Below, one piece after another: positions 1 to 64,000 of a DNA stretch of 64,000 nt. The stretch comes from a phage. The notes under the pieces are model-generated. The model did no database searches and was not told where the DNA came from. It saw only the letters and a program-made list of their open reading frames with translations. Location of the stretch: assembly GCA_014687725.1 (NCBI GenBank), contig GCA_014687725.1_4094.1. The stretch is one strand, 5' to 3'. A program made the position numbers and the translations under genes. How positions within the stretch are numbered: position 1 is the first letter of the stretch; each line of letters opens with the position of its first letter.

Positions 1-1
1 A

Positions 2-190
2 GCACTGGTTAAATCTATGCGGGAACATGCCGACAAAATCGGCGTACAAGATCCAGCCGTTTGCTTCTGCGACGAATTGAATGATGATACCCTGGTAATA
101 GCAGAAGTCCAGGACGTTTCTAACTATTCCTCGCGTTACACTGGCGGCGTAGCAAATAAAGGTGACTTCTGTTTATACCTTACAAAATAA
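2..190 (+). CDS. hypothetical protein, C-terminal fragment (5' end outside window)
   Basis: Frame open from window edge to TAA 188-190, followed directly by a terminator hairpin; not in ORF track because no start codon in window. Confidence 0.4.
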   Translation, partial: ALVKSMREHADKIGVQDPAVCFCDELNDDTLVIAEVQDVSNYSSRYTGGVANKGDFCLYLTK

Positions 191-192
191 CA

Positions 193-226
193 ACGCGGGG
201 AGATAATAACTCCCCGTTACTTTTTC
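193..226 (+). terminator. rho-independent terminator
   Basis: GC stem ACGCGGGGAG/CTCCCCGT with 7-nt loop followed by T-run, right after stop codon. Confidence 0.6.
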
Positions 227-356
227 AGTACTGAATCATTTAATAGACGGATCTCGGCACCCGGTGGGTTAGTGACTGTTTCGTCTTGATGTAGTAATTA
301 TGCCAGTACTGGATGCACTTGTCAACAACTATTTTTCAAATACTTTTTATTAAAAT

Positions 357-412
357 ACTTGCAATTAGTTTTTAAACGCGTATAATGTTTTGCATAGGGG
401 GAGCGGTTCCCC
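357..412 (+). promoter_or_regulatory. class I early promoter + 5'UTR stem-loop cassette (PeSL-like)
   Basis: -35-like ACTTGCA 357-363, TATAAT 381-386, conserved TTTTGCAT, hairpin GGGGGAGCGGTTCCCC 397-412, then SD AAGGA. Confidence 0.6.
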
Positions 413-433
413 TGGTAACTAAGGAATAAGAAA

Positions 434-670
434 ATGGTCGAACAAATCAAATCAACGTCTTCGAATGTAACGGGAACGGTAGCACACTTTACTAGTGATG
501 AATCGCGGGGCGTTCCCTATTGTGCTGTACATGTAAACACTGAGGGTAACTACTGGTTTACGGTTTACGGATCATATTCATTTGGACGGCCAGGGCATCA
601 AAAAATTCTGGATAAAGTACAACCAACGGGTAAAAATATCACTGCCGAAATGTTTTATAAAAAATCATAA
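434..670 (+). CDS. hypothetical small protein (78 aa)
   Basis: ATG with SD AAGGA upstream; follows class I cassette. Confidence 0.7.
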   Translation: MVEQIKSTSSNVTGTVAHFTSDESRGVPYCAVHVNTEGNYWFTVYGSYSFGRPGHQKILDKVQPTGKNITAEMFYKKS

Positions 671-673
671 AGT

Positions 674-734
674 ACTTGATAATAGTTTTTAGTACTGTAT
701 AATATTTTACATCGCAAGGGGGAGCGGTTCCCCC
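674..734 (+). promoter_or_regulatory. class I early promoter + 5'UTR stem-loop cassette
   Basis: TTGATA 676-681, TATAAT 698-703, hairpin GGGGGAGCGGTTCCCCC 718-734. Confidence 0.6.
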
Positions 735-754
735 TGGTAACTAAGGATAATCAA

Positions 755-1054
755 ATGAAAATTGCAATCATCGCCCTGGCTTTATCTGTTTCCTCTTTCG
801 CTGTTAATGCGTCATTAGATGTAAGTAGTGAAAAATTCATTCAGTGCACTGTTGCAATGACCGATGAAAGTACTGGCGAGATTGTTTTAAAGGATTTAGA
901 GATCCAGCCAGAAGCATTTAAAAACGGGCCGTTCCATGAAGAAGACGAAAAAGGTAGCACGACAATTTATTACGATGCAAGTACTAAACGCGGTTCGGTC
1001 ACTGTTATGGATACTGAGAAAGTTACATTCACTGGCGTAATTAATTGTTTATAA
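755..1054 (+). CDS. small secreted/periplasmic protein (predicted signal peptide)
   Basis: N-terminus MKIAIIALALSVSSFAVNA = hydrophobic core + AxA-type cleavage motif; SD AAGGA. Confidence 0.7.
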   Translation: MKIAIIALALSVSSFAVNASLDVSSEKFIQCTVAMTDESTGEIVLKDLEIQPEAFKNGPFHEEDEKGSTTIYYDASTKRGSVTVMDTEKVTFTGVINCL

Positions 1055-1071
1055 TATAGTACTGAATCACT

Positions 1072-1100
1072 AGCCCACTATAAGAAGTGGGCTTTTTTTA
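1072..1100 (+). terminator. rho-independent terminator
   Basis: stem AGCCCACT/AGTGGGCT followed by T7 run. Confidence 0.8.
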
Positions 1101-1150
1101 TTGTAGTATTGTAGTACTGGTATACTTTGAAAATAGTTTTAAAAAAGTAG

Positions 1151-1178
1151 TTGACATTACCAGGGAAAAGCGTAGAAT
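1151..1178 (+). promoter_or_regulatory. sigma70-like promoter with ~115-nt leader
   Basis: TTGACA 1151-1156, 16-nt spacer, TAGAAT 1173-1178. Confidence 0.5.
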
Positions 1179-1292
1179 GTATTACATCAAGACGGGGAAC
1201 ACTAAGTAGACCGCCAGTAAGTCGAATGAAAAACTGGACACGTCAAACAAACTTTGATAAACTAACTTAAACTTTAATTGAGGATTTATAAA

Positions 1293-1775
1293 ATGGCTAA
1301 TGTAAAATCATTTCTGAAAGCACTGATTTCTAACGATACTGTTATTGCTGCTGAATTGCTGGCTGACCTGGATAATGATACCATGAAAGCAGTACGCAAC
1401 AATTTTAACATTGCTTACAGTGAAGCGAAAGAACTACAAGCCAAAAAGGTAGCAGAACTGGAAGAACAGAAAAAAGCCCGTGAAGCAGAACTGCAAGCAA
1501 CAATAGAAAGTATTCAGGCGGCGGTGTCTGGTTTAGATCTGGAAGTGGTTATTGAAATGGCACATAAAGCCCTGGCGGTTAAGTACGGTGAAGATAAGCC
1601 GGAATCTAAGCCTAAAAAATGGATTCAAGAACGTGTTACGGTTGTCCTTGATAACGGGGAAGAACATTTGATTCCTGTACGCGGTAACTGCATTGCGGTA
1701 GTACTGGATGCAATCAAAGAAAGCGGTATGACTCGCGAGGAATGGATCGAAGCTCACCGCAAAGTTGAAGCATAA
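1293..1775 (+). CDS. hypothetical protein (160 aa)
   Basis: ATG 1293 with SD GAGGA 8 nt upstream; track ORF began at in-frame TTG 1278. Confidence 0.75.
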   Translation: MANVKSFLKALISNDTVIAAELLADLDNDTMKAVRNNFNIAYSEAKELQAKKVAELEEQKKAREAELQATIESIQAAVSGLDLEVVIEMAHKALAVKYGEDKPESKPKKWIQERVTVVLDNGEEHLIPVRGNCIAVVLDAIKESGMTREEWIEAHRKVEA

Positions 1776-1796
1776 CAATTAAAGTACTGAATCACT

Positions 1797-1823
1797 AGCC
1801 CACTGTATAAGTGGGCTTTTTTG
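1797..1823 (+). terminator. rho-independent terminator
   Basis: stem AGCCCACT/AGTGGGCT + T-run; near-identical to terminator at 1072-1100. Confidence 0.8.
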
Positions 1824-1839
1824 TGTTTATCGTTTACCA

Positions 1840-1912
1840 GGCCACCAGCACCGCCTAGAATCGATTCTAACGCATTAAACTGATTATCTGATGCATCGCC
1901 CTAGCTGGTGGC
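1840..1912. repeat. inverted-repeat element with opposed Chi octamers flanking a perfect 14-bp palindrome
   Basis: CCACCAGC 1842-1849, palindrome TAGAATCGATTCTA 1856-1869, GCTGGTGG 1904-1911. Confidence 0.5.
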
Positions 1913-1975
1913 GTTAAGGTCGTTAGAATGCGATTGAGGACGTTTAAAGTATTTTGCAAAAAGTAATAAAAAGTA

Positions 1976-2036
1976 CTTGCACGATTAAGAGATTAGCGTA
2001 TAATGTTTTACATCGAGAGGGGGAAACGGTTCTCCT
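1976..2036 (+). promoter_or_regulatory. class I early promoter + 5'UTR stem-loop cassette
   Basis: -35-like TTGCAC 1977-1982, TATAAT 1999-2004, GGGGGAAACGGTTCTCC hairpin in leader. Confidence 0.55.
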
Positions 2037-2059
2037 TCCAAATCAAAGGAATCAAAACA

Positions 2060-2287
2060 ATGGCTATCGTAATCGCTTATGTAACTGGTACTACTGGCAC
2101 TTCTTCTACTGTTGCTGTAATTACCAACAAGAAAGGTGCGGAATTACATTCTGCAATGGATACCTGGGCGGTAAATGAGTTCGGTCAGTGGGCAAGTGTA
2201 GCATATGTTGAAACCTATCAAGTGCCAACCATTAGCTTAACGGATCTCGGTGTAGATCGTATCCTTTGCCTGGATGAATTAAATTAA
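2060..2287 (+). CDS. hypothetical small protein (75 aa)
   Basis: ATG 2060 with SD AAAGGA; track ORF start 2003 lies in promoter -10/leader. Confidence 0.7.
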   Translation: MAIVIAYVTGTTGTSSTVAVITNKKGAELHSAMDTWAVNEFGQWASVAYVETYQVPTISLTDLGVDRILCLDELN

Positions 2288-2373
2288 AAAAGTACTTGCA
2301 AAGTAAATCAGATAAAGTATAATACATTACATCAAGGGGAGAAATGGTTCTCCCTGATAATGAGGAAACTAAT

Positions 2374-2517
2374 ATGAAAACTTGTCAATGTGGTAAAAAA
2401 TCTATTACTGGTTTAAAGCGGGGCGTTGCTCTTTGCCAGTACCATTATAATTTACAAGTATGGGGTAAAGAATGGGCCGACCAGGTGGAAGCAGCAAAGA
2501 AAGCAAAAAGTAAGTAA
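2374..2517 (+). CDS. Cys-rich small protein (47 aa)
   Basis: ATG with SD GAGGAA behind class I cassette; C-x-C...C-x2-H pattern; below track size cut-off. Confidence 0.55.
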   Translation: MKTCQCGKKSITGLKRGVALCQYHYNLQVWGKEWADQVEAAKKAKSK

Positions 2518-2528
2518 AATTATTATCA

Positions 2529-2566
2529 CAGTACTATTGACATAGATTGATAGTACTGGCATAATA
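2529..2566 (+). promoter_or_regulatory. class II promoter with palindromic -35 region
   Basis: TTGACA 2537-2542, 17-nt spacer, CATAAT 2560-2565; -35 embedded in near-palindrome CAGTACTATTGA..TGATAGTACTG. Confidence 0.55.
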
Positions 2567-2598
2567 GATTTTATCAAGACAACTAAGAGGAAACAATA

Positions 2599-2811
2599 AT
2601 GGCTATCATCACAAAAATCAAAGTAAACAAATCACTGGTTAAGCTGGAAGAAGTGAAAGAAGGTTATAAAGTATCGTGGTGCGGCATGTATCGGATTTTT
2701 ACAGATGTTGACGATGCAATCAATTACTACACTGACACGGTAAAAAACTTTGTTCGTGCTGATGTGGTTATGGCAGTGGCAACACACAAAGCATCGAAAG
2801 AAAGTAAGTAA
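2599..2811 (+). CDS. hypothetical small protein (70 aa)
   Basis: ATG with SD AGAGGAA. Confidence 0.7.
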   Translation: MAIITKIKVNKSLVKLEEVKEGYKVSWCGMYRIFTDVDDAINYYTDTVKNFVRADVVMAVATHKASKESK

Positions 2812-2822
2812 AAATATTATCA

Positions 2823-2860
2823 CAGTACTATTGACATAGTTTGATAGTACTGGCATAATA
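2823..2860 (+). promoter_or_regulatory. class II promoter (duplicate of 2529-2566 block)
   Basis: TTGACA 2831-2836, CATAAT 2854-2859; ~80-nt block incl. leader nearly identical to 2508-2590. Confidence 0.55.
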
Positions 2861-2892
2861 GATTTTATCAAGACAACTAAGAGGAAATTAAA

Positions 2893-3237
2893 ATGGCTAA
2901 TATCAACACTATCGCAAAACAAAATATCAACCTGTCTTCTGTTGAAGTTGTACATATTGCCGCTCGGCGTTGGTTCCAGGCTTCATATGGTAACACTTAT
3001 TTCTCTTTAAGTGTAGACGTAGAAATTGATGGTAATTTTATTGAAGTAGTAAACGTGCCGTTCCAATATGGATACGGGGATCACTTTGACACTGTAGCAA
3101 TGGAAGAATTTAGCAAGGTTATTAATATGGAAGATAAAGAGTTTTTACGCGGTTCTTATCTTTCCCGTTTTTGCCGTGACAATAATATCACTGTTTACAG
3201 TTCGGTAACTGATGTTAAACGCAAAAAAGATCTTTAA
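2893..3237 (+). CDS. hypothetical protein (114 aa)
   Basis: ATG with SD AGAGGAA. Confidence 0.7.
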   Translation: MANINTIAKQNINLSSVEVVHIAARRWFQASYGNTYFSLSVDVEIDGNFIEVVNVPFQYGYGDHFDTVAMEEFSKVINMEDKEFLRGSYLSRFCRDNNITVYSSVTDVKRKKDL

Positions 3238-3317
3238 TTAGCTTTACTTTATGCAGATACTTTGATATAGTGTCTGCATAGGGGAAAGAAATTAAATTAA
3301 CTTAAGAGGATAGTATA

Positions 3318-3587
3318 ATGAAAAATATCAGTACTTTAATTGATGCAGGTACACATGTTCGGCGGTCTATGGTTGCAACCAGTACTACAAAACAAGTAGC
3401 GAGCGGTTATCTTGTATTTGTGCACGATGGTAAACTCCTGGAACGTTCAATCAATTTTGATGTTAAAAACAATTGCCGTTTTATTATCTTTAAGCGTGAA
3501 CAATATAAAATTGATTTACCAGCGAAGCCCATAAGCGGGGCGTATAACGTCTATTCATTGTTTGAGCGTCAACCATACACCTATTAA
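3318..3587 (+). CDS. hypothetical protein (89 aa)
   Basis: ATG with SD AAGAGGA. Confidence 0.65.
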   Translation: MKNISTLIDAGTHVRRSMVATSTTKQVASGYLVFVHDGKLLERSINFDVKNNCRFIIFKREQYKIDLPAKPISGAYNVYSLFERQPYTY

Positions 3588-3638
3588 TCAAAACATCGTT
3601 AGCGGTCGATTTAGGCCGCTTATATTGGGGATTATACC

Positions 3639-3911
3639 ATGAACGTTAATCAAGTACTGAATGAGATCGAAAGCATCATTAAACCGATGAAGCGTACTGA
3701 TGCTATGTTAACACCGGAAGAATGCCGCCTTTATGAGCGTTACAGCGTCGAACAAGTCCAGGCAATGGCTATGGCTACGCCAGCCGTTAAACCGCCTGAG
3801 AATGCGTTACAGGACGTTACAGGGGATTATATCATCAATCCAGTACTAGGGAAGATGGCTGCAATCACCGAAGATCAACAAGACTACTTAAGCCAGTACT
3901 TAAAAGGTTAA
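3639..3911 (+). CDS. hypothetical protein (90 aa)
   Basis: ATG preceded by G-rich SD-like TTGGGGA; hairpin upstream. Confidence 0.65.
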   Translation: MNVNQVLNEIESIIKPMKRTDAMLTPEECRLYERYSVEQVQAMAMATPAVKPPENALQDVTGDYIINPVLGKMAAITEDQQDYLSQYLKG

Positions 3912-3916
3912 TTAAT

Positions 3917-4126
3917 ATGCTTACTGTACAGGATAAGATCGACATCTTAAAGGTTAATATGTATGTGATTGATGCAGTACCTGGTAAAGTATTTGCATAC
4001 GATGACACCACTGTAAGCGATTTCTACTATAGCCAGGACGTGGGGGATCTTTCTGTACAGTCGGTTATTGAAAACGTAGTTAATGCAGCGTATGAGCATT
4101 TACTTTCAAATAGTACTTGCAATTAG
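3917..4126 (+). CDS. hypothetical protein (69 aa)
   Basis: ATG 6 nt after previous stop, SD AAAAGG. Confidence 0.6.
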   Translation: MLTVQDKIDILKVNMYVIDAVPGKVFAYDDTTVSDFYYSQDVGDLSVQSVIENVVNAAYEHLLSNSTCN

Positions 4127-4176
4127 TTTTTAAACGCGTATAATGTTTTACATGAAGGGGAGAAATGATTCTCCCC
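4116..4176 (+). promoter_or_regulatory. class I early promoter + 5'UTR stem-loop cassette
   Basis: TTGCAA 4117-4122, TATAAT 4139-4144, hairpin GGGGAGAAATGATTCTCCCC 4157-4176. Confidence 0.6.
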
Positions 4177-4195
4177 ACTAATTAAGGAATATGAA

Positions 4196-4342
4196 ATGAA
4201 AGCATCAAAAAAGAGTAATACTAAGAAAGCACGTTCACCTTTCGCTGGGGTATTCCCTTTACGTTTCGTTGATGAAGTGGTTTCCTACCCGCCTGGCCTT
4301 ACTCCTGAGATGGTAGAAAGTTTGCGTAAATCTAAAAAATAA
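4196..4342 (+). CDS. basic small protein (48 aa)
   Basis: ATG with SD AAGGAA; below track size cut-off. Confidence 0.55.
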   Translation: MKASKKSNTKKARSPFAGVFPLRFVDEVVSYPPGLTPEMVESLRKSKK

Positions 4343-4344
4343 TA

Positions 4345-4405
4345 CTTGCAATTAGTTTTTAGTACTGTATAATAGTTTACATGAAGGGGAGAAATAGTTC
4401 TCCCC
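4345..4405 (+). promoter_or_regulatory. class I early promoter + 5'UTR stem-loop cassette
   Basis: TTGCAA 4346-4351, TATAAT 4368-4373, hairpin GGGGAGAAATAGTTCTCCCC 4386-4405. Confidence 0.6.
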
Positions 4406-4423
4406 AATAACAGGAGAAACAAA

Positions 4424-4576
4424 ATGAAACAATATAATGCTCGGATGGATGTAACTATCGGTAACGGCAAAGGTCAATTCTCTTTCAGTACTCGCAAAAG
4501 TTATACAGAAAACTTCCTGCGTAATTGTGCACTGACCGCCGCACAAATTAAACATTACTTTCAGGCTAAAAAATGA
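4424..4576 (+). CDS. hypothetical small protein (50 aa)
   Basis: ATG with SD AGGAGA; below track cut-off. Confidence 0.55.
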   Translation: MKQYNARMDVTIGNGKGQFSFSTRKSYTENFLRNCALTAAQIKHYFQAKK

Positions 4577-4662
4577 AATCATTAGCTTATTACAGTTCGG
4601 CCCTGGTCGGTGCATTGATCGCGGCATTGTTAGTAACCTATCTATTCTTTATGGTGATTTAA
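4573..4662 (+). CDS. 29-aa hydrophobic peptide (one predicted TM helix)
   Basis: ATGA overlap with upstream stop; MKSLAYYSSALVGALIAALLVTYLFFMVI. Confidence 0.4.
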   Translation: MKSLAYYSSALVGALIAALLVTYLFFMVI

Positions 4663-4800
4663 ATGAATCCTAACGGTTTAATTTACAGTACTCCTAAAAC
4701 GAAAGCAGATAAAGCGAAAGCACGTAAAGCGAAAGTAAAGGAGTACATCAAGCAAGGCATGACGCGAAAGGCGGCAATTCTAAAAGCTAAAAATAAATGA
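4663..4800 (+). CDS. lysine-rich small protein (45 aa)
   Basis: ATG directly after upstream TAA; followed by R1 terminator. Confidence 0.45.
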   Translation: MNPNGLIYSTPKTKADKAKARKAKVKEYIKQGMTRKAAILKAKNK

Positions 4801-4808
4801 AAAAAAAA

Positions 4809-4895
4809 GTGGTTGACTTCGGTCAGCCATTTTGCTATTATGTATTCATTGAGAGATAGCTCACTAGCCCACAGGGTGCATAAGTGTATCTATTG
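4809..4895 (+). repeat. R1 terminator-promoter cassette, copy A (divergent)
   Basis: hairpin TGGTTGACTTCGGTCAGCCA 4810-4829 + T-run; TTGACT 4813-4818 inside hairpin, 17-nt spacer, TATTAT 4836-4841; 3' box AGCCCACAGGGTGCATAAGTGTATCTATTG. Confidence 0.55.
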
Positions 4896-4944
4896 TATAA
4901 TGATTGAGTACTGAAAACTATTTTAAAGTATTTGATAAAAAGTA

Positions 4945-5004
4945 CTTGCATACTATCTCAATAGGCGTATAATGTTTTACATCGCAAGGGGAAACGGTTT
5001 CCCC
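4945..5004 (+). promoter_or_regulatory. class I early promoter + 5'UTR stem-loop cassette
   Basis: CTTGCA 4945-4950, TATAAT 4968-4973, hairpin GGGGAAACGGTTTCCCC 4988-5004. Confidence 0.6.
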
Positions 5005-5024
5005 TGGTAATAAGGAAACGAATC

Positions 5025-5366
5025 ATGACTATTGCAATTGCTCAATCTAACTTTGAAAACGAAATCATCGCTCAGGCACTGCGTTTAAATGATGGTCGGG
5101 CCGAAATCAATTACGGTTTCAATAGTGGTGGATGTGAAAAATATCAGTACTTTATAACTGCTGATGGCGGTGTCCTGGGCATCAATACCGTTATTGTAAA
5201 CATTCAGAAAATTAATTTCAATGATCCAGACGATAGCCAGTTTTACATCACGGGCGTAGACGTGAACTATGAGGATGACTCACTAACTGATGATCACACT
5301 GGTGAGAAGTTAGAAAGTGCATACGGTGAAGATGATTATCAGTCCGGTCCAGAAGATTTCGAATAA
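5025..5366 (+). CDS. hypothetical acidic protein (113 aa)
   Basis: ATG with SD AAGGAA. Confidence 0.7.
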   Translation: MTIAIAQSNFENEIIAQALRLNDGRAEINYGFNSGGCEKYQYFITADGGVLGINTVIVNIQKINFNDPDDSQFYITGVDVNYEDDSLTDDHTGEKLESAYGEDDYQSGPEDFE

Positions 5367-5458
5367 TATTAAAAAATAGTTTGACAATAGTTTTTAGTAC
5401 TGTATAATAGTTTACATGAAGGGGAGAAATGATTCTCCCCACTAAGAGGAAAAACAAA

Positions 5459-5671
5459 ATGGCTAATATCCGCACTGTACTGAAAAATGCAAAACAAGTT
5501 TTATTTTCTGATCATGAAAATTTCAACAAGGATATCACAGGTGTTCGGAATATCAAAGATGTAAAAAGTGTTATGGGTATCTATTGCAATATGAAACGTG
5601 TTGGCACGTTCGGCGATAAAGTACTATACCAGGCAGGGGATTACAATTTTACACTGACTATCATTAACTAA
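5459..5671 (+). CDS. hypothetical small protein (70 aa)
   Basis: ATG 5459 with SD AGAGGA; track start 5429 lies inside leader hairpin. Confidence 0.7.
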   Translation: MANIRTVLKNAKQVLFSDHENFNKDITGVRNIKDVKSVMGIYCNMKRVGTFGDKVLYQAGDYNFTLTIIN

Positions 5672-5684
5672 AAATATTATCACA

Positions 5685-5720
5685 GTACTATTGACAACGT
5701 TTGATAGTACTGGCATAATA
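5685..5720 (+). promoter_or_regulatory. class II palindromic promoter
   Basis: TTGACA 5691-5696, CATAAT 5714-5719; CAGTACTATTGACA..TGATAGTACTG. Confidence 0.55.
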
Positions 5721-5762
5721 ACTTTTATCAAGACAACGCATATTAATTTAAGGAATACTAAA

Positions 5763-5942
5763 ATGGCTATTATCGCAAAAACTGAAATCATCGGCCTGGA
5801 TTCTATCATCATGACGTTTGAAGATCAAAAAGGGATGTATGTAGTTTCCTATGGTGATTATGTTCGGGAGTATGAAACGGTAGACGAAGCCTTTGAAAGT
5901 TACATTCGCCAGGTGAATAAAGCATACGACGACTACCGCTAA
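5763..5942 (+). CDS. hypothetical small protein (59 aa)
   Basis: ATG 5763 with SD AAGGAA; track ORF started in promoter. Confidence 0.6.
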   Translation: MAIIAKTEIIGLDSIIMTFEDQKGMYVVSYGDYVREYETVDEAFESYIRQVNKAYDDYR

Positions 5943-5961
5943 AATATATTACCAGTACTAT

Positions 5962-5997
5962 TAAATCTATTGACAATGATTGATAGTACAGTATAAT
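5962..5997 (+). promoter_or_regulatory. class II palindromic promoter
   Basis: TTGACA 5970-5975, TATAAT 5992-5997. Confidence 0.5.
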
Positions 5998-6041
5998 AAG
6001 TTTTATAAACAGTAGTTAACTTAACCTAAGAGAGAAACAAA

Positions 6042-6185
6042 ATGATCGCACTGGATTCATTCATCGACGCAGTACTGGCAAAAACTGGCGAGGATCTGAC
6101 CGCAGAACAATACGCGATGATCGAGCAATGCCAGCAAAACGGTAAATCGGTGAAAGATACTGTTAAGATTATCCGCAAGATGTAA
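6042..6185 (+). CDS. hypothetical small protein (47 aa)
   Basis: ATG with SD AAGAGAGA; below track cut-off. Confidence 0.55.
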   Translation: MIALDSFIDAVLAKTGEDLTAEQYAMIEQCQQNGKSVKDTVKIIRKM

Positions 6186-6191
6186 GAATAT

Positions 6192-6220
6192 AGCCCACTG
6201 GTTAACGCTGGTGGGCTTTA
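6192..6220 (+). terminator. terminator-like hairpin containing a Chi octamer
   Basis: stem AGCCCAC/GTGGGCT with 12-nt loop, weak T-tract; GCTGGTGG 6207-6214. Confidence 0.4.
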
Positions 6221-6290
6221 ATCATTTACCCTATACAATGCCAGTACTAAACCGTTTAACTCGTTAGAATGCATTACAGGACGTTTAACA

Positions 6291-6488
6291 ATGATTAGCA
6301 TGAAATCAGTACAAAAACAAATTGATACATTATCAAAAATTAAACGTAAACAATACTCATTAGAATATACAATCAATGGTAACTATCATCTAATGAAAGA
6401 GAATAATTTCATAGTCATTGATGAATCATTGCAAGTTATTAGTATAGTACTGAAAGCATTAATCAATGACAGAAAAAAGTTAAAATAA
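6291..6488 (+). CDS. hypothetical small protein (65 aa), weak
   Basis: Track ORF; poor SD, very AT-rich. Confidence 0.35.
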   Translation: MISMKSVQKQIDTLSKIKRKQYSLEYTINGNYHLMKENNFIVIDESLQVISIVLKALINDRKKLK

Positions 6489-6492
6489 TCTA

Positions 6493-6521
6493 TTGACAAA
6501 TTATGCCAGTACTGGCATAAT
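6493..6521 (+). promoter_or_regulatory. class II-type promoter
   Basis: TTGACA 6493-6498, 17-nt spacer, CATAAT 6516-6521. Confidence 0.55.
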
Positions 6522-6583
6522 ACTTACATCAAGACGAGAACGTCACTAACCCATAGGGTGCACAAATGTAGCTGTCTAATATT

Positions 6584-6614
6584 GATCAAAAAATGATCTG
6601 ATCAATACTTGATC
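6584..6614. promoter_or_regulatory. GATC cluster within repeated TGATCA motifs (4 GATC in 31 bp)
   Basis: GATC at 6584, 6595, 6600, 6611; sits in a 330-bp gene-free region. Confidence 0.5.
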
Positions 6615-6819
6615 AATTTGCGTAAAGTAGTATAATTCTATGCAGTTGGTTAGACGAAAGGTTATGATTAGTAGTGGAAGTGTATAAAAATTTTCATGGT
6701 GTGGTGATCCGCACATATGGGGATGAATATGTCGTGTCGTATGGATTGGAAAAAGTAAGAACAAGTAATATACTTGTCGCGTTACAGTACTATAGTATTT
6801 TTATAATGAGGTTAAAATA

Positions 6820-7077
6820 ATGGCTGTAGGATTCACGAAAGATGGGGCCGAGCAAGACGAGATTAACGCAGTGATTCAGGCCGCTGTTAACCACGCTAGA
6901 ACGCAAATTAACGCACAAATAGAATCACTGATACATTGCCTCGACTGCGGCGATATAATCCCTGAGAAACGACGCCAGGCCGTTAAGGGATGTAAGTACT
7001 GCATAACTTGCCAGGAGGATCATGATAGTACTTTTAAACGTCCCCCGCGTAATTGTTGGCATAGATCTATGAGATAA
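6820..7077 (+). CDS. DksA/TraR-family C4 zinc-finger protein
   Basis: CLDCGDIIPEKRRQAVKGCKYC matches the TraR/DksA zinc-finger signature (CxxC...GxxIPxxRRxA...CxxC). Confidence 0.75.
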   Translation: MAVGFTKDGAEQDEINAVIQAAVNHARTQINAQIESLIHCLDCGDIIPEKRRQAVKGCKYCITCQEDHDSTFKRPPRNCWHRSMR

Positions 7078-7083
7078 AAAGTA

Positions 7084-7111
7084 TTGACAGTACTGAAAGA
7101 TAGTGTATAAT
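7084..7111 (+). promoter_or_regulatory. sigma70-like promoter
   Basis: TTGACA 7084-7089, 16-nt spacer, TATAAT 7106-7111. Confidence 0.5.
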
Positions 7112-7140
7112 ATTTTATATCTTAACTGAGGATTGAAATC

Positions 7141-7497
7141 ATGGGAATACAACATATCACGCGTACTACTGACAATGGCGAGATCACTGGCTATCAAGTA
7201 CAGGGCAAAGTAGCACAATTGCAGTACTGGTTTGTTAAACGTGGAATCATTGCACCGGATCTTGATTATGACCGTGTAGCGTTTATTGATTCTCTTTATG
7301 TTGATCCTGATAGTCGGGGCAATGGTGAAGGTAACGAATTAATGAATGCCTTTATTGATGCCGCCGATGATTCAGATTGTATCATTTTAGAATGCGATAC
7401 GGGAGAAGATAACGCCTTTAATCTTAAAGAATGGTACGAAGGTTTCGGATTCGAGGTACTGATCGATAGTGAATATCCTATCATGATTTTATCATAG
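7141..7497 (+). CDS. GNAT-family acetyltransferase-like protein (118 aa)
   Basis: VDPDSRGNGEGNELMNAF resembles the acetyl-CoA-binding R/QxxGxG/A loop; family call tentative. Confidence 0.6.
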   Translation: MGIQHITRTTDNGEITGYQVQGKVAQLQYWFVKRGIIAPDLDYDRVAFIDSLYVDPDSRGNGEGNELMNAFIDAADDSDCIILECDTGEDNAFNLKEWYEGFGFEVLIDSEYPIMILS

Positions 7498-7575
7498 TAC
7501 TTGCATTTAGTTTTCAGTACTGTTATAGTACTTACATCAAGGGGAAACATCTTCCCCTACTAAGAGGAAATAAAA

Positions 7576-7764
7576 ATGGAAAACTTATCAAGTATTTTAG
7601 TACAAGATGATTTCGGTAATCCTGGAAGTGCTATCATTGTTCGGGGTAATAAAGCAACATTTGTTATTGCTGGTGGACCTGTACAGCGTAGCATTAAAAA
7701 TAATGCTGTTACCATTAATAATGTACGCTATCGCTTAGATAAAGAATTGATTCATAAACTTTAA
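7576..7764 (+). CDS. hypothetical small protein (62 aa)
   Basis: ATG with SD AAGAGGAA behind class I cassette. Confidence 0.65.
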   Translation: MENLSSILVQDDFGNPGSAIIVRGNKATFVIAGGPVQRSIKNNAVTINNVRYRLDKELIHKL

Positions 7765-7848
7765 AAAGTATTTGACAATAGATTATAGTACTGTATAATA
7801 AGTTACATGAAGGGGTGAAATGATTCTCCCCACTAAGAGGAAAGAAAA

Positions 7849-8061
7849 ATGCAAGGTCAACTAATCGTTCGTAAATGGTCTGATACTAACGAAAAACCGT
7901 GGGATGTACAATACATCGGACCGGATGGGGTATCACGTTATCAGCCTGGCGTAACGCATAGTACTGAGCAATTCGCAAACGCTCACCGCGAACGCCTGTT
8001 AGAATCCATGAAACAGGGATTCTGTGAAAAATTCATTCAAGATCATTGGCTGAAAGATTAA
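7849..8061 (+). CDS. hypothetical small protein (70 aa)
   Basis: ATG with SD AAGAGGAA behind class I cassette. Confidence 0.7.
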   Translation: MQGQLIVRKWSDTNEKPWDVQYIGPDGVSRYQPGVTHSTEQFANAHRERLLESMKQGFCEKFIQDHWLKD

Positions 8062-8078
8062 TATAAGGAGTACAGCTT

Positions 8079-8171
8079 ATGCAAATGAATCCGATGATTA
8101 TTGTTTTAGCTGTACTTATGATCATTCATGCAATAGTAGAAGTATTAACGCAATCAGGAGTAATAAAATGA
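8079..8171 (+). CDS. 30-aa hydrophobic peptide
   Basis: ATG 8 nt after SD AAGGAG; MQMNPMIIVLAVLMIIHAIVEVL...; below track cut-off. Confidence 0.45.
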   Translation: MQMNPMIIVLAVLMIIHAIVEVLTQSGVIK

Positions 8172-8341
8172 TTCAAGTAGAATTATCAGTACTGAAAGAT
8201 CTGTTTTATCGGTTAGGTACTACTGGCGAGTATCCTAAAAGTGATACCGCAAAACTTTTTGTATCACTCGACTTATGGCAACGCGAACAATTAGTAATGT
8301 CCTGGCGTAAAGGTAAAGCAGATAGCGAGGTGAAAGCATGA
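8168..8341 (+). CDS. hypothetical small protein (57 aa)
   Basis: ATGA overlap with upstream stop; below track cut-off. Confidence 0.5.
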   Translation: MIQVELSVLKDLFYRLGTTGEYPKSDTAKLFVSLDLWQREQLVMSWRKGKADSEVKA

Positions 8342-8487
8342 AAGAATTCTTATTCGAAGTAGTGTTTCAAGGTGTCGGTAGTAACCAACTGATTCGCTCA
8401 AGTGGTTACAATGTTAACCAGGCATGGAATAACATTAAACAAATGTACCCGAACGCTATCACCTATCGCAACCCGAAACAAGTTTAA
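8338..8487 (+). CDS. hypothetical small protein (49 aa)
   Basis: ATGA overlap with upstream stop; followed by R1 terminator. Confidence 0.5.
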   Translation: MKEFLFEVVFQGVGSNQLIRSSGYNVNQAWNNIKQMYPNAITYRNPKQV

Positions 8488-8494
8488 AAATAAT

Positions 8495-8585
8495 TGAAAA
8501 AGGGATTGACTCCGGTCAGTCCCTTTGCTATTATATACGCATAGAAACAAATCAGCCCACAGGGTGCATAAATGTATCTATTGTT
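8495..8585 (+). repeat. R1 terminator-promoter cassette, copy B
   Basis: A-run + hairpin GGGATTGACTCCGGTCAGTCCC 8502-8523 + T-run; TTGACT 8506-8511, 17-nt spacer, TATTAT 8529-8534; 3' box ..AGCCCACAGGGTGCATAAATGTATCTATTG. Confidence 0.6.
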
Positions 8586-8812
8586 TGCTGGTGGCTAGTA
8601 CTATCAAGTACTGAAAACTATTTTTAAAAAAGTACTTGCATTGTACTTAGAATCAAGTATAATGTTTTACATCAGGACGGGGAACGAAACAAGTAACCCC
8701 GTTAAGTAGTCCAGGAGTAAGACATAAGAAAACCTCCCCTGATAAAATAGTTTGACAATAGAAAGTAAACGAGTATAATACTTACATCAACCACTGATAA
8801 GGAAACATTAAA

Positions 8813-9088
8813 ATGCGGATTCTACTGACAGCTAACGAAATCGAACAAGTACTGACTACTAACCTGGAAGACTGGAAACGTGAAGCAGATATCCAGGCGG
8901 TTCAACGGCTTAACGATGAGTTAACGCCGGATGACTTAAGCAAGATTGTAGATCCTCAATTCTACGAAGATATCCACGACACCGCGTTAAGCGTCGAGGA
9001 TGTACTAGATAAGCACTACATTGATATTGATTTGCAGGTTTACGGTCGTAAAAACTTTATCACTATTCACGACATTTACAATAATTAA
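8813..9088 (+). CDS. hypothetical protein (91 aa)
   Basis: ATG with SD AAGGAA; two promoters upstream. Confidence 0.7.
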   Translation: MRILLTANEIEQVLTTNLEDWKREADIQAVQRLNDELTPDDLSKIVDPQFYEDIHDTALSVEDVLDKHYIDIDLQVYGRKNFITIHDIYNN

Positions 9089-9174
9089 GTATTGACAAAG
9101 TATCTTAGTACTGTATAATAGTTTACATCGAGAGGGGGAATGGTTCCCCTCCTAACAAAGAGAGAGAAATAAAA

Positions 9175-9357
9175 ATGGCTAAATGCACTATCTGTAAGAA
9201 AGAAATCGTATTAGTTCCAAGTGCCCGTGAACGTGCCGCTCGGTTCGGTGGCAAACCGTCAGACTATACAAAAATGTTTACTGTCCATGCAGCTTGCCAG
9301 GTAGCAAAACGTTCACAAGAAAGCGTAGAATTAATGCGTAAACTTTCCAAAAAATAA
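9175..9357 (+). CDS. hypothetical small protein (60 aa), Cys-containing
   Basis: ATG with SD AGAGAGA behind class I cassette. Confidence 0.7.
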   Translation: MAKCTICKKEIVLVPSARERAARFGGKPSDYTKMFTVHAACQVAKRSQESVELMRKLSKK

Positions 9358-9445
9358 GTATTGACAAAGTATCTTAGTACTGTATAATAGTTTACATCAA
9401 GTGAGGGGAAACGGTTCCCCTCCTAACAAAGAGAGAGAAATAAAA

Positions 9446-9769
9446 ATGGCTATGATCCTTGCCCAGAAAGTAGAACTGAAAATTGTAACCTCCTTTGACA
9501 TTAAAGTTAATCGGTGGACTGATTCACACGGCAATACTTACCACTCTTGCTACGTGTCTGCGTTAATTGGTGATCGTTGGGAAGACCTGGGACATGAAAC
9601 CTTTACATACGGTTACGGCACACAAGGCGAATACACGGGCTTGGAGATCATTAAAGAAACCGTTATAGGTTTCAACCCGAAAGAAACAGTTATTCACCGC
9701 ATCGAGGAAGAGATCAACAAAGAAATAACAGTTCGATACTACGATGTAAAACGTAAGAAAGATATGTAA
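9446..9769 (+). CDS. hypothetical protein (107 aa)
   Basis: ATG 9446; track start 9401 is a GTG inside the leader hairpin; cassette 9355-9445 duplicates 9084-9174. Confidence 0.7.
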   Translation: MAMILAQKVELKIVTSFDIKVNRWTDSHGNTYHSCYVSALIGDRWEDLGHETFTYGYGTQGEYTGLEIIKETVIGFNPKETVIHRIEEEINKEITVRYYDVKRKKDM

Positions 9770-9855
9770 TAGAATCCATTTAAAGTACTATTTGACATTG
9801 CCCAGATAGTACTTTATAATAGACTCTAACTTGTAGTACTAACTCAACTAATAGG

Positions 9856-10260
9856 ATGTATACCATGATTACTAAATTCTACGCTACCCGTGAAGCTGCC
9901 CGTATTGTTGCACGCGAGGAAGGAGCAGCATTTAAAGACATGGGCAAAGATGCACCGAAAGGCCAACGCTGGGCCGTACAGTTCAAAGAGATCTCTGATA
10001 TTGTGAATTCACCTGAGCCAGTACTAACAGCAGCAGAACTAAAACGAGCGGATTTACTGGCGTCAATACTTGATGCACAAGATGAGTTTATCGCTGATTC
10101 TGATATCAAAGTACAGACAAACCATACCGCTTGGACTCACGCGGATCACCTGGCAAACCTGAAGCGTCCAAGTGAACTGGTACGCAACCAGAAAGAGATC
10201 CGACACGACCGTAAGGGTAATCGTGTAACAGTATACAGTAAACGCCGCCAGGTTATCTAA
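9856..10260 (+). CDS. hypothetical protein (134 aa)
   Basis: Track ORF; alternative ATG at 9865; GC-richer than neighbours. Confidence 0.7.
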   Translation: MYTMITKFYATREAARIVAREEGAAFKDMGKDAPKGQRWAVQFKEISDIVNSPEPVLTAAELKRADLLASILDAQDEFIADSDIKVQTNHTAWTHADHLANLKRPSELVRNQKEIRHDRKGNRVTVYSKRRQVI

Positions 10261-10282
10261 TAACTTGCAGTACTAACAACAC

Positions 10283-10308
10283 GGCGGGATCAGTTCCCGC
10301 CTTTTTTA
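10283..10308 (+). terminator. rho-independent terminator
   Basis: stem GGCGGGA/TCCCGCC + T6. Confidence 0.8.
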
Positions 10309-10321
10309 TAGGACAAACAAA

Positions 10322-10576
10322 ATGATTAAGGTTCAACTATATAAAGATAATATCTTGCGGGTACACTATAAAGCCCCTCAGAGAATCATCACAAAGGCCG
10401 TACAGCTTGCTAATGAGTTTATTAATGGTAACCTATTACCAAGGAAGTTAAGCAACGGAAAACTGCGTGTAATCGATGTAGACACTAACAACAGAATAGT
10501 AATTGAGAACACAGGAAAGATAAACCTATATGAACACCAACAATATAATAAGAAAATAAAACTAATATCACGTTGA
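10322..10576 (+). CDS. hypothetical protein (84 aa)
   Basis: ATG with SD AGGA. Confidence 0.6.
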   Translation: MIKVQLYKDNILRVHYKAPQRIITKAVQLANEFINGNLLPRKLSNGKLRVIDVDTNNRIVIENTGKINLYEHQQYNKKIKLISR

Positions 10577-10629
10577 CAGTACTCAATTGTTTTAGTACTA
10601 TGTACATATACCAACACGGGAGAAACAAA

Positions 10630-10848
10630 ATGAAATTATCTAAAATCGAAAAGAAAACTATTGATGAAGCAGTTAAGCACGGTTATACCTTTCGTAATGA
10701 TTCACATTTTACCAATTTTCAACAAGGGTATCGTACTATTAAAAAACTCATTGACAAAGGTTTATTAGTTGAAGTCAATAACGGCAATGGTATTGAGTAT
10801 CAACCAACACAAGACGCATTTTATTTTAAGAAATATAATATTATCTAA
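10630..10848 (+). CDS. hypothetical protein (72 aa)
   Basis: ATG 10630 with SD GGGAGAAA; track start 10573 is the TTG of the promoter -35. Confidence 0.65.
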   Translation: MKLSKIEKKTIDEAVKHGYTFRNDSHFTNFQQGYRTIKKLIDKGLLVEVNNGNGIEYQPTQDAFYFKKYNII

Positions 10849-10905
10849 TTGACAGTACTCAAATGTTTTAGTACTATATGTACATACCAACACGGGGAAA
10901 ACAAA

Positions 10906-11148
10906 ATGATTACTTTAGAAAAACGTATCAAAGAAACTACATCGCTGGTGGAACTGTTAACAGTACTGAAATGCCGTACTACTCGGTTTAGTACACCGGA
11001 CTTTATTAATATGGTTGATGTTAACGGTCGTTATCGCATTGCAGTAGAACAAGGAACAGCGAAAGTATTCAGTACTAAAAACACTAAGGAAGTGATTCAT
11101 GCTGTAAGTGTTAAAAAAGTAGTTGCCATTGATAGTAAAGTACTGTAA
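10906..11148 (+). CDS. hypothetical protein (80 aa)
   Basis: ATG 10906; promoter/leader block 10849-10905 duplicates 10563-10629. Confidence 0.65.
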   Translation: MITLEKRIKETTSLVELLTVLKCRTTRFSTPDFINMVDVNGRYRIAVEQGTAKVFSTKNTKEVIHAVSVKKVVAIDSKVL

Positions 11149-11179
11149 GATAGTTTCATTAACTCAAGGAGAACATGCA

Positions 11180-11764
11180 ATGCGTAATTATACTAAATTC
11201 ATCCGTACCCTGTCAGAAATGGAAACCAACAAAGAGATCCTTTCAGCTTGTCGGTTAGCTGGTCTGGAGATCATCGGTGCGGGTTCTTCCCGTATTGTAT
11301 TCGCTTTAAATGATCGGTTAGTGATCAAGGTCGCGAATTGTGATGCGGGTGTAGAACAAAATGAAACTGAATGTAAGGTATGGAATTTTTTAGATTATGA
11401 CCGCCCTCAATTGAAACAGTACTTTGCAAAGGTGCATATGCATTTATGCGATCCTGATAATATGTTTATCGTTATGGATCGGTTGAGTACTGCAAGTAAA
11501 GGCAGTGTAAAGCACGTAAACGCGTGCAATGAATTAAAGTACAATATTAAACGTAATGCCATTGAACGCCAGCACCGCTTTGCTGATGCACTACAACACG
11601 TTGATGATACATTATCAACACTAACGATAAGAGATATCAGAAAACAGAATATCGGCCAGGATCGTAATGGCCTTATTAAAGTACTTGATTACGGTTTAAC
11701 CCGCAATATCTGGAATCAGTACTATAAAAAGCGTGATGTAGAAGCAAGTAAGGTAACACGATAA
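11180..11764 (+). CDS. protein kinase-like protein (eukaryote-type kinase fold)
   Basis: Gly-rich loop GAGSSRIVF, VIKVA lysine, catalytic-loop-like IRDIRKQN, DFG-like DYG; ATG with SD AAGGAG. Confidence 0.75.
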   Translation: MRNYTKFIRTLSEMETNKEILSACRLAGLEIIGAGSSRIVFALNDRLVIKVANCDAGVEQNETECKVWNFLDYDRPQLKQYFAKVHMHLCDPDNMFIVMDRLSTASKGSVKHVNACNELKYNIKRNAIERQHRFADALQHVDDTLSTLTIRDIRKQNIGQDRNGLIKVLDYGLTRNIWNQYYKKRDVEASKVTR

Positions 11765-11771
11765 AAAAGAT

Positions 11772-11862
11772 TAAAAAAGGGATTGACTCCGGTCAGTCCC
11801 TTTGCTATTATATATTCATTGAGAGATAACTCACTGACCCATAGGGTGCGGAAGTGTATCTA
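11772..11862 (+). repeat. R1 terminator-promoter cassette, copy C
   Basis: hairpin 11779-11800; TTGACT 11783-11788, TATTAT 11806-11811. Confidence 0.6.
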
Positions 11863-11984
11863 TTATATAAGTATTCAGTACTGAAAACTATTTTAAAAAA
11901 GTACTTGCAATGTACTTAGAATCAAGTATAATGTTTTACATAGAGAGGGGGAAATGGTTCTCCCTGGTAATAAGGAATAAAATC

Positions 11985-12206
11985 ATGACTACAATGACTT
12001 GCATTTACGCTTCCAATCTTCTGAATGATGCGGCCTTTAATGTTGATTCAGAATATCAATGTTATCGGGATGAAAATAAAAAAGTTTTTGTAGTTGATAA
12101 TAATGGTTTCCATATTGAATTACAATCCGGTTTCACTGGTGTTGATGGTAAATCAGTGTGGGGCGTACAGGATGATAAAGGCACATATCATTTTAAACGT
12201 AATTAA
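11985..12206 (+). CDS. hypothetical small protein (73 aa)
   Basis: ATG 11985 with SD AAGGAA; track start 11910 is inside promoter/leader. Confidence 0.7.
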   Translation: MTTMTCIYASNLLNDAAFNVDSEYQCYRDENKKVFVVDNNGFHIELQSGFTGVDGKSVWGVQDDKGTYHFKRN

Positions 12207-12290
12207 GTATTGACAAAGTATATCAGTACTGTATAATAGTTTACATCAAGGGGAGAATAGTTCTCCCCGATACTAAAAGGAAACAAAATT

Positions 12291-12563
12291 ATGTCCAGCT
12301 ACTCCGCTACTATGATCATTAAAGATATGAACGGTAATCCTACTTCTGCTGGTGGATCATTTGGAAACATTAATTTAGATGGTCGGTTATCCATGCAATC
12401 AGCCATCGATGCAGCGAAAGAAGTTTTTAAGAATGAATGTACTGTTAGTAAGCTGGATTATATGGGATTCGCTATCGAGAAAACTAATCGTTTTGTGAAC
12501 TACAAAAATCCACTGATGATTGATACTAACCTGAAAGCTAACGAAGTGGGGTACTTATTATGA
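12291..12563 (+). CDS. hypothetical protein (90 aa)
   Basis: ATG with SD AAAGGAA behind class I cassette. Confidence 0.7.
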   Translation: MSSYSATMIIKDMNGNPTSAGGSFGNINLDGRLSMQSAIDAAKEVFKNECTVSKLDYMGFAIEKTNRFVNYKNPLMIDTNLKANEVGYLL

Positions 12564-12751
12564 CAGTAGAAGAAGTTAAAAAAGTACTGGCAGTACTACG
12601 CTATCATAATCATTGCAAGGTGAAGAATGATCCTGATTATGTTGATTCATCCCTGGAGGAAGACACATTAAACGCAATAAGCCATATGCAAACATTAGCA
12701 AAGCGTATGACCGAAAAGAATAGACCGGACTATATCGGAAATAAAATTTAA
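12560..12751 (+). CDS. hypothetical small protein (63 aa)
   Basis: ATGA overlap with upstream stop. Confidence 0.6.
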   Translation: MTVEEVKKVLAVLRYHNHCKVKNDPDYVDSSLEEDTLNAISHMQTLAKRMTEKNRPDYIGNKI

Positions 12752-12837
12752 AAAGTACTTGCATTGTAGTTAGATTAACGTATAATGTTTTACATAGAGC
12801 GGGGGAACTATTCCCCCGCCAGTCCAGGAGATACACC

Positions 12838-13101
12838 ATGAACACTATCGAAATCACTATCAATGCACACGTATACGACAACGTAGTACTGCAAACTACT
12901 ATGACCGCTAATGATACCAGTACTTTGCGGAATACTGTTATTAGTGCCGTATGTGCCGCTATCGGTGATGTCGCCCTGGAAAATGCAGAACACATCAACA
13001 ACGGTTTCACTATGTGCAAACGTGATAACGCAAAACATATCATCGTAGAAGGTTACGGCGGTGTAGAATATAATCTTTATATGAAAAAAGTACTTGCATA
13101 A
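12838..13101 (+). CDS. hypothetical protein (87 aa)
   Basis: ATG with SD AGGAGA behind class I cassette. Confidence 0.7.
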   Translation: MNTIEITINAHVYDNVVLQTTMTANDTSTLRNTVISAVCAAIGDVALENAEHINNGFTMCKRDNAKHIIVEGYGGVEYNLYMKKVLA

Positions 13102-13168
13102 TAACTAAAACAAAGTATAATGTTTTGCATAGGGGGAGATATCCTCCCCCACTAAAAGGAGTAATAAA

Positions 13169-13393
13169 ATGGCTAACTTTGATGAACTGATGCGGGAAGT
13201 AGCTAACCTGGCAGAAGAGAAGAAATCATTCGATTCTATCTATAACACCGCTCACCGTGATTCAGTACTGGCATGTACTCAGGATCAAAAAGATGAACTA
13301 ATCGCCACATATCATGAAGCATGGAAGTACTACCGCCAATGGGAGAAAGAAGAAAGCGAGTCTACCATCAACGGCATCAATAATCTAATCTAA
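13169..13393 (+). CDS. hypothetical small protein (74 aa)
   Basis: ATG with SD AAAGGAG behind class I cassette. Confidence 0.7.
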   Translation: MANFDELMREVANLAEEKKSFDSIYNTAHRDSVLACTQDQKDELIATYHEAWKYYRQWEKEESESTINGINNLI

Positions 13394-13469
13394 AAGTTTT
13401 ATTTCAGTACTATTGACATAGCTTGATAGTACTGATGTAATAACTTTACTAACTACAAGGGGAAACATA

Positions 13470-13727
13470 ATGGAACAGTTCACACAATATCGGGTAAATC
13501 CTCAAGCTATGGCCTACGTAGAAGACCATAAAACGTTACCAGTACTAACACCAATTAAAGGCCATATCTATCGTGCAATGTCATGGAATACGGCCCAGGA
13601 TGGATATACTACCGCTGGCGTGGGTATGTATTGCGGGAATGGTGAATGGTTTGATCCAAATAATCCGGTAGCCATTGACAGTACTGAAAAAATGAAATGG
13701 GCCGACTACATCGAAGATATTTCATAA
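13470..13727 (+). CDS. hypothetical protein (85 aa)
   Basis: ATG with SD AAGGGGAA behind class II promoter (TTGACA 13413-13418). Confidence 0.7.
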   Translation: MEQFTQYRVNPQAMAYVEDHKTLPVLTPIKGHIYRAMSWNTAQDGYTTAGVGMYCGNGEWFDPNNPVAIDSTEKMKWADYIEDIS

Positions 13728-13816
13728 AACTATTTGACAGTACTAACCAGTAATGTATAATGTTTTACATAGAGCGGGGGAATAGTTCTCCCGCCAATAG
13801 TTTGGAGTAAAACATT

Positions 13817-14017
13817 ATGTCTATCGCTATCGCCCTGGTTGAAGTACTGAAAGAAGCTAAAGCCAACCTTATCGATGTACAGATTAAGGAATTACAAAAT
13901 GGTTTAATCGGCTGTACTTGTACCGCTGGTGGAGCGGCAGACTATCGGGAATTCGAATCACTTGAATCGATGGTCCGTTATCTTACCATGATCGTAGAAG
14001 ATTGGAGAATCATCTAA
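13817..14017 (+). CDS. hypothetical small protein (66 aa)
   Basis: ATG with SD TTGGAG behind class I cassette. Confidence 0.7.
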   Translation: MSIAIALVEVLKEAKANLIDVQIKELQNGLIGCTCTAGGAADYREFESLESMVRYLTMIVEDWRII

Positions 14018-14028
14018 CAAAAAAGAAT

Positions 14029-14115
14029 AAAAAAAGGGATTGACTCCGGTCAGTCCCTTTGCTATTATATACGCATAGACAAAAACTAGCCCACTGGGTG
14101 CAGGAGTGTATCTAA
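14029..14115 (+). repeat. R1 terminator-promoter cassette, copy D
   Basis: hairpin 14036-14057; TTGACT 14040-14045, TATTAT 14063-14068. Confidence 0.6.
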
Positions 14116-14263
14116 AATATATAGTTAATAACGGTGAGTAACTATCTGCTGGTGGGGTGAAAACTATTAATAAAAAAAGTATTGACAAAGTATATCAGTA
14201 CTGCAATAATGTATCTCGTAGGGCGGCAATGGTGCGACGGCCCACAAAGTTAGGAGATTCAAA

Positions 14264-14596
14264 ATGAGTACTTCAATCGCTATCGTTAAAGCTTTCATCC
14301 GTACCAATGTTTCATCTGTATTCATCGACGGTCTGGATCGGGAAGTAGAATACTCAATCATTATCGCACAGACTGCAAACGGTGCTCGGTATATCCTTAA
14401 TGATAGTGAAGCAAATCACTACTACTTCACTAAAGCTACTGGCTTTAAACGCATCGATGCTGACGTAGTATACACTAAGATGAATAAGCTGGTAGACAAG
14501 ATTAACGCGAAAGGTACTATCGATTTACAGTACTGGACCGAAACCGATCCAGAATATGGATCTCACCGCTACCTGAATCCAGGTATTAAAATGTAA
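14264..14596 (+). CDS. hypothetical protein (110 aa)
   Basis: ATG with SD TAGGAGA. Confidence 0.7.
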   Translation: MSTSIAIVKAFIRTNVSSVFIDGLDREVEYSIIIAQTANGARYILNDSEANHYYFTKATGFKRIDADVVYTKMNKLVDKINAKGTIDLQYWTETDPEYGSHRYLNPGIKM

Positions 14597-14685
14597 AAAG
14601 TACTTGCATAGTACTTAGAATCAAGTATAATGTTTTACATAGAGAGGGGGAAATGGTTCTCCCTCCTAAATTAAGGAGTTTTATC

Positions 14686-15087
14686 ATGACCTTCTCAATC
14701 AATTCCTTCGCTGACGTTTTAGTACTGGCTCGGACTTTCGGTAAAGATGCACTGGAGTACGCTGTAAGTAATGGTACTATCCAACCGGAACAGTGCCGCA
14801 TCATTGGAAACTGCAAACGTTGGGCGGTATCCAATACTATTGCACTGGAAAACTTCCACGATGGCAACAATGAATATTCTGTTGATGTAGTATTCGAAGC
14901 CGTTGATCTCGGCGGTATCTATAATACTAACCTGAATGATGTGCGTATCGTTCGCACGGGGTTCGGTGCTTATGATGTATCTATTCGTGAAGCTATGAAC
15001 ACCGGATACATTAGCAAGGACTTACTTGCTCACATCATGCAGCTGTGTACGGAACGTAACGAAGCACGCACTATCTTAGGACTGTAA
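14686..15087 (+). CDS. hypothetical protein (133 aa)
   Basis: ATG 14686 with SD AAGGAG; track start 14653 lies in leader hairpin. Confidence 0.7.
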   Translation: MTFSINSFADVLVLARTFGKDALEYAVSNGTIQPEQCRIIGNCKRWAVSNTIALENFHDGNNEYSVDVVFEAVDLGGIYNTNLNDVRIVRTGFGAYDVSIREAMNTGYISKDLLAHIMQLCTERNEARTILGL

Positions 15088-15155
15088 GCGTTACACATCA
15101 CCAAACATCATAGGCCGCCTTGTAGCGGCCTTAACTATATCAGGAGGGCATACAT

Positions 15156-15365
15156 ATGTTCTATACAGTATACAGCGTTCTAGGTACTATTGCAGGCGTA
15201 CATGATAACGTCAATGATGCTATGCGTACAGTACTGCAACAGGTTCCACTAAAGCCTAAGACCATTAAGCAGATGACAGCACGACTAACCAGGGCGACCG
15301 ATGGCGTGGAAGTATGGCAGGACTACGGGGATACACAGATAATCGTTAGCGTAACGAAGGATTAA
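15156..15365 (+). CDS. hypothetical small protein (69 aa)
   Basis: ATG with SD AGGAGGG. Confidence 0.65.
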   Translation: MFYTVYSVLGTIAGVHDNVNDAMRTVLQQVPLKPKTIKQMTARLTRATDGVEVWQDYGDTQIIVSVTKD

Positions 15366-15393
15366 TGCGTAAAGGGATCTAGTACTGATTCAG

Positions 15394-15459
15394 AAAAAAG
15401 TCAAGGCGTTTTTAAAATTATGCGTTAAAAAAATGCATAGGTAATCCCTTGACTTTTTT
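15394..15459. repeat. 13-bp perfect inverted repeat flanking a 40-nt AT-rich core
   Basis: AAAAAAGTCAAGG 15394-15406 / CCTTGACTTTTTT 15447-15459; in the 250-bp gene-free region before the array. Confidence 0.5.
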
Positions 15460-15556
15460 GAAATAAAAGGGATTGGACTATGGCAAAATGCGTAGGGGGC
15501 TAAAGGGCGGGTAACCTTAGCGACTTCGATAAAGGGGTATTACGAATAAAATGTTA

Positions 15557-15585
15557 TTGACTTTTTATATGAATCGTATAAAATA
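15557..15585 (+). promoter_or_regulatory. promoter at head of paralog array
   Basis: TTGACT 15557-15562, ~16-nt spacer, TAAAAT -10; then SD AAGGGAG. Confidence 0.5.
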
Positions 15586-15614
15586 TGATTGATATTAATT
15601 TTAAGGGAGTCCCT

Positions 15615-15812
15615 ATGCGTATTTTAACTAAAGAACAGCACCACGAAAGACTTATCAATAACATGGCTATGATAATGTATAAGTCCCATGACCGTGGTAT
15701 TGCCTATAAGCGTGAATTAATTATGGCACTATTCATTGGAACTAACTTTCAGGAAAGGTATGTCAACGATTGGATTTGGTATTTAATTGAAGATATAACG
15801 AGTAAACTATGA
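15615..15812 (+). CDS. family A paralog (LGTNYQ-motif small protein)
   Basis: motif FIGTNFQER; ATG 15615 with SD AAGGGAG (track start 15585). Confidence 0.65.
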   Translation: MRILTKEQHHERLINNMAMIMYKSHDRGIAYKRELIMALFIGTNFQERYVNDWIWYLIEDITSKL

Positions 15813-16009
15813 AAATGCGTATTTTAAATAAAGAAGAATATCAATCACTGTTACGTAAAAACTTCACAAAGATTTATAATACAGACACACACGTAGAACG
15901 AATGGAGTTATACCTTTTGATTACATTGGGAACAAACTATCAGGGTAGATGGGTGTGGCAATATATGGATACATTGAAAAATAAAATATTGTCCACGAGG
16001 AAACAATGA
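15809..16009 (+). CDS. family A paralog
   Basis: motif LGTNYQGR; ATGA stop/start overlap. Confidence 0.65.
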   Translation: MKMRILNKEEYQSLLRKNFTKIYNTDTHVERMELYLLITLGTNYQGRWVWQYMDTLKNKILSTRKQ

Positions 16010-16215
16010 AAACTATAACACGAACCCAATCATACGGTCTTATCTTGAAATACATGGACTTAATGGTGGATATCAGCAAAGACCTGCCTAAAACTGAAAT
16101 TGAAGTTGCAAGAGCAGAGATCCGCATGTTGGCTGTACTGAACACAAACCATCAGGAAGATTATGTTGAAGAATGGATTCGATTTTTAATAGAAGATATT
16201 AAGAGTAAACTATGA
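16006..16215 (+). CDS. family A paralog
   Basis: motif LNTNHQED; ATGA overlap. Confidence 0.65.
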   Translation: MKTITRTQSYGLILKYMDLMVDISKDLPKTEIEVARAEIRMLAVLNTNHQEDYVEEWIRFLIEDIKSKL

Positions 16216-16427
16216 TTATTATAGAAAACTCATATCAATATACTAAACGCATCGCTGCCAGACAACTTGAAATCCTCATAATATACGAAGAGACTTCTGA
16301 TTTAAACTTAGCCGAGGTATTGGAAAATGAAATACTTTTGGGTGCATTCTTGGGAACAGACTATCAGGAGTATTATGAGGAAAAGTATTTGTCATCTCTA
16401 GAGAAATACATCAGGAGCAAATTATGA
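16212..16427 (+). CDS. family A paralog
   Basis: motif LGTDYQEY; ATGA overlap. Confidence 0.65.
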   Translation: MIIIENSYQYTKRIAARQLEILIIYEETSDLNLAEVLENEILLGAFLGTDYQEYYEEKYLSSLEKYIRSKL

Positions 16428-16636
16428 TTATATTAACACCAGAAGAATATAAGAAACGTTTCAATTCTGTCCAGACTGAAATATTACTTATATACCTTTC
16501 AAATGCAGACCTTAACTTATCAAGGGCAATGGAGAAGGATTTACTTATGGGTGCATTTTTGGATACAGACTTTCAGGAGTATTATGTAGGGAAATACTTA
16601 ATTGAACTTCAGAACTACATTAAGAGTAAACTATGA
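16424..16636 (+). CDS. family A paralog
   Basis: motif LDTDFQEY; ATGA overlap. Confidence 0.65.
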   Translation: MIILTPEEYKKRFNSVQTEILLIYLSNADLNLSRAMEKDLLMGAFLDTDFQEYYVGKYLIELQNYIKSKL

Positions 16637-16860
16637 AACATTTAAGTAATATTGAGAAGATGAGAATTATCATTGATGCATTAAACAAATACGATACCCT
16701 TTTACAAATAAAAGGTTTAACTCGATTGGAACACAAGATAAACACCACCGATGTACGCATGTTGGCTGTACTGGGGACGAACTTTCAGGAAGAGTATGTT
16801 GTTGCACACATAGTTGCACTCACTAATTACATAATGGACAAATGTAATGAACATCATTAA
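16633..16860 (+). CDS. family A paralog
   Basis: motif LGTNFQEE; ATGA overlap. Confidence 0.65.
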   Translation: MKHLSNIEKMRIIIDALNKYDTLLQIKGLTRLEHKINTTDVRMLAVLGTNFQEEYVVAHIVALTNYIMDKCNEHH

Positions 16861-17071
16861 TAACTTTGAATACGAGGCCCGTGCTAAGAGTGCCAGAAAA
16901 AAAGAGAACACCATTTACTTCACTATGATGTACTTACAATGGACTGAAATTGAAGAAAAGGTTGCTGAAGTATGGATGTTGGAATTCATGGGGACGCAGT
17001 ATCAGAATAGGTTTGCGGGTGAGTATATCAATGTTCTTATGAAACAAATAGAAAGAAAGGAAAAGAACTAA
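16847..17071 (+). CDS. family A paralog
   Basis: motif MGTQYQNR. Confidence 0.65.
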   Translation: MNIINNFEYEARAKSARKKENTIYFTMMYLQWTEIEEKVAEVWMLEFMGTQYQNRFAGEYINVLMKQIERKEKN

Positions 17072-17229
17072 TGGTTTTCATTAACATATCTGACCAACTC
17101 GATACTAAACTAGAAGTCGAGCAGAGTGAGGGATGGATGCTGTACTTTCTTGGAACTTCTCATCAGAATTTTTATATCCATGAACACATAGTTGCACTCA
17201 AGAATTACATTATGGACAAATGCAAATGA
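17071..17229 (+). CDS. family A paralog, N-terminally shortened copy (52 aa)
   Basis: motif LGTSHQNF; C-terminus HIVALKNYIMDKC repeats that of the 16633-16860 copy; TAATG overlap; below track cut-off. Confidence 0.4.
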   Translation: MVFINISDQLDTKLEVEQSEGWMLYFLGTSHQNFYIHEHIVALKNYIMDKCK

Positions 17230-17483
17230 AATACTTAACACAAGATGAATATTCACTTAGAATTCGAAAGCTCACCCCAGAAGCAAGAGTAATCTACGAT
17301 GACCCCACCCTTACATGGAACCAAATGCGAGCTAAAGTTAATGAGCTATGGTTGCTGTACTTTATGGGGACTCAATATCAAGATAAGTTTTGCAAAGAAT
17401 TTGTCGATCAATTAATGAATGTTATACAGGATAAACTAGATGAATATTGGCTCGCAAAACATGAAGACTTTATCAGGAGTTGA
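17220..17483 (+). CDS. family A paralog
   Basis: motif MGTQYQDK. Confidence 0.65.
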   Translation: MQMKYLTQDEYSLRIRKLTPEARVIYDDPTLTWNQMRAKVNELWLLYFMGTQYQDKFCKEFVDQLMNVIQDKLDEYWLAKHEDFIRS

Positions 17484-17712
17484 GTATCAAACTGCCCTCT
17501 TCTCTCTTATTAACACCCTTAGAAAAAACAATGCATTACATGGTGCACCTGAAGTGGATGTTATCAACGGTGATGTTTATCTTATGAAATTCATTGGAAC
17601 AAACTATCAAGATCTGTTCATTCAACGATACTTGGCAGCATTAAGAAACCAAATCCAATATAAAACCCGTCAAGCCCAAAGAGAATGGAAGAGACAATGC
17701 GACAAAGACTAA
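17461..17712 (+). CDS. family A paralog
   Basis: motif IGTNYQDL; start uncertain (track 17440). Confidence 0.6.
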   Translation: MKTLSGVEYQTALFSLINTLRKNNALHGAPEVDVINGDVYLMKFIGTNYQDLFIQRYLAALRNQIQYKTRQAQREWKRQCDKD

Positions 17713-17945
17713 ATCACAAAATGTATTGTAAACTATTACAAACACTGGCACAGAAACACTATGACACCGTATCTGAAATATTACCCTATGATATCATGCG
17801 TTTAATTCATAGTGAGGCCGAGATGCTTGTACTGATGAGAGGGACTGATAAAACAGCAATAGCCAGATCGATTGAGCAATATATTGATGCACACTGCCAA
17901 CACATGAGAACCGAAATCTGGAGGAAAGAGAATGATAATCCTTAA
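17685..17945 (+). CDS. family A paralog (divergent)
   Basis: motif region MRGTDKTA; tandem position. Confidence 0.55.
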   Translation: MEETMRQRLNHKMYCKLLQTLAQKHYDTVSEILPYDIMRLIHSEAEMLVLMRGTDKTAIARSIEQYIDAHCQHMRTEIWRKENDNP

Positions 17946-18147
17946 TGAGTATCAGTATCATTGGAGGTTACAAACTATCAAATCAAAAGTGTATAGTATT
18001 GTGTTAAACAAATCTATTGCACAAGAGGACAAATGTGTTATAATAGCTGAAATGAAGTTGGGTGTATTCGTAGGGACAAACTATCAAAACATCTACACTG
18101 ACGTATTATTAAGTTCCTTACGTAACAAGGTGGTATCCAAAATATGA
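17932..18147 (+). CDS. family A paralog
   Basis: motif VGTNYQNI. Confidence 0.65.
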   Translation: MIILNEYQYHWRLQTIKSKVYSIVLNKSIAQEDKCVIIAEMKLGVFVGTNYQNIYTDVLLSSLRNKVVSKI

Positions 18148-18362
18148 GAAATTTACAAGGCTTTGAATACATCAGACTCCTGAAAACATGTGGAAGCAGA
18201 AGGAGAATGATATCAAGCGATAAGAGCATCCAAGCTAACCTTAAGCACGCACTAGTAACTGAACTCTATGTAGGTGCACTCTTAGGCACAAACTATCAAC
18301 AAATGTATGTAGATCTATGGATTGACGCTCTACAGAAAGAGGTTAAAAGTAAATGCAAATGA
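18144..18362 (+). CDS. family A paralog
   Basis: motif LGTNYQQM; ATGA overlap. Confidence 0.65.
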   Translation: MRNLQGFEYIRLLKTCGSRRRMISSDKSIQANLKHALVTELYVGALLGTNYQQMYVDLWIDALQKEVKSKCK

Positions 18363-18571
18363 TTAATTTAAGTAAAGACGAATTTTATGTTATACTGGCG
18401 AAAACTTATCCAGCACGTAAGGCCGTTTATGATAGTCACATTATTGAACCCTCAAAGAAGTTGATTTTAGTAAATGAGATAAAGATGCTTTCAGTCTTAG
18501 GAACAAACTATCAAGAGAATGCTGTACTGATGTTAATTGATGCCCTCCAGCGAGAGGTTAAACGTAAATGA
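18353..18571 (+). CDS. family A paralog
   Basis: motif LGTNYQEN. Confidence 0.65.
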   Translation: MQMINLSKDEFYVILAKTYPARKAVYDSHIIEPSKKLILVNEIKMLSVLGTNYQENAVLMLIDALQREVKRK

Positions 18572-18798
18572 AAATGATTCATTTAACTTACCATGAATAT
18601 CAAAAACGTTTAAATGCATCCAGAGATATAAGGATTCAAATATTCAATAACAAAAGATTGAAGCCTGATATCAGAAAAATCAAAATTATAGAAGCAGAGT
18701 TATGCAACTTTCTAGGGACCAACTATCAGGCAGGTAAGGTAAAAAACTATCTTAGAGAACTAATGAATAGTATTGAAAATAAATGTAAGGGTAATTAA
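18568..18798 (+). CDS. family A paralog
   Basis: motif LGTNYQAG; ATGA overlap. Confidence 0.65.
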   Translation: MKMIHLTYHEYQKRLNASRDIRIQIFNNKRLKPDIRKIKIIEAELCNFLGTNYQAGKVKNYLRELMNSIENKCKGN

Positions 18799-18799
18799 C

Positions 18800-19039
18800 A
18801 TGAAAATGATTAAATTATCTCAAGCAAAATATAAAGAACGCCTGGTGAAAATTGCACCTGGACTTAATGAAATCCATCACGGAGAAGTCATTAAACACGG
18901 AAATAAGATGATTATGAAACTTGAGTTAAAGGTGGGTGCATTCATAGGAACAAACTATCAGGAGTATTATGTAGATGAATACATAATCGCACTTAAGAGA
19001 TACATTGGAAGAAAACTATATCTACAAACTAAAGAATAG
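18800..19039 (+). CDS. family A paralog
   Basis: motif IGTNYQEY; ATG 18800 right after upstream TAA (track TTG 18773). Confidence 0.6.
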   Translation: MKMIKLSQAKYKERLVKIAPGLNEIHHGEVIKHGNKMIMKLELKVGAFIGTNYQEYYVDEYIIALKRYIGRKLYLQTKE

Positions 19040-19068
19040 TATTGAAAATAAATGTGAGGTTGATGAAC

Positions 19069-19332
19069 ATGCAAATGATCAATTTAAGTAAAGATGAATA
19101 TACCGAGCGTATGACAAAAATTACGCACAAACGTAATACAATCTATCACAACCCAGAAATTCAACACAGTAAGAAAATGATTATGATGCGTGAGTTAAAG
19201 ATGGGTGTATTCTTAGGAACAAACTATCAAGATACAGAAGTAAATCGCTTAATCGCGGAGTTACTACTGGAAATCAGAGGTAAGCTGTACTTTCATCAAA
19301 TGACCCAACCACTGAGGTGTACTAAGAAATGA
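19069..19332 (+). CDS. family A paralog
   Basis: motif LGTNYQDT; start uncertain (track TTG 19042). Confidence 0.6.
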   Translation: MQMINLSKDEYTERMTKITHKRNTIYHNPEIQHSKKMIMMRELKMGVFLGTNYQDTEVNRLIAELLLEIRGKLYFHQMTQPLRCTKK

Positions 19333-19544
19333 TCAACATCACATTGCAAGAAAGATTCATCCGAATCAACTATGCAATTACCAAATTAGATGCTACTATA
19401 GGATTCCAAAGTCTACCATACAAAACCAGATTGTTATTAGAGTGTGAAGCTAAGTTGGGTGTACTGTTAGGGACGCAACACCAACAACGATATGTGGAAA
19501 TCTGGATTGACCTTTTAACCCAAAATATATATGAGAGAATGTAA
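19329..19544 (+). CDS. family A paralog
   Basis: motif LGTQHQQR; ATGA overlap. Confidence 0.65.
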   Translation: MINITLQERFIRINYAITKLDATIGFQSLPYKTRLLLECEAKLGVLLGTQHQQRYVEIWIDLLTQNIYERM

Positions 19545-19775
19545 ATGCAAAATGAAATGATATACTTAACGAATGAAGAATTTCAAGAGAAGATGTTAAA
19601 AACCAAAAACATTACTCTTAAGTTCGTTCCAAATCAATCAATATCTGAAGTATCTGCAAATGTATTGTTTCAGAAGCTACCATACGTTCTTGGAACTGAT
19701 AAACAAGAATTTATGGTTCAAAATATGATTGAACATCTTATAATGAGTATTAAGGAAAAAGTTAATGCAAAATGA
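19545..19775 (+). CDS. family A paralog (long-N variant)
   Basis: motif LGTDKQEF. Confidence 0.65.
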   Translation: MQNEMIYLTNEEFQEKMLKTKNITLKFVPNQSISEVSANVLFQKLPYVLGTDKQEFMVQNMIEHLIMSIKEKVNAK

Positions 19776-20019
19776 AATGATATACTTAACCTATAATGAA
19801 TACGTCGAGAGATTAGTTCGTGCCAAGAGATATACCAATAAACGTCCAATTGACCTAAACCAAACCCCAGCAGAAAGGAGTGCAGAAGTATTATTCCAAT
19901 CACTACCATATCTTCTGGGAACTGATAGACAAGAGGAATATGTTGCACGTATGATTAGATATCTTAAAATCACTATTAAGGAAAAAGTAAATGCAAATGA
20001 AATACTTAACAGACGATGA
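19765..20019 (+). CDS. family A paralog (long-N variant)
   Basis: motif LGTDRQEE; first 33 nt identical to the 19545 copy. Confidence 0.65.
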   Translation: MQNEMIYLTYNEYVERLVRAKRYTNKRPIDLNQTPAERSAEVLFQSLPYLLGTDRQEEYVARMIRYLKITIKEKVNANEILNRR

Positions 20020-20242
20020 GTTAAAAGAACGACTAATTAAATCAAGAAAACATACAAATCAACTTCCAAACGACACAAACAAGTCTCCAGCGGAAAGGAG
20101 TGCAGAAGTTTTATACATTCAACTCATGTACTTTCTTGGCACTGACAGACAAGAGTATTACATTGAAAGTATGCTTCGATATCTTAAATTCTCTATAAAG
20201 GAAAAGATACATGATCAAGTATTTAAAAATCCTAACAGTTAA
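19991..20242 (+). CDS. family A paralog (long-N variant)
   Basis: motif LGTDRQEY. Confidence 0.65.
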   Translation: MQMKYLTDDELKERLIKSRKHTNQLPNDTNKSPAERSAEVLYIQLMYFLGTDRQEYYIESMLRYLKFSIKEKIHDQVFKNPNS

Positions 20243-20453
20243 TGAATATCATAAGATTGTAATGAAAACTAATAGTGCTTACGCTAAAAAATCAAACCCA
20301 AAGTACATACTGGAACACACATTTGAAGAACGTCAATTAGCTTTAGTTGAAGCAAAACTTCTTGCACTATTAGGAACAAACTATCAGGAAGAATACAATA
20401 GAAAACTAATATACCTTTTAACTAAACATATAAGAAAAAGAAAAAATGCATGA
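20211..20453 (+). CDS. family A paralog
   Basis: motif LGTNYQEE. Confidence 0.65.
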   Translation: MIKYLKILTVNEYHKIVMKTNSAYAKKSNPKYILEHTFEERQLALVEAKLLALLGTNYQEEYNRKLIYLLTKHIRKRKNA

Positions 20454-20680
20454 AACACTTGACAGATGATGAACATGGGCTTATAGTAATGGATGTAATC
20501 AACATCGAATACAAAAAGTTGATACGCTATCGTTGTTATGAAGATAAGCAACTCGTTCTAGCAGAACAGAAGTTGTTTCGACTCTTAAACACAAACTACC
20601 AAGCACAATACGAAGAATCGTATATGTACCTTTTGGCGAGGAAAGCAAAAAGAGATTATGAAAATTTTAAGCAAAGGTGA
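20450..20680 (+). CDS. family A paralog
   Basis: motif LNTNYQAQ; ATGA overlap. Confidence 0.65.
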   Translation: MKHLTDDEHGLIVMDVINIEYKKLIRYRCYEDKQLVLAEQKLFRLLNTNYQAQYEESYMYLLARKAKRDYENFKQR

Positions 20681-20879
20681 TTCAGTAATATTACTTATAG
20701 AGAGTTCAAGTAAATTCTTAAACATAACACTGTCTGATATAGATGAAGATGACAAAGAAGTACTGAGAGCAGATTTAAGAGTACTGTTACATATCGGAAC
20801 AAACCTACAAGAAGAATATGTAGAGTGCTACATCAATGAACTTAAAGAATCAGTACTGAGAAAATGCAAATGCAAATGA
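20658..20879 (+). CDS. family A paralog
   Basis: motif IGTNLQEE. Confidence 0.65.
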   Translation: MKILSKGDSVILLIESSSKFLNITLSDIDEDDKEVLRADLRVLLHIGTNLQEEYVECYINELKESVLRKCKCK

Positions 20880-21097
20880 AAATCATTACCGATGTAGAAT
20901 ACCTAACAATCATAAATGGACTGTTTTTGAAGCTCTTCGTCATTAACACATCAGATATACCAGATATGGATAAAATTATTAAGAGAAATGAAGTCTATGT
21001 TCTAGCTACCCTTGGAACGAACTATCAAGAACACGACATTAAAGATTATATTAATACACTTAAACGAGCTATTGAACTAAAATGCCAAAACCACTAG
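20864..21097 (+). CDS. family A paralog
   Basis: motif LGTNYQEH. Confidence 0.65.
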   Translation: MQMQMKIITDVEYLTIINGLFLKLFVINTSDIPDMDKIIKRNEVYVLATLGTNYQEHDIKDYINTLKRAIELKCQNH

Positions 21098-21297
21098 GAA
21101 CAGCAGAATACATTGAACTCATGGGATTACACTTCTCATCCTTTCAGAAACTTATGCGAGAATCAAAGAATGATTTAGAATATACCATCAGAGGTTCCGA
21201 TTTAAGAATGCTTCTCACCCTAGACACAGATTCCCAAGAGCGATTTGTCAATGAGCATATTAGAGCACTTTTAATGGAAATTAAAAGTAAACTATGA
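21082..21297 (+). CDS. family A paralog
   Basis: motif LDTDSQER. Confidence 0.65.
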   Translation: MPKPLGTAEYIELMGLHFSSFQKLMRESKNDLEYTIRGSDLRMLLTLDTDSQERFVNEHIRALLMEIKSKL

Positions 21298-21509
21298 AGA
21301 TAATATCAAACCAAGAGTACTTGGCACTATTCAGGAAGAATAATCACAAATATATGGCACTTGATTCAAGAACTGATATAAGTGAACTTGAAAAAAATCT
21401 TTTGCGTTCAGATATGATAGTACTGACACTCTTAGGAACACAGCATCAAGAGAGAACTGTTAATTCATACATAGGTATTCTTATACAGATAGTACAGGAA
21501 AAGATATGA
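21294..21509 (+). CDS. family A paralog
   Basis: motif LGTQHQER; ATGA overlap. Confidence 0.65.
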   Translation: MKIISNQEYLALFRKNNHKYMALDSRTDISELEKNLLRSDMIVLTLLGTQHQERTVNSYIGILIQIVQEKI

Positions 21510-21727
21510 GAATCATAACACAACAAGATATTCTTAAGTTCACAAGGGTTCATGCATCTGAATTTGATGCTATATTATCAAAAAGTTACAATGACCCTTA
21601 TACACAAGATGTACATTACAGTGAATTATGGATGTATATACTTTTAGGTACAAATAAGCAAGAGCAAGCCGTACAGAAGTATTTGACAGCTTTACGTGAT
21701 GCTACTGCTAATGGAGTATGTGTTTAA
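21506..21727 (+). CDS. family A paralog
   Basis: motif LGTNKQEQ; ATGA overlap. Confidence 0.65.
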   Translation: MRIITQQDILKFTRVHASEFDAILSKSYNDPYTQDVHYSELWMYILLGTNKQEQAVQKYLTALRDATANGVCV

Positions 21728-21728
21728 T

Positions 21729-21971
21729 ATGAAAGTACTGACAGAACTAGAAATGTATCATAGATTTAATAAGTACTATCATTTACTTAAGCCTATACAG
21801 AGGATTAAATGTCCATTTGAAGAGAAACAGGTTTTAATCTATGAGCACAAGTTCTTTGTATCATTAGGTACAGATCAACAAGAGTACTATTTGACGTTGT
21901 ACTTGATTACATTAATAGATTTAATTCACTATAAAACCAAACAAGCTAATAAAGAGAAATATGAAAACTAA
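21729..21971 (+). CDS. family A paralog
   Basis: motif LGTDQQEY; ATG 21729 just after upstream TAA (track 21696). Confidence 0.6.
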   Translation: MKVLTELEMYHRFNKYYHLLKPIQRIKCPFEEKQVLIYEHKFFVSLGTDQQEYYLTLYLITLIDLIHYKTKQANKEKYEN

Positions 21972-22305
21972 TATACAACTCAAGGTATATAAATCATTTG
22001 AACATACATATATCAAAAGTAGTCTATGTAGAGATGTAATGGATTACAAGGGTAAGCCATTCACAATTACCTATGATTCTTATGTTAGTGATTTATATAT
22101 ATCATTTGTTAATTACGAAAATAAAATATACAAGCACGTTGATATTAAAGATTTAAGTACTTTATCACCAGAGGAATACTTTCAGGAATCATTAGTATGG
22201 GATTTAGAGTTTCCTATGCCATTAGTACATAAGATGATAGTACTAATGAAAGAATCTAAACAGGAGCCTAATGGTGATTATGAAGAACACACAGTTGAGT
22301 ATTAA
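21961..22305 (+). CDS. family B paralog (EEYFQ-motif protein)
   Basis: motif LSPEEYFQESLVWD. Confidence 0.65.
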   Translation: MKTNIQLKVYKSFEHTYIKSSLCRDVMDYKGKPFTITYDSYVSDLYISFVNYENKIYKHVDIKDLSTLSPEEYFQESLVWDLEFPMPLVHKMIVLMKESKQEPNGDYEEHTVEY

Positions 22306-22675
22306 AAGTACTGATAATACTAAGAGTTATACAAGCTCAAGTACTGTGACAATCGAAGTGAATTCTATTAATGCTGGTAATGCAGTAGATAAGTTCTTTA
22401 TTGCTCAAGGGTACAGGAAAGATATTCATCAATATTGTTCAGTATATGGGGAGTACAATTCTACTGAAGATATAATTTATTGGTCAACACATCAAGATTA
22501 TATAACTAAAATTGGCGTTCCAGATGTTAGTACTTTATCTGAAGAAGAATACTTTCAGTACAGCTTAGTACATGATGTACCTATACCTTTAGGGTTAATC
22601 AAGGGTATGCAGGAAGAGGTTCATAAGCTTAAATCCATGAGTTCAGGTACTTTCATTAGAACAGTGCAATACTAG
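22271..22675 (+). CDS. family B paralog
   Basis: motif LSEEEYFQYSLVHD; start uncertain (alt ATG 22280). Confidence 0.6.
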   Translation: MVIMKNTQLSIKSTDNTKSYTSSSTVTIEVNSINAGNAVDKFFIAQGYRKDIHQYCSVYGEYNSTEDIIYWSTHQDYITKIGVPDVSTLSEEEYFQYSLVHDVPIPLGLIKGMQEEVHKLKSMSSGTFIRTVQY

Positions 22676-22676
22676 C

Positions 22677-22705
22677 TTGACAGTACTTTTCATTACTGAT
22701 ATAGT
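22677..22705 (+). promoter_or_regulatory. sigma70-like promoter inside array
   Basis: TTGACA 22677-22682, 17-nt spacer, TATAGT 22700-22705. Confidence 0.55.
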
Positions 22706-22734
22706 ACACTAACGTTAATCATAGGGTAAAAATT

Positions 22735-22980
22735 ATGTTAAATTTTTTAAATTTCCTTATCGTTTTGTGTATTGTTCTTGGGATTGCACCATTTGTATTG
22801 TATTTCATGGATTCAGATGAAATGCAGAAGATGAATTGCACAAGGACAGGACAGAGTAGAGAAGAGACGATTCTTATGCCTGTTACGGTTATTGTTAACA
22901 ACATGCCCATTACAAACATGGTCCCTACCCTAACGACAACGTACCAGTACTCTTGTGCTGACGGAGAGAGGTGGAGATGA
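22735..22980 (+). CDS. hypothetical small membrane protein (81 aa)
   Basis: N-terminal hydrophobic helix MLNFLNFLIVLCIVLGIAPFVLYF; own promoter. Confidence 0.55.
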   Translation: MLNFLNFLIVLCIVLGIAPFVLYFMDSDEMQKMNCTRTGQSREETILMPVTVIVNNMPITNMVPTLTTTYQYSCADGERWR

Positions 22981-23297
22981 AATTTAATATAGCAAAAACA
23001 TCGAGTATATGTATTTTTGGTTATGCAGAAGAGTTAGGTGATATTGACATTCTTTTGTACAAAAAGGATGGTGTTATGCATTTCAAGTACCAGGATGAAG
23101 AGGCAGACAATTATCCTTTACCTAATTTAGTACAAATGCAGGAAGATGAATTATTCCAGTACAGCTTAATATACGACATTGATATTTGCACGATGCCAGT
23201 ACTAATTAGTATTCAAAAAGTGATGCTCGATATGTATGATAAGCTAATACAAGGTACATCAGGGAGAATCATTGAAATCGATATACAAGACAATTAA
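22977..23297 (+). CDS. family B paralog
   Basis: motif MQEDELFQYSLIYD; ATG 22977 in ATGA overlap (track GTG 22971). Confidence 0.6.
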   Translation: MKFNIAKTSSICIFGYAEELGDIDILLYKKDGVMHFKYQDEEADNYPLPNLVQMQEDELFQYSLIYDIDICTMPVLISIQKVMLDMYDKLIQGTSGRIIEIDIQDN

Positions 23298-23490
23298 TCA
23301 AGAATGGAAGACCCAAAAGTACAGGGAATTCAACAGGAATTTTACAAAAGATGCATTGAATTTAAAAACAACAGAGTTTGATATGTTTATTTTTCTTGGA
23401 ACACGTTCACAAGAACAATTTGTTCATTATTATATAAATTCGTTGCGAACGGAGATAGTATGCAAAACACAGGGTATTATAAAAAGGTAA
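23272..23490 (+). CDS. family A paralog (island inside family B block)
   Basis: motif LGTRSQEQ; TTG start with SD GGGAGA. Confidence 0.55.
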   Translation: MKSIYKTINQEWKTQKYREFNRNFTKDALNLKTTEFDMFIFLGTRSQEQFVHYYINSLRTEIVCKTQGIIKR

Positions 23491-23726
23491 ACCAATATTT
23501 GTACGCTACAAAGTACAGGGATTTTTGTTTAAAGGGTGGTGATGAAGATTTTTCTTTGCGATTATCAGAATTTAATCTGTTATTTTATCTTGGTACAAAA
23601 GAACAAGAAGAAATGGCACAGAAATTTATCAAGCACCTTGTACAAAAAATTAATATGCAAATTTTGATGCTTAAGATACAGAATGAGATAAATGAATATG
23701 AATCCAGAAATAGTTCAGGATCTTAA
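23460..23726 (+). CDS. family A paralog (island)
   Basis: motif LGTKEQEE; ATG with SD GGAG. Confidence 0.6.
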   Translation: MQNTGYYKKVNQYLYATKYRDFCLKGGDEDFSLRLSEFNLLFYLGTKEQEEMAQKFIKHLVQKINMQILMLKIQNEINEYESRNSSGS

Positions 23727-24084
23727 AAAAGTAATATTTCTTTTGAATACCAGAAGTGAATTGTATACAGAGTTAAAAGAGATTAATGCATTTTATCAGA
23801 ATTTTGTAATCCAAGAGATCAGTGATTTAATTACAGATGCATTATTTGAATTATCGGAGAAATACAAAGGTTCAGAGTTCAGTGTTAAGAATGTTATTCG
23901 TCCAAGTGCAAGGAAAATTATATTATCACATTTTACATTTGACAATAAAGATTTATTCAGTCATAATCCAAGTACAGCTTTATATTTTATTCCTGATTCA
24001 GACAAAAATCATCCTATTCATTACGGATGGATTTTGTCATATATAGTACAAGGAAAGGAGTATCCTATTAAATGGAAAGATTAG
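23692..24084 (+). CDS. hypothetical protein (130 aa) with family A-like N-terminal segment
   Basis: FLLNTRSELYTELKEI resembles family A core; longer C-terminal extension. Confidence 0.55.
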   Translation: MNMNPEIVQDLKKVIFLLNTRSELYTELKEINAFYQNFVIQEISDLITDALFELSEKYKGSEFSVKNVIRPSARKIILSHFTFDNKDLFSHNPSTALYFIPDSDKNHPIHYGWILSYIVQGKEYPIKWKD

Positions 24085-24232
24085 GGCGATTAGATTATTA
24101 CACAATTAATACAAATTATTTGTTGCGTAATATAAAATCCGATTACAAAATATGGATAAAGAACAGAGATAGCATGTGTTATGAATTTTATTTAGATTAT
24201 GCTATCAAACGATTTTTAAGAGAAGAACATTA

Positions 24233-24436
24233 ATGCAAAAGATTAATACGATAACATTAAATGCATTACAGGATTCATTATTAGATAGTATTAAGATGTA
24301 TTACAATATACATTTGAAGGGTGGTATTGATAATTACGATTATTATTTGAGTTTAATTACATTTGAGCACCTTTCAGTACAGGACAGGATTTTACATCCT
24401 ACAAATCCTAGGTATCCATCGATAGGTAAATTATGA
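24233..24436 (+). CDS. hypothetical small protein (67 aa)
   Basis: Track ORF after 148-bp gap. Confidence 0.5.
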   Translation: MQKINTITLNALQDSLLDSIKMYYNIHLKGGIDNYDYYLSLITFEHLSVQDRILHPTNPRYPSIGKL

Positions 24437-24981
24437 ATGAGATAGAGTTATTAGCACACAAGATAAGTACAATAATGCTTATCCTCAATAACAACCATCC
24501 TATATCGCATATAGATGGAATCCTGAGTCAGAGGACAGGTGGTAGTTTATATTTGTCCATAAACGCAGATATCGCAAGGAAATACATTGATATTGATGTT
24601 GAAATCGAATATGATACAACGGGGATTGTTGATGTAGGTGCATTAATCAGTTCAAATCCAGTATCAGCATCCCCATTGACCAAAGATGTTAGTACAGGAT
24701 TCGAAGGATATTTGTGGTACAATACCAATGATGATTATTTTATATATCAGCATTCCAATACAAATTATGATGAAGACAAATTTCAGTTCATAGACCCTTA
24801 TGATGAAGCTGGCGTATTCCAACAATCATTAATCACAAAACCGCATGAGATGATGTATCTAATGTTATTCAGTACAATGCATTTGAATCCATTAATTAAA
24901 GGTTTAAAATTTTATATTCAATTAAATTTAGTCCATGTAGTTTATGATTTATTAATGCAAGGATATAGTTATGAAGTATAA
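24433..24981 (+). CDS. family B paralog (divergent)
   Basis: motif DEAGVFQQSLITK; ATGA overlap. Confidence 0.6.
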   Translation: MNEIELLAHKISTIMLILNNNHPISHIDGILSQRTGGSLYLSINADIARKYIDIDVEIEYDTTGIVDVGALISSNPVSASPLTKDVSTGFEGYLWYNTNDDYFIYQHSNTNYDEDKFQFIDPYDEAGVFQQSLITKPHEMMYLMLFSTMHLNPLIKGLKFYIQLNLVHVVYDLLMQGYSYEV

Positions 24982-25282
24982 AATGATGTATACCCCAGAT
25001 ATGATTTATGTTGAATTAGAAGATGATGACGATGGGTGGAATTTGATTTATTCAAGAAGTTCAGGTTGGTACATGGCACATTTAAATGATTCGATAGTTA
25101 CAGATTATTTTGTAGATTTCAATACATTATCCGATGAAGAATTGTTCCAACAGCAATTAGTGATTGACACGGGTGGTTATGATGTCTTATTATTAAAAAA
25201 GATACAGAAAGCTGTTATTGATTTTAAGCCCATGATATGGCAAAGGAAATATTATGACCTCGAAGTACCGTACCAGCAATGA
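24971..25282 (+). CDS. family B paralog
   Basis: motif LSDEELFQQQLVID. Confidence 0.65.
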   Translation: MKYKMMYTPDMIYVELEDDDDGWNLIYSRSSGWYMAHLNDSIVTDYFVDFNTLSDEELFQQQLVIDTGGYDVLLLKKIQKAVIDFKPMIWQRKYYDLEVPYQQ

Positions 25283-25820
25283 AATTCAGTACACCTACGC
25301 TAATGCAATCCTTATGGGACAAAAGTTAGCTTGTATTGTTGCAGCCTTATATAATGCCCAGAAATATCACAAGCGTCATTTCCACAAATGTATTGGTATT
25401 ATTCCATCGAAGTACAATACATATATTGCGTGCACGAGTCATTTTGATAAACGATTCAATACACCTGATACCCCAAATTCCCGTAGTGTTATTGGTCTTT
25501 TGGATTTCGCACCTGGTGCTGTTATTGGAAAGAATGATTTAGAGTACGCATGGTATAATAAAAATGCCCCATTAGTAATGGTAACATATGATAAAGAAAC
25601 GAACAAAACAATAGAGTACAATACATATAAATCAGAGGAAGAATTTTTCCAAGGTTCAATGCTTGTACCAGTGCGTTTGTTATTTTATAATGTCATAATG
25701 AGTACAGTACACAATAGTCCATTACACAAGAATCACAAAATTAATTTCAATTTTTGTGCTTATGCGATTGATGGTGTGTATGAGTGTTTAATGGAGGTAT
25801 TGAGTTATGAAGCTGAATAA
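25254..25820 (+). CDS. family B paralog
   Basis: motif KSEEEFFQGSMLV. Confidence 0.65.
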   Translation: MTSKYRTSNEIQYTYANAILMGQKLACIVAALYNAQKYHKRHFHKCIGIIPSKYNTYIACTSHFDKRFNTPDTPNSRSVIGLLDFAPGAVIGKNDLEYAWYNKNAPLVMVTYDKETNKTIEYNTYKSEEEFFQGSMLVPVRLLFYNVIMSTVHNSPLHKNHKINFNFCAYAIDGVYECLMEVLSYEAE

Positions 25821-26148
25821 TACATTTGATATTAATAAGTTAAGAGAATGGTTTTATAGTATTGAAATTGAAGCCATCCCGTATCATAGATATGAACAAT
25901 ATAATTTAACCAGTATTGATATCAGTGAGTTGTACGCGTATTATCAAAGTGCATTAGAGATGCATAAGTTATTTTTGAGTACAGATTTTGTTCTAAATTA
26001 CAATTTTGAGGAATTTAAAAATTATAATTTAGTACAGAAATATGTAGTAGCAAAGTACATGTACCTTCAAGGAATTACAAGTATAGTGGAATTCAATACA
26101 GTCCTTGCTTTAGTTGAGGTAATTTTATGCAGTACATGTATGATTTAG
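25807..26148 (+). CDS. hypothetical protein (113 aa), array member
   Basis: Track ORF; no clear family motif. Confidence 0.5.
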   Translation: MKLNNTFDINKLREWFYSIEIEAIPYHRYEQYNLTSIDISELYAYYQSALEMHKLFLSTDFVLNYNFEEFKNYNLVQKYVVAKYMYLQGITSIVEFNTVLALVEVILCSTCMI

Positions 26149-26633
26149 AGTTCAGCTTAGATGCTGCATTTAAATATGTTCACAAGATAGAAACAATATA
26201 CAGTACATTATGTGCAATAAAATCAGTAACAGAAGAGCTTGATGTTGGTGAAAAATATCAGGTATGGAATAATACATTTTTAAATAAAGAACGTTGCTCT
26301 ACGGGGTTTAATATTTTAACATTTAATCCCAGCAATTGTTACCCAGAGAAGCATGAACGTTATCCGAATGACGACATGTGGTTTGAGTACAAAGAAGATT
26401 GTGATATGTCGTTCATTGAAGTTCCTGATGATTTTAATGCACAAGATTTAACAGACGAGTGGTGGTTCCAGCAGAATTTAGTCCACGATGATATTGATTT
26501 ATTTTTTTATGTAGTATTTAAAATGCTTTATCACAACAATATAGTACAAGATAGTGTGTTTTTTTCATGTCTATATATTGATGATTTGTACAATGAAATT
26601 CAAATCAACATGCCCAGCACGCCTGTATCGTAA
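26127..26633 (+). CDS. family B paralog
   Basis: motif LTDEWWFQQNLVHD. Confidence 0.65.
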   Translation: MQYMYDLEFSLDAAFKYVHKIETIYSTLCAIKSVTEELDVGEKYQVWNNTFLNKERCSTGFNILTFNPSNCYPEKHERYPNDDMWFEYKEDCDMSFIEVPDDFNAQDLTDEWWFQQNLVHDDIDLFFYVVFKMLYHNNIVQDSVFFSCLYIDDLYNEIQINMPSTPVS

Positions 26634-26649
26634 GATATGGGCTTTTTTC
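26612..26649 (+). terminator. terminator-like hairpin + T-run
   Basis: 5-bp stem GCCCA/TGGGC with long loop, then T6. Confidence 0.4.
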
Positions 26650-26658
26650 GTTTTGGTA

Positions 26659-26687
26659 TTGACAAAGAAGTGCAAAGCTGTTATCAT
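26659..26687 (+). promoter_or_regulatory. sigma70-like promoter inside array
   Basis: TTGACA 26659-26664, 17-nt spacer, TATCAT 26682-26687. Confidence 0.5.
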
Positions 26688-26715
26688 GTGTAATCATTTT
26701 AAAGGAGAACATATA

Positions 26716-27228
26716 GTGAGTTTCATAATCCCAAGTACATACGAAGATGCATCAAGTGCAGTTCATAAGATTCATTATATTTTTAATTTAATTATTAGAT
26801 CTGCAAAAATTAAAATGTATGCACCTCTTGTGACAAATAATCGAAATGAAGAAATTTTTATTAGCACAGACAAAATTATTTTTCCATATTTCAATGAAGA
26901 TAGATTGTGGTTCATACATTTAGCTGCATTACAAAAATATAAGATGTCAATTCGTAATAATTTGGTTATACCGTTATATCATCCAGATATTGGAGAGGAT
27001 GAGTATTTTCAGTACAGTACAGTGCATCGCCATGAAGATATCTTTGTTGCTATGCTTATTGCTAAATTGAACACCGTTGATTTGGAGTACCACAAATACA
27101 ATAATAAATCATGTAAGATCATAATCCCTGCATTCATAGCTCTTTATGATTATGTGGTGCATAACAAAAAAGATGATACATATGCTTTCAATGAAGAGTA
27201 TTTGGATTTTTTTAAGGATAACATATGA
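26716..27228 (+). CDS. family B paralog
   Basis: motif IGEDEYFQYSTVH; GTG 26716 with SD AAAGGAG (track ORF began upstream at 26554; alt ATG 26683). Confidence 0.55.
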   Translation: MSFIIPSTYEDASSAVHKIHYIFNLIIRSAKIKMYAPLVTNNRNEEIFISTDKIIFPYFNEDRLWFIHLAALQKYKMSIRNNLVIPLYHPDIGEDEYFQYSTVHRHEDIFVAMLIAKLNTVDLEYHKYNNKSCKIIIPAFIALYDYVVHNKKDDTYAFNEEYLDFFKDNI

Positions 27229-27764
27229 GCAGTACAACAGTATCAAAAGTACAGAAAGCAATGTCATTCAATGAAATTGGTACATTTAAAGATAAGATCA
27301 TTGATTGCCTTGAATACATGATTTGTAGTAATATCGAAAGTATCGAGATATTTAACAAGACAAATCGCTCTTACCATATGATGTACATTGCAAACAATAA
27401 TGGTATCATTCCATTTATTTCGGATAGTACAATATGGTACGCATGTGATACGAAAAAATACACAGCAGGTTCGTATAGCTTAGGGTCACATACGGAATTG
27501 ATTATTCCTGAGCATTGTATGAAAGAAGAAGAATATTTTCAAATGCAATGTATACATTCACCATTAGTGTTGTTTAGTTTATATATTATACCTTATATCA
27601 CCAAATGTGTTCATGAGAATAAAGCTCCGTGGAATCATGAATTTGTATCGTTGAAGTTATTGTATAATGTATTAGTAGAATATTATGATTACAGGCACAA
27701 TGGTACAATCAGTGATGTATGGGATTTTGAATCGCTAAGGGTGAAAACATACACAGGTGAATGA
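27225..27764 (+). CDS. family B paralog
   Basis: motif MKEEEYFQMQCIH; ATGA overlap. Confidence 0.65.
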   Translation: MSSTTVSKVQKAMSFNEIGTFKDKIIDCLEYMICSNIESIEIFNKTNRSYHMMYIANNNGIIPFISDSTIWYACDTKKYTAGSYSLGSHTELIIPEHCMKEEEYFQMQCIHSPLVLFSLYIIPYITKCVHENKAPWNHEFVSLKLLYNVLVEYYDYRHNGTISDVWDFESLRVKTYTGE

Positions 27765-27765
27765 T

Positions 27766-28380
27766 ATGACCAGAATTAAAATGTATGATTTGATGCAGTA
27801 CAGTAAAATTGCCATTCCAGTGCTTAATAAAGTGCTGGATGCATTCATTGCCAAATACCCTGAGAATTCAGTGTTATGTATTCCATTTAGTGTTCCAGAT
27901 AAAGATGATATATTCCAAGTGAATGTCAGTACACGTGGTATTACATTACAGCAGAAATACATGGATACGGAATATTATGGAATAAAGTTGGATTCAGTAC
28001 AGGGTTCAAAATCAGCCTATGATTTTTTTGTTCCTAATAATATAGAGTCATGGGAAACAAACATTTCAAAGAAAGATGAAAATGATGTTCCTATTAGTGG
28101 TGTGTTCAACAATAAAGTTTTTTATTATTACGAAACCGACAAATTCCCTGAAGAGTTATATTACAATTCAGAAATGAATGAAGATGTAGATGCATTCATG
28201 TTTCAATTATCTTTAGTACATGATATCATTGATGTTCAAGAGTTAAGAGCAGAAATCAATTTAGCTAAAGAGTTATCGGACATGCTGCCACCGTTTAGTA
28301 TGCTTTTTTGTGAAGGTGGTTATTTTTCAAAAGAAGTGTTTGAACATTTCGTAGATGTTGTAAAAGGGTTGGATATATAG
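27766..28380 (+). CDS. family B paralog
   Basis: motif DVDAFMFQLSLVHD; ATG 27766 with SD AGGTGA (track GTG 27757). Confidence 0.6.
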   Translation: MTRIKMYDLMQYSKIAIPVLNKVLDAFIAKYPENSVLCIPFSVPDKDDIFQVNVSTRGITLQQKYMDTEYYGIKLDSVQGSKSAYDFFVPNNIESWETNISKKDENDVPISGVFNNKVFYYYETDKFPEELYYNSEMNEDVDAFMFQLSLVHDIIDVQELRAEINLAKELSDMLPPFSMLFCEGGYFSKEVFEHFVDVVKGLDI

Positions 28381-28381
28381 T

Positions 28382-28576
28382 ATGCTTACAGTTGATGTTA
28401 AACAAAAATACCGTAAGTTTGATTGGTTCACCGACAGTTTCCAGCTTGAATTATTACATTTGAATATCTGTGAAACATTATGTGCAGAAACACAAGATGA
28501 ATTTGATGATAGAGTGATGAACATAGTAATGCTTTCTTGCTTTAAACATTTTGGTTATTTTTTCGGACAGAATTGA
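28382..28576 (+). CDS. hypothetical small protein (64 aa)
   Basis: Track ORF. Confidence 0.5.
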   Translation: MLTVDVKQKYRKFDWFTDSFQLELLHLNICETLCAETQDEFDDRVMNIVMLSCFKHFGYFFGQN

Positions 28577-28584
28577 GGTAAAAA

Positions 28585-29100
28585 ATGCATCAACACAAGC
28601 ATCATTCATATGATTTTGCAATTAACATTATGAAGTTCATTCGAGCGTTGGAGGATGGGAAGCTTAGTCATAAGTACACCAAAGTGGGTGACAATTGGTT
28701 CAGAAATGATGATGAGTTCAGAAGTCATAAGATTGTTTACAGCAATAATTACAGTGCCAATTACCTACAAGATGTAGTGATGTGTTTTGAATACGTGTTG
28801 CAGTTCAGGGGTTCAATCCAGGATGAGTTGATGGAGCACATGTACATCCGATACCTTCCAATGCTCAAAGATGAAAATGTATTATTAAATTCAATATACC
28901 AACGAGTTCGTGAAATTGAGTGCAGGGATATATTAGATACAGAAGAATCGTATTTCCAGCAATCCCTGATTTATGCACCTGATTTATTACAGGTACATAA
29001 TTTGTTTAATACATTACGTCAAAACATCAGTACAGACATATTTTTGTCATTATCGGATTATGATACATTTGTCAAAGATTTAGAGGAAATAGGTTTATGA
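28585..29100 (+). CDS. family B paralog
   Basis: motif TEESYFQQSLIY; SD GAGG. Confidence 0.65.
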   Translation: MHQHKHHSYDFAINIMKFIRALEDGKLSHKYTKVGDNWFRNDDEFRSHKIVYSNNYSANYLQDVVMCFEYVLQFRGSIQDELMEHMYIRYLPMLKDENVLLNSIYQRVREIECRDILDTEESYFQQSLIYAPDLLQVHNLFNTLRQNISTDIFLSLSDYDTFVKDLEEIGL

Positions 29101-29441
29101 GTCGATTTTCGGTTTATATAGTAAACGTCAGTAAAGATGGTAGTTTAATTGAATTTGATGTAGTTGATAACAATGATAATTCATATGGTATTAAGGTACA
29201 GGACAATGATGTACAGTTCAGTACAAGGACAAATTTTGAGAATCCAGTCCAAGTTCCGAATTTCATAGAAGATGAAGCTGCACGATTCCAATACGAAACG
29301 GCATATGACAATGTACATATGCATATTATTATGCAAACGAGTTTAGTTCAATTAGTTCCTTTGTTCAGACAAAATATATATGTACATGAAGTGTCGATTA
29401 ATGGCATTCAAAGTTCCGTTTTGTTCGGTACAAATATGTAA
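29097..29441 (+). CDS. family B paralog (divergent)
   Basis: motif EDEAARFQYETAYD; ATGA overlap. Confidence 0.6.
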   Translation: MSRFSVYIVNVSKDGSLIEFDVVDNNDNSYGIKVQDNDVQFSTRTNFENPVQVPNFIEDEAARFQYETAYDNVHMHIIMQTSLVQLVPLFRQNIYVHEVSINGIQSSVLFGTNM

Positions 29442-29451
29442 GGAAAGTACA

Positions 29452-30003
29452 ATGAGTTCAATGAGTTTATTAGATACATTAGAAAAAGACAGAAGTGCAA
29501 TTAAGCGTTTAAAAGAGCAAGTACAAAAGATTGTATACAACGTTGATAAGTTTGAAGTCCCAGGAAGATTTGGTGATATTTCCCATACGGAGATCAAATC
29601 CCTTAAGTCAGATTTGTTGATTAAAAATAAAAATGGGTTGATTTTAGTTTTGAGTTCAGATATGATGGGGGCAACACATAGTTATAATGCAGTATCGGTG
29701 CGTTCAGAGTGTGAAGGTATATATCTATCACAGGGTTTCAATAGCGAGACACAGGTTTGTTTTTGTGATGCAGTACATGACCCTATGAAGTTCACGAGAA
29801 GTGAAGCCCAAGCGTTATTAGAGCTATCAGACGAGAGTTTGTTTCAGTACAGTACAATGTATGACAATGATAAGCTTCGTTGTATGTACGCTGTAAAGCA
29901 TTATACACAGGAGTTTTCTGGATTTGCATACCTTTTAGTTAGAACCAATACCAGATATATTGATATGTTAGAAGATTACATCGATAAAGTTGTTAATGTA
30001 TGA
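29452..30003 (+). CDS. family B paralog
   Basis: motif SDESLFQYSTMYD; ATG 29452 with SD AAGGAAAG (track 29380 overlaps upstream gene). Confidence 0.65.
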   Translation: MSSMSLLDTLEKDRSAIKRLKEQVQKIVYNVDKFEVPGRFGDISHTEIKSLKSDLLIKNKNGLILVLSSDMMGATHSYNAVSVRSECEGIYLSQGFNSETQVCFCDAVHDPMKFTRSEAQALLELSDESLFQYSTMYDNDKLRCMYAVKHYTQEFSGFAYLLVRTNTRYIDMLEDYIDKVVNV

Positions 30004-30185
30004 TGTATGATTATGTGATGGTATAATGCTGATGAAAGAGTTATTTGAAGATCAGTTCAATACATATGTGGATAATATTCTTTATTCCAGCCGTGCTAGT
30101 CAACGAGGAAATCGTGCTTACAATATAGATTACCTATTAGTGGTGCTGAGTTCACAGTACACCTACGCTGTACAGAGGACATATT

Positions 30186-30389
30186 ATGAATAATTTTAGA
30201 GATGTTGCTAAGGAGAAGTTCAAGTGCAGTTTAGATTTTGGGTTAAATGATTTTCTGACATGCACAATGTACAGGAATGATGATTATGAGCAATCCGTAA
30301 TTTCGTTGCACAGATATTTCGAAATAATTTACGCAAGATATCTTAGAAGGTTAGAGGGAATAGGGGATTGGAATTATGATTACGTTTGA
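30186..30389 (+). CDS. hypothetical small protein (67 aa)
   Basis: Track ORF after 180-bp gap with extended -10 TGGTATAAT 30020-30028. Confidence 0.5.
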   Translation: MNNFRDVAKEKFKCSLDFGLNDFLTCTMYRNDDYEQSVISLHRYFEIIYARYLRRLEGIGDWNYDYV

Positions 30390-30600
30390 AGAGCCGGAAG
30401 TGGCATATTGCTTTAGTGTGAAAGGTTTTGAATTCATGATGGATTCTATTTTGAAGGATACATATTTGGTTCAGATTGCAGTTGCAGATAATACAGATAA
30501 TGCATTACAGCGAGTATTGAATATATACGAGAGGACGAGTCGAAGGCTTTGTGCAATGAAAAGGATTGAAGAAATCAAGGTTTCTAGGCTGAATAAATAG
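30376..30600 (+). CDS. hypothetical small protein (74 aa)
   Basis: Track ORF. Confidence 0.5.
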   Translation: MITFEEPEVAYCFSVKGFEFMMDSILKDTYLVQIAVADNTDNALQRVLNIYERTSRRLCAMKRIEEIKVSRLNK

Positions 30601-30798
30601 AGACGTTTCATTTTGACAGGCCGCAGGGGGGGGTCAAAAAAATTTCCGCTGAAAAACATGCTAAGGTATATGTTTAATATAAAGTTTTATATTGTGTTTT
30701 TCAGAGTACAGTTCATGTTTCCTGAAACAAAAAATACCCCGCCGCCGAACGTTCTCCTTATATTGGAGTTTACCTTATTAATTATAGTAGAGATTAAG

Positions 30799-31176
30799 AT
30801 GGAAATAAAATATAATGAATTTTGTGCAAGGACATGGATGTACACTGGTGAGTTAGTTACGCACTCTAACTTATACAAGGGTGATTTAAACTACGCTAGG
30901 GACAAGATTTTAAAGTACTGGAATGCTGACTTTTATTTGATGGATTTTAGTACTGGGTTTAGGGGTAAAGCAACCGAGATGTTGGACTATACAGTACTTG
31001 ATGATGCTGCACTGTTTCAGGCGGCATTAGTATTTGATAAGAAGTACATCTGTACATTAGAAGAGATGATTGAATTACAGCGTAGAATTAAATGTATTCA
31101 CAGGGAATGTATAGATATCTGGTGCAGTACTGGTGAAGATGATTTTTGTAATCATTTCAATCTAGGGGAAGTGTGA
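30799..31176 (+). CDS. family B paralog
   Basis: motif LDDAALFQAALVFD; ATG 30799; track start 30613 (TTG) runs through a G8 tract and non-coding-looking sequence. Confidence 0.55.
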   Translation: MEIKYNEFCARTWMYTGELVTHSNLYKGDLNYARDKILKYWNADFYLMDFSTGFRGKATEMLDYTVLDDAALFQAALVFDKKYICTLEEMIELQRRIKCIHRECIDIWCSTGEDDFCNHFNLGEV

Positions 31177-31337
31177 TGGAATTTGATTTTTTAATATCAG
31201 TACATTCTTTTAAGCACAGTTATCAGTACTTTTGTAATTTAAACAAAGGTGATTTGATTATGGATACAGATACAGAGGCTGTATACAGTTCTAATATTCT
31301 GTACAAATTCAGTACTAATCTGAAGGAGATTTTATGA
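31176..31337 (+). CDS. family B paralog, truncated N-terminal duplicate (53 aa)
   Basis: first 27 codons near-identical to gene 31705-32061 (MEFDFLISVH(S/T)FKHSYQYFCNLNKGDL); likely recombination remnant. Confidence 0.4.
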   Translation: MEFDFLISVHSFKHSYQYFCNLNKGDLIMDTDTEAVYSSNILYKFSTNLKEIL

Positions 31338-31705
31338 AAAAAGAAATTAGAATTCAATTCGGTATGAGGAAAAAAGAGGTCATCTGTACACTGAATCATG
31401 CGGTCGTGGAAAGCCTTGGTGGTGCATTACAAAAATTCTCCCATTTTGTTCTTGTACTATATGAAAATGGGTCTTTTAAAATCTTCACATATGATGATTC
31501 AAAAAATTACCGTAATGATTTTGTAAATCTGACAGTACTGTCAGAAGAGGAATTCTTTCAGGAAAGTACTGTCTGGAATTTACCAGGAGCACCAATTGAA
31601 TACGTCCGTGCTACACAGGCAGAAATGATCAAAGTAATGCAGAACTATCCAGAAGATTATATGACTAAGTTTCCTGAATCTATTTATGTAGAGGTTGAGT
31701 ACTGA
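31334..31705 (+). CDS. family B paralog
   Basis: motif LSEEEFFQESTVW; ATGA overlap. Confidence 0.65.
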   Translation: MKKEIRIQFGMRKKEVICTLNHAVVESLGGALQKFSHFVLVLYENGSFKIFTYDDSKNYRNDFVNLTVLSEEEFFQESTVWNLPGAPIEYVRATQAEMIKVMQNYPEDYMTKFPESIYVEVEY

Positions 31706-32061
31706 TGGAATTTGATTTTTTAATATCAGTACATACTTTCAAGCACAGTTATCAGTACTTTTGTAATTTAAACAAAGGTGATTTAATGCACAGTGCAAAT
31801 GAGTATATTCATTACACTCAGGGTAAATTTACATTCATTGATTACAGTTCATTACAGTATCCACACCAAGATATGCCGGACTATACATTAATGGATACCG
31901 CAGAACTATTCCAAGAATCATTAGTATTTGATAAGAAGTACTTGTGTACATTTGAAGAAGTTATTGCAATACAAAATGAAATGAAAGAGTATGCTGCTTT
32001 GCATAAACCCAATGCAAGTATTAATCAAGAATACAAATTCAATTTAGGAATTCAAGAATGA
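31705..32061 (+). CDS. family B paralog
   Basis: motif MDTAELFQESLVFD. Confidence 0.65.
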   Translation: MEFDFLISVHTFKHSYQYFCNLNKGDLMHSANEYIHYTQGKFTFIDYSSLQYPHQDMPDYTLMDTAELFQESLVFDKKYLCTFEEVIAIQNEMKEYAALHKPNASINQEYKFNLGIQE

Positions 32062-32417
32062 CATATGATTATTCTATGTACTATTATAAGTTACCTAAAG
32101 GATGGGACTTGTGCTGTAATCTTATTAAGGGCGACTCGGAACATGAGTTGAGTTTATATATGCATTACAAAGATTCTTGTTTTAAATTTATTCATGTATC
32201 ACATGACGACTATGACTATGAATCTGAGAGTCTTATAGATTATACAGTACTGGACGATGGTGAACTATTTCAGGCTGCATTAGTGTTTGATAAGAATAAG
32301 TACTCCTGTACATTTGAAGAAATGGTTTCTTTGCAAAATGAAATGAAGAGATTTGAAAAAGAAAACGTATTTAATCCATCCCCATCAAGAACGAATAATT
32401 ATTATTTCAATATATGA
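32058..32417 (+). CDS. family B paralog
   Basis: motif LDDGELFQAALVFD; ATGA overlap. Confidence 0.65.
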   Translation: MTYDYSMYYYKLPKGWDLCCNLIKGDSEHELSLYMHYKDSCFKFIHVSHDDYDYESESLIDYTVLDDGELFQAALVFDKNKYSCTFEEMVSLQNEMKRFEKENVFNPSPSRTNNYYFNI

Positions 32418-32426
32418 GATTATAAA

Positions 32427-32918
32427 ATGACATTACAGAGTTCATTGGAAAAAGCAAAGAAGATTCATGAGTACATGAATATGGCAAAAGAAGGTTCAGT
32501 TTACGGTGTTTTCAAAGACACAAGTACTCAATATTATGTACCGGATAACCTCCTTTATAATGACTGCTCAGATACAGAAACGTGCGTACTGGATACAGAA
32601 ACGTGCATACTAGATACCGACCCTAATGATTATGAATGCTTCATTAATATGCATAATGAGTACATGGTCTATATTAATGATACAGATACCATCAACAGTA
32701 CTGACAGCGATTCCAATGACATTATAATTCCGAGTGAAGTACTGGAAGGTCCGTGGGATAGTGAAGAGTATTACTTCCAACAAAGTACTGTATATGATAA
32801 TGAAGTACTTGATGTTATTATAATTATGTGGTACTTTAAAAGTATTGGTTCTGGGAACTTCTATTTCGATTACAAATACGTAAAGAAAACTGTAGATAAC
32901 GGTATTAACAGGGGTTGA
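32427..32918 (+). CDS. family B paralog (WDSEEYYFQ subgroup)
   Basis: motif WDSEEYYFQQSTVYD; contains in-frame 21-bp tandem repeat 32571-32621. Confidence 0.65.
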   Translation: MTLQSSLEKAKKIHEYMNMAKEGSVYGVFKDTSTQYYVPDNLLYNDCSDTETCVLDTETCILDTDPNDYECFINMHNEYMVYINDTDTINSTDSDSNDIIIPSEVLEGPWDSEEYYFQQSTVYDNEVLDVIIIMWYFKSIGSGNFYFDYKYVKKTVDNGINRG

Positions 32919-32919
32919 A

Positions 32920-33390
32920 ATGAGTTTAGAAAGAGCATTAGAGATTGCGAAGTTAATTGATTTATGCAGCAAAGAAATTGTAGCAAATTGTCTTAATGGA
33001 TATCTATTCAAGGAAGGTAAATCATATTGTCGAATGAGATACGATGACAGTAGTGAGTACATTCACATGTATGAAGAAAACTTAGATTCTTCTGAAACAA
33101 CACTCAATGGGTGTGATGTTAATTTGGAAGATAATTACATGTACTTCTGTCGTGATGCTGATATTTTAATACAAGATTCTGACATTATATCTGGTGCAGC
33201 AGAGAAACATCTTCCGTATTCAGTACTGGATAATGACTGGGGAAGTGAAGAGTACTACTTCCAGCAGAATACTATCTACGAGGAAGATGTACTTGACAAG
33301 CTTGTCATTCTGTGGTACTTTAATAATACAGATTGTCCTAGCTTCTATTTGGACTTGGATCTACTACGAGTTATTAAAGAGGATATATGA
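32920..33390 (+). CDS. family B paralog (WDSEEYYFQ subgroup)
   Basis: motif WGSEEYYFQQNTIYE. Confidence 0.65.
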   Translation: MSLERALEIAKLIDLCSKEIVANCLNGYLFKEGKSYCRMRYDDSSEYIHMYEENLDSSETTLNGCDVNLEDNYMYFCRDADILIQDSDIISGAAEKHLPYSVLDNDWGSEEYYFQQNTIYEEDVLDKLVILWYFNNTDCPSFYLDLDLLRVIKEDI

Positions 33391-33830
33391 GTTTAGCAAG
33401 TGCACTTGAACTAGCACACAGAATACATCACTTCCACGATAACATAAAAAGTGGTTTCTATGGTGATAAAGTAAGTGCATTTGGTAATGAGTATTATCTA
33501 TCAGGTATAAAGACATACTCTGATGATATTTTACTTATGGGACAGGATAAAGACAATACTATACAGTACTCTTCATGTAGTCAATATACTAATTTTTTTG
33601 TATATATTCCAGGTACTAAGATTACTTTTGACACAACAAATACACCTGTTGACTTCGGGGTACTTGATGGCCCGTGGGGTACTGAAGAGTATTACTTCCA
33701 ACAGAGTCTCATTTTTAACCAAGAAATTCTTGATTCCTTGGTTGTGTTGTGGTACTTTAAGGAATTGAATTTTGAACCATTCTTTCTTGACTGGGGAGCA
33801 TGTGAATATTTAAGTACAGGGGATTTGTAA
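33387..33830 (+). CDS. family B paralog (WDSEEYYFQ subgroup)
   Basis: motif WGTEEYYFQQSLIFN; ATGA overlap. Confidence 0.65.
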   Translation: MSLASALELAHRIHHFHDNIKSGFYGDKVSAFGNEYYLSGIKTYSDDILLMGQDKDNTIQYSSCSQYTNFFVYIPGTKITFDTTNTPVDFGVLDGPWGTEEYYFQQSLIFNQEILDSLVVLWYFKELNFEPFFLDWGACEYLSTGDL

Positions 33831-34318
33831 TGTCATTACAAAGTGCATTGAAAGAAGCAAAGAAGATTCATGAGTACATGATTATGGTACAGGAAGGTTC
33901 AGTACCAGGTGTATATAAAACATCTGATACTGAATTTTTTGTAAAAGACCGTGACGATTATGACGAGTCCGAGATATGTGCAGAAACATTAGTACTGCAC
34001 ACTGATACTGGTGACAGTGATAACTGTGAATATCATATGTACAATCAGTACATTAGTTATTGCCGTAATGAAGATATTACCATCTACAACACAGATAGTG
34101 ATGCTGATGACACTATCATTCCTTATTCAGTACTGGAAGGACCGTGGGATAGTGAAGAATATTACTTCCAGAATAGTACGTTGTACAATGAAGAAGAATT
34201 AGATGTTATTGTAATTATGTGGTATTTCAAAAGTATTGACTCCAGTAGTTTCTATTTTGATTATGAATATGTAGAGAATACTGTAGGAGAAGGTAATGTC
34301 ATTACAAAGTGCTCTTGA
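33830..34318 (+). CDS. family B paralog (WDSEEYYFQ subgroup)
   Basis: motif WDSEEYYFQNSTLYN. Confidence 0.65.
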   Translation: MSLQSALKEAKKIHEYMIMVQEGSVPGVYKTSDTEFFVKDRDDYDESEICAETLVLHTDTGDSDNCEYHMYNQYISYCRNEDITIYNTDSDADDTIIPYSVLEGPWDSEEYYFQNSTLYNEEELDVIVIMWYFKSIDSSSFYFDYEYVENTVGEGNVITKCS

Positions 34319-34748
34319 AAAAGCAAAAGAACTACATGGATACTTTGACGATATAAAGGCAGGAAAGTTCAAAGAAGTGTACAAAGCCGAGAACGGCAAC
34401 TACTACAAGGATGAAATGTATAATAACTCCGTTGGTGTAAGGGTTATTCTTGGGTTGAATTCCAATAGTCCTATATCGTTTTCTGAATACAATAGAGATG
34501 CAGAATTTATTAGTTATGTTGAAAATGGTAGCATTCGTTTTATTAATCGCAAAAAACCATTAATTTTGAATTATGAAGTACTGGAAGGTCCGTGGGATAG
34601 TGAAGAGTATTACTTCCAAAACAGTACTGTTTACGATGATGAAGTACTTGAAGCATTAGTTATTATGTGGTACTTAAAGAGTGTTAACTGTCCTCGATTT
34701 TATTTGGATTTCGAAGAACTTCGTAAAGATCCAGAAGGTATAGAATGA
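34296..34748 (+). CDS. family B paralog (WDSEEYYFQ subgroup)
   Basis: motif WDSEEYYFQNSTVYD. Confidence 0.65.
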   Translation: MSLQSALEKAKELHGYFDDIKAGKFKEVYKAENGNYYKDEMYNNSVGVRVILGLNSNSPISFSEYNRDAEFISYVENGSIRFINRKKPLILNYEVLEGPWDSEEYYFQNSTVYDDEVLEALVIMWYLKSVNCPRFYLDFEELRKDPEGIE

Positions 34749-35059
34749 AAAACTTATTCAGTGTTCAGTACGTCCCTGGTGAAATTAGTTTATTGTATCT
34801 GTTTGATCATGATAATTCATTATTACTAGTAGTAAAGAAATGCCAAGCTAGTTCGTTTGTTGAATACATTCACGATAGTGAATATATACCTGATTTTTTA
34901 GAGTGTGATTATTACGATGAACATGAATCATTTATTTTCCAGGAATCTCTCGTATGGGATAAATCGATCAACTTCTTTACGTTAATTGAATTACAAAAGC
35001 AGGTGAAGTATCATTGGGATTATTTAATCACACAGGATTACATTGAGATAGAAATATAA
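34745..35059 (+). CDS. family B paralog
   Basis: motif DEHESFIFQESLVWD; ATGA overlap. Confidence 0.65.
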   Translation: MKNLFSVQYVPGEISLLYLFDHDNSLLLVVKKCQASSFVEYIHDSEYIPDFLECDYYDEHESFIFQESLVWDKSINFFTLIELQKQVKYHWDYLITQDYIEIEI

Positions 35060-35367
35060 TGACTAAAAATGAATTTGATTCACTTTGTACGGTTTATAAT
35101 TCATTGACAGAAATACCTGACTTTATTAATTACATTTCAGCTTTAAATCAAATTATGCATAGTTTTGAACAATCGTTTGAAGAGAAATATGCTGGTAGAA
35201 AAGTTCTATGTCATATGTCAATGTACTTAGGAGATGGTGAGCCTTACACTACAAGTACTACATGTGAAATAAAAAAATATAATATATTATTGGGGACAAT
35301 AGAATTCACAGTATCCAATGGTGGTAGTTATATGTACTTTAGAGATGGAGTGGTTGAATTATTATGA
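35059..35367 (+). CDS. hypothetical protein (102 aa), array member
   Basis: Track ORF; no clear motif. Confidence 0.5.
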   Translation: MTKNEFDSLCTVYNSLTEIPDFINYISALNQIMHSFEQSFEEKYAGRKVLCHMSMYLGDGEPYTTSTTCEIKKYNILLGTIEFTVSNGGSYMYFRDGVVELL

Positions 35368-35813
35368 GTTACGAAAGTGCAATCAAGAAAGCAAATGATA
35401 TTCTACGCGTCGTTAAATTCTTCAAAGAAAATCCTGAATACTTAGCTGATGAAAACCATGATCACGATGAGAGATTGAGACGAAAAATTGTCGCTTTATT
35501 TGACACTAATGCGGATAATTATAGTCTAATTGAGTTAGCATACGATTATATTTCATTGAACCGAAACGGCAATATAGTTAATATAGAAAGACATGCAACT
35601 GAAGAATCTTTTAAAATTTCAGATATTTTATCCCTGAGTACTGAAGAAGGGTACTTCCAGGGTAGTACTGTTTATGAACAAGGAACACTTGACAATCTAT
35701 GCACATTCAGTGTAATATATCAGAAATCTGTATTAGATGTATTTTATCTTGACACTGCTGAACTGGATACACTAACCAATTTTGTTACTACTGAAGAGGC
35801 TACATTCGAGTGA
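35364..35813 (+). CDS. family B paralog
   Basis: motif LSTEEGYFQGSTVYE; ATGA overlap. Confidence 0.65.
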   Translation: MSYESAIKKANDILRVVKFFKENPEYLADENHDHDERLRRKIVALFDTNADNYSLIELAYDYISLNRNGNIVNIERHATEESFKISDILSLSTEEGYFQGSTVYEQGTLDNLCTFSVIYQKSVLDVFYLDTAELDTLTNFVTTEEATFE

Positions 35814-36346
35814 TGAAAGTTAACATCAATGACTTTGATGCATTACAAGATTTATCAAAAAAGATTCGCACCATTGTACCAGTACTCAAAAAATGCAGTA
35901 CTGGTTTAATCGATCCTAGTACTGTTGTTAATGAGAAGTACAATTTTCATTATGTATTACAGGGTACTGGGGCATTCCAGAAGTGTGAGGTGCGTGAGAC
36001 ACACGTAATTGATACATCATTGTTTTCTATTGGTGCACCTGTGTCGAATAATACTATTTTCCTAGACAACGCTGGAAATATTCAACAATTAACATTTAAG
36101 AAAAGGAAAAAGAACAATAACATTGGTGTGTATGCGATGAAGTGGGGTCAACCTGATTTGAAGCGTGAAATTCACATCCCTAAGTACAATTACAATGCAT
36201 TTGACGAACAGTGTTTTCAACTATCGTGTACTGACCCTGACTATGCTATCATTCAGTTCTATATGGAATTGCAGATAGCATTTAACAGTAATTTGTATAT
36301 TAACTTATTGGCGATTAACATTGATGAAGTATTCAAAAACATTTAA
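35813..36346 (+). CDS. family B paralog (divergent)
   Basis: motif FDEQCFQLSCTD; ATG 35813 (track GTG 35810). Confidence 0.55.
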   Translation: MKVNINDFDALQDLSKKIRTIVPVLKKCSTGLIDPSTVVNEKYNFHYVLQGTGAFQKCEVRETHVIDTSLFSIGAPVSNNTIFLDNAGNIQQLTFKKRKKNNNIGVYAMKWGQPDLKREIHIPKYNYNAFDEQCFQLSCTDPDYAIIQFYMELQIAFNSNLYINLLAINIDEVFKNI

Positions 36347-36542
36347 TCGAATTGAATACATGAGAACTGTGAGTGCAGTGTGGGACATATGGTTCACTAC
36401 TAAACCAAAAATGGATTACCATGACTTTAAGCTCTTGTTCTTCGTTGGCTCTAACAAACAGGATGTTGCAATGAAGGGTTATATTCAGCACTTACAGGAA
36501 CTAATCCAGAAGAGAATATATGAAAATAATAGACCAAAATGA
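36324..36542 (+). CDS. family A paralog (island inside family B block)
   Basis: motif FFVGSNKQDV; ATG 36324 (track TTG 36321). Confidence 0.55.
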   Translation: MKYSKTFNRIEYMRTVSAVWDIWFTTKPKMDYHDFKLLFFVGSNKQDVAMKGYIQHLQELIQKRIYENNRPK

Positions 36543-36711
36543 CATTGCTAAACTATTCAATATATATTCTACTAGAATGATGCAAACAGACTCATATAGT
36601 ACTGAATTCAAAGAGTTGAAAGTCCTGATGTACTTGGGAACCCAATATCAGGAACAAGTTATTTTGGAATATATTAATTCGCTGAAGAAGGATATCCGTT
36701 ATGTACGATGA
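36520..36711 (+). CDS. family A paralog (island)
   Basis: motif LGTQYQEQ. Confidence 0.6.
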   Translation: MKIIDQNDIAKLFNIYSTRMMQTDSYSTEFKELKVLMYLGTQYQEQVILEYINSLKKDIRYVR

Positions 36712-37261
36712 TTTAGATATTGCGTTTGAACGTATGGTAATTTTAATGCAATGTGCAGAAATGCATGAAACAATCCGTCGCACCAAAGGGATTGAATATA
36801 CAAGTAAACTATTCTCATACGAAAGTCGTCGAGGGATGGATCATTTTTACTGCACTGATTGTTCAAAGTTTTCAGTACTGAAATATTATCATCCTACTGT
36901 TTCCAATAATAGTTTAATATCCACATATGACGGTGATCTGTTTAGTGTAATGTATGACACATTACATCCATCAATTTCAATCTATAAAGATTGCGATAGT
37001 AGTTTATCGTATATAATTGAAGATTACTTATCTCCTAATACTGAAGAGAATATTTTTCAGAACAGTGTGTTGCATGATGAATTAAGTATAAAATGCATCT
37101 ATATGTTCAATAAGTTAAAAGAGTACGCCGATAATAATTACTTAATTGATAAGTTAGCAGTATTGTCTGTTTCCGTTTTTAATACAAATGACATTGATAT
37201 GAAATACTATAATGAGATTTGTAAAGTACATCATATGTATAAGGAACTATTATGTCAATAA
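36701..37261 (+). CDS. family B paralog
   Basis: motif NTEENIFQNSVLHD. Confidence 0.65.
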   Translation: MYDDLDIAFERMVILMQCAEMHETIRRTKGIEYTSKLFSYESRRGMDHFYCTDCSKFSVLKYYHPTVSNNSLISTYDGDLFSVMYDTLHPSISIYKDCDSSLSYIIEDYLSPNTEENIFQNSVLHDELSIKCIYMFNKLKEYADNNYLIDKLAVLSVSVFNTNDIDMKYYNEICKVHHMYKELLCQ

Positions 37262-37854
37262 ATGCAAATAAATGTTGTAGTGCAGATGTGCATTTGTTTT
37301 TTAAGAAATTAGCAAATGATATTATATATATGCAGGAAATGATTTATCACAAACGAGCGGATTTAGAAAAAGCATTAGTACAGTTCTCATTTATGCTTGA
37401 TGGTGATATATTTCTAGAGAGTGATGCATTGCGAATAGTATTAGACAAAAATGCTAAAAGATTTTTATTTCATATAGATAATAAATTATGTTCCTCCGTA
37501 TGTCGTACTTTTTATAATCGTGATTCGGACTTATATCAATTCCTTTATTCTAAAGGTGCAGTAGAAGCATCATATGGTGATGGTTATGCCCTAGGAAAGA
37601 GTATTCCATTTATGAAATCATTTAAAATAGAACACATCAGTACTGATGAAGATGCAATGTTCACAAATGATATAACTATGGGACGTGAAGATGCAATGCG
37701 ATATATTACAAATTCTATGCATACATTCTTTCAACGAACAGAATTTGATAATGTATATATATCAAATGTAAATATTTTCAATGACCTGTGTCAGTACTTG
37801 AGAAGTGTTTGTGATTTTGATGAAAGCTATTGTAAGCTTTATACTGAGGTATAA
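37252..37854 (+). CDS. hypothetical protein (200 aa), array member
   Basis: Track ORF; no clear motif. Confidence 0.55.
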   Translation: MSINANKCCSADVHLFFKKLANDIIYMQEMIYHKRADLEKALVQFSFMLDGDIFLESDALRIVLDKNAKRFLFHIDNKLCSSVCRTFYNRDSDLYQFLYSKGAVEASYGDGYALGKSIPFMKSFKIEHISTDEDAMFTNDITMGREDAMRYITNSMHTFFQRTEFDNVYISNVNIFNDLCQYLRSVCDFDESYCKLYTEV

Positions 37855-37859
37855 AACAA

Positions 37860-38222
37860 ATGAACACATTAAGTATTACATACTATACAACTAAAAAATT
37901 AGTTACTTGTTTAATATCATTGAAGACAAACCATGATGATATGTTTGATATGGCTGCATATGAATTAGAATTATCAGAAGATGGCTTCAAGAGCTATGAA
38001 GTATATAGCTATGTTCGTGAAGATGTAATTGACACTACACTAATGCAAGAGGATGAGTTATTCCAAGAAAGTTTAGTATGGGATAATAAGTACGATTGTA
38101 ACTTTGATTTCTTATGTTTAATCCAGAAAGAAATGAAAAGAATCTTTGATAATTATCCAGTGAAGAGATTGAGTACTGGACCGGAGCAGTACAGGAGAAT
38201 TTTATTCCGTTATGAAGACTGA
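37860..38222 (+). CDS. family B paralog
   Basis: motif MQEDELFQESLVWD. Confidence 0.65.
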   Translation: MNTLSITYYTTKKLVTCLISLKTNHDDMFDMAAYELELSEDGFKSYEVYSYVREDVIDTTLMQEDELFQESLVWDNKYDCNFDFLCLIQKEMKRIFDNYPVKRLSTGPEQYRRILFRYED

Positions 38223-38547
38223 ATTAGTTAAAGTAATGTACGCTACTCATATTAAACTACTACTTGTTAAATTTGATTATAATAAAAAACATAATGATTT
38301 CTATACTTTAATTCGTGATGAAAATACATTCTCCTTGCGATGCAACAATATACCCTTGAAGATAAATGATTTTACTTCACTTGACGAGGGGGAATTATTT
38401 CAAGAATCATTAGTTTTTAATAGTAATATAAAAATTGATATAGAAGTTATTAAAAAATACCAGATTCTATTGAACAAAATTATGAATTGTTATCCATGTG
38501 AAATAGGTGGTCATATGCAGTTCAAATCAAAAATGTATGAATTATGA
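38212..38547 (+). CDS. family B paralog
   Basis: motif LDEGELFQESLVFN. Confidence 0.65.
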   Translation: MKTELVKVMYATHIKLLLVKFDYNKKHNDFYTLIRDENTFSLRCNNIPLKINDFTSLDEGELFQESLVFNSNIKIDIEVIKKYQILLNKIMNCYPCEIGGHMQFKSKMYEL

Positions 38548-38554
38548 GGTTTAT

Positions 38555-39091
38555 ATGTTAGATAAAAAAATGAACTCTGGAACCCAATATAATCATCTTA
38601 AGTTGGATACATTCGAATCAGCTATCAGTACAGCACAAGATATAATTGATATTATCAAGTTCATTAAAGAAGATAAGTTCAAATGTTTGAAAATACTAAA
38701 TCGTTCAATGTACCGTGATAAAAATATTCATGTATCAGTACGTAGACCGAAAGATCAAGAAAGTGGGAGAGATTTCTATAACAACAGTGAGCAGTTCGAA
38801 TGTGAATATGATCCAGAATTTAGAGGTGGTTTCATGTGTTACAGTATGAAGGATACCTCACACATTGAGATACGTTCATCGAAAGGTGGCATACGTACAT
38901 TAGAGTTTATTGATATAGTTTTAAATCAGGAATACTACTTTCAACTATCATTATTGTTTCCTGCATACGATTTAGGAGTTCTATTCATGTATAAGTACTT
39001 TCATGAGCACTGGAATGAAGACTTCTATCTGGACTTAGAAGATTACCAATTAGTTTGGGAAGAAATGGTAGAACTTCGCAACCACTCTTGA
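38555..39091 (+). CDS. family B paralog
   Basis: motif LNQEYYFQLSLLF; ATG 38555 with SD GAGG (track GTG 38507 overlaps upstream gene). Confidence 0.6.
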   Translation: MLDKKMNSGTQYNHLKLDTFESAISTAQDIIDIIKFIKEDKFKCLKILNRSMYRDKNIHVSVRRPKDQESGRDFYNNSEQFECEYDPEFRGGFMCYSMKDTSHIEIRSSKGGIRTLEFIDIVLNQEYYFQLSLLFPAYDLGVLFMYKYFHEHWNEDFYLDLEDYQLVWEEMVELRNHS

Positions 39092-39117
39092 CACCCACCG
39101 ATTTTTTGTGATATAAT
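39088..39117 (+). promoter_or_regulatory. sigma70-like promoter with extended -10, inside array
   Basis: TTGACA 39088-39093 (overlaps upstream stop), TG-n-TATAAT ending 39117; hairpin CCCTTTA..TAAAGGG downstream. Confidence 0.55.
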
Positions 39118-39150
39118 CCCTTTATATTAATTGTAAAGGGTTATAACACA

Positions 39151-39627
39151 ATGTCCAAAGACCTATCATTTAGCAATGCACAAAAAATAGCAAAAGACAT
39201 TATCAGGGTTTATAAATTCCTTGCGAATGTTACTGAAGATTTTTTAATTGATAAAAATAAAGTTATTAAACGAAATGGATATCTTTCCTTTATGGATGGG
39301 TTACTCTATAGCTCAGATGAATCAACTTGTAGTATTAGAGTGCTTGATGAAGTACCAAGTGGTGATTTTATTTCATACCATTTCCCAAGTTCAGATAATT
39401 TCAAATACTACAATCATCTTCTTATAAATGAAGCATTTGATACGATTGTAATTAACACTGAAGAAGAGTTCTTCCAGTACAGTACTGTGTATCCAGAGAG
39501 GATTGTTTTCAGTTCAGTGATTTTAACAGCCCTTAAAAATGAACTAAATTCCGATAGTGATCATTTCTACTTGGACCTGAACAATGTCGATTGTATTATT
39601 GAGTACCTGGAGAAAAATGGTTTATGA
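39151..39627 (+). CDS. family B paralog
   Basis: motif NTEEEFFQYSTVY. Confidence 0.65.
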   Translation: MSKDLSFSNAQKIAKDIIRVYKFLANVTEDFLIDKNKVIKRNGYLSFMDGLLYSSDESTCSIRVLDEVPSGDFISYHFPSSDNFKYYNHLLINEAFDTIVINTEEEFFQYSTVYPERIVFSSVILTALKNELNSDSDHFYLDLNNVDCIIEYLEKNGL

Positions 39628-40094
39628 TTACTACAGAATATGATTACGATGGTGTTTTAGAATTTGCAGAAAATATCTATCGCATTGCAAAGGAGTTCAG
39701 AAGTCCTAAACCTTTTGGTGGTATGTTTCAATACGATGAGTTCAGTTCATCTAAAGGAAGACTAGCATTTACTAATGGTAGAGGTAATCAAATCTACGCG
39801 GAGTACTTTGATGATAATGACTTTCATTACAAAGCAGAATACATTTCATATTGCCCTGGGTCTGATTTGAAGATTAATATTGATACATTTAGAGAAGCAG
39901 TACAAGTTCCATATAATGATTTAGTATTCATGTCAGAGGAAATGTACTTTCAGAAATCATTGATTAATGATACAAAAGTACTTAATGCTATGTTATTTTA
40001 TGGTGCACTACTTAATCATTACAAATACAATCAACGATTCTTTTTAGATTTAGCAGTATACTATAAATGCGTGGATTATTTGAATGCAAAATAA
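39624..40094 (+). CDS. family B paralog
   Basis: motif MSEEMYFQKSLIND; ATGA overlap. Confidence 0.65.
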   Translation: MITTEYDYDGVLEFAENIYRIAKEFRSPKPFGGMFQYDEFSSSKGRLAFTNGRGNQIYAEYFDDNDFHYKAEYISYCPGSDLKINIDTFREAVQVPYNDLVFMSEEMYFQKSLINDTKVLNAMLFYGALLNHYKYNQRFFLDLAVYYKCVDYLNAK

Positions 40095-40446
40095 GAAAAC
40101 AATTCAGTACATGACTGATGGTTCTGAATACTTTGTTTCAAGATATGTAATCAACTACAACCATTATGTAACCTATATTCCAGAGTACAATCAATTTTAT
40201 ATTCAGATTTATCAAAATAATGGAAAGATAAATGATATATATTCAGAAATAAAAATCCCTGATTATAGTACTTTATCAGAAGAGGAATTGTTTCAGGAGA
40301 ACACTATAAGTACTGAAGATGTGTACGAAATAATGGAATACCAGAAGGTACTTAAACATTTTCATGAAGCAAATGATATACAAATAGATATTGTTAAACC
40401 GTGGTGTTACAATACATATGAGGTAAATTATGTTAGAAATGATTAA
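40084..40446 (+). CDS. family B paralog
   Basis: motif LSEEELFQENTIS. Confidence 0.65.
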   Translation: MQNKKTIQYMTDGSEYFVSRYVINYNHYVTYIPEYNQFYIQIYQNNGKINDIYSEIKIPDYSTLSEEELFQENTISTEDVYEIMEYQKVLKHFHEANDIQIDIVKPWCYNTYEVNYVRND

Positions 40447-40843
40447 AATTATGCAACGCTGTCTTGTTGATCAACACGGGGTATATGGATATCGTTTAAG
40501 TGCTCCTATTGACAAAAATAAAACAACCTATGTAAGCTATAATGCTGTACATGGATTTGATATATTCATTGATGCCAACAATAAAATCAAACAAGCTAAG
40601 GATGTGTCTATAATGACCCCTGATGAGTTATTCCAGTACAGCTTAGTTCTTCCTACATGTATCGATTTACAACGTCTAGGAGCGATACAGAAGGTTTTAC
40701 GCGAACATAAAGTACAACCCAATAAAGTCACACACATTCCAGAAACAATCTTCAAAACCATAGAAGTAGAAACTCCTGATTATATGTTAAGTGATGATGA
40801 GTACTACGAAAAACACTTCCCTGGTAAAGTTTGGAGAGACTAA
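40430..40843 (+). CDS. family B paralog
   Basis: motif MTPDELFQYSLVL. Confidence 0.65.
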   Translation: MLEMIKIMQRCLVDQHGVYGYRLSAPIDKNKTTYVSYNAVHGFDIFIDANNKIKQAKDVSIMTPDELFQYSLVLPTCIDLQRLGAIQKVLREHKVQPNKVTHIPETIFKTIEVETPDYMLSDDEYYEKHFPGKVWRD

Positions 40844-41334
40844 TGAACCGAAAGTACAGAGAAACTATGAAGTTCGCTAAGGAGTGTTTAGAAGTGTTTG
40901 AGTTCATCAATGCTCATAAAGATTTACTCCATAGATACATTGCAATCAGTGAGACAGATGACCATAGGTACATATGTTCTCGAATTCAAGATAAGATATA
41001 TAAGATTGTGTTCTCGGAAACATACACAGATACATCTAATTCACTATATGATTTTGCACGTACTGATTACGTTTCATACAAATCTTGGTCTGATAGTATT
41101 AAAATTGTGCACAAGCAAAATACATTTTATTCTTTTCTTACGGACATTTCCGAAGAAAGTTACTTTCAAAACAGTTTAATTTATACAGAAAAAGAACTCA
41201 AAATGTTATTCATAATGTCGTACTTTAAAAAGTACTGCAAATTTAATACATTATCTTTTGAGATTTCTGCAATGAAAGTATTCATTAAAAATGTAAAAGA
41301 ATTAAAGAGGGCTTTTAATGTACATAGAAAATGA
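40843..41334 (+). CDS. family B paralog
   Basis: motif ISEESYFQNSLIY; ATG 40843 (track TTG 40831). Confidence 0.6.
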   Translation: MNRKYRETMKFAKECLEVFEFINAHKDLLHRYIAISETDDHRYICSRIQDKIYKIVFSETYTDTSNSLYDFARTDYVSYKSWSDSIKIVHKQNTFYSFLTDISEESYFQNSLIYTEKELKMLFIMSYFKKYCKFNTLSFEISAMKVFIKNVKELKRAFNVHRK

Positions 41335-41860
41335 GAATGTAAAATGCATTACTGACATTTGTATAAAATTAATGAAAATTTTCATTAACCCAAAATACAA
41401 GACTCGTTCTTTACGTCATAATATTGATGAGCATTGTACCATTAATATACTAGGTAGTATTCTTGATGTAAAATATGATGGTAAAATGTTATTCGGTATA
41501 AGAGAAGAGAAGATAGATGATGCATTCTTTTCTTCTAAAGATAAATTTGAACCTTCTGATTATAAAGTGATTATTCGTGATGATAGCATCTATATTAGTA
41601 GTGATTATTCAAATTACTTCGATAAAATATACACTGAAAACGTTGACTACCATTATGAAATGATTGATTTACCAGTAACAGACATTGATATGGAGAGAAT
41701 CAAATTTTCATTATCAGATAATGAGTACTTAGGTATACAAACATATTATTCACTACAAGGAAAGATTCCACCTGCTATGTATATAAGGATTGAGATTGGT
41801 AATGTATTCAATGATAAGGTTATATCAATTGCTGATAAAATATTGGGGGTTGAATTATGA
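41318..41860 (+). CDS. hypothetical protein (180 aa), array member
   Basis: Track ORF; no clear motif. Confidence 0.55.
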   Translation: MYIENENVKCITDICIKLMKIFINPKYKTRSLRHNIDEHCTINILGSILDVKYDGKMLFGIREEKIDDAFFSSKDKFEPSDYKVIIRDDSIYISSDYSNYFDKIYTENVDYHYEMIDLPVTDIDMERIKFSLSDNEYLGIQTYYSLQGKIPPAMYIRIEIGNVFNDKVISIADKILGVEL

Positions 41861-42420
41861 ATATCAATGATTACCAATTTCATAGGCTTGAATTTCGTCA
41901 TTGTGTTGCATTTGCAAAAACATTGATGTGCATCATTGACACTCTTTCATCCAAACAATTTCGTAAGGATAATGATTTATTTCTGAAAAAAGGTCGTGTA
42001 ACATCATCCGATATCTGTGTTGAACTATTTGTTGATATCAGTGTTGATACCGGAGACAGTACAAGGGTTGGTTGTATAGGTCATATTGGTACACATTGCT
42101 TCACATGGAATCCAAATACAAGTCAAGTACGAATTGATTATAGAAATTCACGTTGGGTTGATCTTAGTACTGAATCAGATTTAGAATCAGCTATGTTCCA
42201 GCTAAGTTTAATTCACAATCCTAATGAACTTCTTTACATTATTACTTTCAGTTATCTGTTACAAAACTACGATAAACCATCAGGGTTTTTCATAGAATCG
42301 GATATAGAAGAAATTATGGAAGAGTTTCCTAGTTTAAAGGATATTCTGGTAGAAAAAGATTTCTATGAAGACTTCAGAGATTTATACGACATGCACTTGG
42401 AGTTATTTAAGAATGGATAA
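41857..42420 (+). CDS. family B paralog
   Basis: motif SDLESAMFQLSLIHN; ATGA overlap. Confidence 0.65.
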   Translation: MNINDYQFHRLEFRHCVAFAKTLMCIIDTLSSKQFRKDNDLFLKKGRVTSSDICVELFVDISVDTGDSTRVGCIGHIGTHCFTWNPNTSQVRIDYRNSRWVDLSTESDLESAMFQLSLIHNPNELLYIITFSYLLQNYDKPSGFFIESDIEEIMEEFPSLKDILVEKDFYEDFRDLYDMHLELFKNG

Positions 42421-42931
42421 AGATGATATTCTAATTAGACTAATCAACAGTCTGTTAAATTTCGTGAATAGTGCCAGTGATACACACAATATAGGTGACA
42501 TTGAATTCAAATCATTTGGAATGTACGGTGAGGAAAAAACATATTATGCATCAATGAAATTCCAAGATTATTATGAAATGTTAGTTTCATTATCATACGA
42601 AGATGTGGACCCAAGATGGAGTTCCAGTATTTCACTATCGAGAATGGTAATTCGTAGTAAACATCGTTACATTTCGTCAAAGAATACTCCCAACTTGTTT
42701 GATATTGTTTTAAATGAAAATACCAATCCTATATCTAAACATGATATCGTACCTTTAACTGATGAAGTACTTTTTCAATTAAGTACCATTTGTGATGAAG
42801 ATGTGATATCATGTATGAAAATTTATGAGAAGGTTGGGAGTGATATTCCCATGAACTATTACCTAACGATAGATGGAACATACCTCAGAGATGAAGCTCT
42901 AGCGTACATTGACAGTGTTTTACCAAAATAA
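42413..42931 (+). CDS. family B paralog
   Basis: motif LTDEVLFQLSTICD; ATG 42413 (track 42365 overlaps upstream gene). Confidence 0.6.
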   Translation: MDKDDILIRLINSLLNFVNSASDTHNIGDIEFKSFGMYGEEKTYYASMKFQDYYEMLVSLSYEDVDPRWSSSISLSRMVIRSKHRYISSKNTPNLFDIVLNENTNPISKHDIVPLTDEVLFQLSTICDEDVISCMKIYEKVGSDIPMNYYLTIDGTYLRDEALAYIDSVLPK

Positions 42932-42953
42932 AGACCCGTATTGGGTCTTTTTG
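42932..42953 (+). terminator. rho-independent terminator
   Basis: stem AGACCC/GGGTCT, 5-nt loop, T-run. Confidence 0.7.
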
Positions 42954-42963
42954 TGTTTACGTC

Positions 42964-42992
42964 TTTACAGTAGCATTCAGATGTGTTATAAT
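42964..42992 (+). promoter_or_regulatory. promoter with extended -10
   Basis: TTTACA 42964-42969, 14-nt spacer, TG-n-TATAAT 42984-42992. Confidence 0.5.
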
Positions 42993-43019
42993 CGCTTTTA
43001 ATAGAGTACAGGAGAAGAT

Positions 43020-43586
43020 ATGAGTACTGAATTAATTAAAGAAGTTACCTTACTTCTGAAGCATTGTTTTAAGTTCATTCCTGATACTGGTTCACGCCAG
43101 TACATTAAAGTTAATGAGAAATATAACATCAATATCCTTGTATCTGAAACTGCGAGCAGTTATGCTAACATTGAGTTGGATTCTGAAGAAAAATATACAG
43201 TATTACAAATCATAGCAGATGTACAACGTAAACAAGATTATCGTTCTTCATTTTACAACGATTATCTGTGTGTTTGCTCAAACTTCAGTGAGAATAAAAT
43301 TGTGTATAAGAATTTATACACACATGAAGTGATTGATACATATAATTATAAAATTTCATCTGATGAATACAATGTGCTAATGTTCAACGCAAACCTTTTG
43401 TATGATACCAGTACTGTACGCTGTTTAGAGTTAGCATATAAAATTCCAAAGATCATGGAAAGAAAAGATTTGATTCACTTTAAAACTATTTTAAAATACA
43501 GTACAAAAGAATTAGAGGATTTAGTACAGGCTCTTAAGAATTTCATTAATGAACATGTACCTGTTAAATTCGAGGATGCACAATGA
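43020..43586 (+). CDS. hypothetical protein (188 aa), possibly very divergent family B
   Basis: weak motif-like segment VLMFNANLLYD; SD AGGAGAAG. Confidence 0.6.
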   Translation: MSTELIKEVTLLLKHCFKFIPDTGSRQYIKVNEKYNINILVSETASSYANIELDSEEKYTVLQIIADVQRKQDYRSSFYNDYLCVCSNFSENKIVYKNLYTHEVIDTYNYKISSDEYNVLMFNANLLYDTSTVRCLELAYKIPKIMERKDLIHFKTILKYSTKELEDLVQALKNFINEHVPVKFEDAQ

Positions 43587-44167
43587 ACCATATCAGAACT
43601 AAAATTTTGAGACTCATGCATGACATTGCAGAACTTTCAGAGATTCATGACATTACAGAAATTGTTGAATTTGGTGATTATCGACTGAAAATTGAAAACA
43701 AATCCAAACATCGTTTTGGTTCAGTTCAGTTGGATGTATATAAAACTTATGAATTTTCTAAAAAAATTAAAAGTTCATGGGATACGATTACTATGTACAT
43801 TCGCACATCCAGAAATCGTGAACGTATTGGTTCTATTTCTTCTAATATGGTATTTGCGAATGCATTACATGAAAAAATGAATAAAATTGTAGAATCTGAT
43901 TTCAGTGAAGATGATGGTTTTATTGGGTTGGATGTTCCACCAGAATTAGACCAAAGTGAAGATATTCGAGATGCATTCATTTTCCAGAAATCATTGTTGG
44001 ACAATTACAAAGAATTCGAGTACTTAATGCTTTGTTACGATACTGCAAAAGTTCTTGATTGTGGTGAACTAGTTATGTACAATGATTTTATCAATTACAA
44101 GACTGATGTTCTGAATACACTACTTCAAAATATAGAATCGGTTAAGGAAAAATATGAACGCTTATAG
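43583..44167 (+). CDS. family B paralog
   Basis: motif IRDAFIFQKSLLDN; ATGA overlap. Confidence 0.65.
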   Translation: MNHIRTKILRLMHDIAELSEIHDITEIVEFGDYRLKIENKSKHRFGSVQLDVYKTYEFSKKIKSSWDTITMYIRTSRNRERIGSISSNMVFANALHEKMNKIVESDFSEDDGFIGLDVPPELDQSEDIRDAFIFQKSLLDNYKEFEYLMLCYDTAKVLDCGELVMYNDFINYKTDVLNTLLQNIESVKEKYERL

Positions 44168-44732
44168 TTATATGACAGAACGCCATCAGTTATTATATGA
44201 TATCAGTACAAAAATGTTATCAATTGTTAGTAGTGCAAAAGAAATTGAAAAACAATACCTCATCCGTGATGTAGCAATTTCATCTAAATGTTGGTCCAAT
44301 GAATATTACGATCACGGTATTCTTACTATTTCTGGGGCTAGAAATATTTGTATTGTAAAAAATAAAAATAAAAGTAATGAAGAGTGTGAGATTAGAACCG
44401 ATATACAAATTAAGGATGATGGGAGTTTTTCACACCACCCATTCCATATTAGTACTATTAGTGTTTTATATAATATTAAAGTACTATTCGGTGATGAAGA
44501 GTATGTGTTAAAAGCTATCAATCCAGAATCAAGTACAGTTGAAGAAGAACTGTTCCAGATGAGCACTGTTATACATGAAGAGGTTCTTAGTACTGTTATT
44601 TTTTGTAGTTTAATTTATCATGAATACAAAAAGTTCCAGTTCGATTTCCACATGTTAGGAACATACATCTTCAATAATTTGAATGTAGATCGTTTAAAAG
44701 CATTAAATGCAGCAATGGATAAGGTGCTATAA
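44154..44732 (+). CDS. family B paralog
   Basis: motif VEEELFQMSTVIHE. Confidence 0.65.
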   Translation: MNAYSYMTERHQLLYDISTKMLSIVSSAKEIEKQYLIRDVAISSKCWSNEYYDHGILTISGARNICIVKNKNKSNEECEIRTDIQIKDDGSFSHHPFHISTISVLYNIKVLFGDEEYVLKAINPESSTVEEELFQMSTVIHEEVLSTVIFCSLIYHEYKKFQFDFHMLGTYIFNNLNVDRLKALNAAMDKVL

Positions 44733-45160
44733 TGACAAGAGATGATTGTTTGTACATATGGGATATAATTGAAACTACACTTTCAAATCCAGAAAATTAT
44801 AAAACAAAAAAAAGACAACGACACAAAATATGGATAGATTTGTTCGTTGAGGGCATACACGCAGTGACTATTTGGCATTCACCAAGGGCATCAGCATCTA
44901 CTCTATTGGACAATGAATGCATTGATTGCATTAATTCCACTTTTCATCTCCACGGTACTACAATTTTCGGTACATTTCTGGATATTGAAAGTAAAGATGA
45001 TATTGATTCACTTGCGTTACAATACCAAGTACTATATAATACTAAATTAATTTACGATTTAGTACTAGCTTCTTATGTGTATAAATTAATGATGAAATAT
45101 AATCATATTTCTGTTTCAGTTTATACTAAGGATATTCTTTCATTAAGAGACAAAACATGA
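44732..45160 (+). CDS. hypothetical protein (142 aa), array member
   Basis: Track ORF. Confidence 0.55.
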   Translation: MTRDDCLYIWDIIETTLSNPENYKTKKRQRHKIWIDLFVEGIHAVTIWHSPRASASTLLDNECIDCINSTFHLHGTTIFGTFLDIESKDDIDSLALQYQVLYNTKLIYDLVLASYVYKLMMKYNHISVSVYTKDILSLRDKT

Positions 45161-45666
45161 GTTTATTAAATGCACGAGAATTAGTTGAGATGTATGAGAT
45201 CTTATCTTCATATAAAAATTCTCCAAAAGATGTAATTCTAAACAAAAAGTTCCATGTCAGTGTTGAACATATAACAAATATAGATATGATTTCTTTGGTG
45301 GAAAGTAATAAGTCAGGTCTGGAGCGTGATATCATGCGTTTGATTTATATTCCTAAACCATCATATACTAATGATAGTACTATTAGCAATGAGACATTCA
45401 TGTATAGTCCTGGTACGGATTCTACTATAGTATCGCTGTCCAATAAATCAATGGATACTTTACAATTCATCAATACCAGTACTGATAACATTGAAGAAAT
45501 TGAATTTCAAAACAATACATTAAGTCCATGTAGTAGTGTTATAACCTTTATGTCATATCTATGGTCAACTAAAACAAGTGCTGTTGTATATAGTTCAAAT
45601 TATACACAAGATAGTATTGTTGAATCATATAAAGTTCTAAAGGAATACTATGAAAATAACAAATGA
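45157..45666 (+). CDS. family B paralog (divergent)
   Basis: motif NIEEIEFQNNTLS; ATGA overlap. Confidence 0.55.
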   Translation: MSLLNARELVEMYEILSSYKNSPKDVILNKKFHVSVEHITNIDMISLVESNKSGLERDIMRLIYIPKPSYTNDSTISNETFMYSPGTDSTIVSLSNKSMDTLQFINTSTDNIEEIEFQNNTLSPCSSVITFMSYLWSTKTSAVVYSSNYTQDSIVESYKVLKEYYENNK

Positions 45667-46231
45667 TTTTATTAAAAGTGTAGTACACCCTATGCTTAGT
45701 ATTATGAAAAAAATACAGAATCTACCGGAAGATAACGATTACAAGTTTAATCGTTTTGATTCAGATGTGTTTTGTATTGAAATTGAAATTAATAACAATC
45801 GTAATTTACATTTAAAATTCAAAGAATCTTCGAGTCCGTACTACAACTTTGATATGAATTTTAAAATAGATACTGACATTGAAGAAAACATAATATCAAA
45901 TCATACTAGCAAAAATGGTTTTATGCATAGAACTACTATGTACAATAATAAAAATAGTATTATATCTAAATGGAATCAACAATTCACTAAAATTTGTGAA
46001 ATTGAATATAATGATTTTGGTGAAGAACATTACTTTCAGTTAAGTACAATTCATGAACTTCCACCATATGATTATGTTAAAACATGGTTTGATATTCATA
46101 ATATAATTGATGATGCAATCAAACTTCCATTTGGTGTGTCAATATCATATACTGCTCCTAAAACATTTGTTTTTACTGAAGATATGATTATGAAAAAGAT
46201 ATGGGCAATCATCCCACTTATGATGGATTAA
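45650..46231 (+). CDS. family B paralog
   Basis: motif FGEEHYFQLSTIHE. Confidence 0.65.
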   Translation: MKITNDFIKSVVHPMLSIMKKIQNLPEDNDYKFNRFDSDVFCIEIEINNNRNLHLKFKESSSPYYNFDMNFKIDTDIEENIISNHTSKNGFMHRTTMYNNKNSIISKWNQQFTKICEIEYNDFGEEHYFQLSTIHELPPYDYVKTWFDIHNIIDDAIKLPFGVSISYTAPKTFVFTEDMIMKKIWAIIPLMMD

Positions 46232-46237
46232 ATTTGT

Positions 46238-46263
46238 ACCAGGGGTTGACTCTGGTTTTTTTG
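46238..46263 (+). terminator. rho-independent terminator (contains TTGACT)
   Basis: stem ACCAG/CTGGT, loop GGGTTGACT, T7 run. Confidence 0.65.
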
Positions 46264-46292
46264 TATGATACATTGTTCTCAAGGAGAATTTT

Positions 46293-46844
46293 ATGAACTA
46301 CAATCATGATCTTTTTACATTATGTGCATCCAAATGTGTTGAAGGATGGGCAGATAAAATCAATACCATAATTCATCGATATCTCGTCTTTAGTTCCCGT
46401 GCACGAAGTGAGGGGGCTATGGATTTCAAATATACACTATCTATTGATGGTGTAACTATCCATGCAGACGAAGAACGTCTGAACATTAATTTGTATGATT
46501 CCTGTGTATTTGCTATTCACCAAAAGATGGGGAAAGGATGGGGTTGTAATAACATTAACTCCAAAGCTATCTTTTGGGTTGGTCACCATCAGACAGTACT
46601 TGATCCTTCAATCAAATCTAATCTTTTATCCGATAATATGGTTTATGATTTATTGTACTCCGAAGAACAACATTTTCAGTTAAGTACATTGCATGTTCTG
46701 GCACAGTACGAGGATTGTTACAAAACATTAGAACTATGCCATTCCCTTGAACTTAAAGATAAATTAATACAAGTTTACCCTTCATTCTTTCATGAAGAAG
46801 TCCAAAGTACACTAGATCATATTTTATATGGATACGATAAATGA
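46293..46844 (+). CDS. family B paralog
   Basis: motif SEEQHFQLSTLHV; SD AAGGAGAA. Confidence 0.65.
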   Translation: MNYNHDLFTLCASKCVEGWADKINTIIHRYLVFSSRARSEGAMDFKYTLSIDGVTIHADEERLNINLYDSCVFAIHQKMGKGWGCNNINSKAIFWVGHHQTVLDPSIKSNLLSDNMVYDLLYSEEQHFQLSTLHVLAQYEDCYKTLELCHSLELKDKLIQVYPSFFHEEVQSTLDHILYGYDK

Positions 46845-47443
46845 GAAAAAGTTATCAAGAAGCTATTGACTTAATTCGTGAAGTTATCAAGGTGGCTCCT
46901 GCTGCTATTGAGTTCAAGAAGTCCATATACAAGAAGTATGGGTCAATGTCGAGTATGTGCTTTCAAAAGAAACGTAGAGCATTCACTACCCAGTACTGGA
47001 ATGATTCTATCATCCTGAGCAATGAGACTCAGCGTATTTTAACACTAGAATCTGAACCTAATGAGTACGGGGAAGGGAACATTTGTGTACCTGATTATGA
47101 TGAAATTAACTTCAACTGCGGTGATTTTGAAACAACATTATTACTTCATGAGGGTTATCCAGAAGGTGATGTATTAGCTGAGTACAATCCAAAAACTAAA
47201 ATTCTCAAAAGAGGAATCCAGTTCACTATTAATAACAAAGATGATGTTCAAGCAGCACTGATGCAACTGAGTACAAGTGAACCTATCACTATTAGTGTAG
47301 AAGAGTTATGGGGAATTATTTCAGTACTCAATGAGTGCTACAAAGTAAAATCATTGCGTAAACACAGCATTATATTACATACCAATATGGCAAATATAAA
47401 ATGTAAGCACATTCAAGAAATGGTGGTTCCAGATGGACTTTAA
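46841..47443 (+). CDS. hypothetical protein (200 aa), weakly family B-like
   Basis: segment AALMQLSTSEP; ATGA overlap. Confidence 0.55.
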   Translation: MRKSYQEAIDLIREVIKVAPAAIEFKKSIYKKYGSMSSMCFQKKRRAFTTQYWNDSIILSNETQRILTLESEPNEYGEGNICVPDYDEINFNCGDFETTLLLHEGYPEGDVLAEYNPKTKILKRGIQFTINNKDDVQAALMQLSTSEPITISVEELWGIISVLNECYKVKSLRKHSIILHTNMANIKCKHIQEMVVPDGL

Positions 47444-48017
47444 AGAAATTGAAAGTAAATTAAAGTACTTCAAAGATATCAAACTTCTTTGGAAAAAGTA
47501 TAAAGTTGATTACAATTTCAGTGATGATGAGACAATAAAATACATTGAGATTAATATCAAAATCAAGTTCAAGAATAATAATTATGGTGAAGTAACCTTA
47601 AATCATACTGGTATATCACTCAAGGACTATGATGGTACAACACTCGCATATTTTGACTTCACACCAGAACCAGGTGAAACACTACTTAGTGAGATAAATT
47701 CCTATGACATGGAAGTGTTCGGCGGGAATCCGTTACTGTTCCGACTTTCTGAAGAGTGGAGTGAAGAGTACTACACTTACAAAGATGGTGTAGTACTTGA
47801 TATTCATGGAGAAGTTGTGAATGACTTGGAAGAACGTTTGTTCCAAGAATTGTGTGTTTCAAATACTTCATATGCATACAATCATATCCTTGACATGTTT
47901 GATTTATATAGTAAAATAGATGCTGAAATGAAGGCACATGGTATTCATTACCTTACAATTAACGACTATGCTCAACTCGAAACCGCTGTGAAAGCATTGA
48001 CTAAAGTACTGAAATAG
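47433..48017 (+). CDS. family B paralog (divergent)
   Basis: motif LEERLFQELCVSN. Confidence 0.55.
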   Translation: MDFKEIESKLKYFKDIKLLWKKYKVDYNFSDDETIKYIEINIKIKFKNNNYGEVTLNHTGISLKDYDGTTLAYFDFTPEPGETLLSEINSYDMEVFGGNPLLFRLSEEWSEEYYTYKDGVVLDIHGEVVNDLEERLFQELCVSNTSYAYNHILDMFDLYSKIDAEMKAHGIHYLTINDYAQLETAVKALTKVLK

Positions 48018-48026
48018 GAATGAAAT

Positions 48027-48440
48027 ATGAAACTGTATCATGCGAGTACTGTAAAAATTGATAACTTTTATATCCCGTATGGTGGTCTTCATATGGGAGG
48101 TAAACACAGTGCTTTGGAAGCTGCATTACGCAAGCTGAGAAGCCCACTGAACGTAGTAGACGCATGTACAGTATACTTGCATACCTTAGAAGTTGATGTT
48201 GATAACGTGCTTCTGTGTGAAGATTTAGGCAGTGATGATGAGTGGCGTTCACTTATTGAGAATTGCACTGCTCAAGGTTATGATGCTGTTCAGTACAAAA
48301 ATGATTACGAGCCAGACAATGTTCCTAGCTTTATGATTTGGGATGCATCTAAAGTTCGCATCATTGAAGTTGATGCTATGCATATGGATGAAGCTGAAAT
48401 GATTATCGAAGATTTTCTTGATGAATATGAAGGTGTATAA
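48027..48440 (+). CDS. hypothetical protein (137 aa)
   Basis: Track ORF; distinct from families A/B. Confidence 0.6.
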   Translation: MKLYHASTVKIDNFYIPYGGLHMGGKHSALEAALRKLRSPLNVVDACTVYLHTLEVDVDNVLLCEDLGSDDEWRSLIENCTAQGYDAVQYKNDYEPDNVPSFMIWDASKVRIIEVDAMHMDEAEMIIEDFLDEYEGV

Positions 48441-48976
48441 TGTCTGAACCGATGGTAGCACTGGCACGTACAAAATTACTATTAAAGATTGGTGAGATTT
48501 TTACGGTTCTTCTGTCCAATAATATTGATATCACTGAGCTAGATATTAAGCAACCGTGGGAAGTGACTATGTTCTCGGCGTTCCACCGATTGTCATATAA
48601 AGGTGAAAGTGTTCTTGATTTTAACCCTAAAGCAAAATTCATAGATTATGCTGCGTTGTACAGAGAGTTGCACAGAAATATTTATTCCGGTTGTATAACC
48701 AATAACTTCAAAGAAATTAAAGTTCAAACTGCATCACATGAGTTCAATGATTTACTTTATCCAGAATTTAATCTAACGGAAGAATTACTCTTTCAGTACT
48801 CGTTAATTCTCACAAATCTCGAAACGCTAGAGTACTACAAAGAGTTAGTAGATATTTTTATGAATACACGACTTTCAAAAGATATTGTGATATTCTGGTA
48901 TACAGAGCATGTTACGGAGGAATTGCTTACTGAATTTCTTCTAAATATGACAGCTATAAAGGAGAAGTTATGTTAG
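48440..48976 (+). CDS. family B paralog
   Basis: motif LTEELLFQYSLIL; TAATG overlap. Confidence 0.65.
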   Translation: MSEPMVALARTKLLLKIGEIFTVLLSNNIDITELDIKQPWEVTMFSAFHRLSYKGESVLDFNPKAKFIDYAALYRELHRNIYSGCITNNFKEIKVQTASHEFNDLLYPEFNLTEELLFQYSLILTNLETLEYYKELVDIFMNTRLSKDIVIFWYTEHVTEELLTEFLLNMTAIKEKLC

Positions 48977-49443
48977 ATATTTTAGGAAACATCGATACTG
49001 CAAATTATTTTATCCAGGACGCACTGTTCAATACAGTTCAACAAGGATTAGAAGTTCGTCATAACGTTTACCAAGGTGATGGTTATTTCGTTGATATTGT
49101 TGAGGCACGAAAGAATACGTTTAATGTTAACATTACAACACTGGGTAGACAGAACATTGCACGAATTTTAGTAAGTAAAGATGAAATTGTATTGAGATAC
49201 AGTGCTAAGTTTATGTTGACTTATAAGAAAAAAACTGATATGTTCAGTACTAATTTATTTGATGAACCATTTGACCTTGATGATATTGAAGCTACTTTCT
49301 TTACTCAAAGTACTATGGTAAAATACACTGATGTTCAATTTTCTGCTGATGTAATGTCAGAAACATTACAAATGATCAAGGTATTATTTTATGCATTTGA
49401 GCAATTTAGAGAAGAAAGAAACAAGGTTAACAACCACAGATGA
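48970..49443 (+). CDS. hypothetical protein (157 aa), weakly family B-like
   Basis: segment IEATFFTQSTMV. Confidence 0.55.
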   Translation: MLDILGNIDTANYFIQDALFNTVQQGLEVRHNVYQGDGYFVDIVEARKNTFNVNITTLGRQNIARILVSKDEIVLRYSAKFMLTYKKKTDMFSTNLFDEPFDLDDIEATFFTQSTMVKYTDVQFSADVMSETLQMIKVLFYAFEQFREERNKVNNHR

Positions 49444-49804
49444 ACTAATAGAGGCGATCACTAAGGAGTCAAAATACCACAAAGGGATTCGTCTATATTT
49501 TATAGATATTGGTTCAATGGAAGGCATATACATTTATGGTTCACAATCTTTATCTTATGATGTAATGCCAAAAAAACATGTAAAAATCTTTTTAGGTTCA
49601 AATAAAAAAACTTTCTTGACAATTAATGATAAAAACGTTATTATGAATTCGTTGGGTCATGATAAGGTGGAAATTGATCTAAACACACTGGAGGATATTG
49701 ATTTTTTTCAATACGAGTGTTTAGGTGTTGACTTACATGGCATTAGTAGCGATATGATAAAATCATTAATCAAATATTTCGAAGGTGTTCATAAATGTAT
49801 CTAA
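49391..49804 (+). CDS. family B paralog (divergent)
   Basis: motif LEDIDFFQYECLG; 53-nt overlap with upstream gene, start uncertain. Confidence 0.5.
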   Translation: MHLSNLEKKETRLTTTDELIEAITKESKYHKGIRLYFIDIGSMEGIYIYGSQSLSYDVMPKKHVKIFLGSNKKTFLTINDKNVIMNSLGHDKVEIDLNTLEDIDFFQYECLGVDLHGISSDMIKSLIKYFEGVHKCI

Positions 49805-50292
49805 CTAAATCAATGAAAAATTCATTTGATAAAATCAAGAGTTGTCTTGATGGGGAAAATATTACAAGTGTTACACAAACTGCTGACCAAATTCAAAGCA
49901 GTTCAAGTGATTGTACTGTTATTTTAGGTTTACATAGTCTACGTTTATCAATAGTAAATAATATTGACAACACTGCTATTGTAATCACACCATGCCATAT
50001 TCAAAATGAGAATGGTGTATATCTTCATCACATGGGAACAGTATTTCATATTTTCAATACAAACGAAAACATTGTTAAGGAATACAAATCTCTTAATATT
50101 GATTCAGGTGAATTATTTCAAATGAGTACTTTGTACTCATGTAATTTTACAGATACTTCATGTATTTTGCCATTTTTCTTGGAAATTATTAAGAAAATGG
50201 AAAATTTAAAACGTGAATACAATAAAGAAATGGTTCCTGAAGCTATATTAAATATTACTAATGCTATAGAGAAGTATAATGCAGTGACTTAA
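49795..50292 (+). CDS. family B paralog
   Basis: motif DSGELFQMSTLYS. Confidence 0.65.
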   Translation: MYLTKSMKNSFDKIKSCLDGENITSVTQTADQIQSSSSDCTVILGLHSLRLSIVNNIDNTAIVITPCHIQNENGVYLHHMGTVFHIFNTNENIVKEYKSLNIDSGELFQMSTLYSCNFTDTSCILPFFLEIIKKMENLKREYNKEMVPEAILNITNAIEKYNAVT

Positions 50293-50334
50293 TAAAAACG
50301 CACATGGAGTGCATTAGAAGATCAAGGATAGATC

Positions 50335-50808
50335 ATGGAGATTAAAACTGTTGAAAATGGGAAAATTGATGACATTTTAGAGTTGGACGCATTCAAAGTT
50401 CATGATATAATGTTTAATGTGAAGGACATTATTCAATGTCTATTTTTGTGTAGCAAGACAATGCATGATTTTTTTCACAACCCAAATACTAACGTTTTTA
50501 TACTAACAATCAGTACTGAAAACTCGTTTATCATGGGTATGCCTATGAGTACAAATGAACAATATATTGATTGTGTTATTCGTAATAACGATAGTATTAC
50601 GCCACAATCTGAAGTACGTAAAAAGAAAAACACCTACACAATCAAAGATGATAAAATTATGATGTGCTGTAGTAAAGGGTTTATATTAGATAATTTTATC
50701 GTCAAAGACAGTTATCACGACTTTAAAGTGTCTGAAAATCAATCCAATGTAGTTCTTTATGCGAGTGACATAGAAAGTCTAACAGTTAAAGATCCCAGTT
50801 TGGAGTAA
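50335..50808 (+). CDS. hypothetical protein (157 aa)
   Basis: Track ORF; SD AAGGA. Confidence 0.6.
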   Translation: MEIKTVENGKIDDILELDAFKVHDIMFNVKDIIQCLFLCSKTMHDFFHNPNTNVFILTISTENSFIMGMPMSTNEQYIDCVIRNNDSITPQSEVRKKKNTYTIKDDKIMMCCSKGFILDNFIVKDSYHDFKVSENQSNVVLYASDIESLTVKDPSLE

Positions 50809-50810
50809 GT

Positions 50811-50942
50811 ATGGCTAAGAAAGTAAACAATTTCGTACAGAAACACATGAATGAGTTTAACAAGCCTCAGACACATGTGGATCGTAAAAAAGAAATGAAA
50901 AATGGTAAAGTAAAACACAAGTCGAGATTTATTCTCGACTAA
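50811..50942 (+). CDS. basic small protein (43 aa)
   Basis: ATG with SD GGAG 7 nt upstream; MAKKVNNFVQKHMNEFNKPQTHVDRKKEMKNGKVKHKSRFILD; below track cut-off. Confidence 0.45.
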   Translation: MAKKVNNFVQKHMNEFNKPQTHVDRKKEMKNGKVKHKSRFILD

Positions 50943-50971
50943 TTTTTTGTCTAAATTTATGAGGATTGTAT

Positions 50972-51820
50972 ATGTTAGATATTTCAGATTTTCTTAATTT
51001 TAAAAAGTATTCAGTACTTGAACATATCAACGAATTTCTGAATTCTACTACACCATTTGGTATCAGTACATCAGATGCATACGATGGATATACAATCTTC
51101 CCATACAATGACTTTCAAATTTCCGTCAAAAAAGGTTTTACAAAAGAAGTTGCAATTCGTGATGTAGTAATGTATAGCGATTCTTCTATTTCTTACTGTC
51201 ATGACGTGAACAAGTTTGAATCTCTTTCAACACCTAATTGTTCATACTACAAATCCCATGACACGATGATGTATAAAGAACAACATATCAATGGTGTTTC
51301 GTTCTATAAAACTAGCAGTGATAAATCATATACATCTAGAGATGATTTTGGAAAATACACATGTACTATGCACACGGATAATGAAAAAACAAATTACACT
51401 CATTCATTCGAGTCCAAATTCCAAGAGAGTGAAGTTTCAAATATCACTATACAAGAACAGGTTTCAGAAGGCATTGTATATCGTAGTACTGCATTCTTTC
51501 GCATGAAAGATATTGCCACAGGCAGACCAATGATGTACAATATTGACATATACATGAAAGGTGATATATCCGAAGTAGTGATTAGTACTGGTTATCGTGA
51601 AAAATATACAGTTACAATGGAATCACCAGATGCATCATTAGTTCACCTCTTTAACAATTTATATACATTCCAATTCGAACTTAGTTTCGATCCAAATGAA
51701 TATCAAATATTTGATATATTAAAAAGTAATATTATTAATAAGTTAGAATATTACTACAAGTTAGGTGGTAAGATGTGCATAGTTAATACTATGTTACATA
51801 ACATAAAAGAAACATTATAA
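50972..51820 (+). CDS. hypothetical protein (282 aa)
   Basis: ATG 50972 with SD GAGGA (track TTG 50966). Confidence 0.7.
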   Translation: MLDISDFLNFKKYSVLEHINEFLNSTTPFGISTSDAYDGYTIFPYNDFQISVKKGFTKEVAIRDVVMYSDSSISYCHDVNKFESLSTPNCSYYKSHDTMMYKEQHINGVSFYKTSSDKSYTSRDDFGKYTCTMHTDNEKTNYTHSFESKFQESEVSNITIQEQVSEGIVYRSTAFFRMKDIATGRPMMYNIDIYMKGDISEVVISTGYREKYTVTMESPDASLVHLFNNLYTFQFELSFDPNEYQIFDILKSNIINKLEYYYKLGGKMCIVNTMLHNIKETL

Positions 51821-51836
51821 ATCTGGAGGATTTGGT

Positions 51837-52130
51837 ATGGATACTAAATTCAAAATTATTTTTAAAACTAAGCCGTATATTCCACATACAGCAGAACGTT
51901 TTATACCACATGGTGCTGAGGAAATTATTCACCAAGATGGTACTAAGTTATACCTTGTTCCTTGTTCTTATGAACGTGCAGTAGAAATGTTACTAATGAA
52001 TGCTAGACTATGCAAAAACAAGTACATTAGTTACCTATACAATGAACATATTTTAGATTTCAATGATGAAAATATGTTCATTCTAGCAATTGAGGATTTT
52101 GATAACTGGTACAATATTATTAAAATCTAA
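51837..52130 (+). CDS. hypothetical protein (97 aa)
   Basis: ATG with SD GGAGGA. Confidence 0.65.
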   Translation: MDTKFKIIFKTKPYIPHTAERFIPHGAEEIIHQDGTKLYLVPCSYERAVEMLLMNARLCKNKYISYLYNEHILDFNDENMFILAIEDFDNWYNIIKI

Positions 52131-52140
52131 TGAAAATAAT

Positions 52141-52175
52141 GTGAACATATTAGATTCTTGTGATATAATGTTCAC
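52141..52175 (+). promoter_or_regulatory. extended -10 promoter bracketed by 8-bp inverted repeat (operator-like)
   Basis: GTGAACAT 52141-52148 / ATGTTCAC 52168-52175 flank TG-n-TATAAT 52161-52169. Confidence 0.45.
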
Positions 52176-52201
52176 ATCTTTTTTTGATAACGGAGATATA
52201 G

Positions 52202-52588
52202 ATGAATACAAGTTCAGTCCTAAAAGCAATTGGTGGTGTTTTACTCATTGAAGTAAAAGGTGAGCCAAAGCTATGCTGTTTAGAAGATATGAAGAATACA
52301 AAACACTTCAGTACTGGTCAGATTTTCAATGCCATTCGTATTCTAAATGACAAATCCATTGCTGATTATGGAAAAGTTTGGCCTGTATATCAAAATGCTG
52401 ATGGTGATATCAGTACTGATTGGAAAACAATTGAGGCGGTACGACAAAGTTGTGAGAGTGATTGGGACTTCATTGTTGAAGTTTGTGATCAACTACAAGA
52501 AGATGTTCCAGAAATTGTTGAACGAAAAGAAGTTCTAGCACGACTTGAAAAATTCCGTCACGGAACACTACAGTATGACACAATCTAA
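52202..52588 (+). CDS. hypothetical protein (128 aa)
   Basis: ATG with SD GGAGA. Confidence 0.65.
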   Translation: MNTSSVLKAIGGVLLIEVKGEPKLCCLEDMKNTKHFSTGQIFNAIRILNDKSIADYGKVWPVYQNADGDISTDWKTIEAVRQSCESDWDFIVEVCDQLQEDVPEIVERKEVLARLEKFRHGTLQYDTI

Positions 52589-52637
52589 TCTGCTTATTAA
52601 AAATATCTAATTAACATTATATAAAAGGAATTTAAAA

Positions 52638-52943
52638 ATGGAAGACAATGGAATGAAATTTGATATGTTTGAAGGTGTACCAGAGTTCGATTTCAACAAA
52701 CTTGAAGAAGGTGAGGAATCAGAACTAGTTAGTGTTACACTTAAAGCAGATTCTAAAAAGAAATATTCATCATCAGTACGTTCACGTTCACAAGAAGAAT
52801 ACGAAACATTTATTGAAAGTATTCATTATGAAACATTCCATCACGCAGATGGAACTCCATATGAAGTACGTGTAACAGTACTGAAGCCTGAAGTAAATCC
52901 AATGGAAAATCTACGTCCTGTTTACTGCTGGGCAAGTCACTAA
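52638..52943 (+). CDS. hypothetical acidic protein (101 aa)
   Basis: ATG with SD AAAGGAA. Confidence 0.65.
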   Translation: MEDNGMKFDMFEGVPEFDFNKLEEGEESELVSVTLKADSKKKYSSSVRSRSQEEYETFIESIHYETFHHADGTPYEVRVTVLKPEVNPMENLRPVYCWASH

Positions 52944-52951
52944 TAAACCAA

Positions 52952-52983
52952 AGGACGGGATTTGTTATCTCGTCCTTTTTTTG
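52952..52983 (+). terminator. rho-independent terminator
   Basis: ~10-bp stem AGGACGGGAT/ATCTCGTCCT + T7. Confidence 0.75.
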
Positions 52984-52994
52984 TCTGGAGATGT

Positions 52995-53849
52995 ATGAAA
53001 CTTTATCTAATCGTTGACTACAATAAGGATTATGCTGGTAACTTCACCGAAGATTCGGATGGATATTGCACATCGACTAATGTCAATGTACGTAGCAGTA
53101 GTGCTCATGAACATGAATCTTGTAAAAATCTAAAAGATTTTATCGCATACCGAGCATTTGAAAAGAACTTCTGCCGCAGTAGATATTCGAAGTTTGAGTA
53201 CCCGTTAATTGATGTTCCTGATGATTTAATGTTCCAGTTAATGCTGACTGGAGTTCAAGATTATGATTACATAGCGTATAATCATATTACTAAGAAAATT
53301 TATATTGGTACATCATCACATGACACTTCTATGTATGCATCATGCCCAGATGATCGAATGAATGATAGAAAATCATACTATAGTGGGTCAGTTGGTTTAA
53401 ATGATTCATTAAATAAAAATTCATTCTTTGAGTATGTTTATGATTACCATCATGAGAAAAAAGAACGTGAAGATTACTGTATAGCAATTGATAGTACTAA
53501 TGGTTATGAAGACGTGAAAGAAGCACTTATGCCGTACATTATTGAAAAGTACTACAAAGATTTTCAGTACTGTAGTAATTTTCTAATCAGAAATTCTATT
53601 ATAATCGGTCGCCAATCTAGTGCATACTCTCAGTACTATAATGATTCACCAGTAGCATCGGCAAATGAAATGTGTGATATTTTACAAATTCCACGTGAAG
53701 ATATGGCATTCATTTTTACATCTTTTATTGAAGATGATGAGTTGTATATTAAAAATAAACACCGTTTCATGCCAAGCAAGATTGAGGTTATTCGAAGTTT
53801 TAGTGTTGATATACTAACAAATTTCACAGAAAAAACCGAATATAACTGA
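52995..53849 (+). CDS. hypothetical protein (284 aa), weakly family B-like
   Basis: ATG 52995 with SD GGAG (track 52962 overlaps terminator); segment DDLMFQLMLTG. Confidence 0.65.
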   Translation: MKLYLIVDYNKDYAGNFTEDSDGYCTSTNVNVRSSSAHEHESCKNLKDFIAYRAFEKNFCRSRYSKFEYPLIDVPDDLMFQLMLTGVQDYDYIAYNHITKKIYIGTSSHDTSMYASCPDDRMNDRKSYYSGSVGLNDSLNKNSFFEYVYDYHHEKKEREDYCIAIDSTNGYEDVKEALMPYIIEKYYKDFQYCSNFLIRNSIIIGRQSSAYSQYYNDSPVASANEMCDILQIPREDMAFIFTSFIEDDELYIKNKHRFMPSKIEVIRSFSVDILTNFTEKTEYN

Positions 53850-53878
53850 GACAAATGATAAGTTAATGATATAATATA

Positions 53879-53912
53879 AGGTGACAACATAATATGTTGG
53901 TCACCTTTTTTA
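53879..53912 (+). terminator. rho-independent terminator
   Basis: 12-bp stem AGGTGACAACAT/ATGTTGGTCACCT + T6. Confidence 0.8.
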
Positions 53913-53913
53913 A

Positions 53914-54527
53914 TCCTGAAAGGTTCCCATAAGGAAATGATTAAAAGCCTAATCCACTCGAAAATGTAGAGGGTAGATGAGTAGTCCTTTCAGTACGAAC
54001 AGCAGATGAAACCCGTTAGATGATGGCATAGTTTGAACCACTCACGGCAATGCGGCTGTATAAAGAACTCCAATAGGATAAAGAGAGTTCCTCGATAGAC
54101 ATATAAGGATCGCACCTTACCAATTATCTAAGGGAGATTTCATAAGAAATATGCGGTCGGAATTATACAATATAGTTGCGTCCAAATTTTGTGAAATCAA
54201 ATACAAGTACTGGTCATATGGTATTTGTATTATGTGTCGGGATGTTTAAGACCGACGACCGTTGCTACAAGAACCGCGATAGAGAGAAACAGAGCAACCC
54301 GCTTTCGTCTCGTAAGAGAATTCGTGATATGAACTATGTGAAGGCCACCAGCGTCAAATTTTTTTGTTCTTTCCCCTGCGGGGGGGATGAAATATGCTCA
54401 AGCAAACCCCGTCAATATTAATTAAAAGAAAATAGTACTTGTAGAATTAGACATGCGTAGCATGATAATTCTACTGATGTTGATGCAATCAACGTCACGT
54501 ATATTCATTGATGTTTCCATAGGAATA
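53914..54527. other. ORF-poor, GC-richer intergenic region (candidate structured RNA / origin-type element)
   Basis: ~600 bp with no convincing ORF on either strand; multiple short hairpins; G7 tract 54380-54386; minus-strand Chi 54345-54352. Confidence 0.4.
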
Positions 54528-55073
54528 ATGATGGCATTTATTAGAAAAGAAAAAACTGTTACTTATAAAACTTTGAATTTTGATGATTGCATTAATCAAT
54601 CACAAGACGAAGATATCTTTACTGGATATGTGGTTATTAAAGAAAAAGGATGCATTTCTTATATAAAGGAATTACAAAATGGAATTGAAGTGACTTCAGT
54701 TAAATTACTTCCTACTCAAAAACCAACAATATCAAAAGCCCAGTATGGTAATTATTTTGAAGAAAGATATAGTAATAATTCAATAAGTGTTAAGGCTCAT
54801 ATTATTAAAGGAGAACTAGAAGGAGAATATAGAAAATACAACCCACAAGGAAAATGTGTTTGGGTTAAATACTTCAATTCAGGATATGATGTAACATCTG
54901 AAATTATAGAATTCTTGGGTTTAAAATGTACCCCTGAGACTATTCATGATTACAAGTTCAATACTGAAGAAGAGTTTAATCTGATGATGCGTTACGGTTC
55001 ACATTTTAAATTTTTATATGAATATAACATTGACAGTAGTACTTTTGATAAGATAGTACACAACTGTCTCTAA
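54528..55073 (+). CDS. hypothetical protein (181 aa)
   Basis: ATG 54528 with SD AGGAA (track start 54453 upstream); repeated G-x-Y/W-x-Y-N-x-G-like units, weakly MORN-like. Confidence 0.6.
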   Translation: MMAFIRKEKTVTYKTLNFDDCINQSQDEDIFTGYVVIKEKGCISYIKELQNGIEVTSVKLLPTQKPTISKAQYGNYFEERYSNNSISVKAHIIKGELEGEYRKYNPQGKCVWVKYFNSGYDVTSEIIEFLGLKCTPETIHDYKFNTEEEFNLMMRYGSHFKFLYEYNIDSSTFDKIVHNCL

Positions 55074-55089
55074 CAAAAGGAATTATATA

Positions 55090-55611
55090 ATGTCGAAGAA
55101 GGATGCTTCGAAAAAACATTCAGTACATTTCAGTACTGGAAAGGACAACTGGACAACTCCCAAAGATTTCTTTGAAGATTTGGATGAGTTATGGGGATTT
55201 ACACTTGATGCTGCTTGTGTTGATGAGACTGCATTGTGTGATAACTATTTTACACCTGATGATAATTCTCTTGAACAAGACTGGGGAAAAAATATTGTTT
55301 GGTTAAATCCCCCATATAGTGATTTAAAAACTTGGTTAGCCAAGGCAGTAGATGCGTATAATAAAGGTGCTACAGTACTGATTCTAGTACCATCCAGGAC
55401 TGATACAATAGCATTTCAGGAATATGCAGCCAAAATATGTGATTGTATTTGTTTTATCAAAGGTAGATTACGTTTTGGTATTCCAGAAGAACCTGATAAG
55501 AAAACAGATTCAGCACCATTTCCTTCGTGTCTTATAGTCCTTGATAAGTACCTCACTACTGCTAAAATTAATTATCTTAAATCTCTCGGATTGGTGATGA
55601 AGAATCTATGA
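55090..55611 (+). CDS. DNA N6-adenine methyltransferase (phage Dam-type, NPPY family)
   Basis: WTTPKDFF, LNPPYS, VPSRTDT, GRLRFG blocks; SD AAAGGA. Confidence 0.85.
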   Translation: MSKKDASKKHSVHFSTGKDNWTTPKDFFEDLDELWGFTLDAACVDETALCDNYFTPDDNSLEQDWGKNIVWLNPPYSDLKTWLAKAVDAYNKGATVLILVPSRTDTIAFQEYAAKICDCICFIKGRLRFGIPEEPDKKTDSAPFPSCLIVLDKYLTTAKINYLKSLGLVMKNL

Positions 55612-56141
55612 AAGAAACATGTGTATTAACGTTTGGTCGTATTAATCCTGTACATCGTGGACATGGTTTAGTTTTTGAAAAGGCCAAAACATTACAAGAA
55701 CAGTACAATGCTGATTTAAAAATATATCTAAGCACCAGTACTGACAATATAAAAAACCCACTCCCACCTGAACTAAAAATGTATTATACAGAGGGATTCT
55801 ATCCTTCAGTGCAAGAGAACATCTACACAGAAGACAATCTATTTGATATAATGAGAGAACTGGATGGAAAGTACTTAGATGTTCTTTTCATTTGTGGTTC
55901 TGACCGTATTGATTCTTTTCAAAAAACTCTTGACATGTACAATGGTAAGTTGTATAATTTTTGTAGTATAAAAGCAATTCAGGCAGGTATTGACCGTAAT
56001 GTAAGTCAATATAGCTCAACACAAATGCGTAACTTCGCAAAAAATGAAGATTTTGATAGTTTTCGTGAGTTTTTACCTGGAAATGACGAGGACTTAAAAA
56101 TACAATTATTTGAAGACGTTATAAAATACATGAGGAAATAA
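55608..56141 (+). CDS. HxGH-motif nucleotidyltransferase (cytidylyl/adenylyltransferase superfamily, NMN adenylyltransferase-like)
   Basis: N-terminal TFGRINPVHRGH = (T/H)xGH signature; ATGA overlap with methyltransferase gene. Confidence 0.7.
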   Translation: MKETCVLTFGRINPVHRGHGLVFEKAKTLQEQYNADLKIYLSTSTDNIKNPLPPELKMYYTEGFYPSVQENIYTEDNLFDIMRELDGKYLDVLFICGSDRIDSFQKTLDMYNGKLYNFCSIKAIQAGIDRNVSQYSSTQMRNFAKNEDFDSFREFLPGNDEDLKIQLFEDVIKYMRK

Positions 56142-56143
56142 TT

Positions 56144-56437
56144 ATGTCAGTACTGTTCAAAACCAATCCAGTACTTTGGGTTCAAAATGAGCAATCAGGA
56201 TTTCGTTCCATCCATGTTGAATACAAAGGTAATACTGTAGTTGCAATTATTGCTAACAAAACTCTAGGAAACTGGACTGCACAGGTTGTTCCTATGGGAT
56301 ATTCTTACACATCTGATGAGGTACAATTCCTGGCTGAACTATATCGCCAAGTGCCGTTTATCATTAATGTACTAGAAGGTAATGATACATTATCACATGC
56401 AGATGTGATTAATTTTCTTGGAAACTTGCATGTGTGA
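56144..56437 (+). CDS. hypothetical protein (97 aa)
   Basis: ATG with SD GAGGAA. Confidence 0.65.
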   Translation: MSVLFKTNPVLWVQNEQSGFRSIHVEYKGNTVVAIIANKTLGNWTAQVVPMGYSYTSDEVQFLAELYRQVPFIINVLEGNDTLSHADVINFLGNLHV

Positions 56438-56717
56438 TGAAATAAATCTTACAGGATATTTTTTACAAGAATCAATGATTAAATTTAGTGAAAAATTTTC
56501 AGTACTGGATGGTATCGAAATGTGGCATGTCAAACCACTGTTCCACACTTTCAGTAAAGAGCACAAAATGTTATTGACTGAAGCGAGTAAATCAAATAAC
56601 ATATGTGAAATCAAAATTGGTGTAAATGTCTATAAAGGGATGGTTATCTTTTTTGACAATAACAGCAACTACTTTTATATTGTTAAGGAGCATTACGTTG
56701 ACAAATACAAATACTAA
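56430..56717 (+). CDS. hypothetical protein (95 aa)
   Basis: ATG 56430 (track TTG 56418). Confidence 0.55.
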   Translation: MCDEINLTGYFLQESMIKFSEKFSVLDGIEMWHVKPLFHTFSKEHKMLLTEASKSNNICEIKIGVNVYKGMVIFFDNNSNYFYIVKEHYVDKYKY

Positions 56718-57312
56718 TACATACTTCCGTTATCTTCGCTTAGGTCTTTCCCTACGTCCGATCCGTGGAAAGTGCGATTCACTCGCTGACCTTGACTATG
56801 CATATGCATTACATCATGAAGGTGTACAGTATGTATTGGGTGATTATGGTGAATTTGAAGAAACAAATGACAGTACTGGAATTAATGCTGGTGTAGAAAA
56901 TCTTAACAACATTGCTAACAGTTCTCGCCATGACATTGTGTTACAGATTCAAAACTTTATTGAGCAGCACACAGGTAAACGTGTTTGGTGCTATGTCGGC
57001 ACTGATGCACAAATGTCAATTTCATTCGGTAACGATGAAGGATATGTTGCACAGCTTATTATGGATTTTGAATCTGAAGAGAAGTTTTTAGAATTCAAAG
57101 AAAAGATTATTCAGTCACTTGTTGATATGGGTATCCCCGAAGATAAAATGCCAGAAGTTCAAAACATTGATGAATTTGTTTTGATTCCATCTGATGAGAA
57201 ATATGATGCAATGTTTACTGCTCTTAATATTCCAGGAGTTATTGTGGAGTACTTTGATGATGGTGATGATAGTATCTATATCGATCTAGATGACGATGAC
57301 GACGATGAATAA
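56698..57312 (+). CDS. hypothetical protein with poly-Asp C-terminus (204 aa)
   Basis: TTG 56698 with SD AAGGAG 7 nt upstream (track ATG 56626 would overlap upstream gene by 90 nt); tail DLDDDDDDE. Confidence 0.55.
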   Translation: MTNTNTNTYFRYLRLGLSLRPIRGKCDSLADLDYAYALHHEGVQYVLGDYGEFEETNDSTGINAGVENLNNIANSSRHDIVLQIQNFIEQHTGKRVWCYVGTDAQMSISFGNDEGYVAQLIMDFESEEKFLEFKEKIIQSLVDMGIPEDKMPEVQNIDEFVLIPSDEKYDAMFTALNIPGVIVEYFDDGDDSIYIDLDDDDDDE

Positions 57313-57318
57313 TGTACA

Positions 57319-57347
57319 TAGCCCGACATAAGTTCGGGCTATTTTTG
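57319..57347 (+). terminator. rho-independent terminator
   Basis: stem TAGCCCGA/TCGGGCTA + T5. Confidence 0.8.
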
Positions 57348-57358
57348 TAAGGGGATAT

Positions 57359-57634
57359 ATGAATTATAAAGTTCTACAATATACATACAGTGTTTTGTTT
57401 GATTTACATCACAATGGAAGATATCTCAATACAATACGAGAAAACACATTCACTCATACTATCTGGATTAATCACTTAATAATGATACGTGAATATTTTG
57501 TTAATAGTGAGATAATCATTCGTGGTAAAAAACAGAAGATAGAACAAGTTAATAGTTTTGGTGGTAAATTAGTGCTATCATTTATAGATAGTAATACTAA
57601 TGAAAGATATAGTATAGATTTGGTGGACATATGA
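57359..57634 (+). CDS. family C paralog
   Basis: N-terminus MNYKVLQYTYSVLFDL; SD GGGGA. Confidence 0.65.
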   Translation: MNYKVLQYTYSVLFDLHHNGRYLNTIRENTFTHTIWINHLIMIREYFVNSEIIIRGKKQKIEQVNSFGGKLVLSFIDSNTNERYSIDLVDI

Positions 57635-57897
57635 ATTATAAAGATTTCCTACTAACATACAAGATTATTCAAGATTTAGCACACGACAATGATAGCCCTA
57701 GTCTAGAAGACACATGCACTGAAATGATTCATACGATTCGTGGTAAGATTAAAAAAAAATTCAGTACTGTTATTATTGGTGATGACCATGCAGAATTTTC
57801 TGATATAATCATTAGACGTGATGGTAAAGTTGAGGTTCAGTACTACACTGATTTTGGATTTACCAGTATTCCGTTGGAGATATTCCCTTGGGATTAA
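57631..57897 (+). CDS. family C paralog
   Basis: N-terminus MNYKDFLLTYKIIQDL; ATGA overlap. Confidence 0.65.
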   Translation: MNYKDFLLTYKIIQDLAHDNDSPSLEDTCTEMIHTIRGKIKKKFSTVIIGDDHAEFSDIIIRRDGKVEVQYYTDFGFTSIPLEIFPWD

Positions 57898-58199
57898 ATT
57901 TAAATGATATACAATTCACTTATAAGATCCTATATGATTTGTATGATGTATACCTTGTTAGTAACAACATAGGTTCACATAACCGATCCAAAGAACAACC
58001 ATTTATTGATTTATATATTGAGTACTTAGATTCAGTAGGTGAATATATAAAAAAGAATTACAGTACTTTTATCGATGGAAATGATAAATTCGATTTCTAT
58101 GGTGTGCAATCATATAATGGTATAATCCATGTTCAATTTCAGGAAATAACCGATAGGGGATTTATCGAGATTAAAGTTGTGAAGTTGGTGAATTTATAA
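57888..58199 (+). CDS. family C paralog
   Basis: LNDIQFTYKILYDLYD; TTG start with SD GGAGA, no in-frame ATG nearby. Confidence 0.5.
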   Translation: MGLNLNDIQFTYKILYDLYDVYLVSNNIGSHNRSKEQPFIDLYIEYLDSVGEYIKKNYSTFIDGNDKFDFYGVQSYNGIIHVQFQEITDRGFIEIKVVKLVNL

Positions 58200-58209
58200 G
58201 AGGTTACAT

Positions 58210-58521
58210 ATGTTATTAAATGATATACAATTCACATACAAATTTTTGTATATCCAATACGCTACGGTTGATGCTGGAGAATATCTCTACAGTGAAATCT
58301 ATCGTTCGGTATGGATAAAGTTTTTGGATGAATTACATGAATATTACCATGATTTGTGTATAGTTCGTGATAATAAAATATACAAATTCCGCGATATTGT
58401 TAGTCATAGCGGTAAGCTACGATTGGAATTAAGTACTGATAGTGATGTTGATTGGATTGGTGTAAATTTACTGGAGTTGGAGAATGAAAAACAACTTAAA
58501 GGAAATACAAGTATTTTATAA
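58210..58521 (+). CDS. family C paralog
   Basis: MLLNDIQFTYKFLYIQY; SD AAGAGG. Confidence 0.65.
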   Translation: MLLNDIQFTYKFLYIQYATVDAGEYLYSEIYRSVWIKFLDELHEYYHDLCIVRDNKIYKFRDIVSHSGKLRLELSTDSDVDWIGVNLLELENEKQLKGNTSIL

Positions 58522-58768
58522 ATTCTTATACTTATCATATGTAAAAGATGAGTACTATGAAAGTGTGTATTATTTTTTATGGCAACATTACCGTACTATA
58601 GTAAGAGATTTATATATAGGAAAATCTATCATATACAATGGTGAAAAATGTATATGTACTGATGTCGTTAGTTTTAATGGTTCTTTAACACTGTGTTTCA
58701 GATGCGATAATAATAGTGGGTCATTTTCATTAAACGTATATCAGTTAGAAGGAATAAATTTTGAATAA
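58484..58768 (+). CDS. family C paralog
   Basis: LKEIQVFYKFLYLSY; 38-nt overlap with upstream gene. Confidence 0.55.
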   Translation: MKNNLKEIQVFYKFLYLSYVKDEYYESVYYFLWQHYRTIVRDLYIGKSIIYNGEKCICTDVVSFNGSLTLCFRCDNNSGSFSLNVYQLEGINFE

Positions 58769-58961
58769 ATGTCCATATTGTAACAGTACTCAATTAGCTC
58801 GTTTCCGTTTAGATTCAGACTGGGCGACTGGTGCTGGTGATTTCTTCCCTATTAATGATGATGCGGAATACACCGAAGAACAGCACAAAGATTTTGATAA
58901 ATCATGGCGACCTGACATTGAGTGCATTTATTGCCTTAATTGTGAGCGTGTTCATGACTAA
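58761..58961 (+). CDS. zinc-ribbon small protein (66 aa)
   Basis: CPYC...CLNC pattern; TTG start with SD AAGGA. Confidence 0.5.
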   Translation: MNKCPYCNSTQLARFRLDSDWATGAGDFFPINDDAEYTEEQHKDFDKSWRPDIECIYCLNCERVHD

Positions 58962-59217
58962 AGCTGAACTAATAGTTCATACATATAAAATGATATCAAG
59001 TACTGAGTTATCATATAGTGCAGATAATCCAGTACTGGATTATTTTGTTGAATTATTGAAAGAGCATTATATTGGTAAATCACTGAATATTAATAATATT
59101 AATTTCACTATAACGGATGTGGGACCAGGAAAAAACGTACTAATTGTATGTATTACTTCAACTGGTAACCCATTATACCCAATATCAGTAATTTTTGAGG
59201 TATTAGGTGATTTATGA
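58954..59217 (+). CDS. family C paralog
   Basis: ATG 58954 (track 58831 is out-of-frame overlap of zinc-ribbon gene); shares layout with 59214 copy. Confidence 0.55.
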   Translation: MTKAELIVHTYKMISSTELSYSADNPVLDYFVELLKEHYIGKSLNINNINFTITDVGPGKNVLIVCITSTGNPLYPISVIFEVLGDL

Positions 59218-59504
59218 ATATCATATTAATACAAAAAACATATACTCTACTGATGAAAGAATATACTAATACTTATGATGAAAAGTGCAGTGCAAATCAT
59301 AATATGTATGAATTCATTACTCAAGAGTACAGGGATTATATATATGCTGTGTTAGTTGGTAGATATTTCAGTACTAGAAAATACCCAAAACTTCAAATAG
59401 TTGATGTTTCTTTTTATTTCAATGGTCATATTACTATTCATAGTTTAGACCAAGATTCAACAACGTACTTAAACTTTTCATTTGATGAGGTAATATTTTT
59501 ATGA
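59214..59504 (+). CDS. family C paralog
   Basis: MNIILIQKTYTLLMKEY; ATGA overlap. Confidence 0.65.
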   Translation: MNIILIQKTYTLLMKEYTNTYDEKCSANHNMYEFITQEYRDYIYAVLVGRYFSTRKYPKLQIVDVSFYFNGHITIHSLDQDSTTYLNFSFDEVIFL

Positions 59505-59677
59505 GAACAGTATTTTTTATCTGGAGTCTTTTTTCATTGGCAGTACTGACAGTATGTGGGATTTGTTTCCTTTCATCAATTAATACTTGGTATATCAATT
59601 TACTATTTCCATTTGTCGGTGTTGGTTTAGGGTTTACTTTGCATAGTGTATGTAAGGATTACAATGAGAACAAATGA
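59501..59677 (+). CDS. small membrane protein (58 aa, two predicted TM helices)
   Basis: ATGA overlap; FFIWSLFSLAVLTVCGICFL and INLLFPFVGVGLGFTL segments; below track cut-off. Confidence 0.45.
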   Translation: MRTVFFIWSLFSLAVLTVCGICFLSSINTWYINLLFPFVGVGLGFTLHSVCKDYNENK

Positions 59678-59942
59678 AGTACTTATTGCTGAAACAATGA
59701 AGATGATTTACAATATCACGTCAGCACAGAATATGCCCTATCCAACTAAGTCTTTATTGAGGACTGTGTATCTGGGGATAGTACAGGAGTACTACAAATC
59801 CAAGCACCGAAGCATTATTAGTGTTTATCGTGATTATGAAAGGATTCGTATTTTATTCTGGAACAAGAATCGAGTACGTTCTGAATGTGACCTAGTGGAC
59901 TTTAAATTAGAGAATCTTTATTGCTATAAACAGGGACAATAG
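59664..59942 (+). CDS. hypothetical protein (92 aa)
   Basis: ATG 59664 with SD AAGGA (track GTG 59646). Confidence 0.55.
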   Translation: MRTNEVLIAETMKMIYNITSAQNMPYPTKSLLRTVYLGIVQEYYKSKHRSIISVYRDYERIRILFWNKNRVRSECDLVDFKLENLYCYKQGQ

Positions 59943-60000
59943 TTTAATTCATGATATAATAATGGGTAAGGAACAATAATTAACACAAGGAGTGTGTGAA

Positions 60001-60729
60001 ATGCTTGACCGTATCCGTTTCGCTACAGAGATGGCGAATGAATTAAACATGGCAAATTTCCAAATGTTAACATCAGTAATGGCTGAACATGCATGTGCTT
60101 ATTCTGTAAGTGGTGTGCAGTGTGGTCAGGAGAATATGTTAGCAGATGTTTATAGTGAAGTGCAAAGTAAGCAATATAGTGTAAAGACATATAAGGATAA
60201 GTTTGTTAGTCTTTATATGAACGAAGATATTGCCGAAGACCGTAAATTCACTGATTTTATTATTGAACGCCGAGTATCAGGTGTATCTAATCCTAATGCA
60301 TCAAGCGAGGAAGTTTTTGCAGAAGTACTGAAAGATATATACGAAAATGAATTAAAAAGTAAGAATCATTACAATGTACGTGAAACGAACACAGTGCTCT
60401 TGGGATATGATGAAGACGAAGAATACTATTATTTTCGTATGACTGAAGTTCCTTTTGAATACAAATCTCCATATACAACTACAGTGAAAGAATTTACTGA
60501 AAAAAGTAAAAACTTCATGAAGCATGAAGGAAATCGTTGTAGTATAAATGGTTATGACGAAAATGGCATTCACATTTATGAATGGGTTCACCCAAATTGT
60601 CAGACATACACTCGTTGCTTGAAAAAACGTTATAATTTAGAAGAGCATGAATCATTCTATTTTAAAGTTAAGAAGCAAGGTTATACTCGCCCCGCCGATT
60701 CTGAATTGATGGGTATGATATATTTCTAA
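60001..60729 (+). CDS. hypothetical protein (242 aa)
   Basis: ATG 60001 with SD AAGGAG (track GTG 59992). Confidence 0.7.
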   Translation: MLDRIRFATEMANELNMANFQMLTSVMAEHACAYSVSGVQCGQENMLADVYSEVQSKQYSVKTYKDKFVSLYMNEDIAEDRKFTDFIIERRVSGVSNPNASSEEVFAEVLKDIYENELKSKNHYNVRETNTVLLGYDEDEEYYYFRMTEVPFEYKSPYTTTVKEFTEKSKNFMKHEGNRCSINGYDENGIHIYEWVHPNCQTYTRCLKKRYNLEEHESFYFKVKKQGYTRPADSELMGMIYF

Positions 60730-60739
60730 GGAAACTTCT

Positions 60740-61021
60740 ATGGATTTTTATCTACACACATGGACATACGAACAATATATTACATTATATCTTGAAATTA
60801 TTAACACAGAACCTAGGTGTGGTTGTAGGTTCGCAGATATCATAAAAGAGTATGCTGACGAGTTCGAGTTTGTGTATCTTGGGTCTGATATATTTGTAAA
60901 AAGTGTAGGTAAAACCGGACGAATCACTGATATAGATTACGACACTGTTAGTGTGAATTTCTATGTTGATTTTCCTGATGCTGGCGTTGATGGTGTATAT
61001 TGTCTTTATGAAATAATTTAA
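60740..61021 (+). CDS. hypothetical protein (93 aa)
   Basis: Track ORF; followed by terminator. Confidence 0.65.
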   Translation: MDFYLHTWTYEQYITLYLEIINTEPRCGCRFADIIKEYADEFEFVYLGSDIFVKSVGKTGRITDIDYDTVSVNFYVDFPDAGVDGVYCLYEII

Positions 61022-61027
61022 ATTCTT

Positions 61028-61053
61028 AGGCCAGCGTTTGCTGGTCTTTTTTC
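61028..61053 (+). terminator. rho-independent terminator
   Basis: stem AGGCCAGC/GCTGGTCT + T6. Confidence 0.75.
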
Positions 61054-61065
61054 GCAGGTACAAAG

Positions 61066-61368
61066 ATGTTCAGTATAGATTTAATTAACAGTACTATCAA
61101 AATGTTGGCTGATTTGGTGAGACAATCCAATGGAACTTTATATCCATCAATGTATAAAATGTTTGACCGATACATCAAGGATTGTAACATATCATTATAT
61201 GGACTTGCTGTTGATATAGACGATTACTATGGAATTAATACTTCATATAAAACAGGAATTTTAATTGGTATTAATATAAAGATGGGGTATTTACCTTATT
61301 ACTGTATAGGATTACCAGATAATACTTTTGTAGAATATCCAGCCAGTACTATTAAATTAAGAGGATAA
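61066..61368 (+). CDS. hypothetical protein (100 aa)
   Basis: Track ORF. Confidence 0.6.
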   Translation: MFSIDLINSTIKMLADLVRQSNGTLYPSMYKMFDRYIKDCNISLYGLAVDIDDYYGINTSYKTGILIGINIKMGYLPYYCIGLPDNTFVEYPASTIKLRG

Positions 61369-61375
61369 AACTAAA

Positions 61376-61954
61376 ATGAATGTATTAGAATTAAGTACTA
61401 AGCTGATTAGTATGCGTAATGAGTGGTACGATTGGTTTTATAATGGTACTGATATGGATTTTTCAAAATATCCATTTATGGAATCAGGATGTGATGCAAG
61501 ATACCGCTGGTTGAGCAAAGATTGTTCTGGTTTACATATTCTAGTTGACGATAGTGGTCAGGGAATTATAAAAGATTTACTTCAAGTTGAACAACTCGTC
61601 CATGATAATTGGTGTGATAACGATCCATACCTTGGAAATATGATTTATGTAAGTGAAGATGATTGCATATTCGTTATCCAGCGTCATGGTAATTCTATGT
61701 TTTATGTAGCAGATAGCAGTACTCCAGAAGGTGCAGCAGCCGATGGACTTATGCCTAAGATTGATATATTGGAATTTGGATTACCTGAGCACTTCCAGAT
61801 TAGTACTTTATACGATATTCCACCACTTGAGTTCTTTGAAGAATTTAAATTGTACTACAATGATCTTCAAAAATTGAGTACTGATCGACGCATTGAAATA
61901 ACTGTTAAGTACATGGACGGAACGAAATTAACTGATACGGGGATAGAATTTTGA
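61376..61954 (+). CDS. family B paralog (outlier copy)
   Basis: motif GLPEHFQISTLYD. Confidence 0.6.
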   Translation: MNVLELSTKLISMRNEWYDWFYNGTDMDFSKYPFMESGCDARYRWLSKDCSGLHILVDDSGQGIIKDLLQVEQLVHDNWCDNDPYLGNMIYVSEDDCIFVIQRHGNSMFYVADSSTPEGAAADGLMPKIDILEFGLPEHFQISTLYDIPPLEFFEEFKLYYNDLQKLSTDRRIEITVKYMDGTKLTDTGIEF

Positions 61955-62640
61955 TTAAAGATTTAGATAGAATTTTATATGTACTAAGGGGTGTAATTAC
62001 ATTACATCCACAAATCAATCGAATTGAAAGTACATTTCAGTTGGAGTCAAGAGAAACTCCATATTCACATATATCAAATGTAGTTGGTTCACTCAGTACT
62101 GAAGACTCGTCTTACGATATTTGTGTATGTGAAGTACAACCAAGTTCGGATCTTGGATTTGCTATTTTTGATAAAGATCAAAATCTCATTAGTATGTTTC
62201 AGTGCAATAATCCTTTTTGGAAAACATGCCTGTATCCAGAGTGGGCTATGCTTGATCCAACCAAGAGTACCATTAAAGTTTATGACTCTAAAAATGATGA
62301 AGTCGTTATTGATTTGGATGAGTCAATGTCAGAGGAAGAACACTTTCAGCTAATGATGATGCGTGCTATGCCGGAATACAATGCAATGATTAACACTGTG
62401 CAATACATTAAGGATACCATGCCAGCGTTGCGTACACATGAGTTTTGTCATCCGGTATTGTATGAACATCTAGATTTAGACTTCAGTACTATTAAATTTA
62501 AAGATAGTGTTAAAAAATATATTCAAGAGAATGTTAAATTTGATTTTATTAGTACTATGAACAATAATCCAAAAACTAATTTTAGGCATCAGTACAATGA
62601 ATCTTTGTCTAATGGACGTGATACAAGTTGGTGGAAATAA
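61951..62640 (+). CDS. family B-like paralog (outlier copy)
   Basis: motif MSEEEHFQLMMMRAM; TTG start with SD GGGGA. Confidence 0.5.
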   Translation: MIKDLDRILYVLRGVITLHPQINRIESTFQLESRETPYSHISNVVGSLSTEDSSYDICVCEVQPSSDLGFAIFDKDQNLISMFQCNNPFWKTCLYPEWAMLDPTKSTIKVYDSKNDEVVIDLDESMSEEEHFQLMMMRAMPEYNAMINTVQYIKDTMPALRTHEFCHPVLYEHLDLDFSTIKFKDSVKKYIQENVKFDFISTMNNNPKTNFRHQYNESLSNGRDTSWWK

Positions 62641-62641
62641 T

Positions 62642-62905
62642 ATGAATATTAAAGATAGATTACAATTACTATACACTATTGAACAGGCTGCTTATGATCT
62701 TGTTCGAAAAATCTCAGATGAACTACCTAAAGGAACTAAAGTTCGTGTACGTGAGATGAATTATTTTTCTGGAAAATTTGAAGAACAAGTACTAACAGTG
62801 AATAAAGTAACATACTATGAATCTGAGTTGTCTATTCAGTGTGAATCTGATCATGGATTAATATCATATTATGGAACTGATGTAGATATAGAGGTAATAA
62901 AATGA
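62642..62905 (+). CDS. hypothetical small protein (87 aa)
   Basis: ATG 62642 just after upstream TAA (track 62597). Confidence 0.55.
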   Translation: MNIKDRLQLLYTIEQAAYDLVRKISDELPKGTKVRVREMNYFSGKFEEQVLTVNKVTYYESELSIQCESDHGLISYYGTDVDIEVIK

Positions 62906-64000
62906 CCCTTTTGCAAATATATGAAGATTTAATGCACTTATGTAATACAAACGATGCATTCTTTTATGTGGATCATAAAAGCCCTGCTGGTGGCACGTAT
63001 CGTGTATTCAGTTATCGTCTAGCATCATACACTGATTTCATGCAACCAAATGCGTTGGAAACCCGTGGCTCTATGTGGGAAATTGATGAAGAAGGTGAAA
63101 TGATACGTTGTGCAGCACGTACAATGAAAAAGTTCTTCAATGCTTACGAGAATCCTGCTACAATGTTCCCTGCTAACACCACATTCGATGACATTGCGGT
63201 AGTGATGCCTAAGTTGGATGGTTCGATTATCAGTACTTACCGTGATAATGATGGTGAGATTCGTTGTAAATCACATACTGCATTGTATTCTGACCATGCG
63301 ATTAACAGTACTCGACTTATTAACGAGAACCAGAATTTGTATCAGTACATCGACGAAGCGGAACGTTTAGGTTACACAGTTAATATGGAGTATACAAGCC
63401 CAGAGTACCGAATTGTATTACCATATCAGGTAGAACAACTGTTTGTACTGAACGTTCGTCATCGTGTGAGTGGTGAGTTGCTATGTGGTAAAGCACTACG
63501 TGATAAGTTTCCATGTCTTGCACAGTACAGTACTAATATGACTGGAAAAGATATTCATCACACTTTTCCGGTACGAAATACCTTCCGTGAAAGCGTGGAG
63601 GAAGTTCATAAAATGCTTGATATTGAGGGTTTTGTGTGCATCCTAAATAATGGGACAATGTGTAAAATAAAGACTGACTGGTACAGTTCATTACATCTTA
63701 CAAAAGATAGTATTATTATTGATTCTCATTTATATGAAGCAGTATTAAATGGTTCAAGTGATGATTTAAAACAATTGTTCAGTACTGATGAATATGCTAT
63801 GCAAAAGATATTAAGAATGGAACAATTGGTATTTTCGTGCTATAATGCATTACAAGATGAAGTAGAAAGCTTCGTCAAGGAACACAAGCACTTGGAGCGA
63901 AAGGAATTCGCAATGAAGGTTCAGGAGTGTTTAACTAATGAACTGAATCGTCAGGGCTTGGCCTTTGCAATGTATAACAATAAGAAAGTTGATTACAAAG
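62902..64000 (+). CDS. rnlA: RNA ligase 1 (T4 gp63/Rnl1-like), 3'-truncated by window end
   Basis: ATGA overlap start; blocks TYRVFSYRLASYTDF, ALETRGSMWEID, nucleotidyl-lysine motif KLDGS, IEGFVCILNNG..KIKTDWYSSLH parallel T4 Rnl1; not in track (no stop in window). Confidence 0.9.
   Translation, partial: MTLLQIYEDLMHLCNTNDAFFYVDHKSPAGGTYRVFSYRLASYTDFMQPNALETRGSMWEIDEEGEMIRCAARTMKKFFNAYENPATMFPANTTFDDIAVVMPKLDGSIISTYRDNDGEIRCKSHTALYSDHAINSTRLINENQNLYQYIDEAERLGYTVNMEYTSPEYRIVLPYQVEQLFVLNVRHRVSGELLCGKALRDKFPCLAQYSTNMTGKDIHHTFPVRNTFRESVEEVHKMLDIEGFVCILNNGTMCKIKTDWYSSLHLTKDSIIIDSHLYEAVLNGSSDDLKQLFSTDEYAMQKILRMEQLVFSCYNALQDEVESFVKEHKHLERKEFAMKVQECLTNELNRQGLAFAMYNNKKVDYK

Follow-up and report, generated by a model that had tools for sequence, protein, structure and literature searches.

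Promoter and hairpin cassettes in the terminal repeat of an Asteriusvirus-like jumbo phage as probable portable early expression units and recombination repeats

Part of a 64,000-nucleotide stretch of phage DNA (hereafter, the window) carries the same short unit many times over, each copy standing directly ahead of a small gene. This raises the question of what the unit supplies to these genes and why a hairpin is kept in it. The original prediction listed 18 genes preceded by an ~80-nt cassette of promoter, hairpin, and Shine-Dalgarno (SD) sequence and likened it to the promoter-early-stem-loop (PeSL) cassettes of T4-type phages. We scanned the window for TATAAT-like hexamers with a G-rich hairpin downstream, which yielded exactly 18 units, all on the + strand and each with an ATG at the listed gene start. 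From −35 to ATG, they measured about 80-90 nt. The phage itself is an Asteriusvirus-like (121Q/PBECO4) jumbo coliphage and not of the T4 type; positions 1 to ~15,517 make up the right-hand three-quarters of the phage's direct terminal repeat (DTR, ~21 kb), and all 18 cassettes lie inside this part. A covariance model of the 18 copies found no extra copy at E ≤ 1 on either strand of the 48 kb beyond the DTR and added just three degenerate variants (1128-1237, 8613-8693, and 14160-14266). The genes behind the cassettes are small and mutually unrelated. No similarity was shared among the 18 downstream proteins, and a Pfam search with them gave no significant match and two weak sub-threshold ones. 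The cassettes and variants are as follows.

359..436, + strand: cassette 1; −35 TTGCAA at 359, −10 TATAAT at 381, hairpin 396-413, ATG 434; 83.5 bits (covariance model)
676..757, + strand: cassette 2; −35 TTGATA at 676, −10 at 698, hairpin 717-735, ATG 755
1977..2062, + strand: cassette 3; −10 at 1999, leader ATCGAGAGGG (identical to the T7 A1 start), hairpin 2017-2038 with two G.U pairs, ATG 2060
2296..2376, + strand: cassette 4; −35 TTGCAA at 2296, −10 at 2318, hairpin 2336-2355, ATG 2374
4117..4198, + strand: cassette 5; −10 at 4139, hairpin 4157-4176 (GGGGAGAA-atga-TTCTCCCC), ATG 4196
4346..4426, + strand: cassette 6; −10 at 4368, hairpin 4386-4405, ATG 4424
4946..5027, + strand: cassette 7; −10 at 4968, hairpin 4987-5005, ATG 5025
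5381..5461, + strand: cassette 8; TTGACA at 5381, −10 at 5403, hairpin 5421-5440, ATG 5459
7501..7578, + strand: cassette 9; −10 TATAGT at 7524, hairpin 7540-7558, ATG 7576
7772..7851, + strand: cassette 10; TTGACA at 7772, −10 at 7794, hairpin 7812-7831 (one T.T mismatch), ATG 7849
9092..9177, + strand: cassette 11; TTGACA at 9092, −10 at 9114, hairpin 9132-9151, ATG 9175
9361..9448, + strand: cassette 12; TTGACA at 9361, −10 at 9383, hairpin 9403-9422, ATG 9446
11905..11987, + strand: cassette 13; −10 at 11927, hairpin 11946-11965, ATG 11985; 104.6 bits (covariance model)
12210..12293, + strand: cassette 14; TTGACA at 12210, −10 at 12232, hairpin 12250-12268, ATG 12291
12759..12840, + strand: cassette 15; −10 at 12781, hairpin 12799-12819 (GCGGGGGAA-cta-TTCCCCCGC), ATG 12838
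13094..13171, + strand: cassette 16; −10 at 13116, hairpin 13132-13150, ATG 13169
13734..13819, + strand: cassette 17; TTGACA at 13734, −10 at 13756, hairpin 13774-13794, ATG 13817
14604..14688, + strand: cassette 18; −10 at 14626, hairpin 14644-14665, ATG 14686
1128..1295, + strand: variant with cassette-type promoter and start region, −10 TAGAAT at 1173, ~100-nt leader carrying a T7-A1-leader-like element at 1202-1237; 43 bits
8613..8745, + strand: variant with class-A promoter and start region, −10 at 8658, longer structured leader, no ORF ahead of the next promoter at 8752; 57 bits
14160..14266, + strand: variant with TTGACA at 14182, −10 AATAAT, G/C-rich leader hairpin different from the 18, ATG 14264; 34.5 bits

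The cassette promoters match the sigma-70 consensus hexamers at 10-12 of 12 positions with a 16-nt spacer and have an A-rich tract upstream. Their −35, predicted as CTTGCA/TTGACA, reads TTGCAA/TTGCAT or TTGACA, and the predicted AGTACTG directly adjoins the −10 in eight cassettes. The ORF start MFYIERGK, suspected of being spurious, was traced to an ATG inside TATAATG at 2003. For the start region (G/A)NTTT(A/G)CAT, 60 matches with up to three mismatches were found, compared with 29.5 ± 5.3 in shuffled sequences, and all but one of the matches with up to one mismatch fell within 1-15 kb. We infer that transcription starts at the A of CAT, 8 nt past the −10; the C-A step lies 7-8 nt past it. 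The annotated start of the T7 A1 promoter (498 in NC_001604) follows a discriminator of 7 nt, the same as in the cassettes, and the A1 transcript begins ATCGAGAGGG, which is identical in the cassettes with −10 at 1999 and 9114. The initial transcript would be purine-rich and in some copies would equal the T7 A1 transcript start over the first 10 nt. Because the promoters are near-consensus and located in the terminal repeat, it is reasonable to infer that they are used early in infection and drive early genes.

The hairpin begins 8-14 nt past the −10 in every cassette, that is, within the gene's own 5′ UTR. Its stem has 7-9 bp with a G-run in the 5′ arm and a C-run in the 3′ arm; the predicted 5′ tail ahead of it is 2-7 nt (median, 5), and 17-23 nt (median, 19) separate its end from the ATG. 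All 18 leaders folded into this hairpin (free energy, −9.5 to −17.4 kcal/mol), the folding z-scores were negative in each case (−1.0 to −3.5), and neither the SD nor the AUG was paired in any of the 18 folds. Together with the hexamers and the conserved leader, these folds agree with the predicted composition of the unit. The hairpin is also tied to promoters, as had been claimed. In an unbiased hairpin scan of the + strand of 1-15,400, 16 of the 22 hairpins started 2-16 nt past a −10-like site, a zone that covers only 14% of positions, and this association is far above chance. When purine-arm hairpins on the cassette strand were collected from eight loci, 110/112 had a −10 site 5-18 nt upstream, and the other two resemble genuine terminators with T-tracts. 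The hairpin is dispensable for at least some genes because about half of the DTR promoters lack it and the fEgEco12 ortholog of gene 2060 has a promoter without it.

Next, we compared 56 distinct hairpins: those of the window and of four Asteriusviruses, plus hairpins from one Klebsiella jumbo phage and one member of the Vequintavirinae. The copies are related, and the following counts are of non-independent events: paired cells amounted to 89.7% compared with 79.2% in shuffles, both-side changes were seen in 61 cells compared with 24 (each observed value was reached in 0/500 shuffles), and the covariation score was 0.408 compared with 0.204 after shuffling and 0.11-0.17 with partners slid. 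Symmetric detection in the stem core gave 15 cases of G.T and none of A.C, an asymmetry that would also fit + strand folding as single-stranded DNA. At five stem positions, A-U, G.U, G-C, C-G, and U-A were exchanged with pairing kept, in two phage clades with differing leaders. These comparisons indicate selection for pairing on the sense strand, and a hairpin selected in this form most likely functions within the mRNA of its own gene. The strong conservation of the stem sequence (the 5′-arm G and the GAA/TTC by the loop) may be due to recognition by a protein or to homogenization by gene conversion, and not to structure alone.

The cassettes also mark the places where related genomes differ. 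Of the 28 indel breakpoints that separate the window from four sister genomes, 14 fell inside cassettes, which make up 12.3% of the region (p = 1.3e-6). In 121Q, a single chimeric cassette stands for a gene and two cassettes at 434-670, 4196-4342, 9175-9357, and 12838-13101; the left and right partners were cassettes 5 and 6, 11 and 12, and 15 and 16 for the last three genes, respectively. Cassette 9 was the right partner of a GNAT-gene deletion in BF17, and cassette 14 (−10 at 12232) is doubled in fEgEco12 and vB_Ec-M-J, flanking an extra gene. Crossovers were mapped to the −35/spacer (12797|13085), the spacer (395|668 and 7094|7515), and the −10/leader (2017|2047). Modules of cassette plus gene are common to unrelated phages, with another gene order in Vequintavirinae A7_1, and the copies are homogenized, since patches differ at orthologous sites with identical flanks (window 12781 and fEgEco12 18256). 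These patterns show that genes have been gained, lost, and swapped among sister phages through recombination between cassettes, in line with the modular shuffling that had been proposed.

We consider it probable, though far from certain, that the cassettes are portable immediate-early expression units, each joining a promoter, a stabilizing or insulating hairpin, and a ribosome-binding site and doubling as a recombination repeat. They are concentrated in the ~21-kb DTR of an Asteriusvirus-type jumbo coliphage. Each would supply a host sigma-70 promoter close to consensus and preceded by A-rich sequence, a conserved region that sets the start at the A within CAT, a G-run/C-run RNA hairpin ~5 nt from the predicted 5′ end, and an unstructured ribosome-binding stretch of 17-23 nt. 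The likeliest job of the hairpin would be to form a compact 5′ UTR module. With a ribosome bound directly behind the hairpin, almost no single-stranded leader would remain, and the SD-like G-run and anti-SD-like C-run would be sequestered against one another. Any downstream ORF could then be expressed stably and independently of context. Whatever the hairpin does, the cassettes are dispersed direct repeats of 80-100 bp, and general homologous recombination between them would delete, insert, and swap the unrelated ORFan genes they flank, which would explain the mosaic of the DTR region among sister phages. Of the two roles suggested for the hairpin, stabilization is not secure because the unpaired 5′ tail of ~5 nt places it farther from the end than classical stabilizers and because RNase E is able to step past simple stem-loops (PMC9943677).

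A strict PeSL reading would make the stem-loop a terminator or attenuator of upstream read-through that insulates each ORFan, with the promoter restarting transcription. Read-through must be common, since the genes are packed and a stop codon lies directly before the next −35, and published PeSL stem-loops with G-run/C-run arms terminated transcription in reporter assays (PMC2839356). However, a U-tract follows 0/18 cassette hairpins although canonical hairpin and T-run terminators are used elsewhere in the region (195-217, 1072-1093, 1797-1817, and 10283-10301), and the cassette hairpin is retained immediately behind such terminators, as in the cassette at 1999 after 1797-1817. The fixed distance downstream of the −10, the near absence of hairpins without a promoter, and the fact that transcripts from the cassette's own promoter would meet the hairpin too make this reading unlikely. 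We regard as equally doubtful that the hairpin is an operator. It would then be recognized by a protein of the phage or the host, whether a translational repressor, an antiterminator, or an endoribonuclease like T4 RegB, that turns the whole set of DTR early genes off or on as a group. Some 20 early mRNAs with a common element are what a global switch requires, and the stem is more conserved than pairing demands: one G-C pair is invariant with G always on the 5′ arm, GAA/UUC beside the loop is kept in ~90% of hairpins, and many 5′ arms contain GGAG. Yet the loop is free to vary in both sequence and length (3 to 6 nt), GGAG is missing from stem variants such as AGCGGGAA, GTGGGGAA, and GCGGGAA, no candidate for a binding protein emerged, and recombination with gene conversion among copies can account for the conservation.

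Two further readings appear highly improbable. The hairpin might be a folded single strand resembling integron attC, at which a dedicated recombinase moves ORFan cassettes; the PeSL authors speculated on a protein recognizing GGGG...CCCC (PMC2839356), the G.T-only asymmetry suits one folded strand of DNA or RNA, and the modules recur in rearranged order in the unrelated A7_1. The mapped crossovers, however, are scattered over the promoter part with no fixed point at the hairpin, which fits general homologous recombination. A functionless passenger of a promoter repeat spreading by duplication and gene conversion would suit the clear homogenization of the copies, but not pairing kept through changes at five stem positions in two clades with no A.C in the core. 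The expression-unit explanation is compared with known systems below.

PeSL cassettes are known from the T4-like pairs RB49/phi1, PST/T4, and nt-1/KVP40 (Arbiol et al. 2010, PMC2839356; Comeau et al. 2014, PMC4122927). Like the present cassettes, they join a sigma-70-type early promoter and the AT-rich sequence upstream of it to a G-run/C-run stem-loop and a 3′ SD/ATG, are dense in a plastic, ORFan-rich region, and contain the ends of indels between close relatives, leaving one chimeric element. In published PeSLs (PMC2839356, PMC4122927), the stem-loop is a terminator that stands ahead of the promoter or within it, or at the latest right in front of the start site, whereas here it follows the −10 at a fixed distance within the transcribed 5′ UTR and lacks a terminator-like U-tract. 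The present elements also differ in their host, a Rak2-like jumbo phage (Asteriusvirus), in their confinement to a direct terminal repeat, and in the direct sense-strand covariation evidence. T4-type phages were absent among the blastn matches of the cassette, and no sequence similarity to them was detected. The proposed PeSL match thus holds for the shuffling and for the combination of promoter, stem-loop, and SD, but the architecture is a departure because the hairpin lies within the gene's own 5′ UTR.

T7 A1 resembles the cassettes in its 7-nt discriminator, which ends in C, and in starting at A; its transcript begins AUCGAGAGGG, identical to the cassettes at 1999 and 9114, and a 36-nt element of its leader recurs at window 1202-1237. 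In T7, however, three tandem promoters precede one long RNase III-processed early operon, whereas here each small gene has a promoter. The T5 pre-early region resembles the cassette region in being a long direct terminal repeat with host-RNA-polymerase promoters and small host-takeover genes. T5 is not known to have a stereotyped leader hairpin, and Asteriusviruses are not known to take up stepwise DNA entry. The E. coli ompA and papA mRNAs carry 5′-terminal stabilizer stem-loops (Emory, Bouvet and Belasco 1992, as cited in PMC3997798), and a 5′ hairpin is reported to hinder RppH and 5′-end-dependent RNase E attack. There, as here, a stable hairpin near the 5′ end is followed by the ribosome-binding site, but the predicted tail here, mostly 5 nt, is longer than the optimum for protection. 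Finally, the morons of lambdoid phages are likewise single genes with their own promoter added to phage genomes; their flanks are unrelated and their insertion is thought to be illegitimate, whereas here the shared cassette itself is the homology.

A scan combining a TATAAT-like hexamer with a G-rich hairpin returned exactly the 18 sites of the original prediction, all on the + strand, and elsewhere in the 64 kb only chance-looking matches. The units at these sites, which we call cassettes and name by the window position at which the -10 hexamer starts, share one order of parts. A -35 of TTGACA, TTGCAA or TTGCAT lies before each -10 with a 16-nt spacer (10-12 of 12 consensus positions), and an A-rich run lies 5' of the -35. 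After the -10 come (G/A)NTTT(A/G)CAT, the hairpin, a Shine-Dalgarno (SD) sequence of the AAGGA, GAGGA or AGGAG type, and the ATG at the predicted coordinate. The hairpin folded in all 18 leaders (-9.5 to -17.4 kcal/mol), with stems of 7-9 bp pairing a G-run with a C-run; z-scores against dinucleotide shuffles were negative in 18/18 (-1.0 to -3.5), and the SD and AUG were unpaired in every predicted fold. The association of hairpin and promoter was also confirmed in an unbiased scan, which gave 22 + strand hairpins for 1-15,400, 16 beginning 2-16 nt past a -10-like site, a zone that makes up 14% of positions in that interval. The open reading frame start MFYIERGK, which had been called spurious, was the ATG within TATAATG at 2003. 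When both strands of the window were searched (E <= 1) with a covariance model of the 18 copies, three degenerate variants (1128-1237, 8613-8693, and 14160-14266) were obtained and thereafter only plain promoters, with no match beyond 15.4 kb on either strand. No Rfam family matched the cassette when 1-16 kb was scanned (E <= 1).

The phage and the location of the cassettes were then defined by comparison. Megablast of window 1-12,000 against GenBank phages matched 116 records, the best being Asteriusvirus E. coli jumbo phages of 348-384 kb (121Q, PBECO4, slurp01, vB_Ec-M-J, fEgEco12, and others) at 91-96% identity; coverage was only 37-75%, indicating that the region is mosaic. The window matched Asteriusvirus genomes in blocks 91-99% identical, and no T4-type phage was found among the 56 records matching the cassette in a distant blastn search, so the phage is Asteriusvirus-like and not T4-type. 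In vB_Ec-M-J, the corresponding region is annotated "Direct Terminal Repeats" (1-21,525), and the terminal repeat of fEgEco12 is 20,993 bp, as confirmed by restriction digests (PMC13070987). The ends from these two phages, projected through blastn blocks, placed the right repeat end at window ~15,517. Therefore, the interval 357-14,686 lies wholly within the terminal repeat. On the 3' side of this end, from 15,585, a long run of overlapping paralogs of ~65-75 aa is arranged in tandem, start overlapping stop, and neither AGTACT nor a cassette was found in it.

The 18 cassette genes gave no significant Pfam match, with weak sub-threshold matches for two, and they are labeled hypothetical in nearly all cases in the annotated sister genomes. 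The genes of the region for which some identity could be proposed are as follows:

755-1054, gene for a protein with a signal peptide; "spackle" in the fEgEco12 annotation
6820-7077, gene for a DksA/TraR-type zinc finger protein (Pfam E = 1.6e-10)
7141-7497, GNAT acetyltransferase gene, from the annotation in relatives
11180-11764, putative protein-kinase gene (weak match)

These four genes fit an early region for host takeover or superinfection exclusion, and the cassette genes are probably an immediate-early set with host-takeover and anti-defense roles.

We examined the anatomy of the leader. The conserved CAT provides a C-A step 7-8 nt past the -10, the position and sequence favored by E. 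coli RNA polymerase for starting. The T7 A1 promoter (start annotated at 498 in NC_001604) has a 7-nt discriminator ending in C, as in the cassettes, and its transcript begins ATCGAGAGGG; from the predicted start, ATCGAGAGGG is also the leader sequence in cassettes 1999 and 9114. The hairpin begins 8-14 nt 3' of the -10 in 18/18 copies and in ~90 copies in relatives, leaving an unpaired 5' tail of 2-7 nt (median, 5 nt) from the predicted start, and it ends 17-23 nt (median, 19 nt) before the ATG. With the start site predicted in this way, the 5' UTR is a tight unit of ~45 nt in three parts, namely tail, hairpin, and ribosome-binding stretch.

Two other leaders were observed in the same region. 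A 36-nt element, TAAGTAGACCGCCAGTAAGTCGAATGAAAAACTGG, at window 1202-1237 forms the leader of a promoter with its -10 at 1173 and is also present in the Klebsiella jumbo phage terminal repeat (~3626-3662). It is identical to the T7 A1 leader (T7 nt ~550-586) at 30/36 positions, with a local alignment score of 40 compared with 16.9 +/- 2.3 for shuffles (maximum, 28; n = 500), and a possible stem shows a compensatory change, CCUG..CAGG in T7 and CCAG..CUGG in the window; no Rfam match was obtained for this element. At 8636-8751, a class-A promoter with its start region precedes a structured leader of ~90 nt, and the next promoter, at 8752, comes directly after it, with no ORF between. This stretch may encode a small non-coding early RNA.

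Next, the distribution of the cassette among phages was investigated. In the complete 121Q contig, 12/12 exact matches to the leader pattern fell in the terminal-repeat equivalent (137.8-156.6 kb), and genomes deposited with both repeat copies gave approximately twice the blastn places of single-copy deposits. The terminal repeat of Klebsiella phage fENko-Kae01 also contains the cassette. So do uncultivated jumbo-phage contigs, whose leader reads GCATA-GGGGG and has a predicted tail of 3 nt; Salmonella jumbo phages, 7t3 among them, matched it by blastn. In a pattern scan of IMG/VR, multiple true copies were confined to jumbo-phage contigs, and contigs with a single match were chance matches with no cassette. 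A few copies occur in the 145-kb Vequintavirinae phages, which have several small genes in common with the window in a different order. In one such phage, the rV5-like Escherichia phage A7_1 (145 kb), positions 4000-8400 contain homologues, at 72-87% nucleotide identity and in a different order, of window genes 434-670, 2060-2517, 2599-2811, 2893-3237, 5025-5366, and 5459-5671, some of them preceded by the same promoter-hairpin cassette, which suggests that unrelated phage families have exchanged early-gene modules.

We then compared gene content around the cassettes. From blastn blocks between window 1-15,600 and four Asteriusvirus relatives, 14 indel or replacement events with 28 endpoints were identified. 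Cassettes account for 12.3% of the region and contained half of the endpoints (14/28; binomial p = 1.3e-6); without the borderline event at 7762-7764, the count was 12/28. In the window, genes 434-670, 4196-4342, 9175-9357, and 12838-13101 each lie between two cassettes, and at the corresponding positions of 121Q, all four are gone with a single chimeric cassette left at each; a diverged copy of 434-670 (77% identical) lies elsewhere in 121Q. Conversely, fEgEco12 and vB_Ec-M-J have an extra gene between two copies of cassette 12232, and BF17 has lost the GNAT gene, which lies between the promoter at 7084 and cassette 7524. The crossover position differed by event, being in the -35, the spacer, or the -10/leader. 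Such scattered crossovers fit general homologous recombination, with no fixed site apparent from the sequences, and do not correspond to an integron attC-like site, at which crossover is fixed in the folded hairpin. The possibility that the cassettes are by-products of duplicated genes was ruled out by the 18 downstream proteins, which have no mutual similarity. Orthologous genes may share an identical promoter and SD and yet differ in the hairpin patch (window cassette 12781 and fEgEco12 18256), and this indicates gene conversion among cassette copies.

To evaluate the hairpin itself, sequence variation was analyzed in 114 cassette copies with 49-56 distinct hairpins from four Asteriusvirus terminal repeats, phage A7_1, and the Klebsiella jumbo phage terminal repeat. 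Stems included GGGGAGAA, GAGGGGGAA, GCGGGGGAA, AGCGGGAA, GTGGGGAA, GCGGGAA, and others, each change being tracked by the 3' arm, with loops free to vary in sequence and length (3-6 nt). A whole-cassette MAFFT alignment put the stems out of register, and a loop-anchored alignment with N-padded loops was used for covariation instead. In this alignment, which is anchored on the structure itself and counts related copies and not independent events, 89.7% of cells were paired compared with 79.2% in column shuffles (0/500 shuffles reaching the observed value), both sides were changed in 61 cells compared with 24 (0/500), and the covariation score was 0.408 compared with 0.204 for shuffles and 0.11-0.17 for slid partners. 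Among the seven loop-proximal pairs, G.T occurred 15 times and A.C was absent, with detection permitting both. A DNA-level palindrome, such as a repressor operator or a cruciform, is disfavored by this asymmetry, which fits a structure of the + strand, probably in mRNA or, less likely, in a displaced DNA strand. Together with the covariation, it indicates that pairing is conserved at the RNA level.

A G-run/C-run hairpin could also be read as an intrinsic (Rho-independent) terminator, in which a U-tract immediately follows a GC-rich hairpin. The hairpin itself is there; the T-run was absent in 18/18 cassettes, the tails being ACTAA.., GGTAA.., CCTAA.., and similar, and a terminator scan of the region listed none of the cassette hairpins. 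Canonical hairpin and T-run terminators were present in the same region (195-217, 1072-1093, 1797-1817, and 10283-10301), and cassettes 1999 and 4968 are among those directly behind such terminators, with the hairpin still kept. At eight loci, 110 of 112 purine-arm hairpins on the cassette strand had a -10 site 5-18 nt upstream, and T-tracts follow the two that lack one. The strict promoter coupling, the missing T-runs, and the retention behind real terminators make the hairpin a feature of the 5' end of the mRNA that carries it, disfavor a free-standing terminator, and argue for a probable leader function.

Four copies of a separate 12-bp hairpin, AAAGGGATTGAC-TCCG-GTCAGTCCCTTT, were found at window 4806-4841, 8499-8534, 11776-11811, and 14033-14068. 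This hairpin includes the -35 sequence TTGACT, with TGCTATTAT (extended -10) coming next; the four composite elements look like putative terminators and promoters at once. A conserved ..AGCCCACAGGGTGCA.. motif comes after each and is also present at ~6556-6570 and in the Klebsiella jumbo phage repeat. A second stereotyped promoter cassette, without a leader hairpin, occurs at 2521-2598, 2817-2892, 5676-5762, 5945-6041, and 13400-13469. It consists of TTGACA-N17-CATAAT with TG and a conserved leader ..TTTATCAAGACAAC..TAAGAGGAAA, and its -35 is bracketed by the inverted repeat CAGTACTAT-N12-ATAGTACTG. The commonest hexamer in the window was AGTACT, with 233 copies compared with 21 expected from base composition, in both coding and intergenic sequence and often within CAGTACTG; in promoters it marks the 5' edge of the -35 (AGTACTTGCA) and directly adjoins the -10 (AGTACTGTATAAT). 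It was enriched 11-23-fold in every related jumbo-phage locus examined (L001, L003, L006, L008, L014, and L035), with no enrichment in the Vequintavirinae locus and zero copies in window 16-20 kb and 24-28 kb.

What the leader hairpin does was considered in light of known 5' structures. A 5' hairpin hinders RppH and 5'-end-dependent decay (PMC3997798). The predicted tail of the cassettes, with its median of 5 nt (range, 2-7 nt), is longer than ideal for such protection. Hairpins of ompA-type stabilizers lie ~0-4 unpaired nt from the 5' end, a range into which the 3-nt tail predicted for the GCATA-GGGGG subtype falls. A barrier to RNase E scanning is a weakened explanation because RNase E steps over simple stem-loops and bypasses orthogonal ones (PMC9943677). 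The tight spacing of hairpin and ribosome-binding site suggests a joint effect: with the hairpin folded and a ribosome bound, hardly any of the leader would be single-stranded, and the SD-like 5' arm and anti-SD-like 3' arm would neutralize one another. This leader role is the most likely single reading, and on its own it is still rather doubtful. A broader proposal, which we regard as quite unlikely, is that the terminal repeat is an integron-like gene-cassette array of immediate-early ORFans, with the hairpin as a dedicated signal, either for recombination in a folded strand or, as an RNA operator, for switching early genes globally, and with the module carrying host-takeover genes between Asteriusvirus, the Klebsiella/Salmonella jumbo phage clade, and Vequintavirinae.

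The cassette is a compact natural portable expression unit of ~90 nt, with promoter, T7-A1-like start, leader hairpin, and ribosome-binding site. It has been placed by evolution before dozens of unrelated ORFs and therefore offers a test bed for effects of 5' UTR hairpins on mRNA fate in E. coli. The Asteriusvirus group is also under development for therapy. In the papers searched on Asteriusvirus, 121Q, PBECO4, and relatives, no description of these cassettes or promoters and no transcriptome was found.

The original prediction likened the cassettes to the promoter-early stem-loops (PeSLs) of T4-like phages. PeSLs are composite promoter/stem-loop elements enriched beside ORFans, and recombination between them gives rise to indels and mini-circles (PMC2839356, PMC4122927). 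Comparison with the elements of RB49 was by blastn only. The likeness did not extend to the T4-type host, the stem-loop position, or terminator-like sequence. The PeSL stem-loop is described as a transcription terminator or attenuator and varies in position, lying upstream of the promoter, inside it, or across part of it and in rare cases just ahead of the start site, whereas the cassette hairpin is always 3' of the -10 and lacks terminator-like sequence; the four composite AAAGGGATTGAC/GTCAGTCCCTTT elements resemble published PeSLs in layout more closely than the 18 cassettes do. By contrast, the promoter, the stem-loop, the SD, and the evolutionary behavior agreed. Both kinds of element have a sigma-70-like early promoter after an AT-rich tract, a stable stem-loop (in PeSLs often poly-G then poly-C, in cassettes G-run/C-run), and an SD and start codon at the 3' end. 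Both occur in a hyperplastic ORFan-rich setting, all cassette copies being in the mosaic terminal repeat. In both, indels end in the elements, and a gene with two elements is reduced to one chimeric element. The breakpoint evidence for this shuffling is unusually clean, and it extends cassette-mediated gene shuffling, hitherto described just for T4-like phages, to the long terminal repeats of Rak2-like jumbo phages.

Follow-up and report, generated by a model that had tools for sequence, protein, structure and literature searches.

What accounts for the accumulation of Chi sites in the early DNA of this phage? Chi is an eight-base signal that switches RecBCD, an enzyme that degrades DNA from its ends, to recombination. 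In a 64,000-nucleotide stretch of phage DNA (the window), we found exact copies of the Chi octamer GCTGGTGG at nine positions on the plus strand (starts 1904, 6207, 7669, 8587, 10944, 12348, 13925, 14148 and 62986) and two on the minus strand (1842 and 54345). Nine of these 11 copies, eight plus and one minus, lie within the first 15-16 kb, in DNA that by homology belongs to a direct terminal repeat (DTR). The other two, at 54345..54352 (minus) and 62986..62993 (plus), are isolated and outside the DTR, and were counted as background. An initial annotation of this DNA had given every one of these coordinates correctly except the plus-strand site at 10944, which it missed.

The excess of the octamer is large by every measure used. 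Shuffled versions of the window contained a mean of 0.37 Chi octamers over both strands and a maximum of three, and none of 100 shuffles reached the observed 11. Strand-specific Markov models of order 0-4, computed on positions 1-16000, predict 0.08-0.36 plus-strand and 0.01-0.07 minus-strand copies against the eight and one observed. With the Chi copies masked, the plus-strand expectation in the first 16 kb is 0.05-0.15; in the window's share of the DTR the exact octamer exceeds this masked expectation 55- to 170-fold. Counting the octamer and its complement against Markov expectation, as had been proposed, thus yields eight plus-strand copies against 0.05-0.36, and the enrichment claimed for the first 15 kb is stronger than was stated. 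Chi ranks second in over-representation among the 11,399 octamers of the first 16 kb (P 7e-10), behind a promoter -10 word alone. Strong over-representation in this region is shared by other short words such as AGTACT.

The excess is particular to the exact octamer. Each of the eight GCTGGTG heptamers in the first 16 kb has G as its next base, and every single-mismatch variant of Chi is found there 0-1 times. Pooled over four lineages, 33 exact plus-strand copies compare with a combined 21 for the 24 possible single-mismatch words, and a search over the same lineages for a conserved flank around Chi found none.

Judged by its closest relatives, which share 93-98% identity with it and were isolated on E. 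coli, the window's phage is an Asteriusvirus-type E. coli jumbo phage. Together with the excess of the E. coli-type octamer, these relatives agree with the enterobacterial host suggested earlier. Recognition of GCTGGTGG by E. coli RecBCD is established (PMC12315714), and the phage's own host is assigned through its relatives. Positions 1..15515 (plus strand) correspond by homology to the inner ~74% of a ~21-kb DTR and contain an array of small plus-strand ORFs, every one having a strong promoter of the sigma-70 type and a hairpin in its 5' UTR. Window positions 1-16851 are collinear with positions 5313-22864 of vB_Ec-M-J, whose record annotates the DTR as 1-21525; window position 1 (vB_Ec-M-J position 5313) would therefore lie ~5.3 kb from the left physical end. 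A second relative, fEgEco12, has a DTR of 20,993 bp defined by PhageTerm, with termini confirmed by restriction digests. Its two DTR copies are identical, and every Chi site of the window's repeat part maps into them. The mappings to both genomes place the inner DTR boundary at ~15,515. The window contains a single repeat copy, and we infer a RaK2-like long DTR in its own phage from homology to, and collinearity with, a repeat of determined termini. What had been labelled an early region is thus better described as a long direct terminal repeat, with the enrichment ending at its inner boundary, and this changes the mechanistic reading.

Chi enrichment is confined to the DTR. In the complete genome of EC22.5-2, the 21.3-kb DTR equivalent carries nine plus-strand and two minus-strand copies (expected 0.1-0.4 and 0.05-0.09), and the remaining 330.7 kb is near background, with seven and ten (expected about 4.7 and 4.5). 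Nine of the 16 plus-strand sites thus fall within 6% of the genome (chance 8e-8). Chi density in the repeat is one per ~1.7-1.9 kb, compared with one per 4.6 kb in the E. coli chromosome (PMC12315714). A density above both expectation and the host chromosome, as in P1- or LLS-class phages that exploit RecBCD and Chi, is found inside the repeat only.

Such an excess might in principle arise without function, from base composition, Ala-Gly-Gly codon usage (GCT GGT GGN) or repeat amplification. Three coding copies do use preferred-looking Ala-Gly-Gly codons, as the initial annotation had read them: 7669..7676 (GCT GGT GGA; ORF 7576-7764), 12348..12355 (ORF 12291-12563) and 13925..13932 (ORF 13817-14017), the last of which, in the right-hand repeat copy, would lie ~1.6 kb inward of the right physical end. 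The site at 10944..10951, in an ORF ending at 11148, is read in another frame (tCG CTG GTG Gaa, Ser-Leu-Val-Glu). The remaining four plus-strand sites of the repeat (1904, 6207, 8587 and 14148) are intergenic, as had been noted, but their placement in repeat elements holds only for 8587 and 14148. The first of these (8587..8594) lies 7 nt past repeat copy 8486-8580, with the next early promoter ~40 nt downstream. The second (14148..14155) lies between repeat copy 14020-14114 and a promoter at 14182-14210, and is the outermost Chi, with the right physical end predicted ~1.37 kb away. Both come after copies of one repeat family, but at different offsets, and two to three further copies lack Chi, which lies outside the repeat consensus; repeat amplification therefore does not account for the excess. 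The strand ratio agrees with compositional skew, but local Markov models to order 4, masked or not, predict far less than one copy. Words that neighbour Chi show no enrichment, and Chi counts elsewhere in the genome, where the coding style is the same, are at background. Half of the plus-strand copies are intergenic, against ~26% of the region, and the pattern recurs independently in other genera. An origin without function is already contradicted by these statistics and comparisons, and we give it practically no credence.

Conservation of the sites points in the same direction. Each of the eight plus-strand sites is intact in all four relatives examined (32 of 32 orthologues), including 7669, around which 35% of flanking alignment columns vary. 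The minus-strand site at 1842 is kept in three of the four and lost in ph0011, which reads CCACTAGC. Across five Asteriusvirus genomes, none of the 64 Chi columns varies, compared with 16.5% of flank columns; by this measure, the DTR octamers are under purifying selection. The same clustering appears in four other genera or lineages: Klebsiella phage fENko-Kae01 has 12 plus-strand and two minus-strand copies in its PhageTerm-defined DTR, and Serratia phage BF (6+/0-), XbC2 (7+/2-) and RaK2 (8+/1-) show comparable clusters, with the DNA beside the cluster at background in all four. The Chi positions in these phages are non-homologous, and several lie in promoter spacers. The invariant columns and the recurrent clustering support the earlier suggestion that the octamer is selected.

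Selection could nonetheless act on something other than RecBCD recognition. An inverted repeat with a 9-bp stem joins two of the sites: its left arm, GCCACCAGC (1841-1849), holds the minus-strand Chi at 1842..1849, and its right arm, GCTGGTGGC (1904-1912), the intergenic plus-strand Chi at 1904..1911. The intergenic Chi at 6207..6214 occupies the 3' arm of a strong hairpin at 6192-6217, AGCCCACTGG-TTAAC-GCTGGTGGGCT, directly past a stop codon (predicted fold -19.1 kcal/mol, z -3.8). Since the 5' arm pairs via two G-U wobbles, the complementary strand of this hairpin carries no Chi. fENko-Kae01 has a similar Chi hairpin at 19354. With one copy forming a hairpin arm and two an inverted repeat, the word could be part of an RNA structure, or a target for some DNA- or RNA-binding protein of phage or host origin that acts on the early region, its identity with Chi being coincidental. 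All plus-strand copies lie on the transcribed strand of early units dependent on host RNA polymerase, so that GCUGGUGG would be present in early RNAs, and AGTACT and other short words are over-represented alongside it. However, only one of the four intergenic contexts folds better than shuffles (the fold at 8587, for example, is predicted to be no more stable than they are), and the contexts are mixed (two coding frames, promoter spacers, hairpins and loops), with no flank conserved among them. The word is the host Chi in five lineages, all of them isolated on Enterobacterales or related to phages of that order. Moreover, minus-strand copies are enriched and sorted to the opposite end, which fits a DNA-end-directed enzyme better than an RNA signal. 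We consider recognition by a factor other than RecBCD improbable.

The arrangement of the sites relative to the physical ends bears directly on RecBCD. In fEgEco12, plus-strand sites lie 1.4, 1.6, 3.2, 5.1, 7.4, 8.7, 9.6, 10.1, 14.3 and 20.4 kb from the right end, and minus-strand sites 0.58 and 6.6 kb from the left end. Over five lineages, 30 of 43 plus-strand sites fall in the right half of the repeat (P 0.007) and six of seven minus-strand sites in the left. The positions of the two classes differ in a Mann-Whitney test (p 0.001 for the five lineages, 0.006 for the two with defined DTRs), in which only seven sites are minus-strand and the repeat boundaries of three lineages are inferred. 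Checked against the genome ends, plus-strand sites thus face the right end and minus-strand sites the left, the orientation in which Chi acts on RecBCD entering from a double-strand end. The strand bias in the initial annotation stands as a count (8+/1-), but not as an excess over the compositional skew (G>C) of the strand that is transcribed: that skew predicts a plus-strand share of 0.69-0.80, and the pooled sites divide 35:6 (P 0.015-0.29). Because the 8:1 ratio falls within this prediction, only the positional test argues for orientation-specific selection. Minus-strand Chi is enriched over expectation about as much as plus-strand Chi, so selection from one direction, as previously proposed, is too simple a description.

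From the sites, their enrichment, confinement and conservation, and their orientation to the ends, we infer RecBCD action, RecA loading and repeat-by-repeat recombination. We think it reasonably probable that these octamers work as Chi sites and that selection maintains them in the ~21-kb DTR, where they serve recombination between its two copies. Once injected, the linear genome would offer host RecBCD a double-strand end on either side. On entry from the right, the enzyme would meet 8-10 correctly oriented plus-strand Chi sites, the first ~1.4 kb in. Arriving from the left, it would meet the minus-strand site at 1842, which would be active in that direction, and a Chi palindrome ~0.6 kb from the end, a position outside the window. 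At Chi, RecBCD would cease degrading the 3'-ended strand and load RecA. Since the terminal repeat would be the sole sequence with a homologous partner in a single infecting genome, the 3' tails could pair with the repeat copy at the opposite end, by invasion or by annealing. Such events would produce circular genomes or concatemers, and would remove the ends from RecBCD before any phage protein need be made. Protein capping of the virion DNA ends, which might make Chi irrelevant, would count against this mechanism.

The array might instead act as end protection or a decoy, attenuating or inactivating RecBCD until early proteins are made, with recombination not the selected outcome. RecBCD recognizes a single Chi with a probability of ~30%, and an enzyme traversing 8-10 successive sites would almost certainly respond to one of them (1-0.7^8 = 94%). 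Plus-strand Chi sites are also most closely spaced near the right physical end, and for later stages the phage could draw on recombination genes of its own. The T5 literature stresses the exposure of the first-entering end before phage proteins exist (bioRxiv 10.1101/866236). Protection alone, however, explains neither why enrichment stops exactly at the inner repeat boundary nor why sites 14-20 kb from the end are conserved. Linear DNA in vivo is saved by Chi only through RecA-dependent recombination with a homologous partner (Subramaniam and Smith, bioRxiv 10.1101/2021.07.08.451572). We therefore regard protection as the selected outcome as unlikely. Chi sites near the ends might also limit CRISPR spacer acquisition by shortening the stretch of DNA sampled through RecBCD products that feed Cas1-Cas2. 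In many hosts of these phages, type I-E adaptation is inactive or absent, making this selective force weak and intermittent. Chi lowers spacer acquisition, in which RecBCD takes part (discussed in bioRxiv 10.1101/2021.07.08.451572), and the cluster does lie near the ends, but its confinement to the repeat and deep conservation would be left unexplained. A role in limiting spacer acquisition is compatible with repeat-by-repeat recombination; as the explanation of the array we consider it very improbable.

The closest analogues of the array are in phage P1 and the lambdoid phage LLS. P1 (like P7 and D6) carries about 50 Chi sites, dense beside pac where terminal redundancy falls, and its growth needs host RecBCD and RecA (bioRxiv 10.1101/2021.07.08.451572; PMC12315714); it has been proposed that P1 circularizes by Chi-assisted recombination between its terminal repeats (bioRxiv 10.1101/2021.07.08.451572). 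As in P1, Chi is denser here than in E. coli, is concentrated in terminally repeated DNA and occurs in both orientations, which would serve RecBCD from either end, and the proposed outcome is repeat-by-repeat recombination of a single infecting genome. P1, however, is temperate, with headful packaging, variable permuted redundancy and Cre-lox, whereas the present jumbo phage is virulent, has a 350-kb genome and ends in exact repeats of a fixed 21 kb, with enrichment strictly limited to them and the remainder of its genome at background. Our searches found no report of a Chi array in a terminal repeat in the jumbo-phage literature, and no published test of RecBCD- or RecA-dependent growth for Asteriusvirus and its relatives.

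LLS belongs to a lambdoid class with no Rec module and high Chi (Zheng et al., Genome Res 2025, PMC12315714). It too has a Chi cluster at a terminus, mostly oriented for RecBCD from the right end (20/23 in LLS), with Chi among the most frequent octamers and an excess read as selection for using host RecBCD. LLS differs in its cos ends, its lack of a long repeat and its genome-wide spread of Chi; it has neither recombination genes nor a RecBCD inhibitor, and RecBCD has been shown to enhance its growth. The jumbo phages, by contrast, encode RecA/UvsX-like, UvsY-like and gp46/47-like proteins (supplement of PMC13070987), and for this reason do not fit the lambdoid rule that high Chi accompanies the absence of a phage recombination module and RecBCD inhibitor, a point that weighs against the proposed use of host RecBCD.

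The first-step-transfer region of T5, a phage without sequence relation to this one, is likewise a long exact terminal repeat (10 kb) with the earliest genes, transcribed by host RNA polymerase, and how its first-entering end escapes RecBCD before phage proteins appear is unsolved (bioRxiv 10.1101/866236), a problem that this phage would share. The T5 repeat has two plus-strand Chi sites (8127 and 8689), a weak signal, and none in the next 40 kb; unlike here, its pre-early genes form two divergent blocks, with an injection stop signal and nicks. About 75% of Chi sites in the E. coli chromosome are co-oriented with replication (bioRxiv 10.1101/2021.07.08.451572), and the identical octamer is in excess on the G-rich strand, co-oriented with transcription, as in the phage. 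The chromosomal excess is genome-wide, modest and attributed partly to codon usage, whereas the phage excess, at 25-170-fold, is local, has half of its copies between genes and stops at the limits of the terminal repeat. A terminal repeat packed with conserved Chi sites in this way suggests that the phage probably uses host RecBCD to rescue and join its own genome ends.

A search of both strands recovered 11 copies of the Chi octamer GCTGGTGG, the signal for host RecBCD, in the window: nine on the plus strand (1904, 6207, 7669, 8587, 10944, 12348, 13925, 14148 and 62986) and two on the minus strand (1842 and 54345). The initial annotation had listed all of these except 10944, and its count of seven plus-strand sites within the first 15 kb thus becomes eight. 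Its view that Chi lies far above chance expectation holds: dinucleotide-preserving shuffles predict 0.37 copies on both strands summed, with none of 100 shuffles reaching 11, and strand-specific Markov models of order 0-4 predict 0.08-0.36 plus-strand and 0.01-0.07 minus-strand copies for positions 1-16000, against eight observed on the plus strand. Masking Chi in the Markov fit, so that its own sub-words were not inflated, brings the plus-strand expectation for the putative terminal-repeat part of the window (see below) down to 0.05-0.15. Ranked by over-representation, Chi is second among the 11,399 octamers of the first 16 kb (8 versus 0.28 expected, P = 7e-10), behind only a promoter -10 word. 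In the same interval GCTGGTG never occurs without a following G, nor CTGGTGG without a preceding G, and one-mismatch neighbors of Chi number 0-1 copies each. The excess is thus real and specific to the exact octamer.

The first 15.5 kb of the window is a dense plus-strand array of small ORFs, each preceded by a sigma-70-type promoter close to consensus and by a conserved hairpin in the 5' UTR. Four of the clustered plus-strand Chi sites are intergenic (1904, 6207, 8587 and 14148) and the remaining four are coding. At 7669, 12348 and 13925 the octamer is read as GCT GGT GGN (Ala-Gly-Gly), as the initial annotation had noted, and at 10944 it is read in a different frame (Ser-Leu-Val-Glu). The further claim that four sites lie in intergenic repeat elements is only loosely true: 8587 and 14148 adjoin copies of a ~95-nt repeat, which they follow at differing offsets, whereas 6207 supplies the 3' side of a strong hairpin (6192-6217; z = -3.8 versus shuffles) and 1904 pairs with minus-strand 1842 as the arms of an inverted repeat. 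We rejected hitch-hiking on repeats as the source of Chi, since no repeat consensus includes the octamer and the copies at 4795 and 11763 and a related one at 6543 are without it. Because the Chi flanks in the window are otherwise unrelated to each other, repeat amplification is not the cause of the excess. The idea that all intergenic Chi are hairpin arms was likewise dropped: only 6192-6217 beats shuffles, and the contexts of 8587, 14148 and 1842/1904 do not. Searches for structured RNA returned no Rfam match at gathering thresholds and no tRNA by ARAGORN.

Other elements recur in this array. One repeat family (4795-4947, 8486-8600, 11763-11917 and 14020-14160, with a related core at 6543-6573) consists of a 12-bp-stem hairpin (AAAGGGATTGACTCCGGTCAGTCCCTTT) containing a -35 hexamer, a TATTAT -10, and an ORF-less stretch of 60-100 nt with a conserved core, RCCCAYWGGGTGC...GTGTATCT, to which Rfam gives no match; the family members are candidates for small-RNA genes or for regulatory sites. 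A hairpin of the form GGGGAGAAATGGTTCTCCCC lies a few bases 3' of the -10 after nearly every early promoter in window 1-15500, followed by a ribosome-binding site (e.g., 2335-2355, 4156-4176, 5411-5431 and 11945-11966), and could be an RNA-stabilizing or regulatory leader. The palindromic octamer CAGTACTG (core AGTACT) has 47 copies in the window versus 6.3 expected, 16 of them within the first 16 kb, and in the terminal repeats of fEgEco12 (40 copies) and XbC2 (28) no octamer is more over-represented; AAAGTACT is among the most over-represented in those of fENko-Kae01 (35) and BF (37). The AGTACT-core palindrome (e.g., window 4351-4378, 5395-5402 and 7786-7793) sits just 5' of the -35 and just 5' of the -10 in early promoters.

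The window is 93-98% identical to Asteriusvirus E. coli jumbo phages (among them G17, slurp01, CRJP21 and fEgEco12). The record of vB_Ec-M-J annotates a direct terminal repeat at 1-21,525; window position 1 corresponds to its position 5,313, and the alignment is collinear through the repeat boundary. For fEgEco12, termini called by PhageTerm and confirmed by restriction digestion define a repeat of 20,993 bp (PMC13070987), and we found the two copies in its record to be identical. The PhageTerm repeats of Sharanji and fENko-Kae01 measure 20,668 and 19,736 bp. Both mappings, to vB_Ec-M-J and to fEgEco12, put the inner boundary at window ~15,515, which would place all nine clustered Chi sites inside the terminal repeat, the last of them ~1.4 kb short of its inner edge. 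By homology, window 1-~15,515 would be terminal repeat, with one copy in the window. G+C falls from 38% to 31-33% at the boundary. Beyond it (window 15585-20000 and further) lie tandem arrays of paralogous ORFs of ~70 aa that overlap by 4 nt at their start and stop codons and lack promoters of their own, in repeat families spaced ~210-270 nt.

A complete genome shows how closely Chi keeps to this repeat. We assembled and scanned the 351,992-bp genome of the relative EC22.5-2. Its repeat-equivalent (29,754-51,030; 21.3 kb) holds nine plus- and two minus-strand Chi (expected 0.12-0.36 and 0.05-0.09), and the remaining 330.7 kb holds seven and ten (expected ~4.7 and ~4.5 under order 3-4 models). 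Every other 21-kb interval has at most five sites, and the probability that 9 of 16 plus-strand Chi land in 6% of the genome is 8e-8. At one site per 1.7-1.9 kb, Chi is denser in the repeat than in the E. coli chromosome (one per 4.6 kb; PMC12315714), despite a repeat G+C content of only 38%. Elsewhere in EC22.5-2, ~20 kb ahead of the repeat, a block of minus-strand genes contains three minus-strand Chi at 9277, 9535 and 9790 (258 and 255 bp apart), probably in tandem paralogues.

Comparison of five Asteriusvirus genomes (the window, vB_Ec-M-J, EC22.5-2, fEgEco12 and ph0011) supports selection on the octamer, as initially suggested. None of the window's eight clustered plus-strand Chi is broken in any of the four relatives (32 of 32 kept), and their flanks are 89-100% identical. 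Multiple alignments show 536 of 3,240 flank columns (16.5%) to be variable versus 0 of 64 columns within Chi, giving P ~1e-5, or ~2e-3 with the lowest local flank rate of ~9%. Some turnover does occur: minus-strand Chi 1842 is gone in ph0011, and fEgEco12 has an extra plus-strand Chi where vB_Ec-M-J has GCTGATGG.

Chi clusters recur in other lineages at non-homologous positions, with neighboring DNA at background. Klebsiella phage fENko-Kae01 (~29% ANI to Asteriusvirus) carries 12 plus- and two minus-strand sites in its 19,736-bp PhageTerm repeat and one of each in the next 30 kb; Serratia phage BF (Eneladusvirus) carries six and none in its homologous terminal ~20 kb, then none and one in 30 kb; XbC2 (Mimasvirus; OP292654.1) carries seven and two in its terminal ~17.5 kb (1-17550), then one and two in 32 kb; and Klebsiella phage RaK2 (Alcyoneusvirus) carries eight and one in a promoter-rich ~20-kb block, with one plus-strand site adjacent on one side and none in 20 kb on the other. 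Among 33 pooled non-homologous plus-strand sites there is no flank conservation, and these 33 exact words compare with 21 occurrences of all 24 one-mismatch neighbors summed. Several sites in these lineages fall in early-promoter spacers, between the -35 and -10 hexamers, as would follow from selection on the octamer itself at any place where the sequence can vary freely. A reader of the octamer other than RecBCD is unlikely: the word is identical to the enteric octamer in five lineages, and its copies share no conserved flank. Chi differs in other hosts, being GCTGGCGC in Pseudomonas, AGCGG in Bacillus and GCGCGTG in Lactococcus. XbC2, recorded as a phage of Xanthomonas vesicatoria and assigned to the same genus as Cronobacter phage GAP32, was considered as a negative control with a different Chi, but it carries enteric-type Chi too and cannot serve as one; either its natural host recognizes enteric Chi, or the recorded host needs a second look.

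Plus-strand Chi would be active for RecBCD entering at the right physical end of the virion DNA, and minus-strand Chi for RecBCD entering at the left. In fEgEco12, the ten plus-strand sites lie 1.37, 1.59, 3.2, 5.1, 7.4, 8.7, 9.6, 10.1, 14.3 and 20.4 kb from the right end, and the two minus-strand sites 0.58 and 6.6 kb from the left end. The leftmost Chi pair, beyond the window and ~0.5-0.6 kb from the left end, forms a perfect palindrome, CCACCAGC-N4-GCTGGTGG, found in Asteriusvirus and fENko-Kae01 (588-607 in record L001, 30331-30350 in EC22.5-2, 484-503 in L010 and 578-597 in L057). Its stems are conserved and its loops differ: ACAA in vB_Ec-M-J, the reverse complement TTGT in EC22.5-2, and TTAA in Kae01. 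An IMG/VR scan for the palindrome gave only 121Q and 45 unrelated contigs and thus did not enlarge the sample.

The initial annotation read the strand ratio as evidence for orientation-specific selection, and here it went too far; it also lacked the terminal-repeat context. Its reading of Chi sites, an enteric host and selection is supported in substance. The pooled ratio is 35 plus to 6 minus, while the G>C skew of the transcribed strand alone predicts a plus share of 0.69-0.80, so that 35:6 is not clearly above compositional expectation (P = 0.015-0.29, depending on model order). As an explanation of the Chi excess a compositional artefact is unlikely; plus- and minus-strand Chi are each ~20-40-fold above their own expectation. 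We therefore set the strand ratio aside and related position to orientation. Of 43 plus-strand Chi, 30 fall in the right half of the repeat (P = 0.007), and of seven minus-strand Chi six fall in the left half, a separation with Mann-Whitney p = 0.001 over five lineages, in which minus-strand sites are few and three repeat boundaries are inferred, and p = 0.006 in the two phages with defined repeats. Each orientation is thus nearer the end at which RecBCD would recognize it.

Work on T5 indicates that the ends of an infecting genome are exposed to RecBCD before any phage protein exists (bioRxiv 10.1101/866236). Under a pure end-protection or decoy model, the main rival explanation, the Chi array would attenuate RecBCD until early proteins appear. 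Subramaniam and Smith argue, however, that Chi rescues linear DNA only via RecA-dependent recombination with a homologue, and proposed that P1 circularizes using the Chi-dense DNA of its terminal redundancy (bioRxiv 10.1101/2021.07.08.451572). The only homologous sequence available to a lone genome is its terminal repeat, which would explain why enrichment stops at the repeat boundary. In the recombinational model, which we propose as the more probable, RecBCD entering from the right end would meet 8-10 active Chi; each is recognized with a probability of approximately 30%, giving cumulative recognition above 90%. From the left end it would meet two minus-strand Chi. The resulting RecA-coated 3' tails would be complementary across the repeat and could pair with the other copy by invasion or annealing, so that circles or concatemers form and the ends disappear. 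This sequence of RecBCD, Chi and RecA action is our inference from site arrangement. In its full form, which we consider less likely than not, the model would make the long repeat of RaK2-like jumbo phages a protein-independent means of hijacking RecBCD. Orientation-sorted Chi arrays would direct the resection of both genome ends, leaving complementary 3' tails that are coated with RecA and span the repeat, and would turn the host's main anti-linear-DNA nuclease into a circularization or concatemerization enzyme for the phage. Chi might also bring a side benefit by limiting CRISPR adaptation.

P1 and the lambdoid phage LLS offer the nearest parallels; the 23 Chi of LLS are clustered terminally, 20 of them in active orientation (PMC12315714). 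Unlike LLS, the jumbo phages encode their own RecA/UvsX-, UvsY- and gp46/47-like proteins and so depart from the "no Rec module, high Chi" pattern, and their Chi excess is local rather than genome-wide. In T5 (NC_005859.1), the classical long-repeat coliphage, the 10.2-kb repeat has two plus-strand Chi (8127 and 8689) and the 40 kb that follow have none, which hints weakly at the same theme. [quoted passage not shown] Full-text literature searches turned up no account of Chi clusters in jumbo phages or direct terminal repeats.

In practice, the Chi array could mark terminal repeats in unfinished jumbo-phage assemblies and hint at host type from sequence alone, as for the "Xanthomonas" phage XbC2 with its enteric-type Chi; mining the repeats of phages from other hosts could reveal new Chi sequences. 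The array also carries the idea that phages exploit host Chi beyond temperate P1 and the lambdoid phages, to jumbo phages that are virulent and have their own recombination genes. If RecBCD is used rather than inhibited, these phages would evade systems triggered by RecBCD block, such as retron Ec48-type guards and Gabija, the latter proposed to be so triggered (PMC12407980). A clade-wide, repeat-confined Chi array offers a concrete, testable answer to how long-repeat phages survive RecBCD during the first seconds, when no phage protein has yet been made, and hijacking of RecBCD by the repeat, if true, would answer the same question for T5-like long-repeat phages.

Follow-up and report, generated by a model that had tools for sequence, protein, structure and literature searches.

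A conserved Chi site and a T5 IRB-like motif in a terminal-repeat spacer of an Asteriusvirus jumbo phage

What occupies the intergenic stretch at 1840-1950 of this phage DNA, where two opposed Chi sites, signals read by the host DNA-end-processing enzyme RecBCD, flank a perfect palindrome? The first-pass annotation saw in it a small mobile or regulatory module rather than random spacer. Our analysis places it instead as an ordinary intergenic spacer in a direct terminal repeat (DTR), a composite of parts and no single element. That it is not random spacer holds, as its plus-strand Chi and the motif downstream both recur and are conserved in relatives. The composition that we favour, with moderate confidence, combines a conserved Chi from a RecBCD-facing array of the DTR, an optional minus-strand Chi, a terminator relic and a motif resembling the IRB repeat of phage T5.

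The window, as we call the whole 64-kb stretch analyzed here out of a genome of about 350 kb, is assigned by its matches to an Asteriusvirus jumbo phage of the PBECO4/121Q group, infecting E. coli; 38 Asteriusvirus records match the region at 90-98% identity. We placed the DTR termini by homology with two relatives, vB_Ec-M-J (EcMJ) and fEgEco12. The EcMJ record annotates 1-21525 as Direct Terminal Repeats, and its positions 5400 and 21525 correspond to 88 and 15517 of the window, so that window 1-15517, in plus orientation, is equivalent to part of a DTR of ~21 kb. The fEgEco12 DTR measures 20,993 bp by PhageTerm and restriction digests, and the restriction enzymes cut that DNA as predicted (PMC13070987), so heavy modification of the DNA is probably absent. 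The GC content is ~38% within the DTR part of the window and 32% beyond it. The repeat is filled with small monocistronic early genes on the plus strand, every one of which has a consensus sigma-70 promoter to itself. A repeat-rich non-coding block (EcMJ 1-1760) lies at one edge. A host origin of the DTR was rejected, as it had no match among 5,426 E. coli genomes.

All sequence features listed in the first-pass annotation are present on direct reading. The minus-strand Chi, CCACCAGC at 1842-1849, and the plus-strand Chi, GCTGGTGG at 1904-1911, lie in two arms, GCCACCAGC (1841-1849) and GCTGGTGGC (1904-1912), which are perfect complements of 9 nt each, 54 nt apart; the perfect palindrome TAGAATCGATTCTA stands between them at 1856-1869. 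These parts have fared very differently among 14 relatives. The Chi at 1904 has no variable column out of eight and is the only such segment of the spacer, while its flanks vary. It is kept even in phage EJP2, whose homology starts just left of this Chi and in which everything further left has been replaced. The minus-strand Chi at 1842 is polymorphic: the left arm holds CCACCAGC in 8 of the 14, CCACTAGC in four and CCGTCAGC in 121Q, and is absent from EJP2, so that six relatives differ without a compensating change in the right arm. Four of 13 relatives have a broken palindrome, which reads TAGAAACGATTCTA, and G17 has lost it by deletion. With six left arms mutated, four palindromes broken and one deleted, the opposed Chi arms around a palindrome are not conserved as a unit.

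This pattern bears directly on the idea that the spacer works as a structured nucleic acid, with a long hairpin or cruciform (1841-1849 paired with 1904-1912) enclosing the palindromic stem-loop and serving as regulatory RNA, terminator or cruciform. The minimum free energy fold does pair the 9-nt arms and the palindrome, and a similar tight hairpin of two Chi sites, GCCACCAGC-acaa-GCTGGTGG, occurs at EcMJ 588-607; its distance to the left terminus in relatives is 0.6 kb. The folding energy is unremarkable, however, with z = -1.8 as RNA, where 10 of 200 shuffles fold at least equally well, and z = -2.5 as DNA, the value most favorable to a structure. Covariation is at control level (a score of 0.059 against a shuffle mean of 0.057), and changes in the outer helix are one-sided: they all fall in the left arm, and the right arm is fixed as Chi. 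The losses of the palindrome count against a structure as well, as does the lack of any Rfam match: an E-value scan of 1-16000 gave as its sole match a sub-threshold Trp_leader on the upstream terminator, and a known RNA family was rejected. Moreover, a strong terminator precedes the spacer and the next promoter follows it, so that it is probably poorly transcribed. We regard a functional structure here as very unlikely indeed. A tRNA-like reading of the 73-nt inverted repeat was also discarded, as ARAGORN detected no tRNA or tmRNA in the window.

The palindrome itself is probably the relic of a terminator stem. Its EJP2 homologue, TAGAATCAATTCTA, is the stem of GCCTGTAGAATCAATTCTACGGGC followed by TTTTTT, a G+C-rich stem with a T-run as expected of an intrinsic terminator, and it adjoins a different upstream gene. 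The window copy has a 7-bp, A+T-rich stem and no T-run. A decaying terminator stem of this kind would be left behind by the shuffling of modules. The nonamer CGTTAGAAT occurs three times against 0.5 expected, the third time on the minus strand within the palindrome (1864-1872). The generic palindrome pattern TAGAATNNATTCTA (TAGAAT-N2-ATTCTA) is not enriched, with 13 found against 10.7 expected, and we rejected a generic operator of this form. In IMG/VR, the exact 25-mer of the palindrome region matched 121Q only. A candidate sigma-70 promoter, TTTACC-17-TAGAAT (1833-1861, 9 of 12 positions), was rejected because its -35 element is not kept in relatives. Some automated annotations place a 30-aa ORF on the minus strand at 1960-1868, and that frame is open in most relatives. 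We judged it non-coding: it has no ATG start, its codon 3 is a stop in A4, a frameshift breaks it in CMSTMSU, and most of its substitutions are nonsynonymous.

The conservation of the Chi at 1904 is better understood from the repeat as a whole. The window contains 11 Chi sites where 0.37 are expected, and eight of them form a plus-strand array between 1904 and 14155, for which about 0.1 would be expected. After the spacer site, the array continues at 6207-6214, in the 3' arm of a terminator-family hairpin; at 7669-7676, in coding sequence read as Ala-Gly-Gly; at 8587-8594, intergenic; at 10944-10951, coding in a Leu-Val frame; at 12348-12355 and 13925-13932, both coding; and at 14148-14155, intergenic and the last, with about 1.36 kb left to the right DTR boundary. 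The first-pass annotation had missed this DTR-wide set. The complete EcMJ DTR holds nine plus-strand and two minus-strand sites where 0.18 and 0.07 would be expected (P about 5e-13), and on its plus strand Chi is the commonest GC-rich octamer; the 38 kb that follow the EcMJ DTR contain no plus-strand Chi. In a near-identical 352-kb genome, 9 of 16 plus-strand sites fall within the DTR, which makes up 6.0% of the genome (P = 8e-8), a density 20-fold higher than in the rest. Orientation is skewed throughout, with plus-to-minus ratios of 9:2 in EcMJ, 8:1 in the DTR part of the window, 9:1 in 121Q and 7:1 in Klebsiella phage Muenster.

Selection appears to act on the Chi sites, and the array recurs beyond the closest relatives. 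In 121Q, eight of nine sites are kept against 4.5 expected (P = 0.007), and one site has been gained. The Muenster DTR has seven plus-strand Chi and one minus-strand Chi at non-homologous positions, and the next 25 kb have none. The sequence contexts of the sites all differ, and 5 of the 9 plus-strand sites in the EcMJ DTR are intergenic (4 of 8 in the window are coding). Even the site at 6207, within a repeated hairpin, arises from four bases, GCTG, that precede the conserved GTGGGCT stem within the terminator loop. Judged by these contexts, the Chi sites of the array are neither a component of a repeat nor a coding artefact.

It is conceivable that the excess is a by-product, with GCTGGTGG favored by biased codon or oligonucleotide use in highly expressed early genes, or read by a phage protein instead of RecBCD. 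Chi does exceed Markov expectation several-fold outside the DTR too, where 17 sites occur in 331 kb against roughly two expected from a dinucleotide-based estimate, so part of the excess may reflect such a bias. Of the four coding sites in the window, three share a reading frame and encode Ala-Gly-Gly; with every early gene on one strand, coding strand bias is not fully separable from orientation selection for these four. Half of the sites, however, are intergenic and stand in unrelated contexts, the 20-fold step in density at the DTR would have to be explained, and the octamer is the exact host Chi, in an array kept by turnover in the Klebsiella phage. The host of Muenster presumably uses the same Chi. 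A mere by-product thus appears very unlikely to us.

We therefore return to an array that faces RecBCD. The DTR stands at both genome ends, and in its right-hand copy the plus-strand Chi sites are oriented towards the right terminus, with about 1.4 kb between it and the closest of them. RecBCD that loads on a free right end would move leftwards and meet these sites from the 3' side, where it would cease degradation and load RecA. The outcome would be protection of the genome, recombination between the terminal repeats to give circles or concatemers, and recombination-primed replication. From the placement and orientation of the sites we infer that stopping RecBCD from the right end and promoting recombination between the repeats is the most likely function of the array. 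The minus-strand Chi at 1842 may be an optional partner with the same role for RecBCD moving rightwards from the left end.

Precedent exists for such arrangements: the orientation rule for Chi and its terminal clustering have been described for P1 and the LLS-type lambdoid phages (PMC12315714). Clusters of co-oriented Chi near the ends are known from RecBCD-reliant phages that comprise P1, LLS with about 60 related lambdoids, and Pseudomonas phage MD8 (Genome Res 2025, PMC12315714, citing Subramaniam & Smith 2022). The Asteriusvirus array shares with them a strong Chi excess, its concentration near a genome end or terminal redundancy, and an orientation bias, if the ends are taken from relatives. 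As in LLS, the orientation suited to RecBCD entry from that end dominates, by 9 to 2 here (EcMJ) and 20 to 3 in LLS. The differences are equally clear. P1 and LLS-type phages are temperate and package by cos or headful mechanisms, whereas the present phage is a virulent jumbo myovirus of ~350 kb with a fixed DTR of ~21 kb. Its array coincides with the repeat itself and is thus present at both genome ends, with few sites of opposite orientation near the left one. Those phages rely on host RecBCD, whereas for the present array such reliance is a prediction. The literature that we searched contains no report of a Chi array for Asteriusvirus or Alcyoneusvirus.

Downstream of the Chi at 1904 lies the second conserved part of the spacer. 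The motif CGTTAGAATGCGATTGAGGACGTTTAA at 1921-1947 forms the core of a plus-strand element at 1912-1950 built of phased units of ~10 bp, CGTTAAGGT, CGTTAGAATG, CGATTGAGGA and CGTTTAAAGT. A second copy had been noted before; it is indeed present as CGTTAGAATGCATTACAGGACGTTTAA, with its core at 6262-6288 and thus 2 nt to the left of the 6264-6290 first given. The plus-strand element around it (6253-6290) abuts the ATG of a 65-aa gene (6291-6488, phrog_36844). It follows a Chi-containing hairpin, as had been observed: the terminator-family hairpin AGCCCACTGGTTAACGCTGGTGGGCT on the plus strand at 6192-6218. Of the spacer, the region proposed as its relative (6207-6290) repeats the motif of ~30 nt and not the 110-nt whole. 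A degenerate fourth copy of the T5 IRB' type, CGTTAGCGGTCGATTTAGGCCGCTTATATTGGGG, lies between two genes at 3597-3630 on the plus strand, where window 3610-3629 and T5 6200-6181 are identical at 19 of 20 positions. The 27-mer pattern has two matches in the window against 0.00 in shuffles. In the 352-kb Asteriusvirus genome, scanned with up to 7 mismatches to the 27-mer, there are three copies, where shuffles give 0-1, and each of the three lies in the DTR on the plus strand. Further copies and conservation in relatives, for which the first-pass annotation had proposed to look, are thus seen for the motif, with three copies per genome, as they are for the Chi at 1904.

Outside Asteriusvirus the motif turned up almost only in terminal repeats of T5-like phages. 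For T5 and Spc35 these repeats are annotated as such, and on other T5-like contigs the motif has the same sequence contexts. Its consensus matches these phages at 26 of 28 positions (E = 3e-3 in a search of 2.3 Gb), and we aligned 41 motif contexts. In T5, the inverted repeats B and B' are annotated at 5285-5310 and 6184-6209 of AY587007 (GenBank), the repeats having been treated by Davison (bioRxiv 10.1101/866236). A third, unannotated copy at 9271-9297 lies between palindromes C and D of 'Repeat Region 3', and T5 9271-9295 agrees with window 1921-1945 at 23 of 25 positions. In both groups the motif is a stretch of ~30 nt, CGTTAGAAWGCGNTNNAGGNCGYTT, with 23/25 to 26/28 identical positions between them. 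Both have three copies per terminal repeat and no further copy on the same contigs, by a strict 25-nt pattern for whole T5-like contigs and by the 27-mer with <=7 mismatches for Asteriusvirus; the copies are non-coding and often stand 50-100 nt past a terminator. The alignments establish it as a terminal-repeat-specific homologue of T5 IRB/IRB', with three to four phased 10-bp units, which would most likely be a protein-binding site. To our knowledge, the consensus sequences of PhoP, ArcA, CpxR, PmrA, MarA, Fis, IHF, H-NS, rrn boxA and the LacI family offer no convincing fit. The surroundings differ. Of the three copies in T5-like phages, IRB' and the one at 9271 show constant spacing to a LexA-box-like palindrome and to paired DnaA boxes, and both orientations occur among the copies. 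The Asteriusvirus copies are all on the plus strand, beside promoters or start codons, and two or three of them have a Chi just upstream. Across the whole EcMJ DTR we found no DnaA box (TTWTNCACA), no LexA box and no palD palindrome (CTGTATA..TATACAG).

Two motif copies immediately precede start codons, which leaves room for a role at the level of RNA or translation. On a related reading, the motif would be a promoter or 5' leader, in working order at 6262 and a remnant at 1921, in which the -10 element TAGAAT precedes a start region resembling GCATTACA and a Shine-Dalgarno sequence. It does resemble the -10 and start part of the promoter at 1128-1199, GCGTAGAATGTATTACATCAAGACGGGG, and the copy at 6262 contains AGGA and ends 2 nt before the ATG of the 65-aa gene, which is conserved. 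But no copy has a -35 or an extended -10 element at the right distance; in the first copy, TAGAAT is mutated in 5 of 14 relatives and AGGA is peculiar to the window, most relatives having GAGAG. Nor does a gene follow the motif in A4, in T5 or at EcMJ 1488: at the locus of the second copy, A4 has the motif in its consensus form and then directly a promoter. We consider the leader interpretation quite improbable, and continue to treat the motif as a candidate binding site.

Could the motif, with or without Chi, be a small cassette that is mobile or sits at recombination junctions, and that owes its spread to homologous or site-specific recombination? This would explain its sharing between Asteriusvirus and T5-like phages. 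There are several copies in each DTR, and the motif edges coincide with mosaic breakpoints: A4 homology terminates exactly at 6288, the 3' end of the motif, and the EJP2 replacement ends just left of Chi. T5 shares further pieces with the window, namely a post-promoter leader identical at 20 of 20 positions (window 14212-14231, T5 5038-5019) and promoter upstream elements, and all three motif copies in 121Q have a plus-strand Chi 9-47 nt upstream. Against mobility, the copies number only three or four and lack terminal inverted repeats and target-site duplications, we found no associated recombinase or endonuclease, and the breakpoint evidence comes from two genomes. The copies are also conserved in position across the genus and hence give no sign of recent movement. 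In a test for MITE-like behavior, the 131-nt query hit one place per DTR copy. Only the motif of ~30 nt repeats, so the mobile module originally suggested for the entire 110 nt is not borne out, and spread of the motif as a cassette is unlikely.

It is tempting to speculate that the ~20-kb DTR of Rak2-like jumbo phages (Asteriusvirus, Alcyoneusvirus) is a functional counterpart of the first-step-transfer DNA of T5. As the first DNA to enter the cell, it would be transcribed by the host RNA polymerase from its dozens of consensus promoters, its Chi sites would shield it from RecBCD, and a terminal-repeat-specific factor might bind the motif, pausing or anchoring entry or pairing the repeats. 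Asteriusvirus and T5 both have a long DTR with small genes of unknown function, strong sigma-70 promoters and a repeat-rich non-coding block at one edge (that of EcMJ noted above), and they share short regulatory DNA modules. Unlike the T5 region, which has one in non-coding repeats at the inner edge, the EcMJ DTR contains no DnaA-box array. Homology to T5 pre-early proteins was not found either, as tblastx of the EcMJ DTR against T5 1-11000 gave nothing for A1, A2 or dmp at E <= 1, a search of low sensitivity for remote homologues. We think this wider parallel rather improbable.

If the array works as we infer, very large virulent phages would counter RecBCD by imitating the 'self' signals of the host. 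An inhibitor or end-capping protein would then not be the sole defence of their free DNA ends, and the host enzyme would be used for recombining the terminal repeats, offering a testable handle on circularization and concatemer formation in genomes with 20-kb terminal repeats. Variation in recBCD and in Chi specificity would be predicted to affect host range, which is relevant to phage-therapy candidates in the genus. Two unrelated groups of phages, each with long terminal repeats filled with early genes, are linked by the motif. As a defined 30-bp probe for a factor that recognizes it, it could bear on the role of the non-coding repeat regions of T5, a long-open question.

The neighborhood of the spacer is itself built from repeated modules. 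Upstream, the gene at 1293-1775 (phrog_27871) is served by an intrinsic terminator on the plus strand at 1797-1822, AGCCCACT-gtat-AAGTGGGCT with a T-run. Its AGCCCAC...GTGGGCT stem family has further members at 1072 and 6192, and those at 1072 and 1797 are without Chi. The flanking genes all belong to PHROGs of unknown function. T4-type phages reportedly carry PeSL (promoter-early stem-loop) cassettes, said to have been described by Arbiol et al. in 2010, in which a stem-loop and a near-identical early promoter flank small early genes. The general architecture around the spacer is similar, with gene content shuffled between relatives at repeats; the likeness concerns the promoter modules beside the spacer with its Chi and motif, not the spacer itself. 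One such module, a promoter and leader for the gene at 2060-2287, lies outside the element on the plus strand at 1968-2042, with TTGCAC at 1977-1982, a 16-nt spacer, TATAAT at 1999-2004 and then a leader hairpin; it belongs to a repeat family, D1, with 12 copies within window 1-16000.

The 38 Asteriusvirus jumbo phage records from E. coli and Salmonella that match the region around the spacer (window 1840-1950) are 90-98% identical to it and come from genomes of ~350 kb of the PBECO4 / 121Q / phAPEC6 group. A relative, vB_Ec-M-J (EcMJ), has nucleotides 1-21525 annotated as 'Direct Terminal Repeats', and the direct terminal repeat (DTR) of fEgEco12, 20,993 bp long, was found with PhageTerm and then confirmed with restriction digests (PMC13070987). 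EcMJ 5400 maps to window 88 and the EcMJ DTR end, 21525, to window 15517, which places the spacer ~7.4 kb inside a terminal repeat of ~21 kb. The organisation of the genome changes sharply at ~15517, the inferred DTR boundary. The DTR part of the window has 38% GC and consists of small monocistronic genes with terminators, every one led by a near-consensus sigma-70 promoter and a leader hairpin of its own, as against 32% GC past ~15.5 kb, where genes overlap and are tightly packed.

Every feature that the first-pass annotation listed for the spacer is present in the sequence, including a second copy of its downstream motif, which lies at 6262-6288 rather than at the position first assigned to it. 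The spacer is also non-random, as had been sensed: it holds one member of a strand-biased array of Chi sites and carries a motif specific to terminal repeats. The 64-kb window has 11 Chi matches (0.37 expected), and the 27-mer motif pattern matches twice in the window and never in shuffles; CGTTAGAAT is also found inside the palindrome, on the minus strand.

The module proposed at first, opposed Chi arms (1841-1849 and 1904-1912) around a perfect palindrome (1856-1869), is not the functional unit; neither its left arm nor its palindrome is conserved in an alignment with 14 relatives. Being the Chi octamer, the right arm never varies. On the left, four phages have CCACTAGC, 121Q has CCGTCAGC and EJP2 has no arm at all, with no compensating change on the right arm in any of the 14; covariation in the spacer equals the shuffle mean, and its folding energies are unremarkable. 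The palindrome reads TAGAAACGATTCTA in four phages and is deleted in G17. In EJP2, which has another gene upstream of the spacer, its homologue TAGAATCAATTCTA serves as the stem of a true terminator (GCCTGTAGAATCAATTCTACGGGC, then TTTTTT); the palindrome of the window is therefore best read, from this sequence comparison, as a probable terminator relic, the remnant of a module replacement. We found no tRNA in the spacer region and no Rfam family matching the spacer, and a minus-strand ORF of 30 aa that some pipelines call was rejected, its pattern in relatives being unlike that of coding sequence. Between the spacer and the gene at 2060, A4 (952-1104), 121Q (951-1103) and G17 contain one more gene, of 50 aa and with a promoter of its own, which the window lacks.

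The plus-strand Chi of the spacer (1904-1911) is the first of eight spread over window 1904-14155, four of them intergenic and all in unrelated contexts; the following 48 kb hold just one plus-strand and one minus-strand Chi. The whole EcMJ DTR has nine plus-strand sites where 0.18 are expected and two minus-strand sites where 0.07 are (P about 5e-13), no GC-rich octamer is more frequent than Chi on its plus strand, and the 38 kb after it contain no plus-strand Chi. In phage ECO103 4-12-1, a near-identical relative whose whole genome of 351,992 bp was counted, the DTR-equivalent makes up 6.0% of the sequence and holds 9 of 16 plus-strand Chi (P = 8e-8) and 2 of 12 minus-strand Chi. Two caveats attend these counts and the mechanism proposed for the array below: Chi is likewise several-fold over dinucleotide expectation outside the DTR, and the early genes all lie on the plus strand, the same as the array.

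Comparison with relatives bears on whether the array is maintained. In 121Q, eight of the nine EcMJ sites are kept (4.5 expected; P = 0.007) within flanks just 76-98% identical, and one new Chi has been gained. The DTR of Muenster, a Klebsiella phage (Alcyoneusvirus), is syntenic with that of EcMJ at just 40-68% protein identity; it has seven plus-strand and one minus-strand Chi at positions non-homologous to those of EcMJ, and the 25 kb that follow have none. The Chi at 6207 arises where GCTG precedes GTGGGCT, the conserved arm of a family of terminators whose other members lack Chi. The DTR has no counterpart among 5,426 E. coli genomes. Taken together with the array counts, these observations indicate that selection acts on how many Chi the repeat has and on how they are oriented, while individual sites turn over. 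Elsewhere, three minus-strand Chi with ~255-bp spacing (9277, 9535 and 9790 in the reoriented coordinates of OR844650) lie in unique DNA ahead of the right terminal repeat, ~20 kb before the DTR start, probably in tandem paralogous genes.

RecBCD reads 5'-GCTGGTGG-3' on the strand with its 3' end at the entry point (PMC12315714), and the array would therefore be recognised on approach from the right as written. As the DTR stands at both genome ends, the array in its right-hand copy is oriented to the right terminus, with the closest site ~1.4 kb in. The minus-strand Chi at EcMJ 588 is oriented to the left terminus, 0.6 kb away; that of the spacer (window 1842, EcMJ 7402) is a second left-facing site and a dispensable one. 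Both are inverted partners of a plus-strand Chi, EcMJ 588-607 reading GCCACCAGC-acaa-GCTGGTGG. By analogy with P1 and the LLS-type lambdoid phages (PMC12315714), where Chi arrays are a known phage strategy, we infer that the array would limit RecBCD degradation of the linear genome, injected or replicating, and may channel RecA loading to recombination between the terminal repeats. The literature searched held no report of a Chi array in these jumbo phages.

In the consensus over all copies, the downstream motif is a tandem of three 10-bp units, CGtTtnAGGn. Phased units fall at 1912, 1921 and 1941 (CGTT) and 1931 (CGAT) in copy 1 (core 1921-1947), and at 6253, 6262 and 6282 (CGTT) and 6272 (CATT) in copy 2. 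The one whole genome scanned contains exactly three copies at 7 mismatches or fewer, every one on the plus strand and inside the DTR, against 0-1 in shuffled genomes; a degenerate fourth lies at window 3597-3630. The third copy (EcMJ 1488, outside the window) falls in non-coding DNA at the repeat's left edge, where the outer 1.7 kb (EcMJ 1-1760) are rich in short repeats (GACGGCTAAACGGCTAGAT..., TTTTGGGCGTA..., CAGTACTGA) and also hold the tight double-Chi hairpin. A promoter reading of the motif is weak, because copy 1 varies (5 of 14 relatives have an altered TAGAAT, and this window alone has AGGA) and a -35 partner is missing. The motif edges coincide with mosaic junctions in A4 and EJP2, and in 121Q a plus-strand Chi lies 9-47 nt upstream of all three copies. 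Our best guess, held with low confidence, is a candidate protein-binding site specific to terminal-repeat DNA. Missing from A4 are the genes that separate the motif, ending at 6288, from the gene at 7576 (window 6289 to ~7560), a DksA-like zinc-finger gene and an acetyltransferase gene among them; there, the motif is joined straight to the promoter located at 7074-7120 in the window.

A surprise was that hundreds of T5-like phages carry a match to the consensus at 26 of 28 positions (E = 3e-3). In T5 itself two of the matches are annotated, as inverted repeats B (IRB, 5285-5310) and B' (IRB', 6184-6209); the third, at 9271-9297, is unannotated and falls between palindromes C and D, within 'Repeat Region 3', a non-coding part of the left terminal repeat. 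A degenerate-pattern scan of 2.9 million viral contigs returned almost exclusively T5-like contigs and 121Q; its T5 matches fall within the annotated terminal repeat, and those in other T5-like contigs have the same sequence contexts. The motif is terminal-repeat-specific and common to Asteriusvirus and T5-like phages. T5 and the window have in common, besides, promoter upstream elements and a 20/20 identical leader (TATCTCGTAGGGCGGCAATG) right after a promoter (window 14212-14231, T5 5038-5019), the T5 partner being an unannotated promoter-like site in Repeat Region 1 (window 14182-14231; T5 5019-5075, minus strand). No protein homology was found between the T5 terminal repeat and the Asteriusvirus DTR.

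The T5 motif is accompanied by paired DnaA boxes and a LexA-box-like palindrome, whereas the Asteriusvirus DTR has neither. The latter, 'palindrome D' (TACTGTATAAATATACAGTA), fits the LexA (SOS) box consensus, TACTG(TA)5CAGTA. In T5 (9330-9349, 6135-6154), as in all T5-like loci aligned, its spacing is constant from two of the three motif copies, IRB' and 9271. Davison's preprint on the T5 repeat regions gives IRB no function, and the word 'LexA' is absent from it (bioRxiv 10.1101/866236). Over EcMJ 1-60000, the DnaA-box consensus TTWTNCACA occurs 0 times in the 21.5-kb DTR and 10 times in the next 38 kb.

Two further repeats mark this DNA. The hexamer AGTACT, a palindrome, is in extreme excess, with 95 occurrences in window 1-15965 (for example 1785-1790 and 1973-1978) and 138 in 15966-64000; in EcMJ and Muenster the initial 21 kb hold 140 and 159 and the next 21 kb 41 and 51 (Muenster scanned over 1-42000), and T5 1-11000 has none. 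Its usual contexts are CAGTACTGA, AAGTACTTGCA and TAGTACTGTATAAT, often within promoters. A second family (4806-4891, 8486-8580, 11763-11857 and 14020-14114; also 6543-6573) places a promoter-like TTGACT-17-TATTAT inside a 12-bp hairpin, AAAGGGATTGACTCCGGTCAGTCCCTTT, with a conserved box, AGCCCACAGGGTGCATAAATGTATCT, ~40 nt on and Chi after two copies; possible roles for these repeats are as small RNA genes or as regulated promoters.
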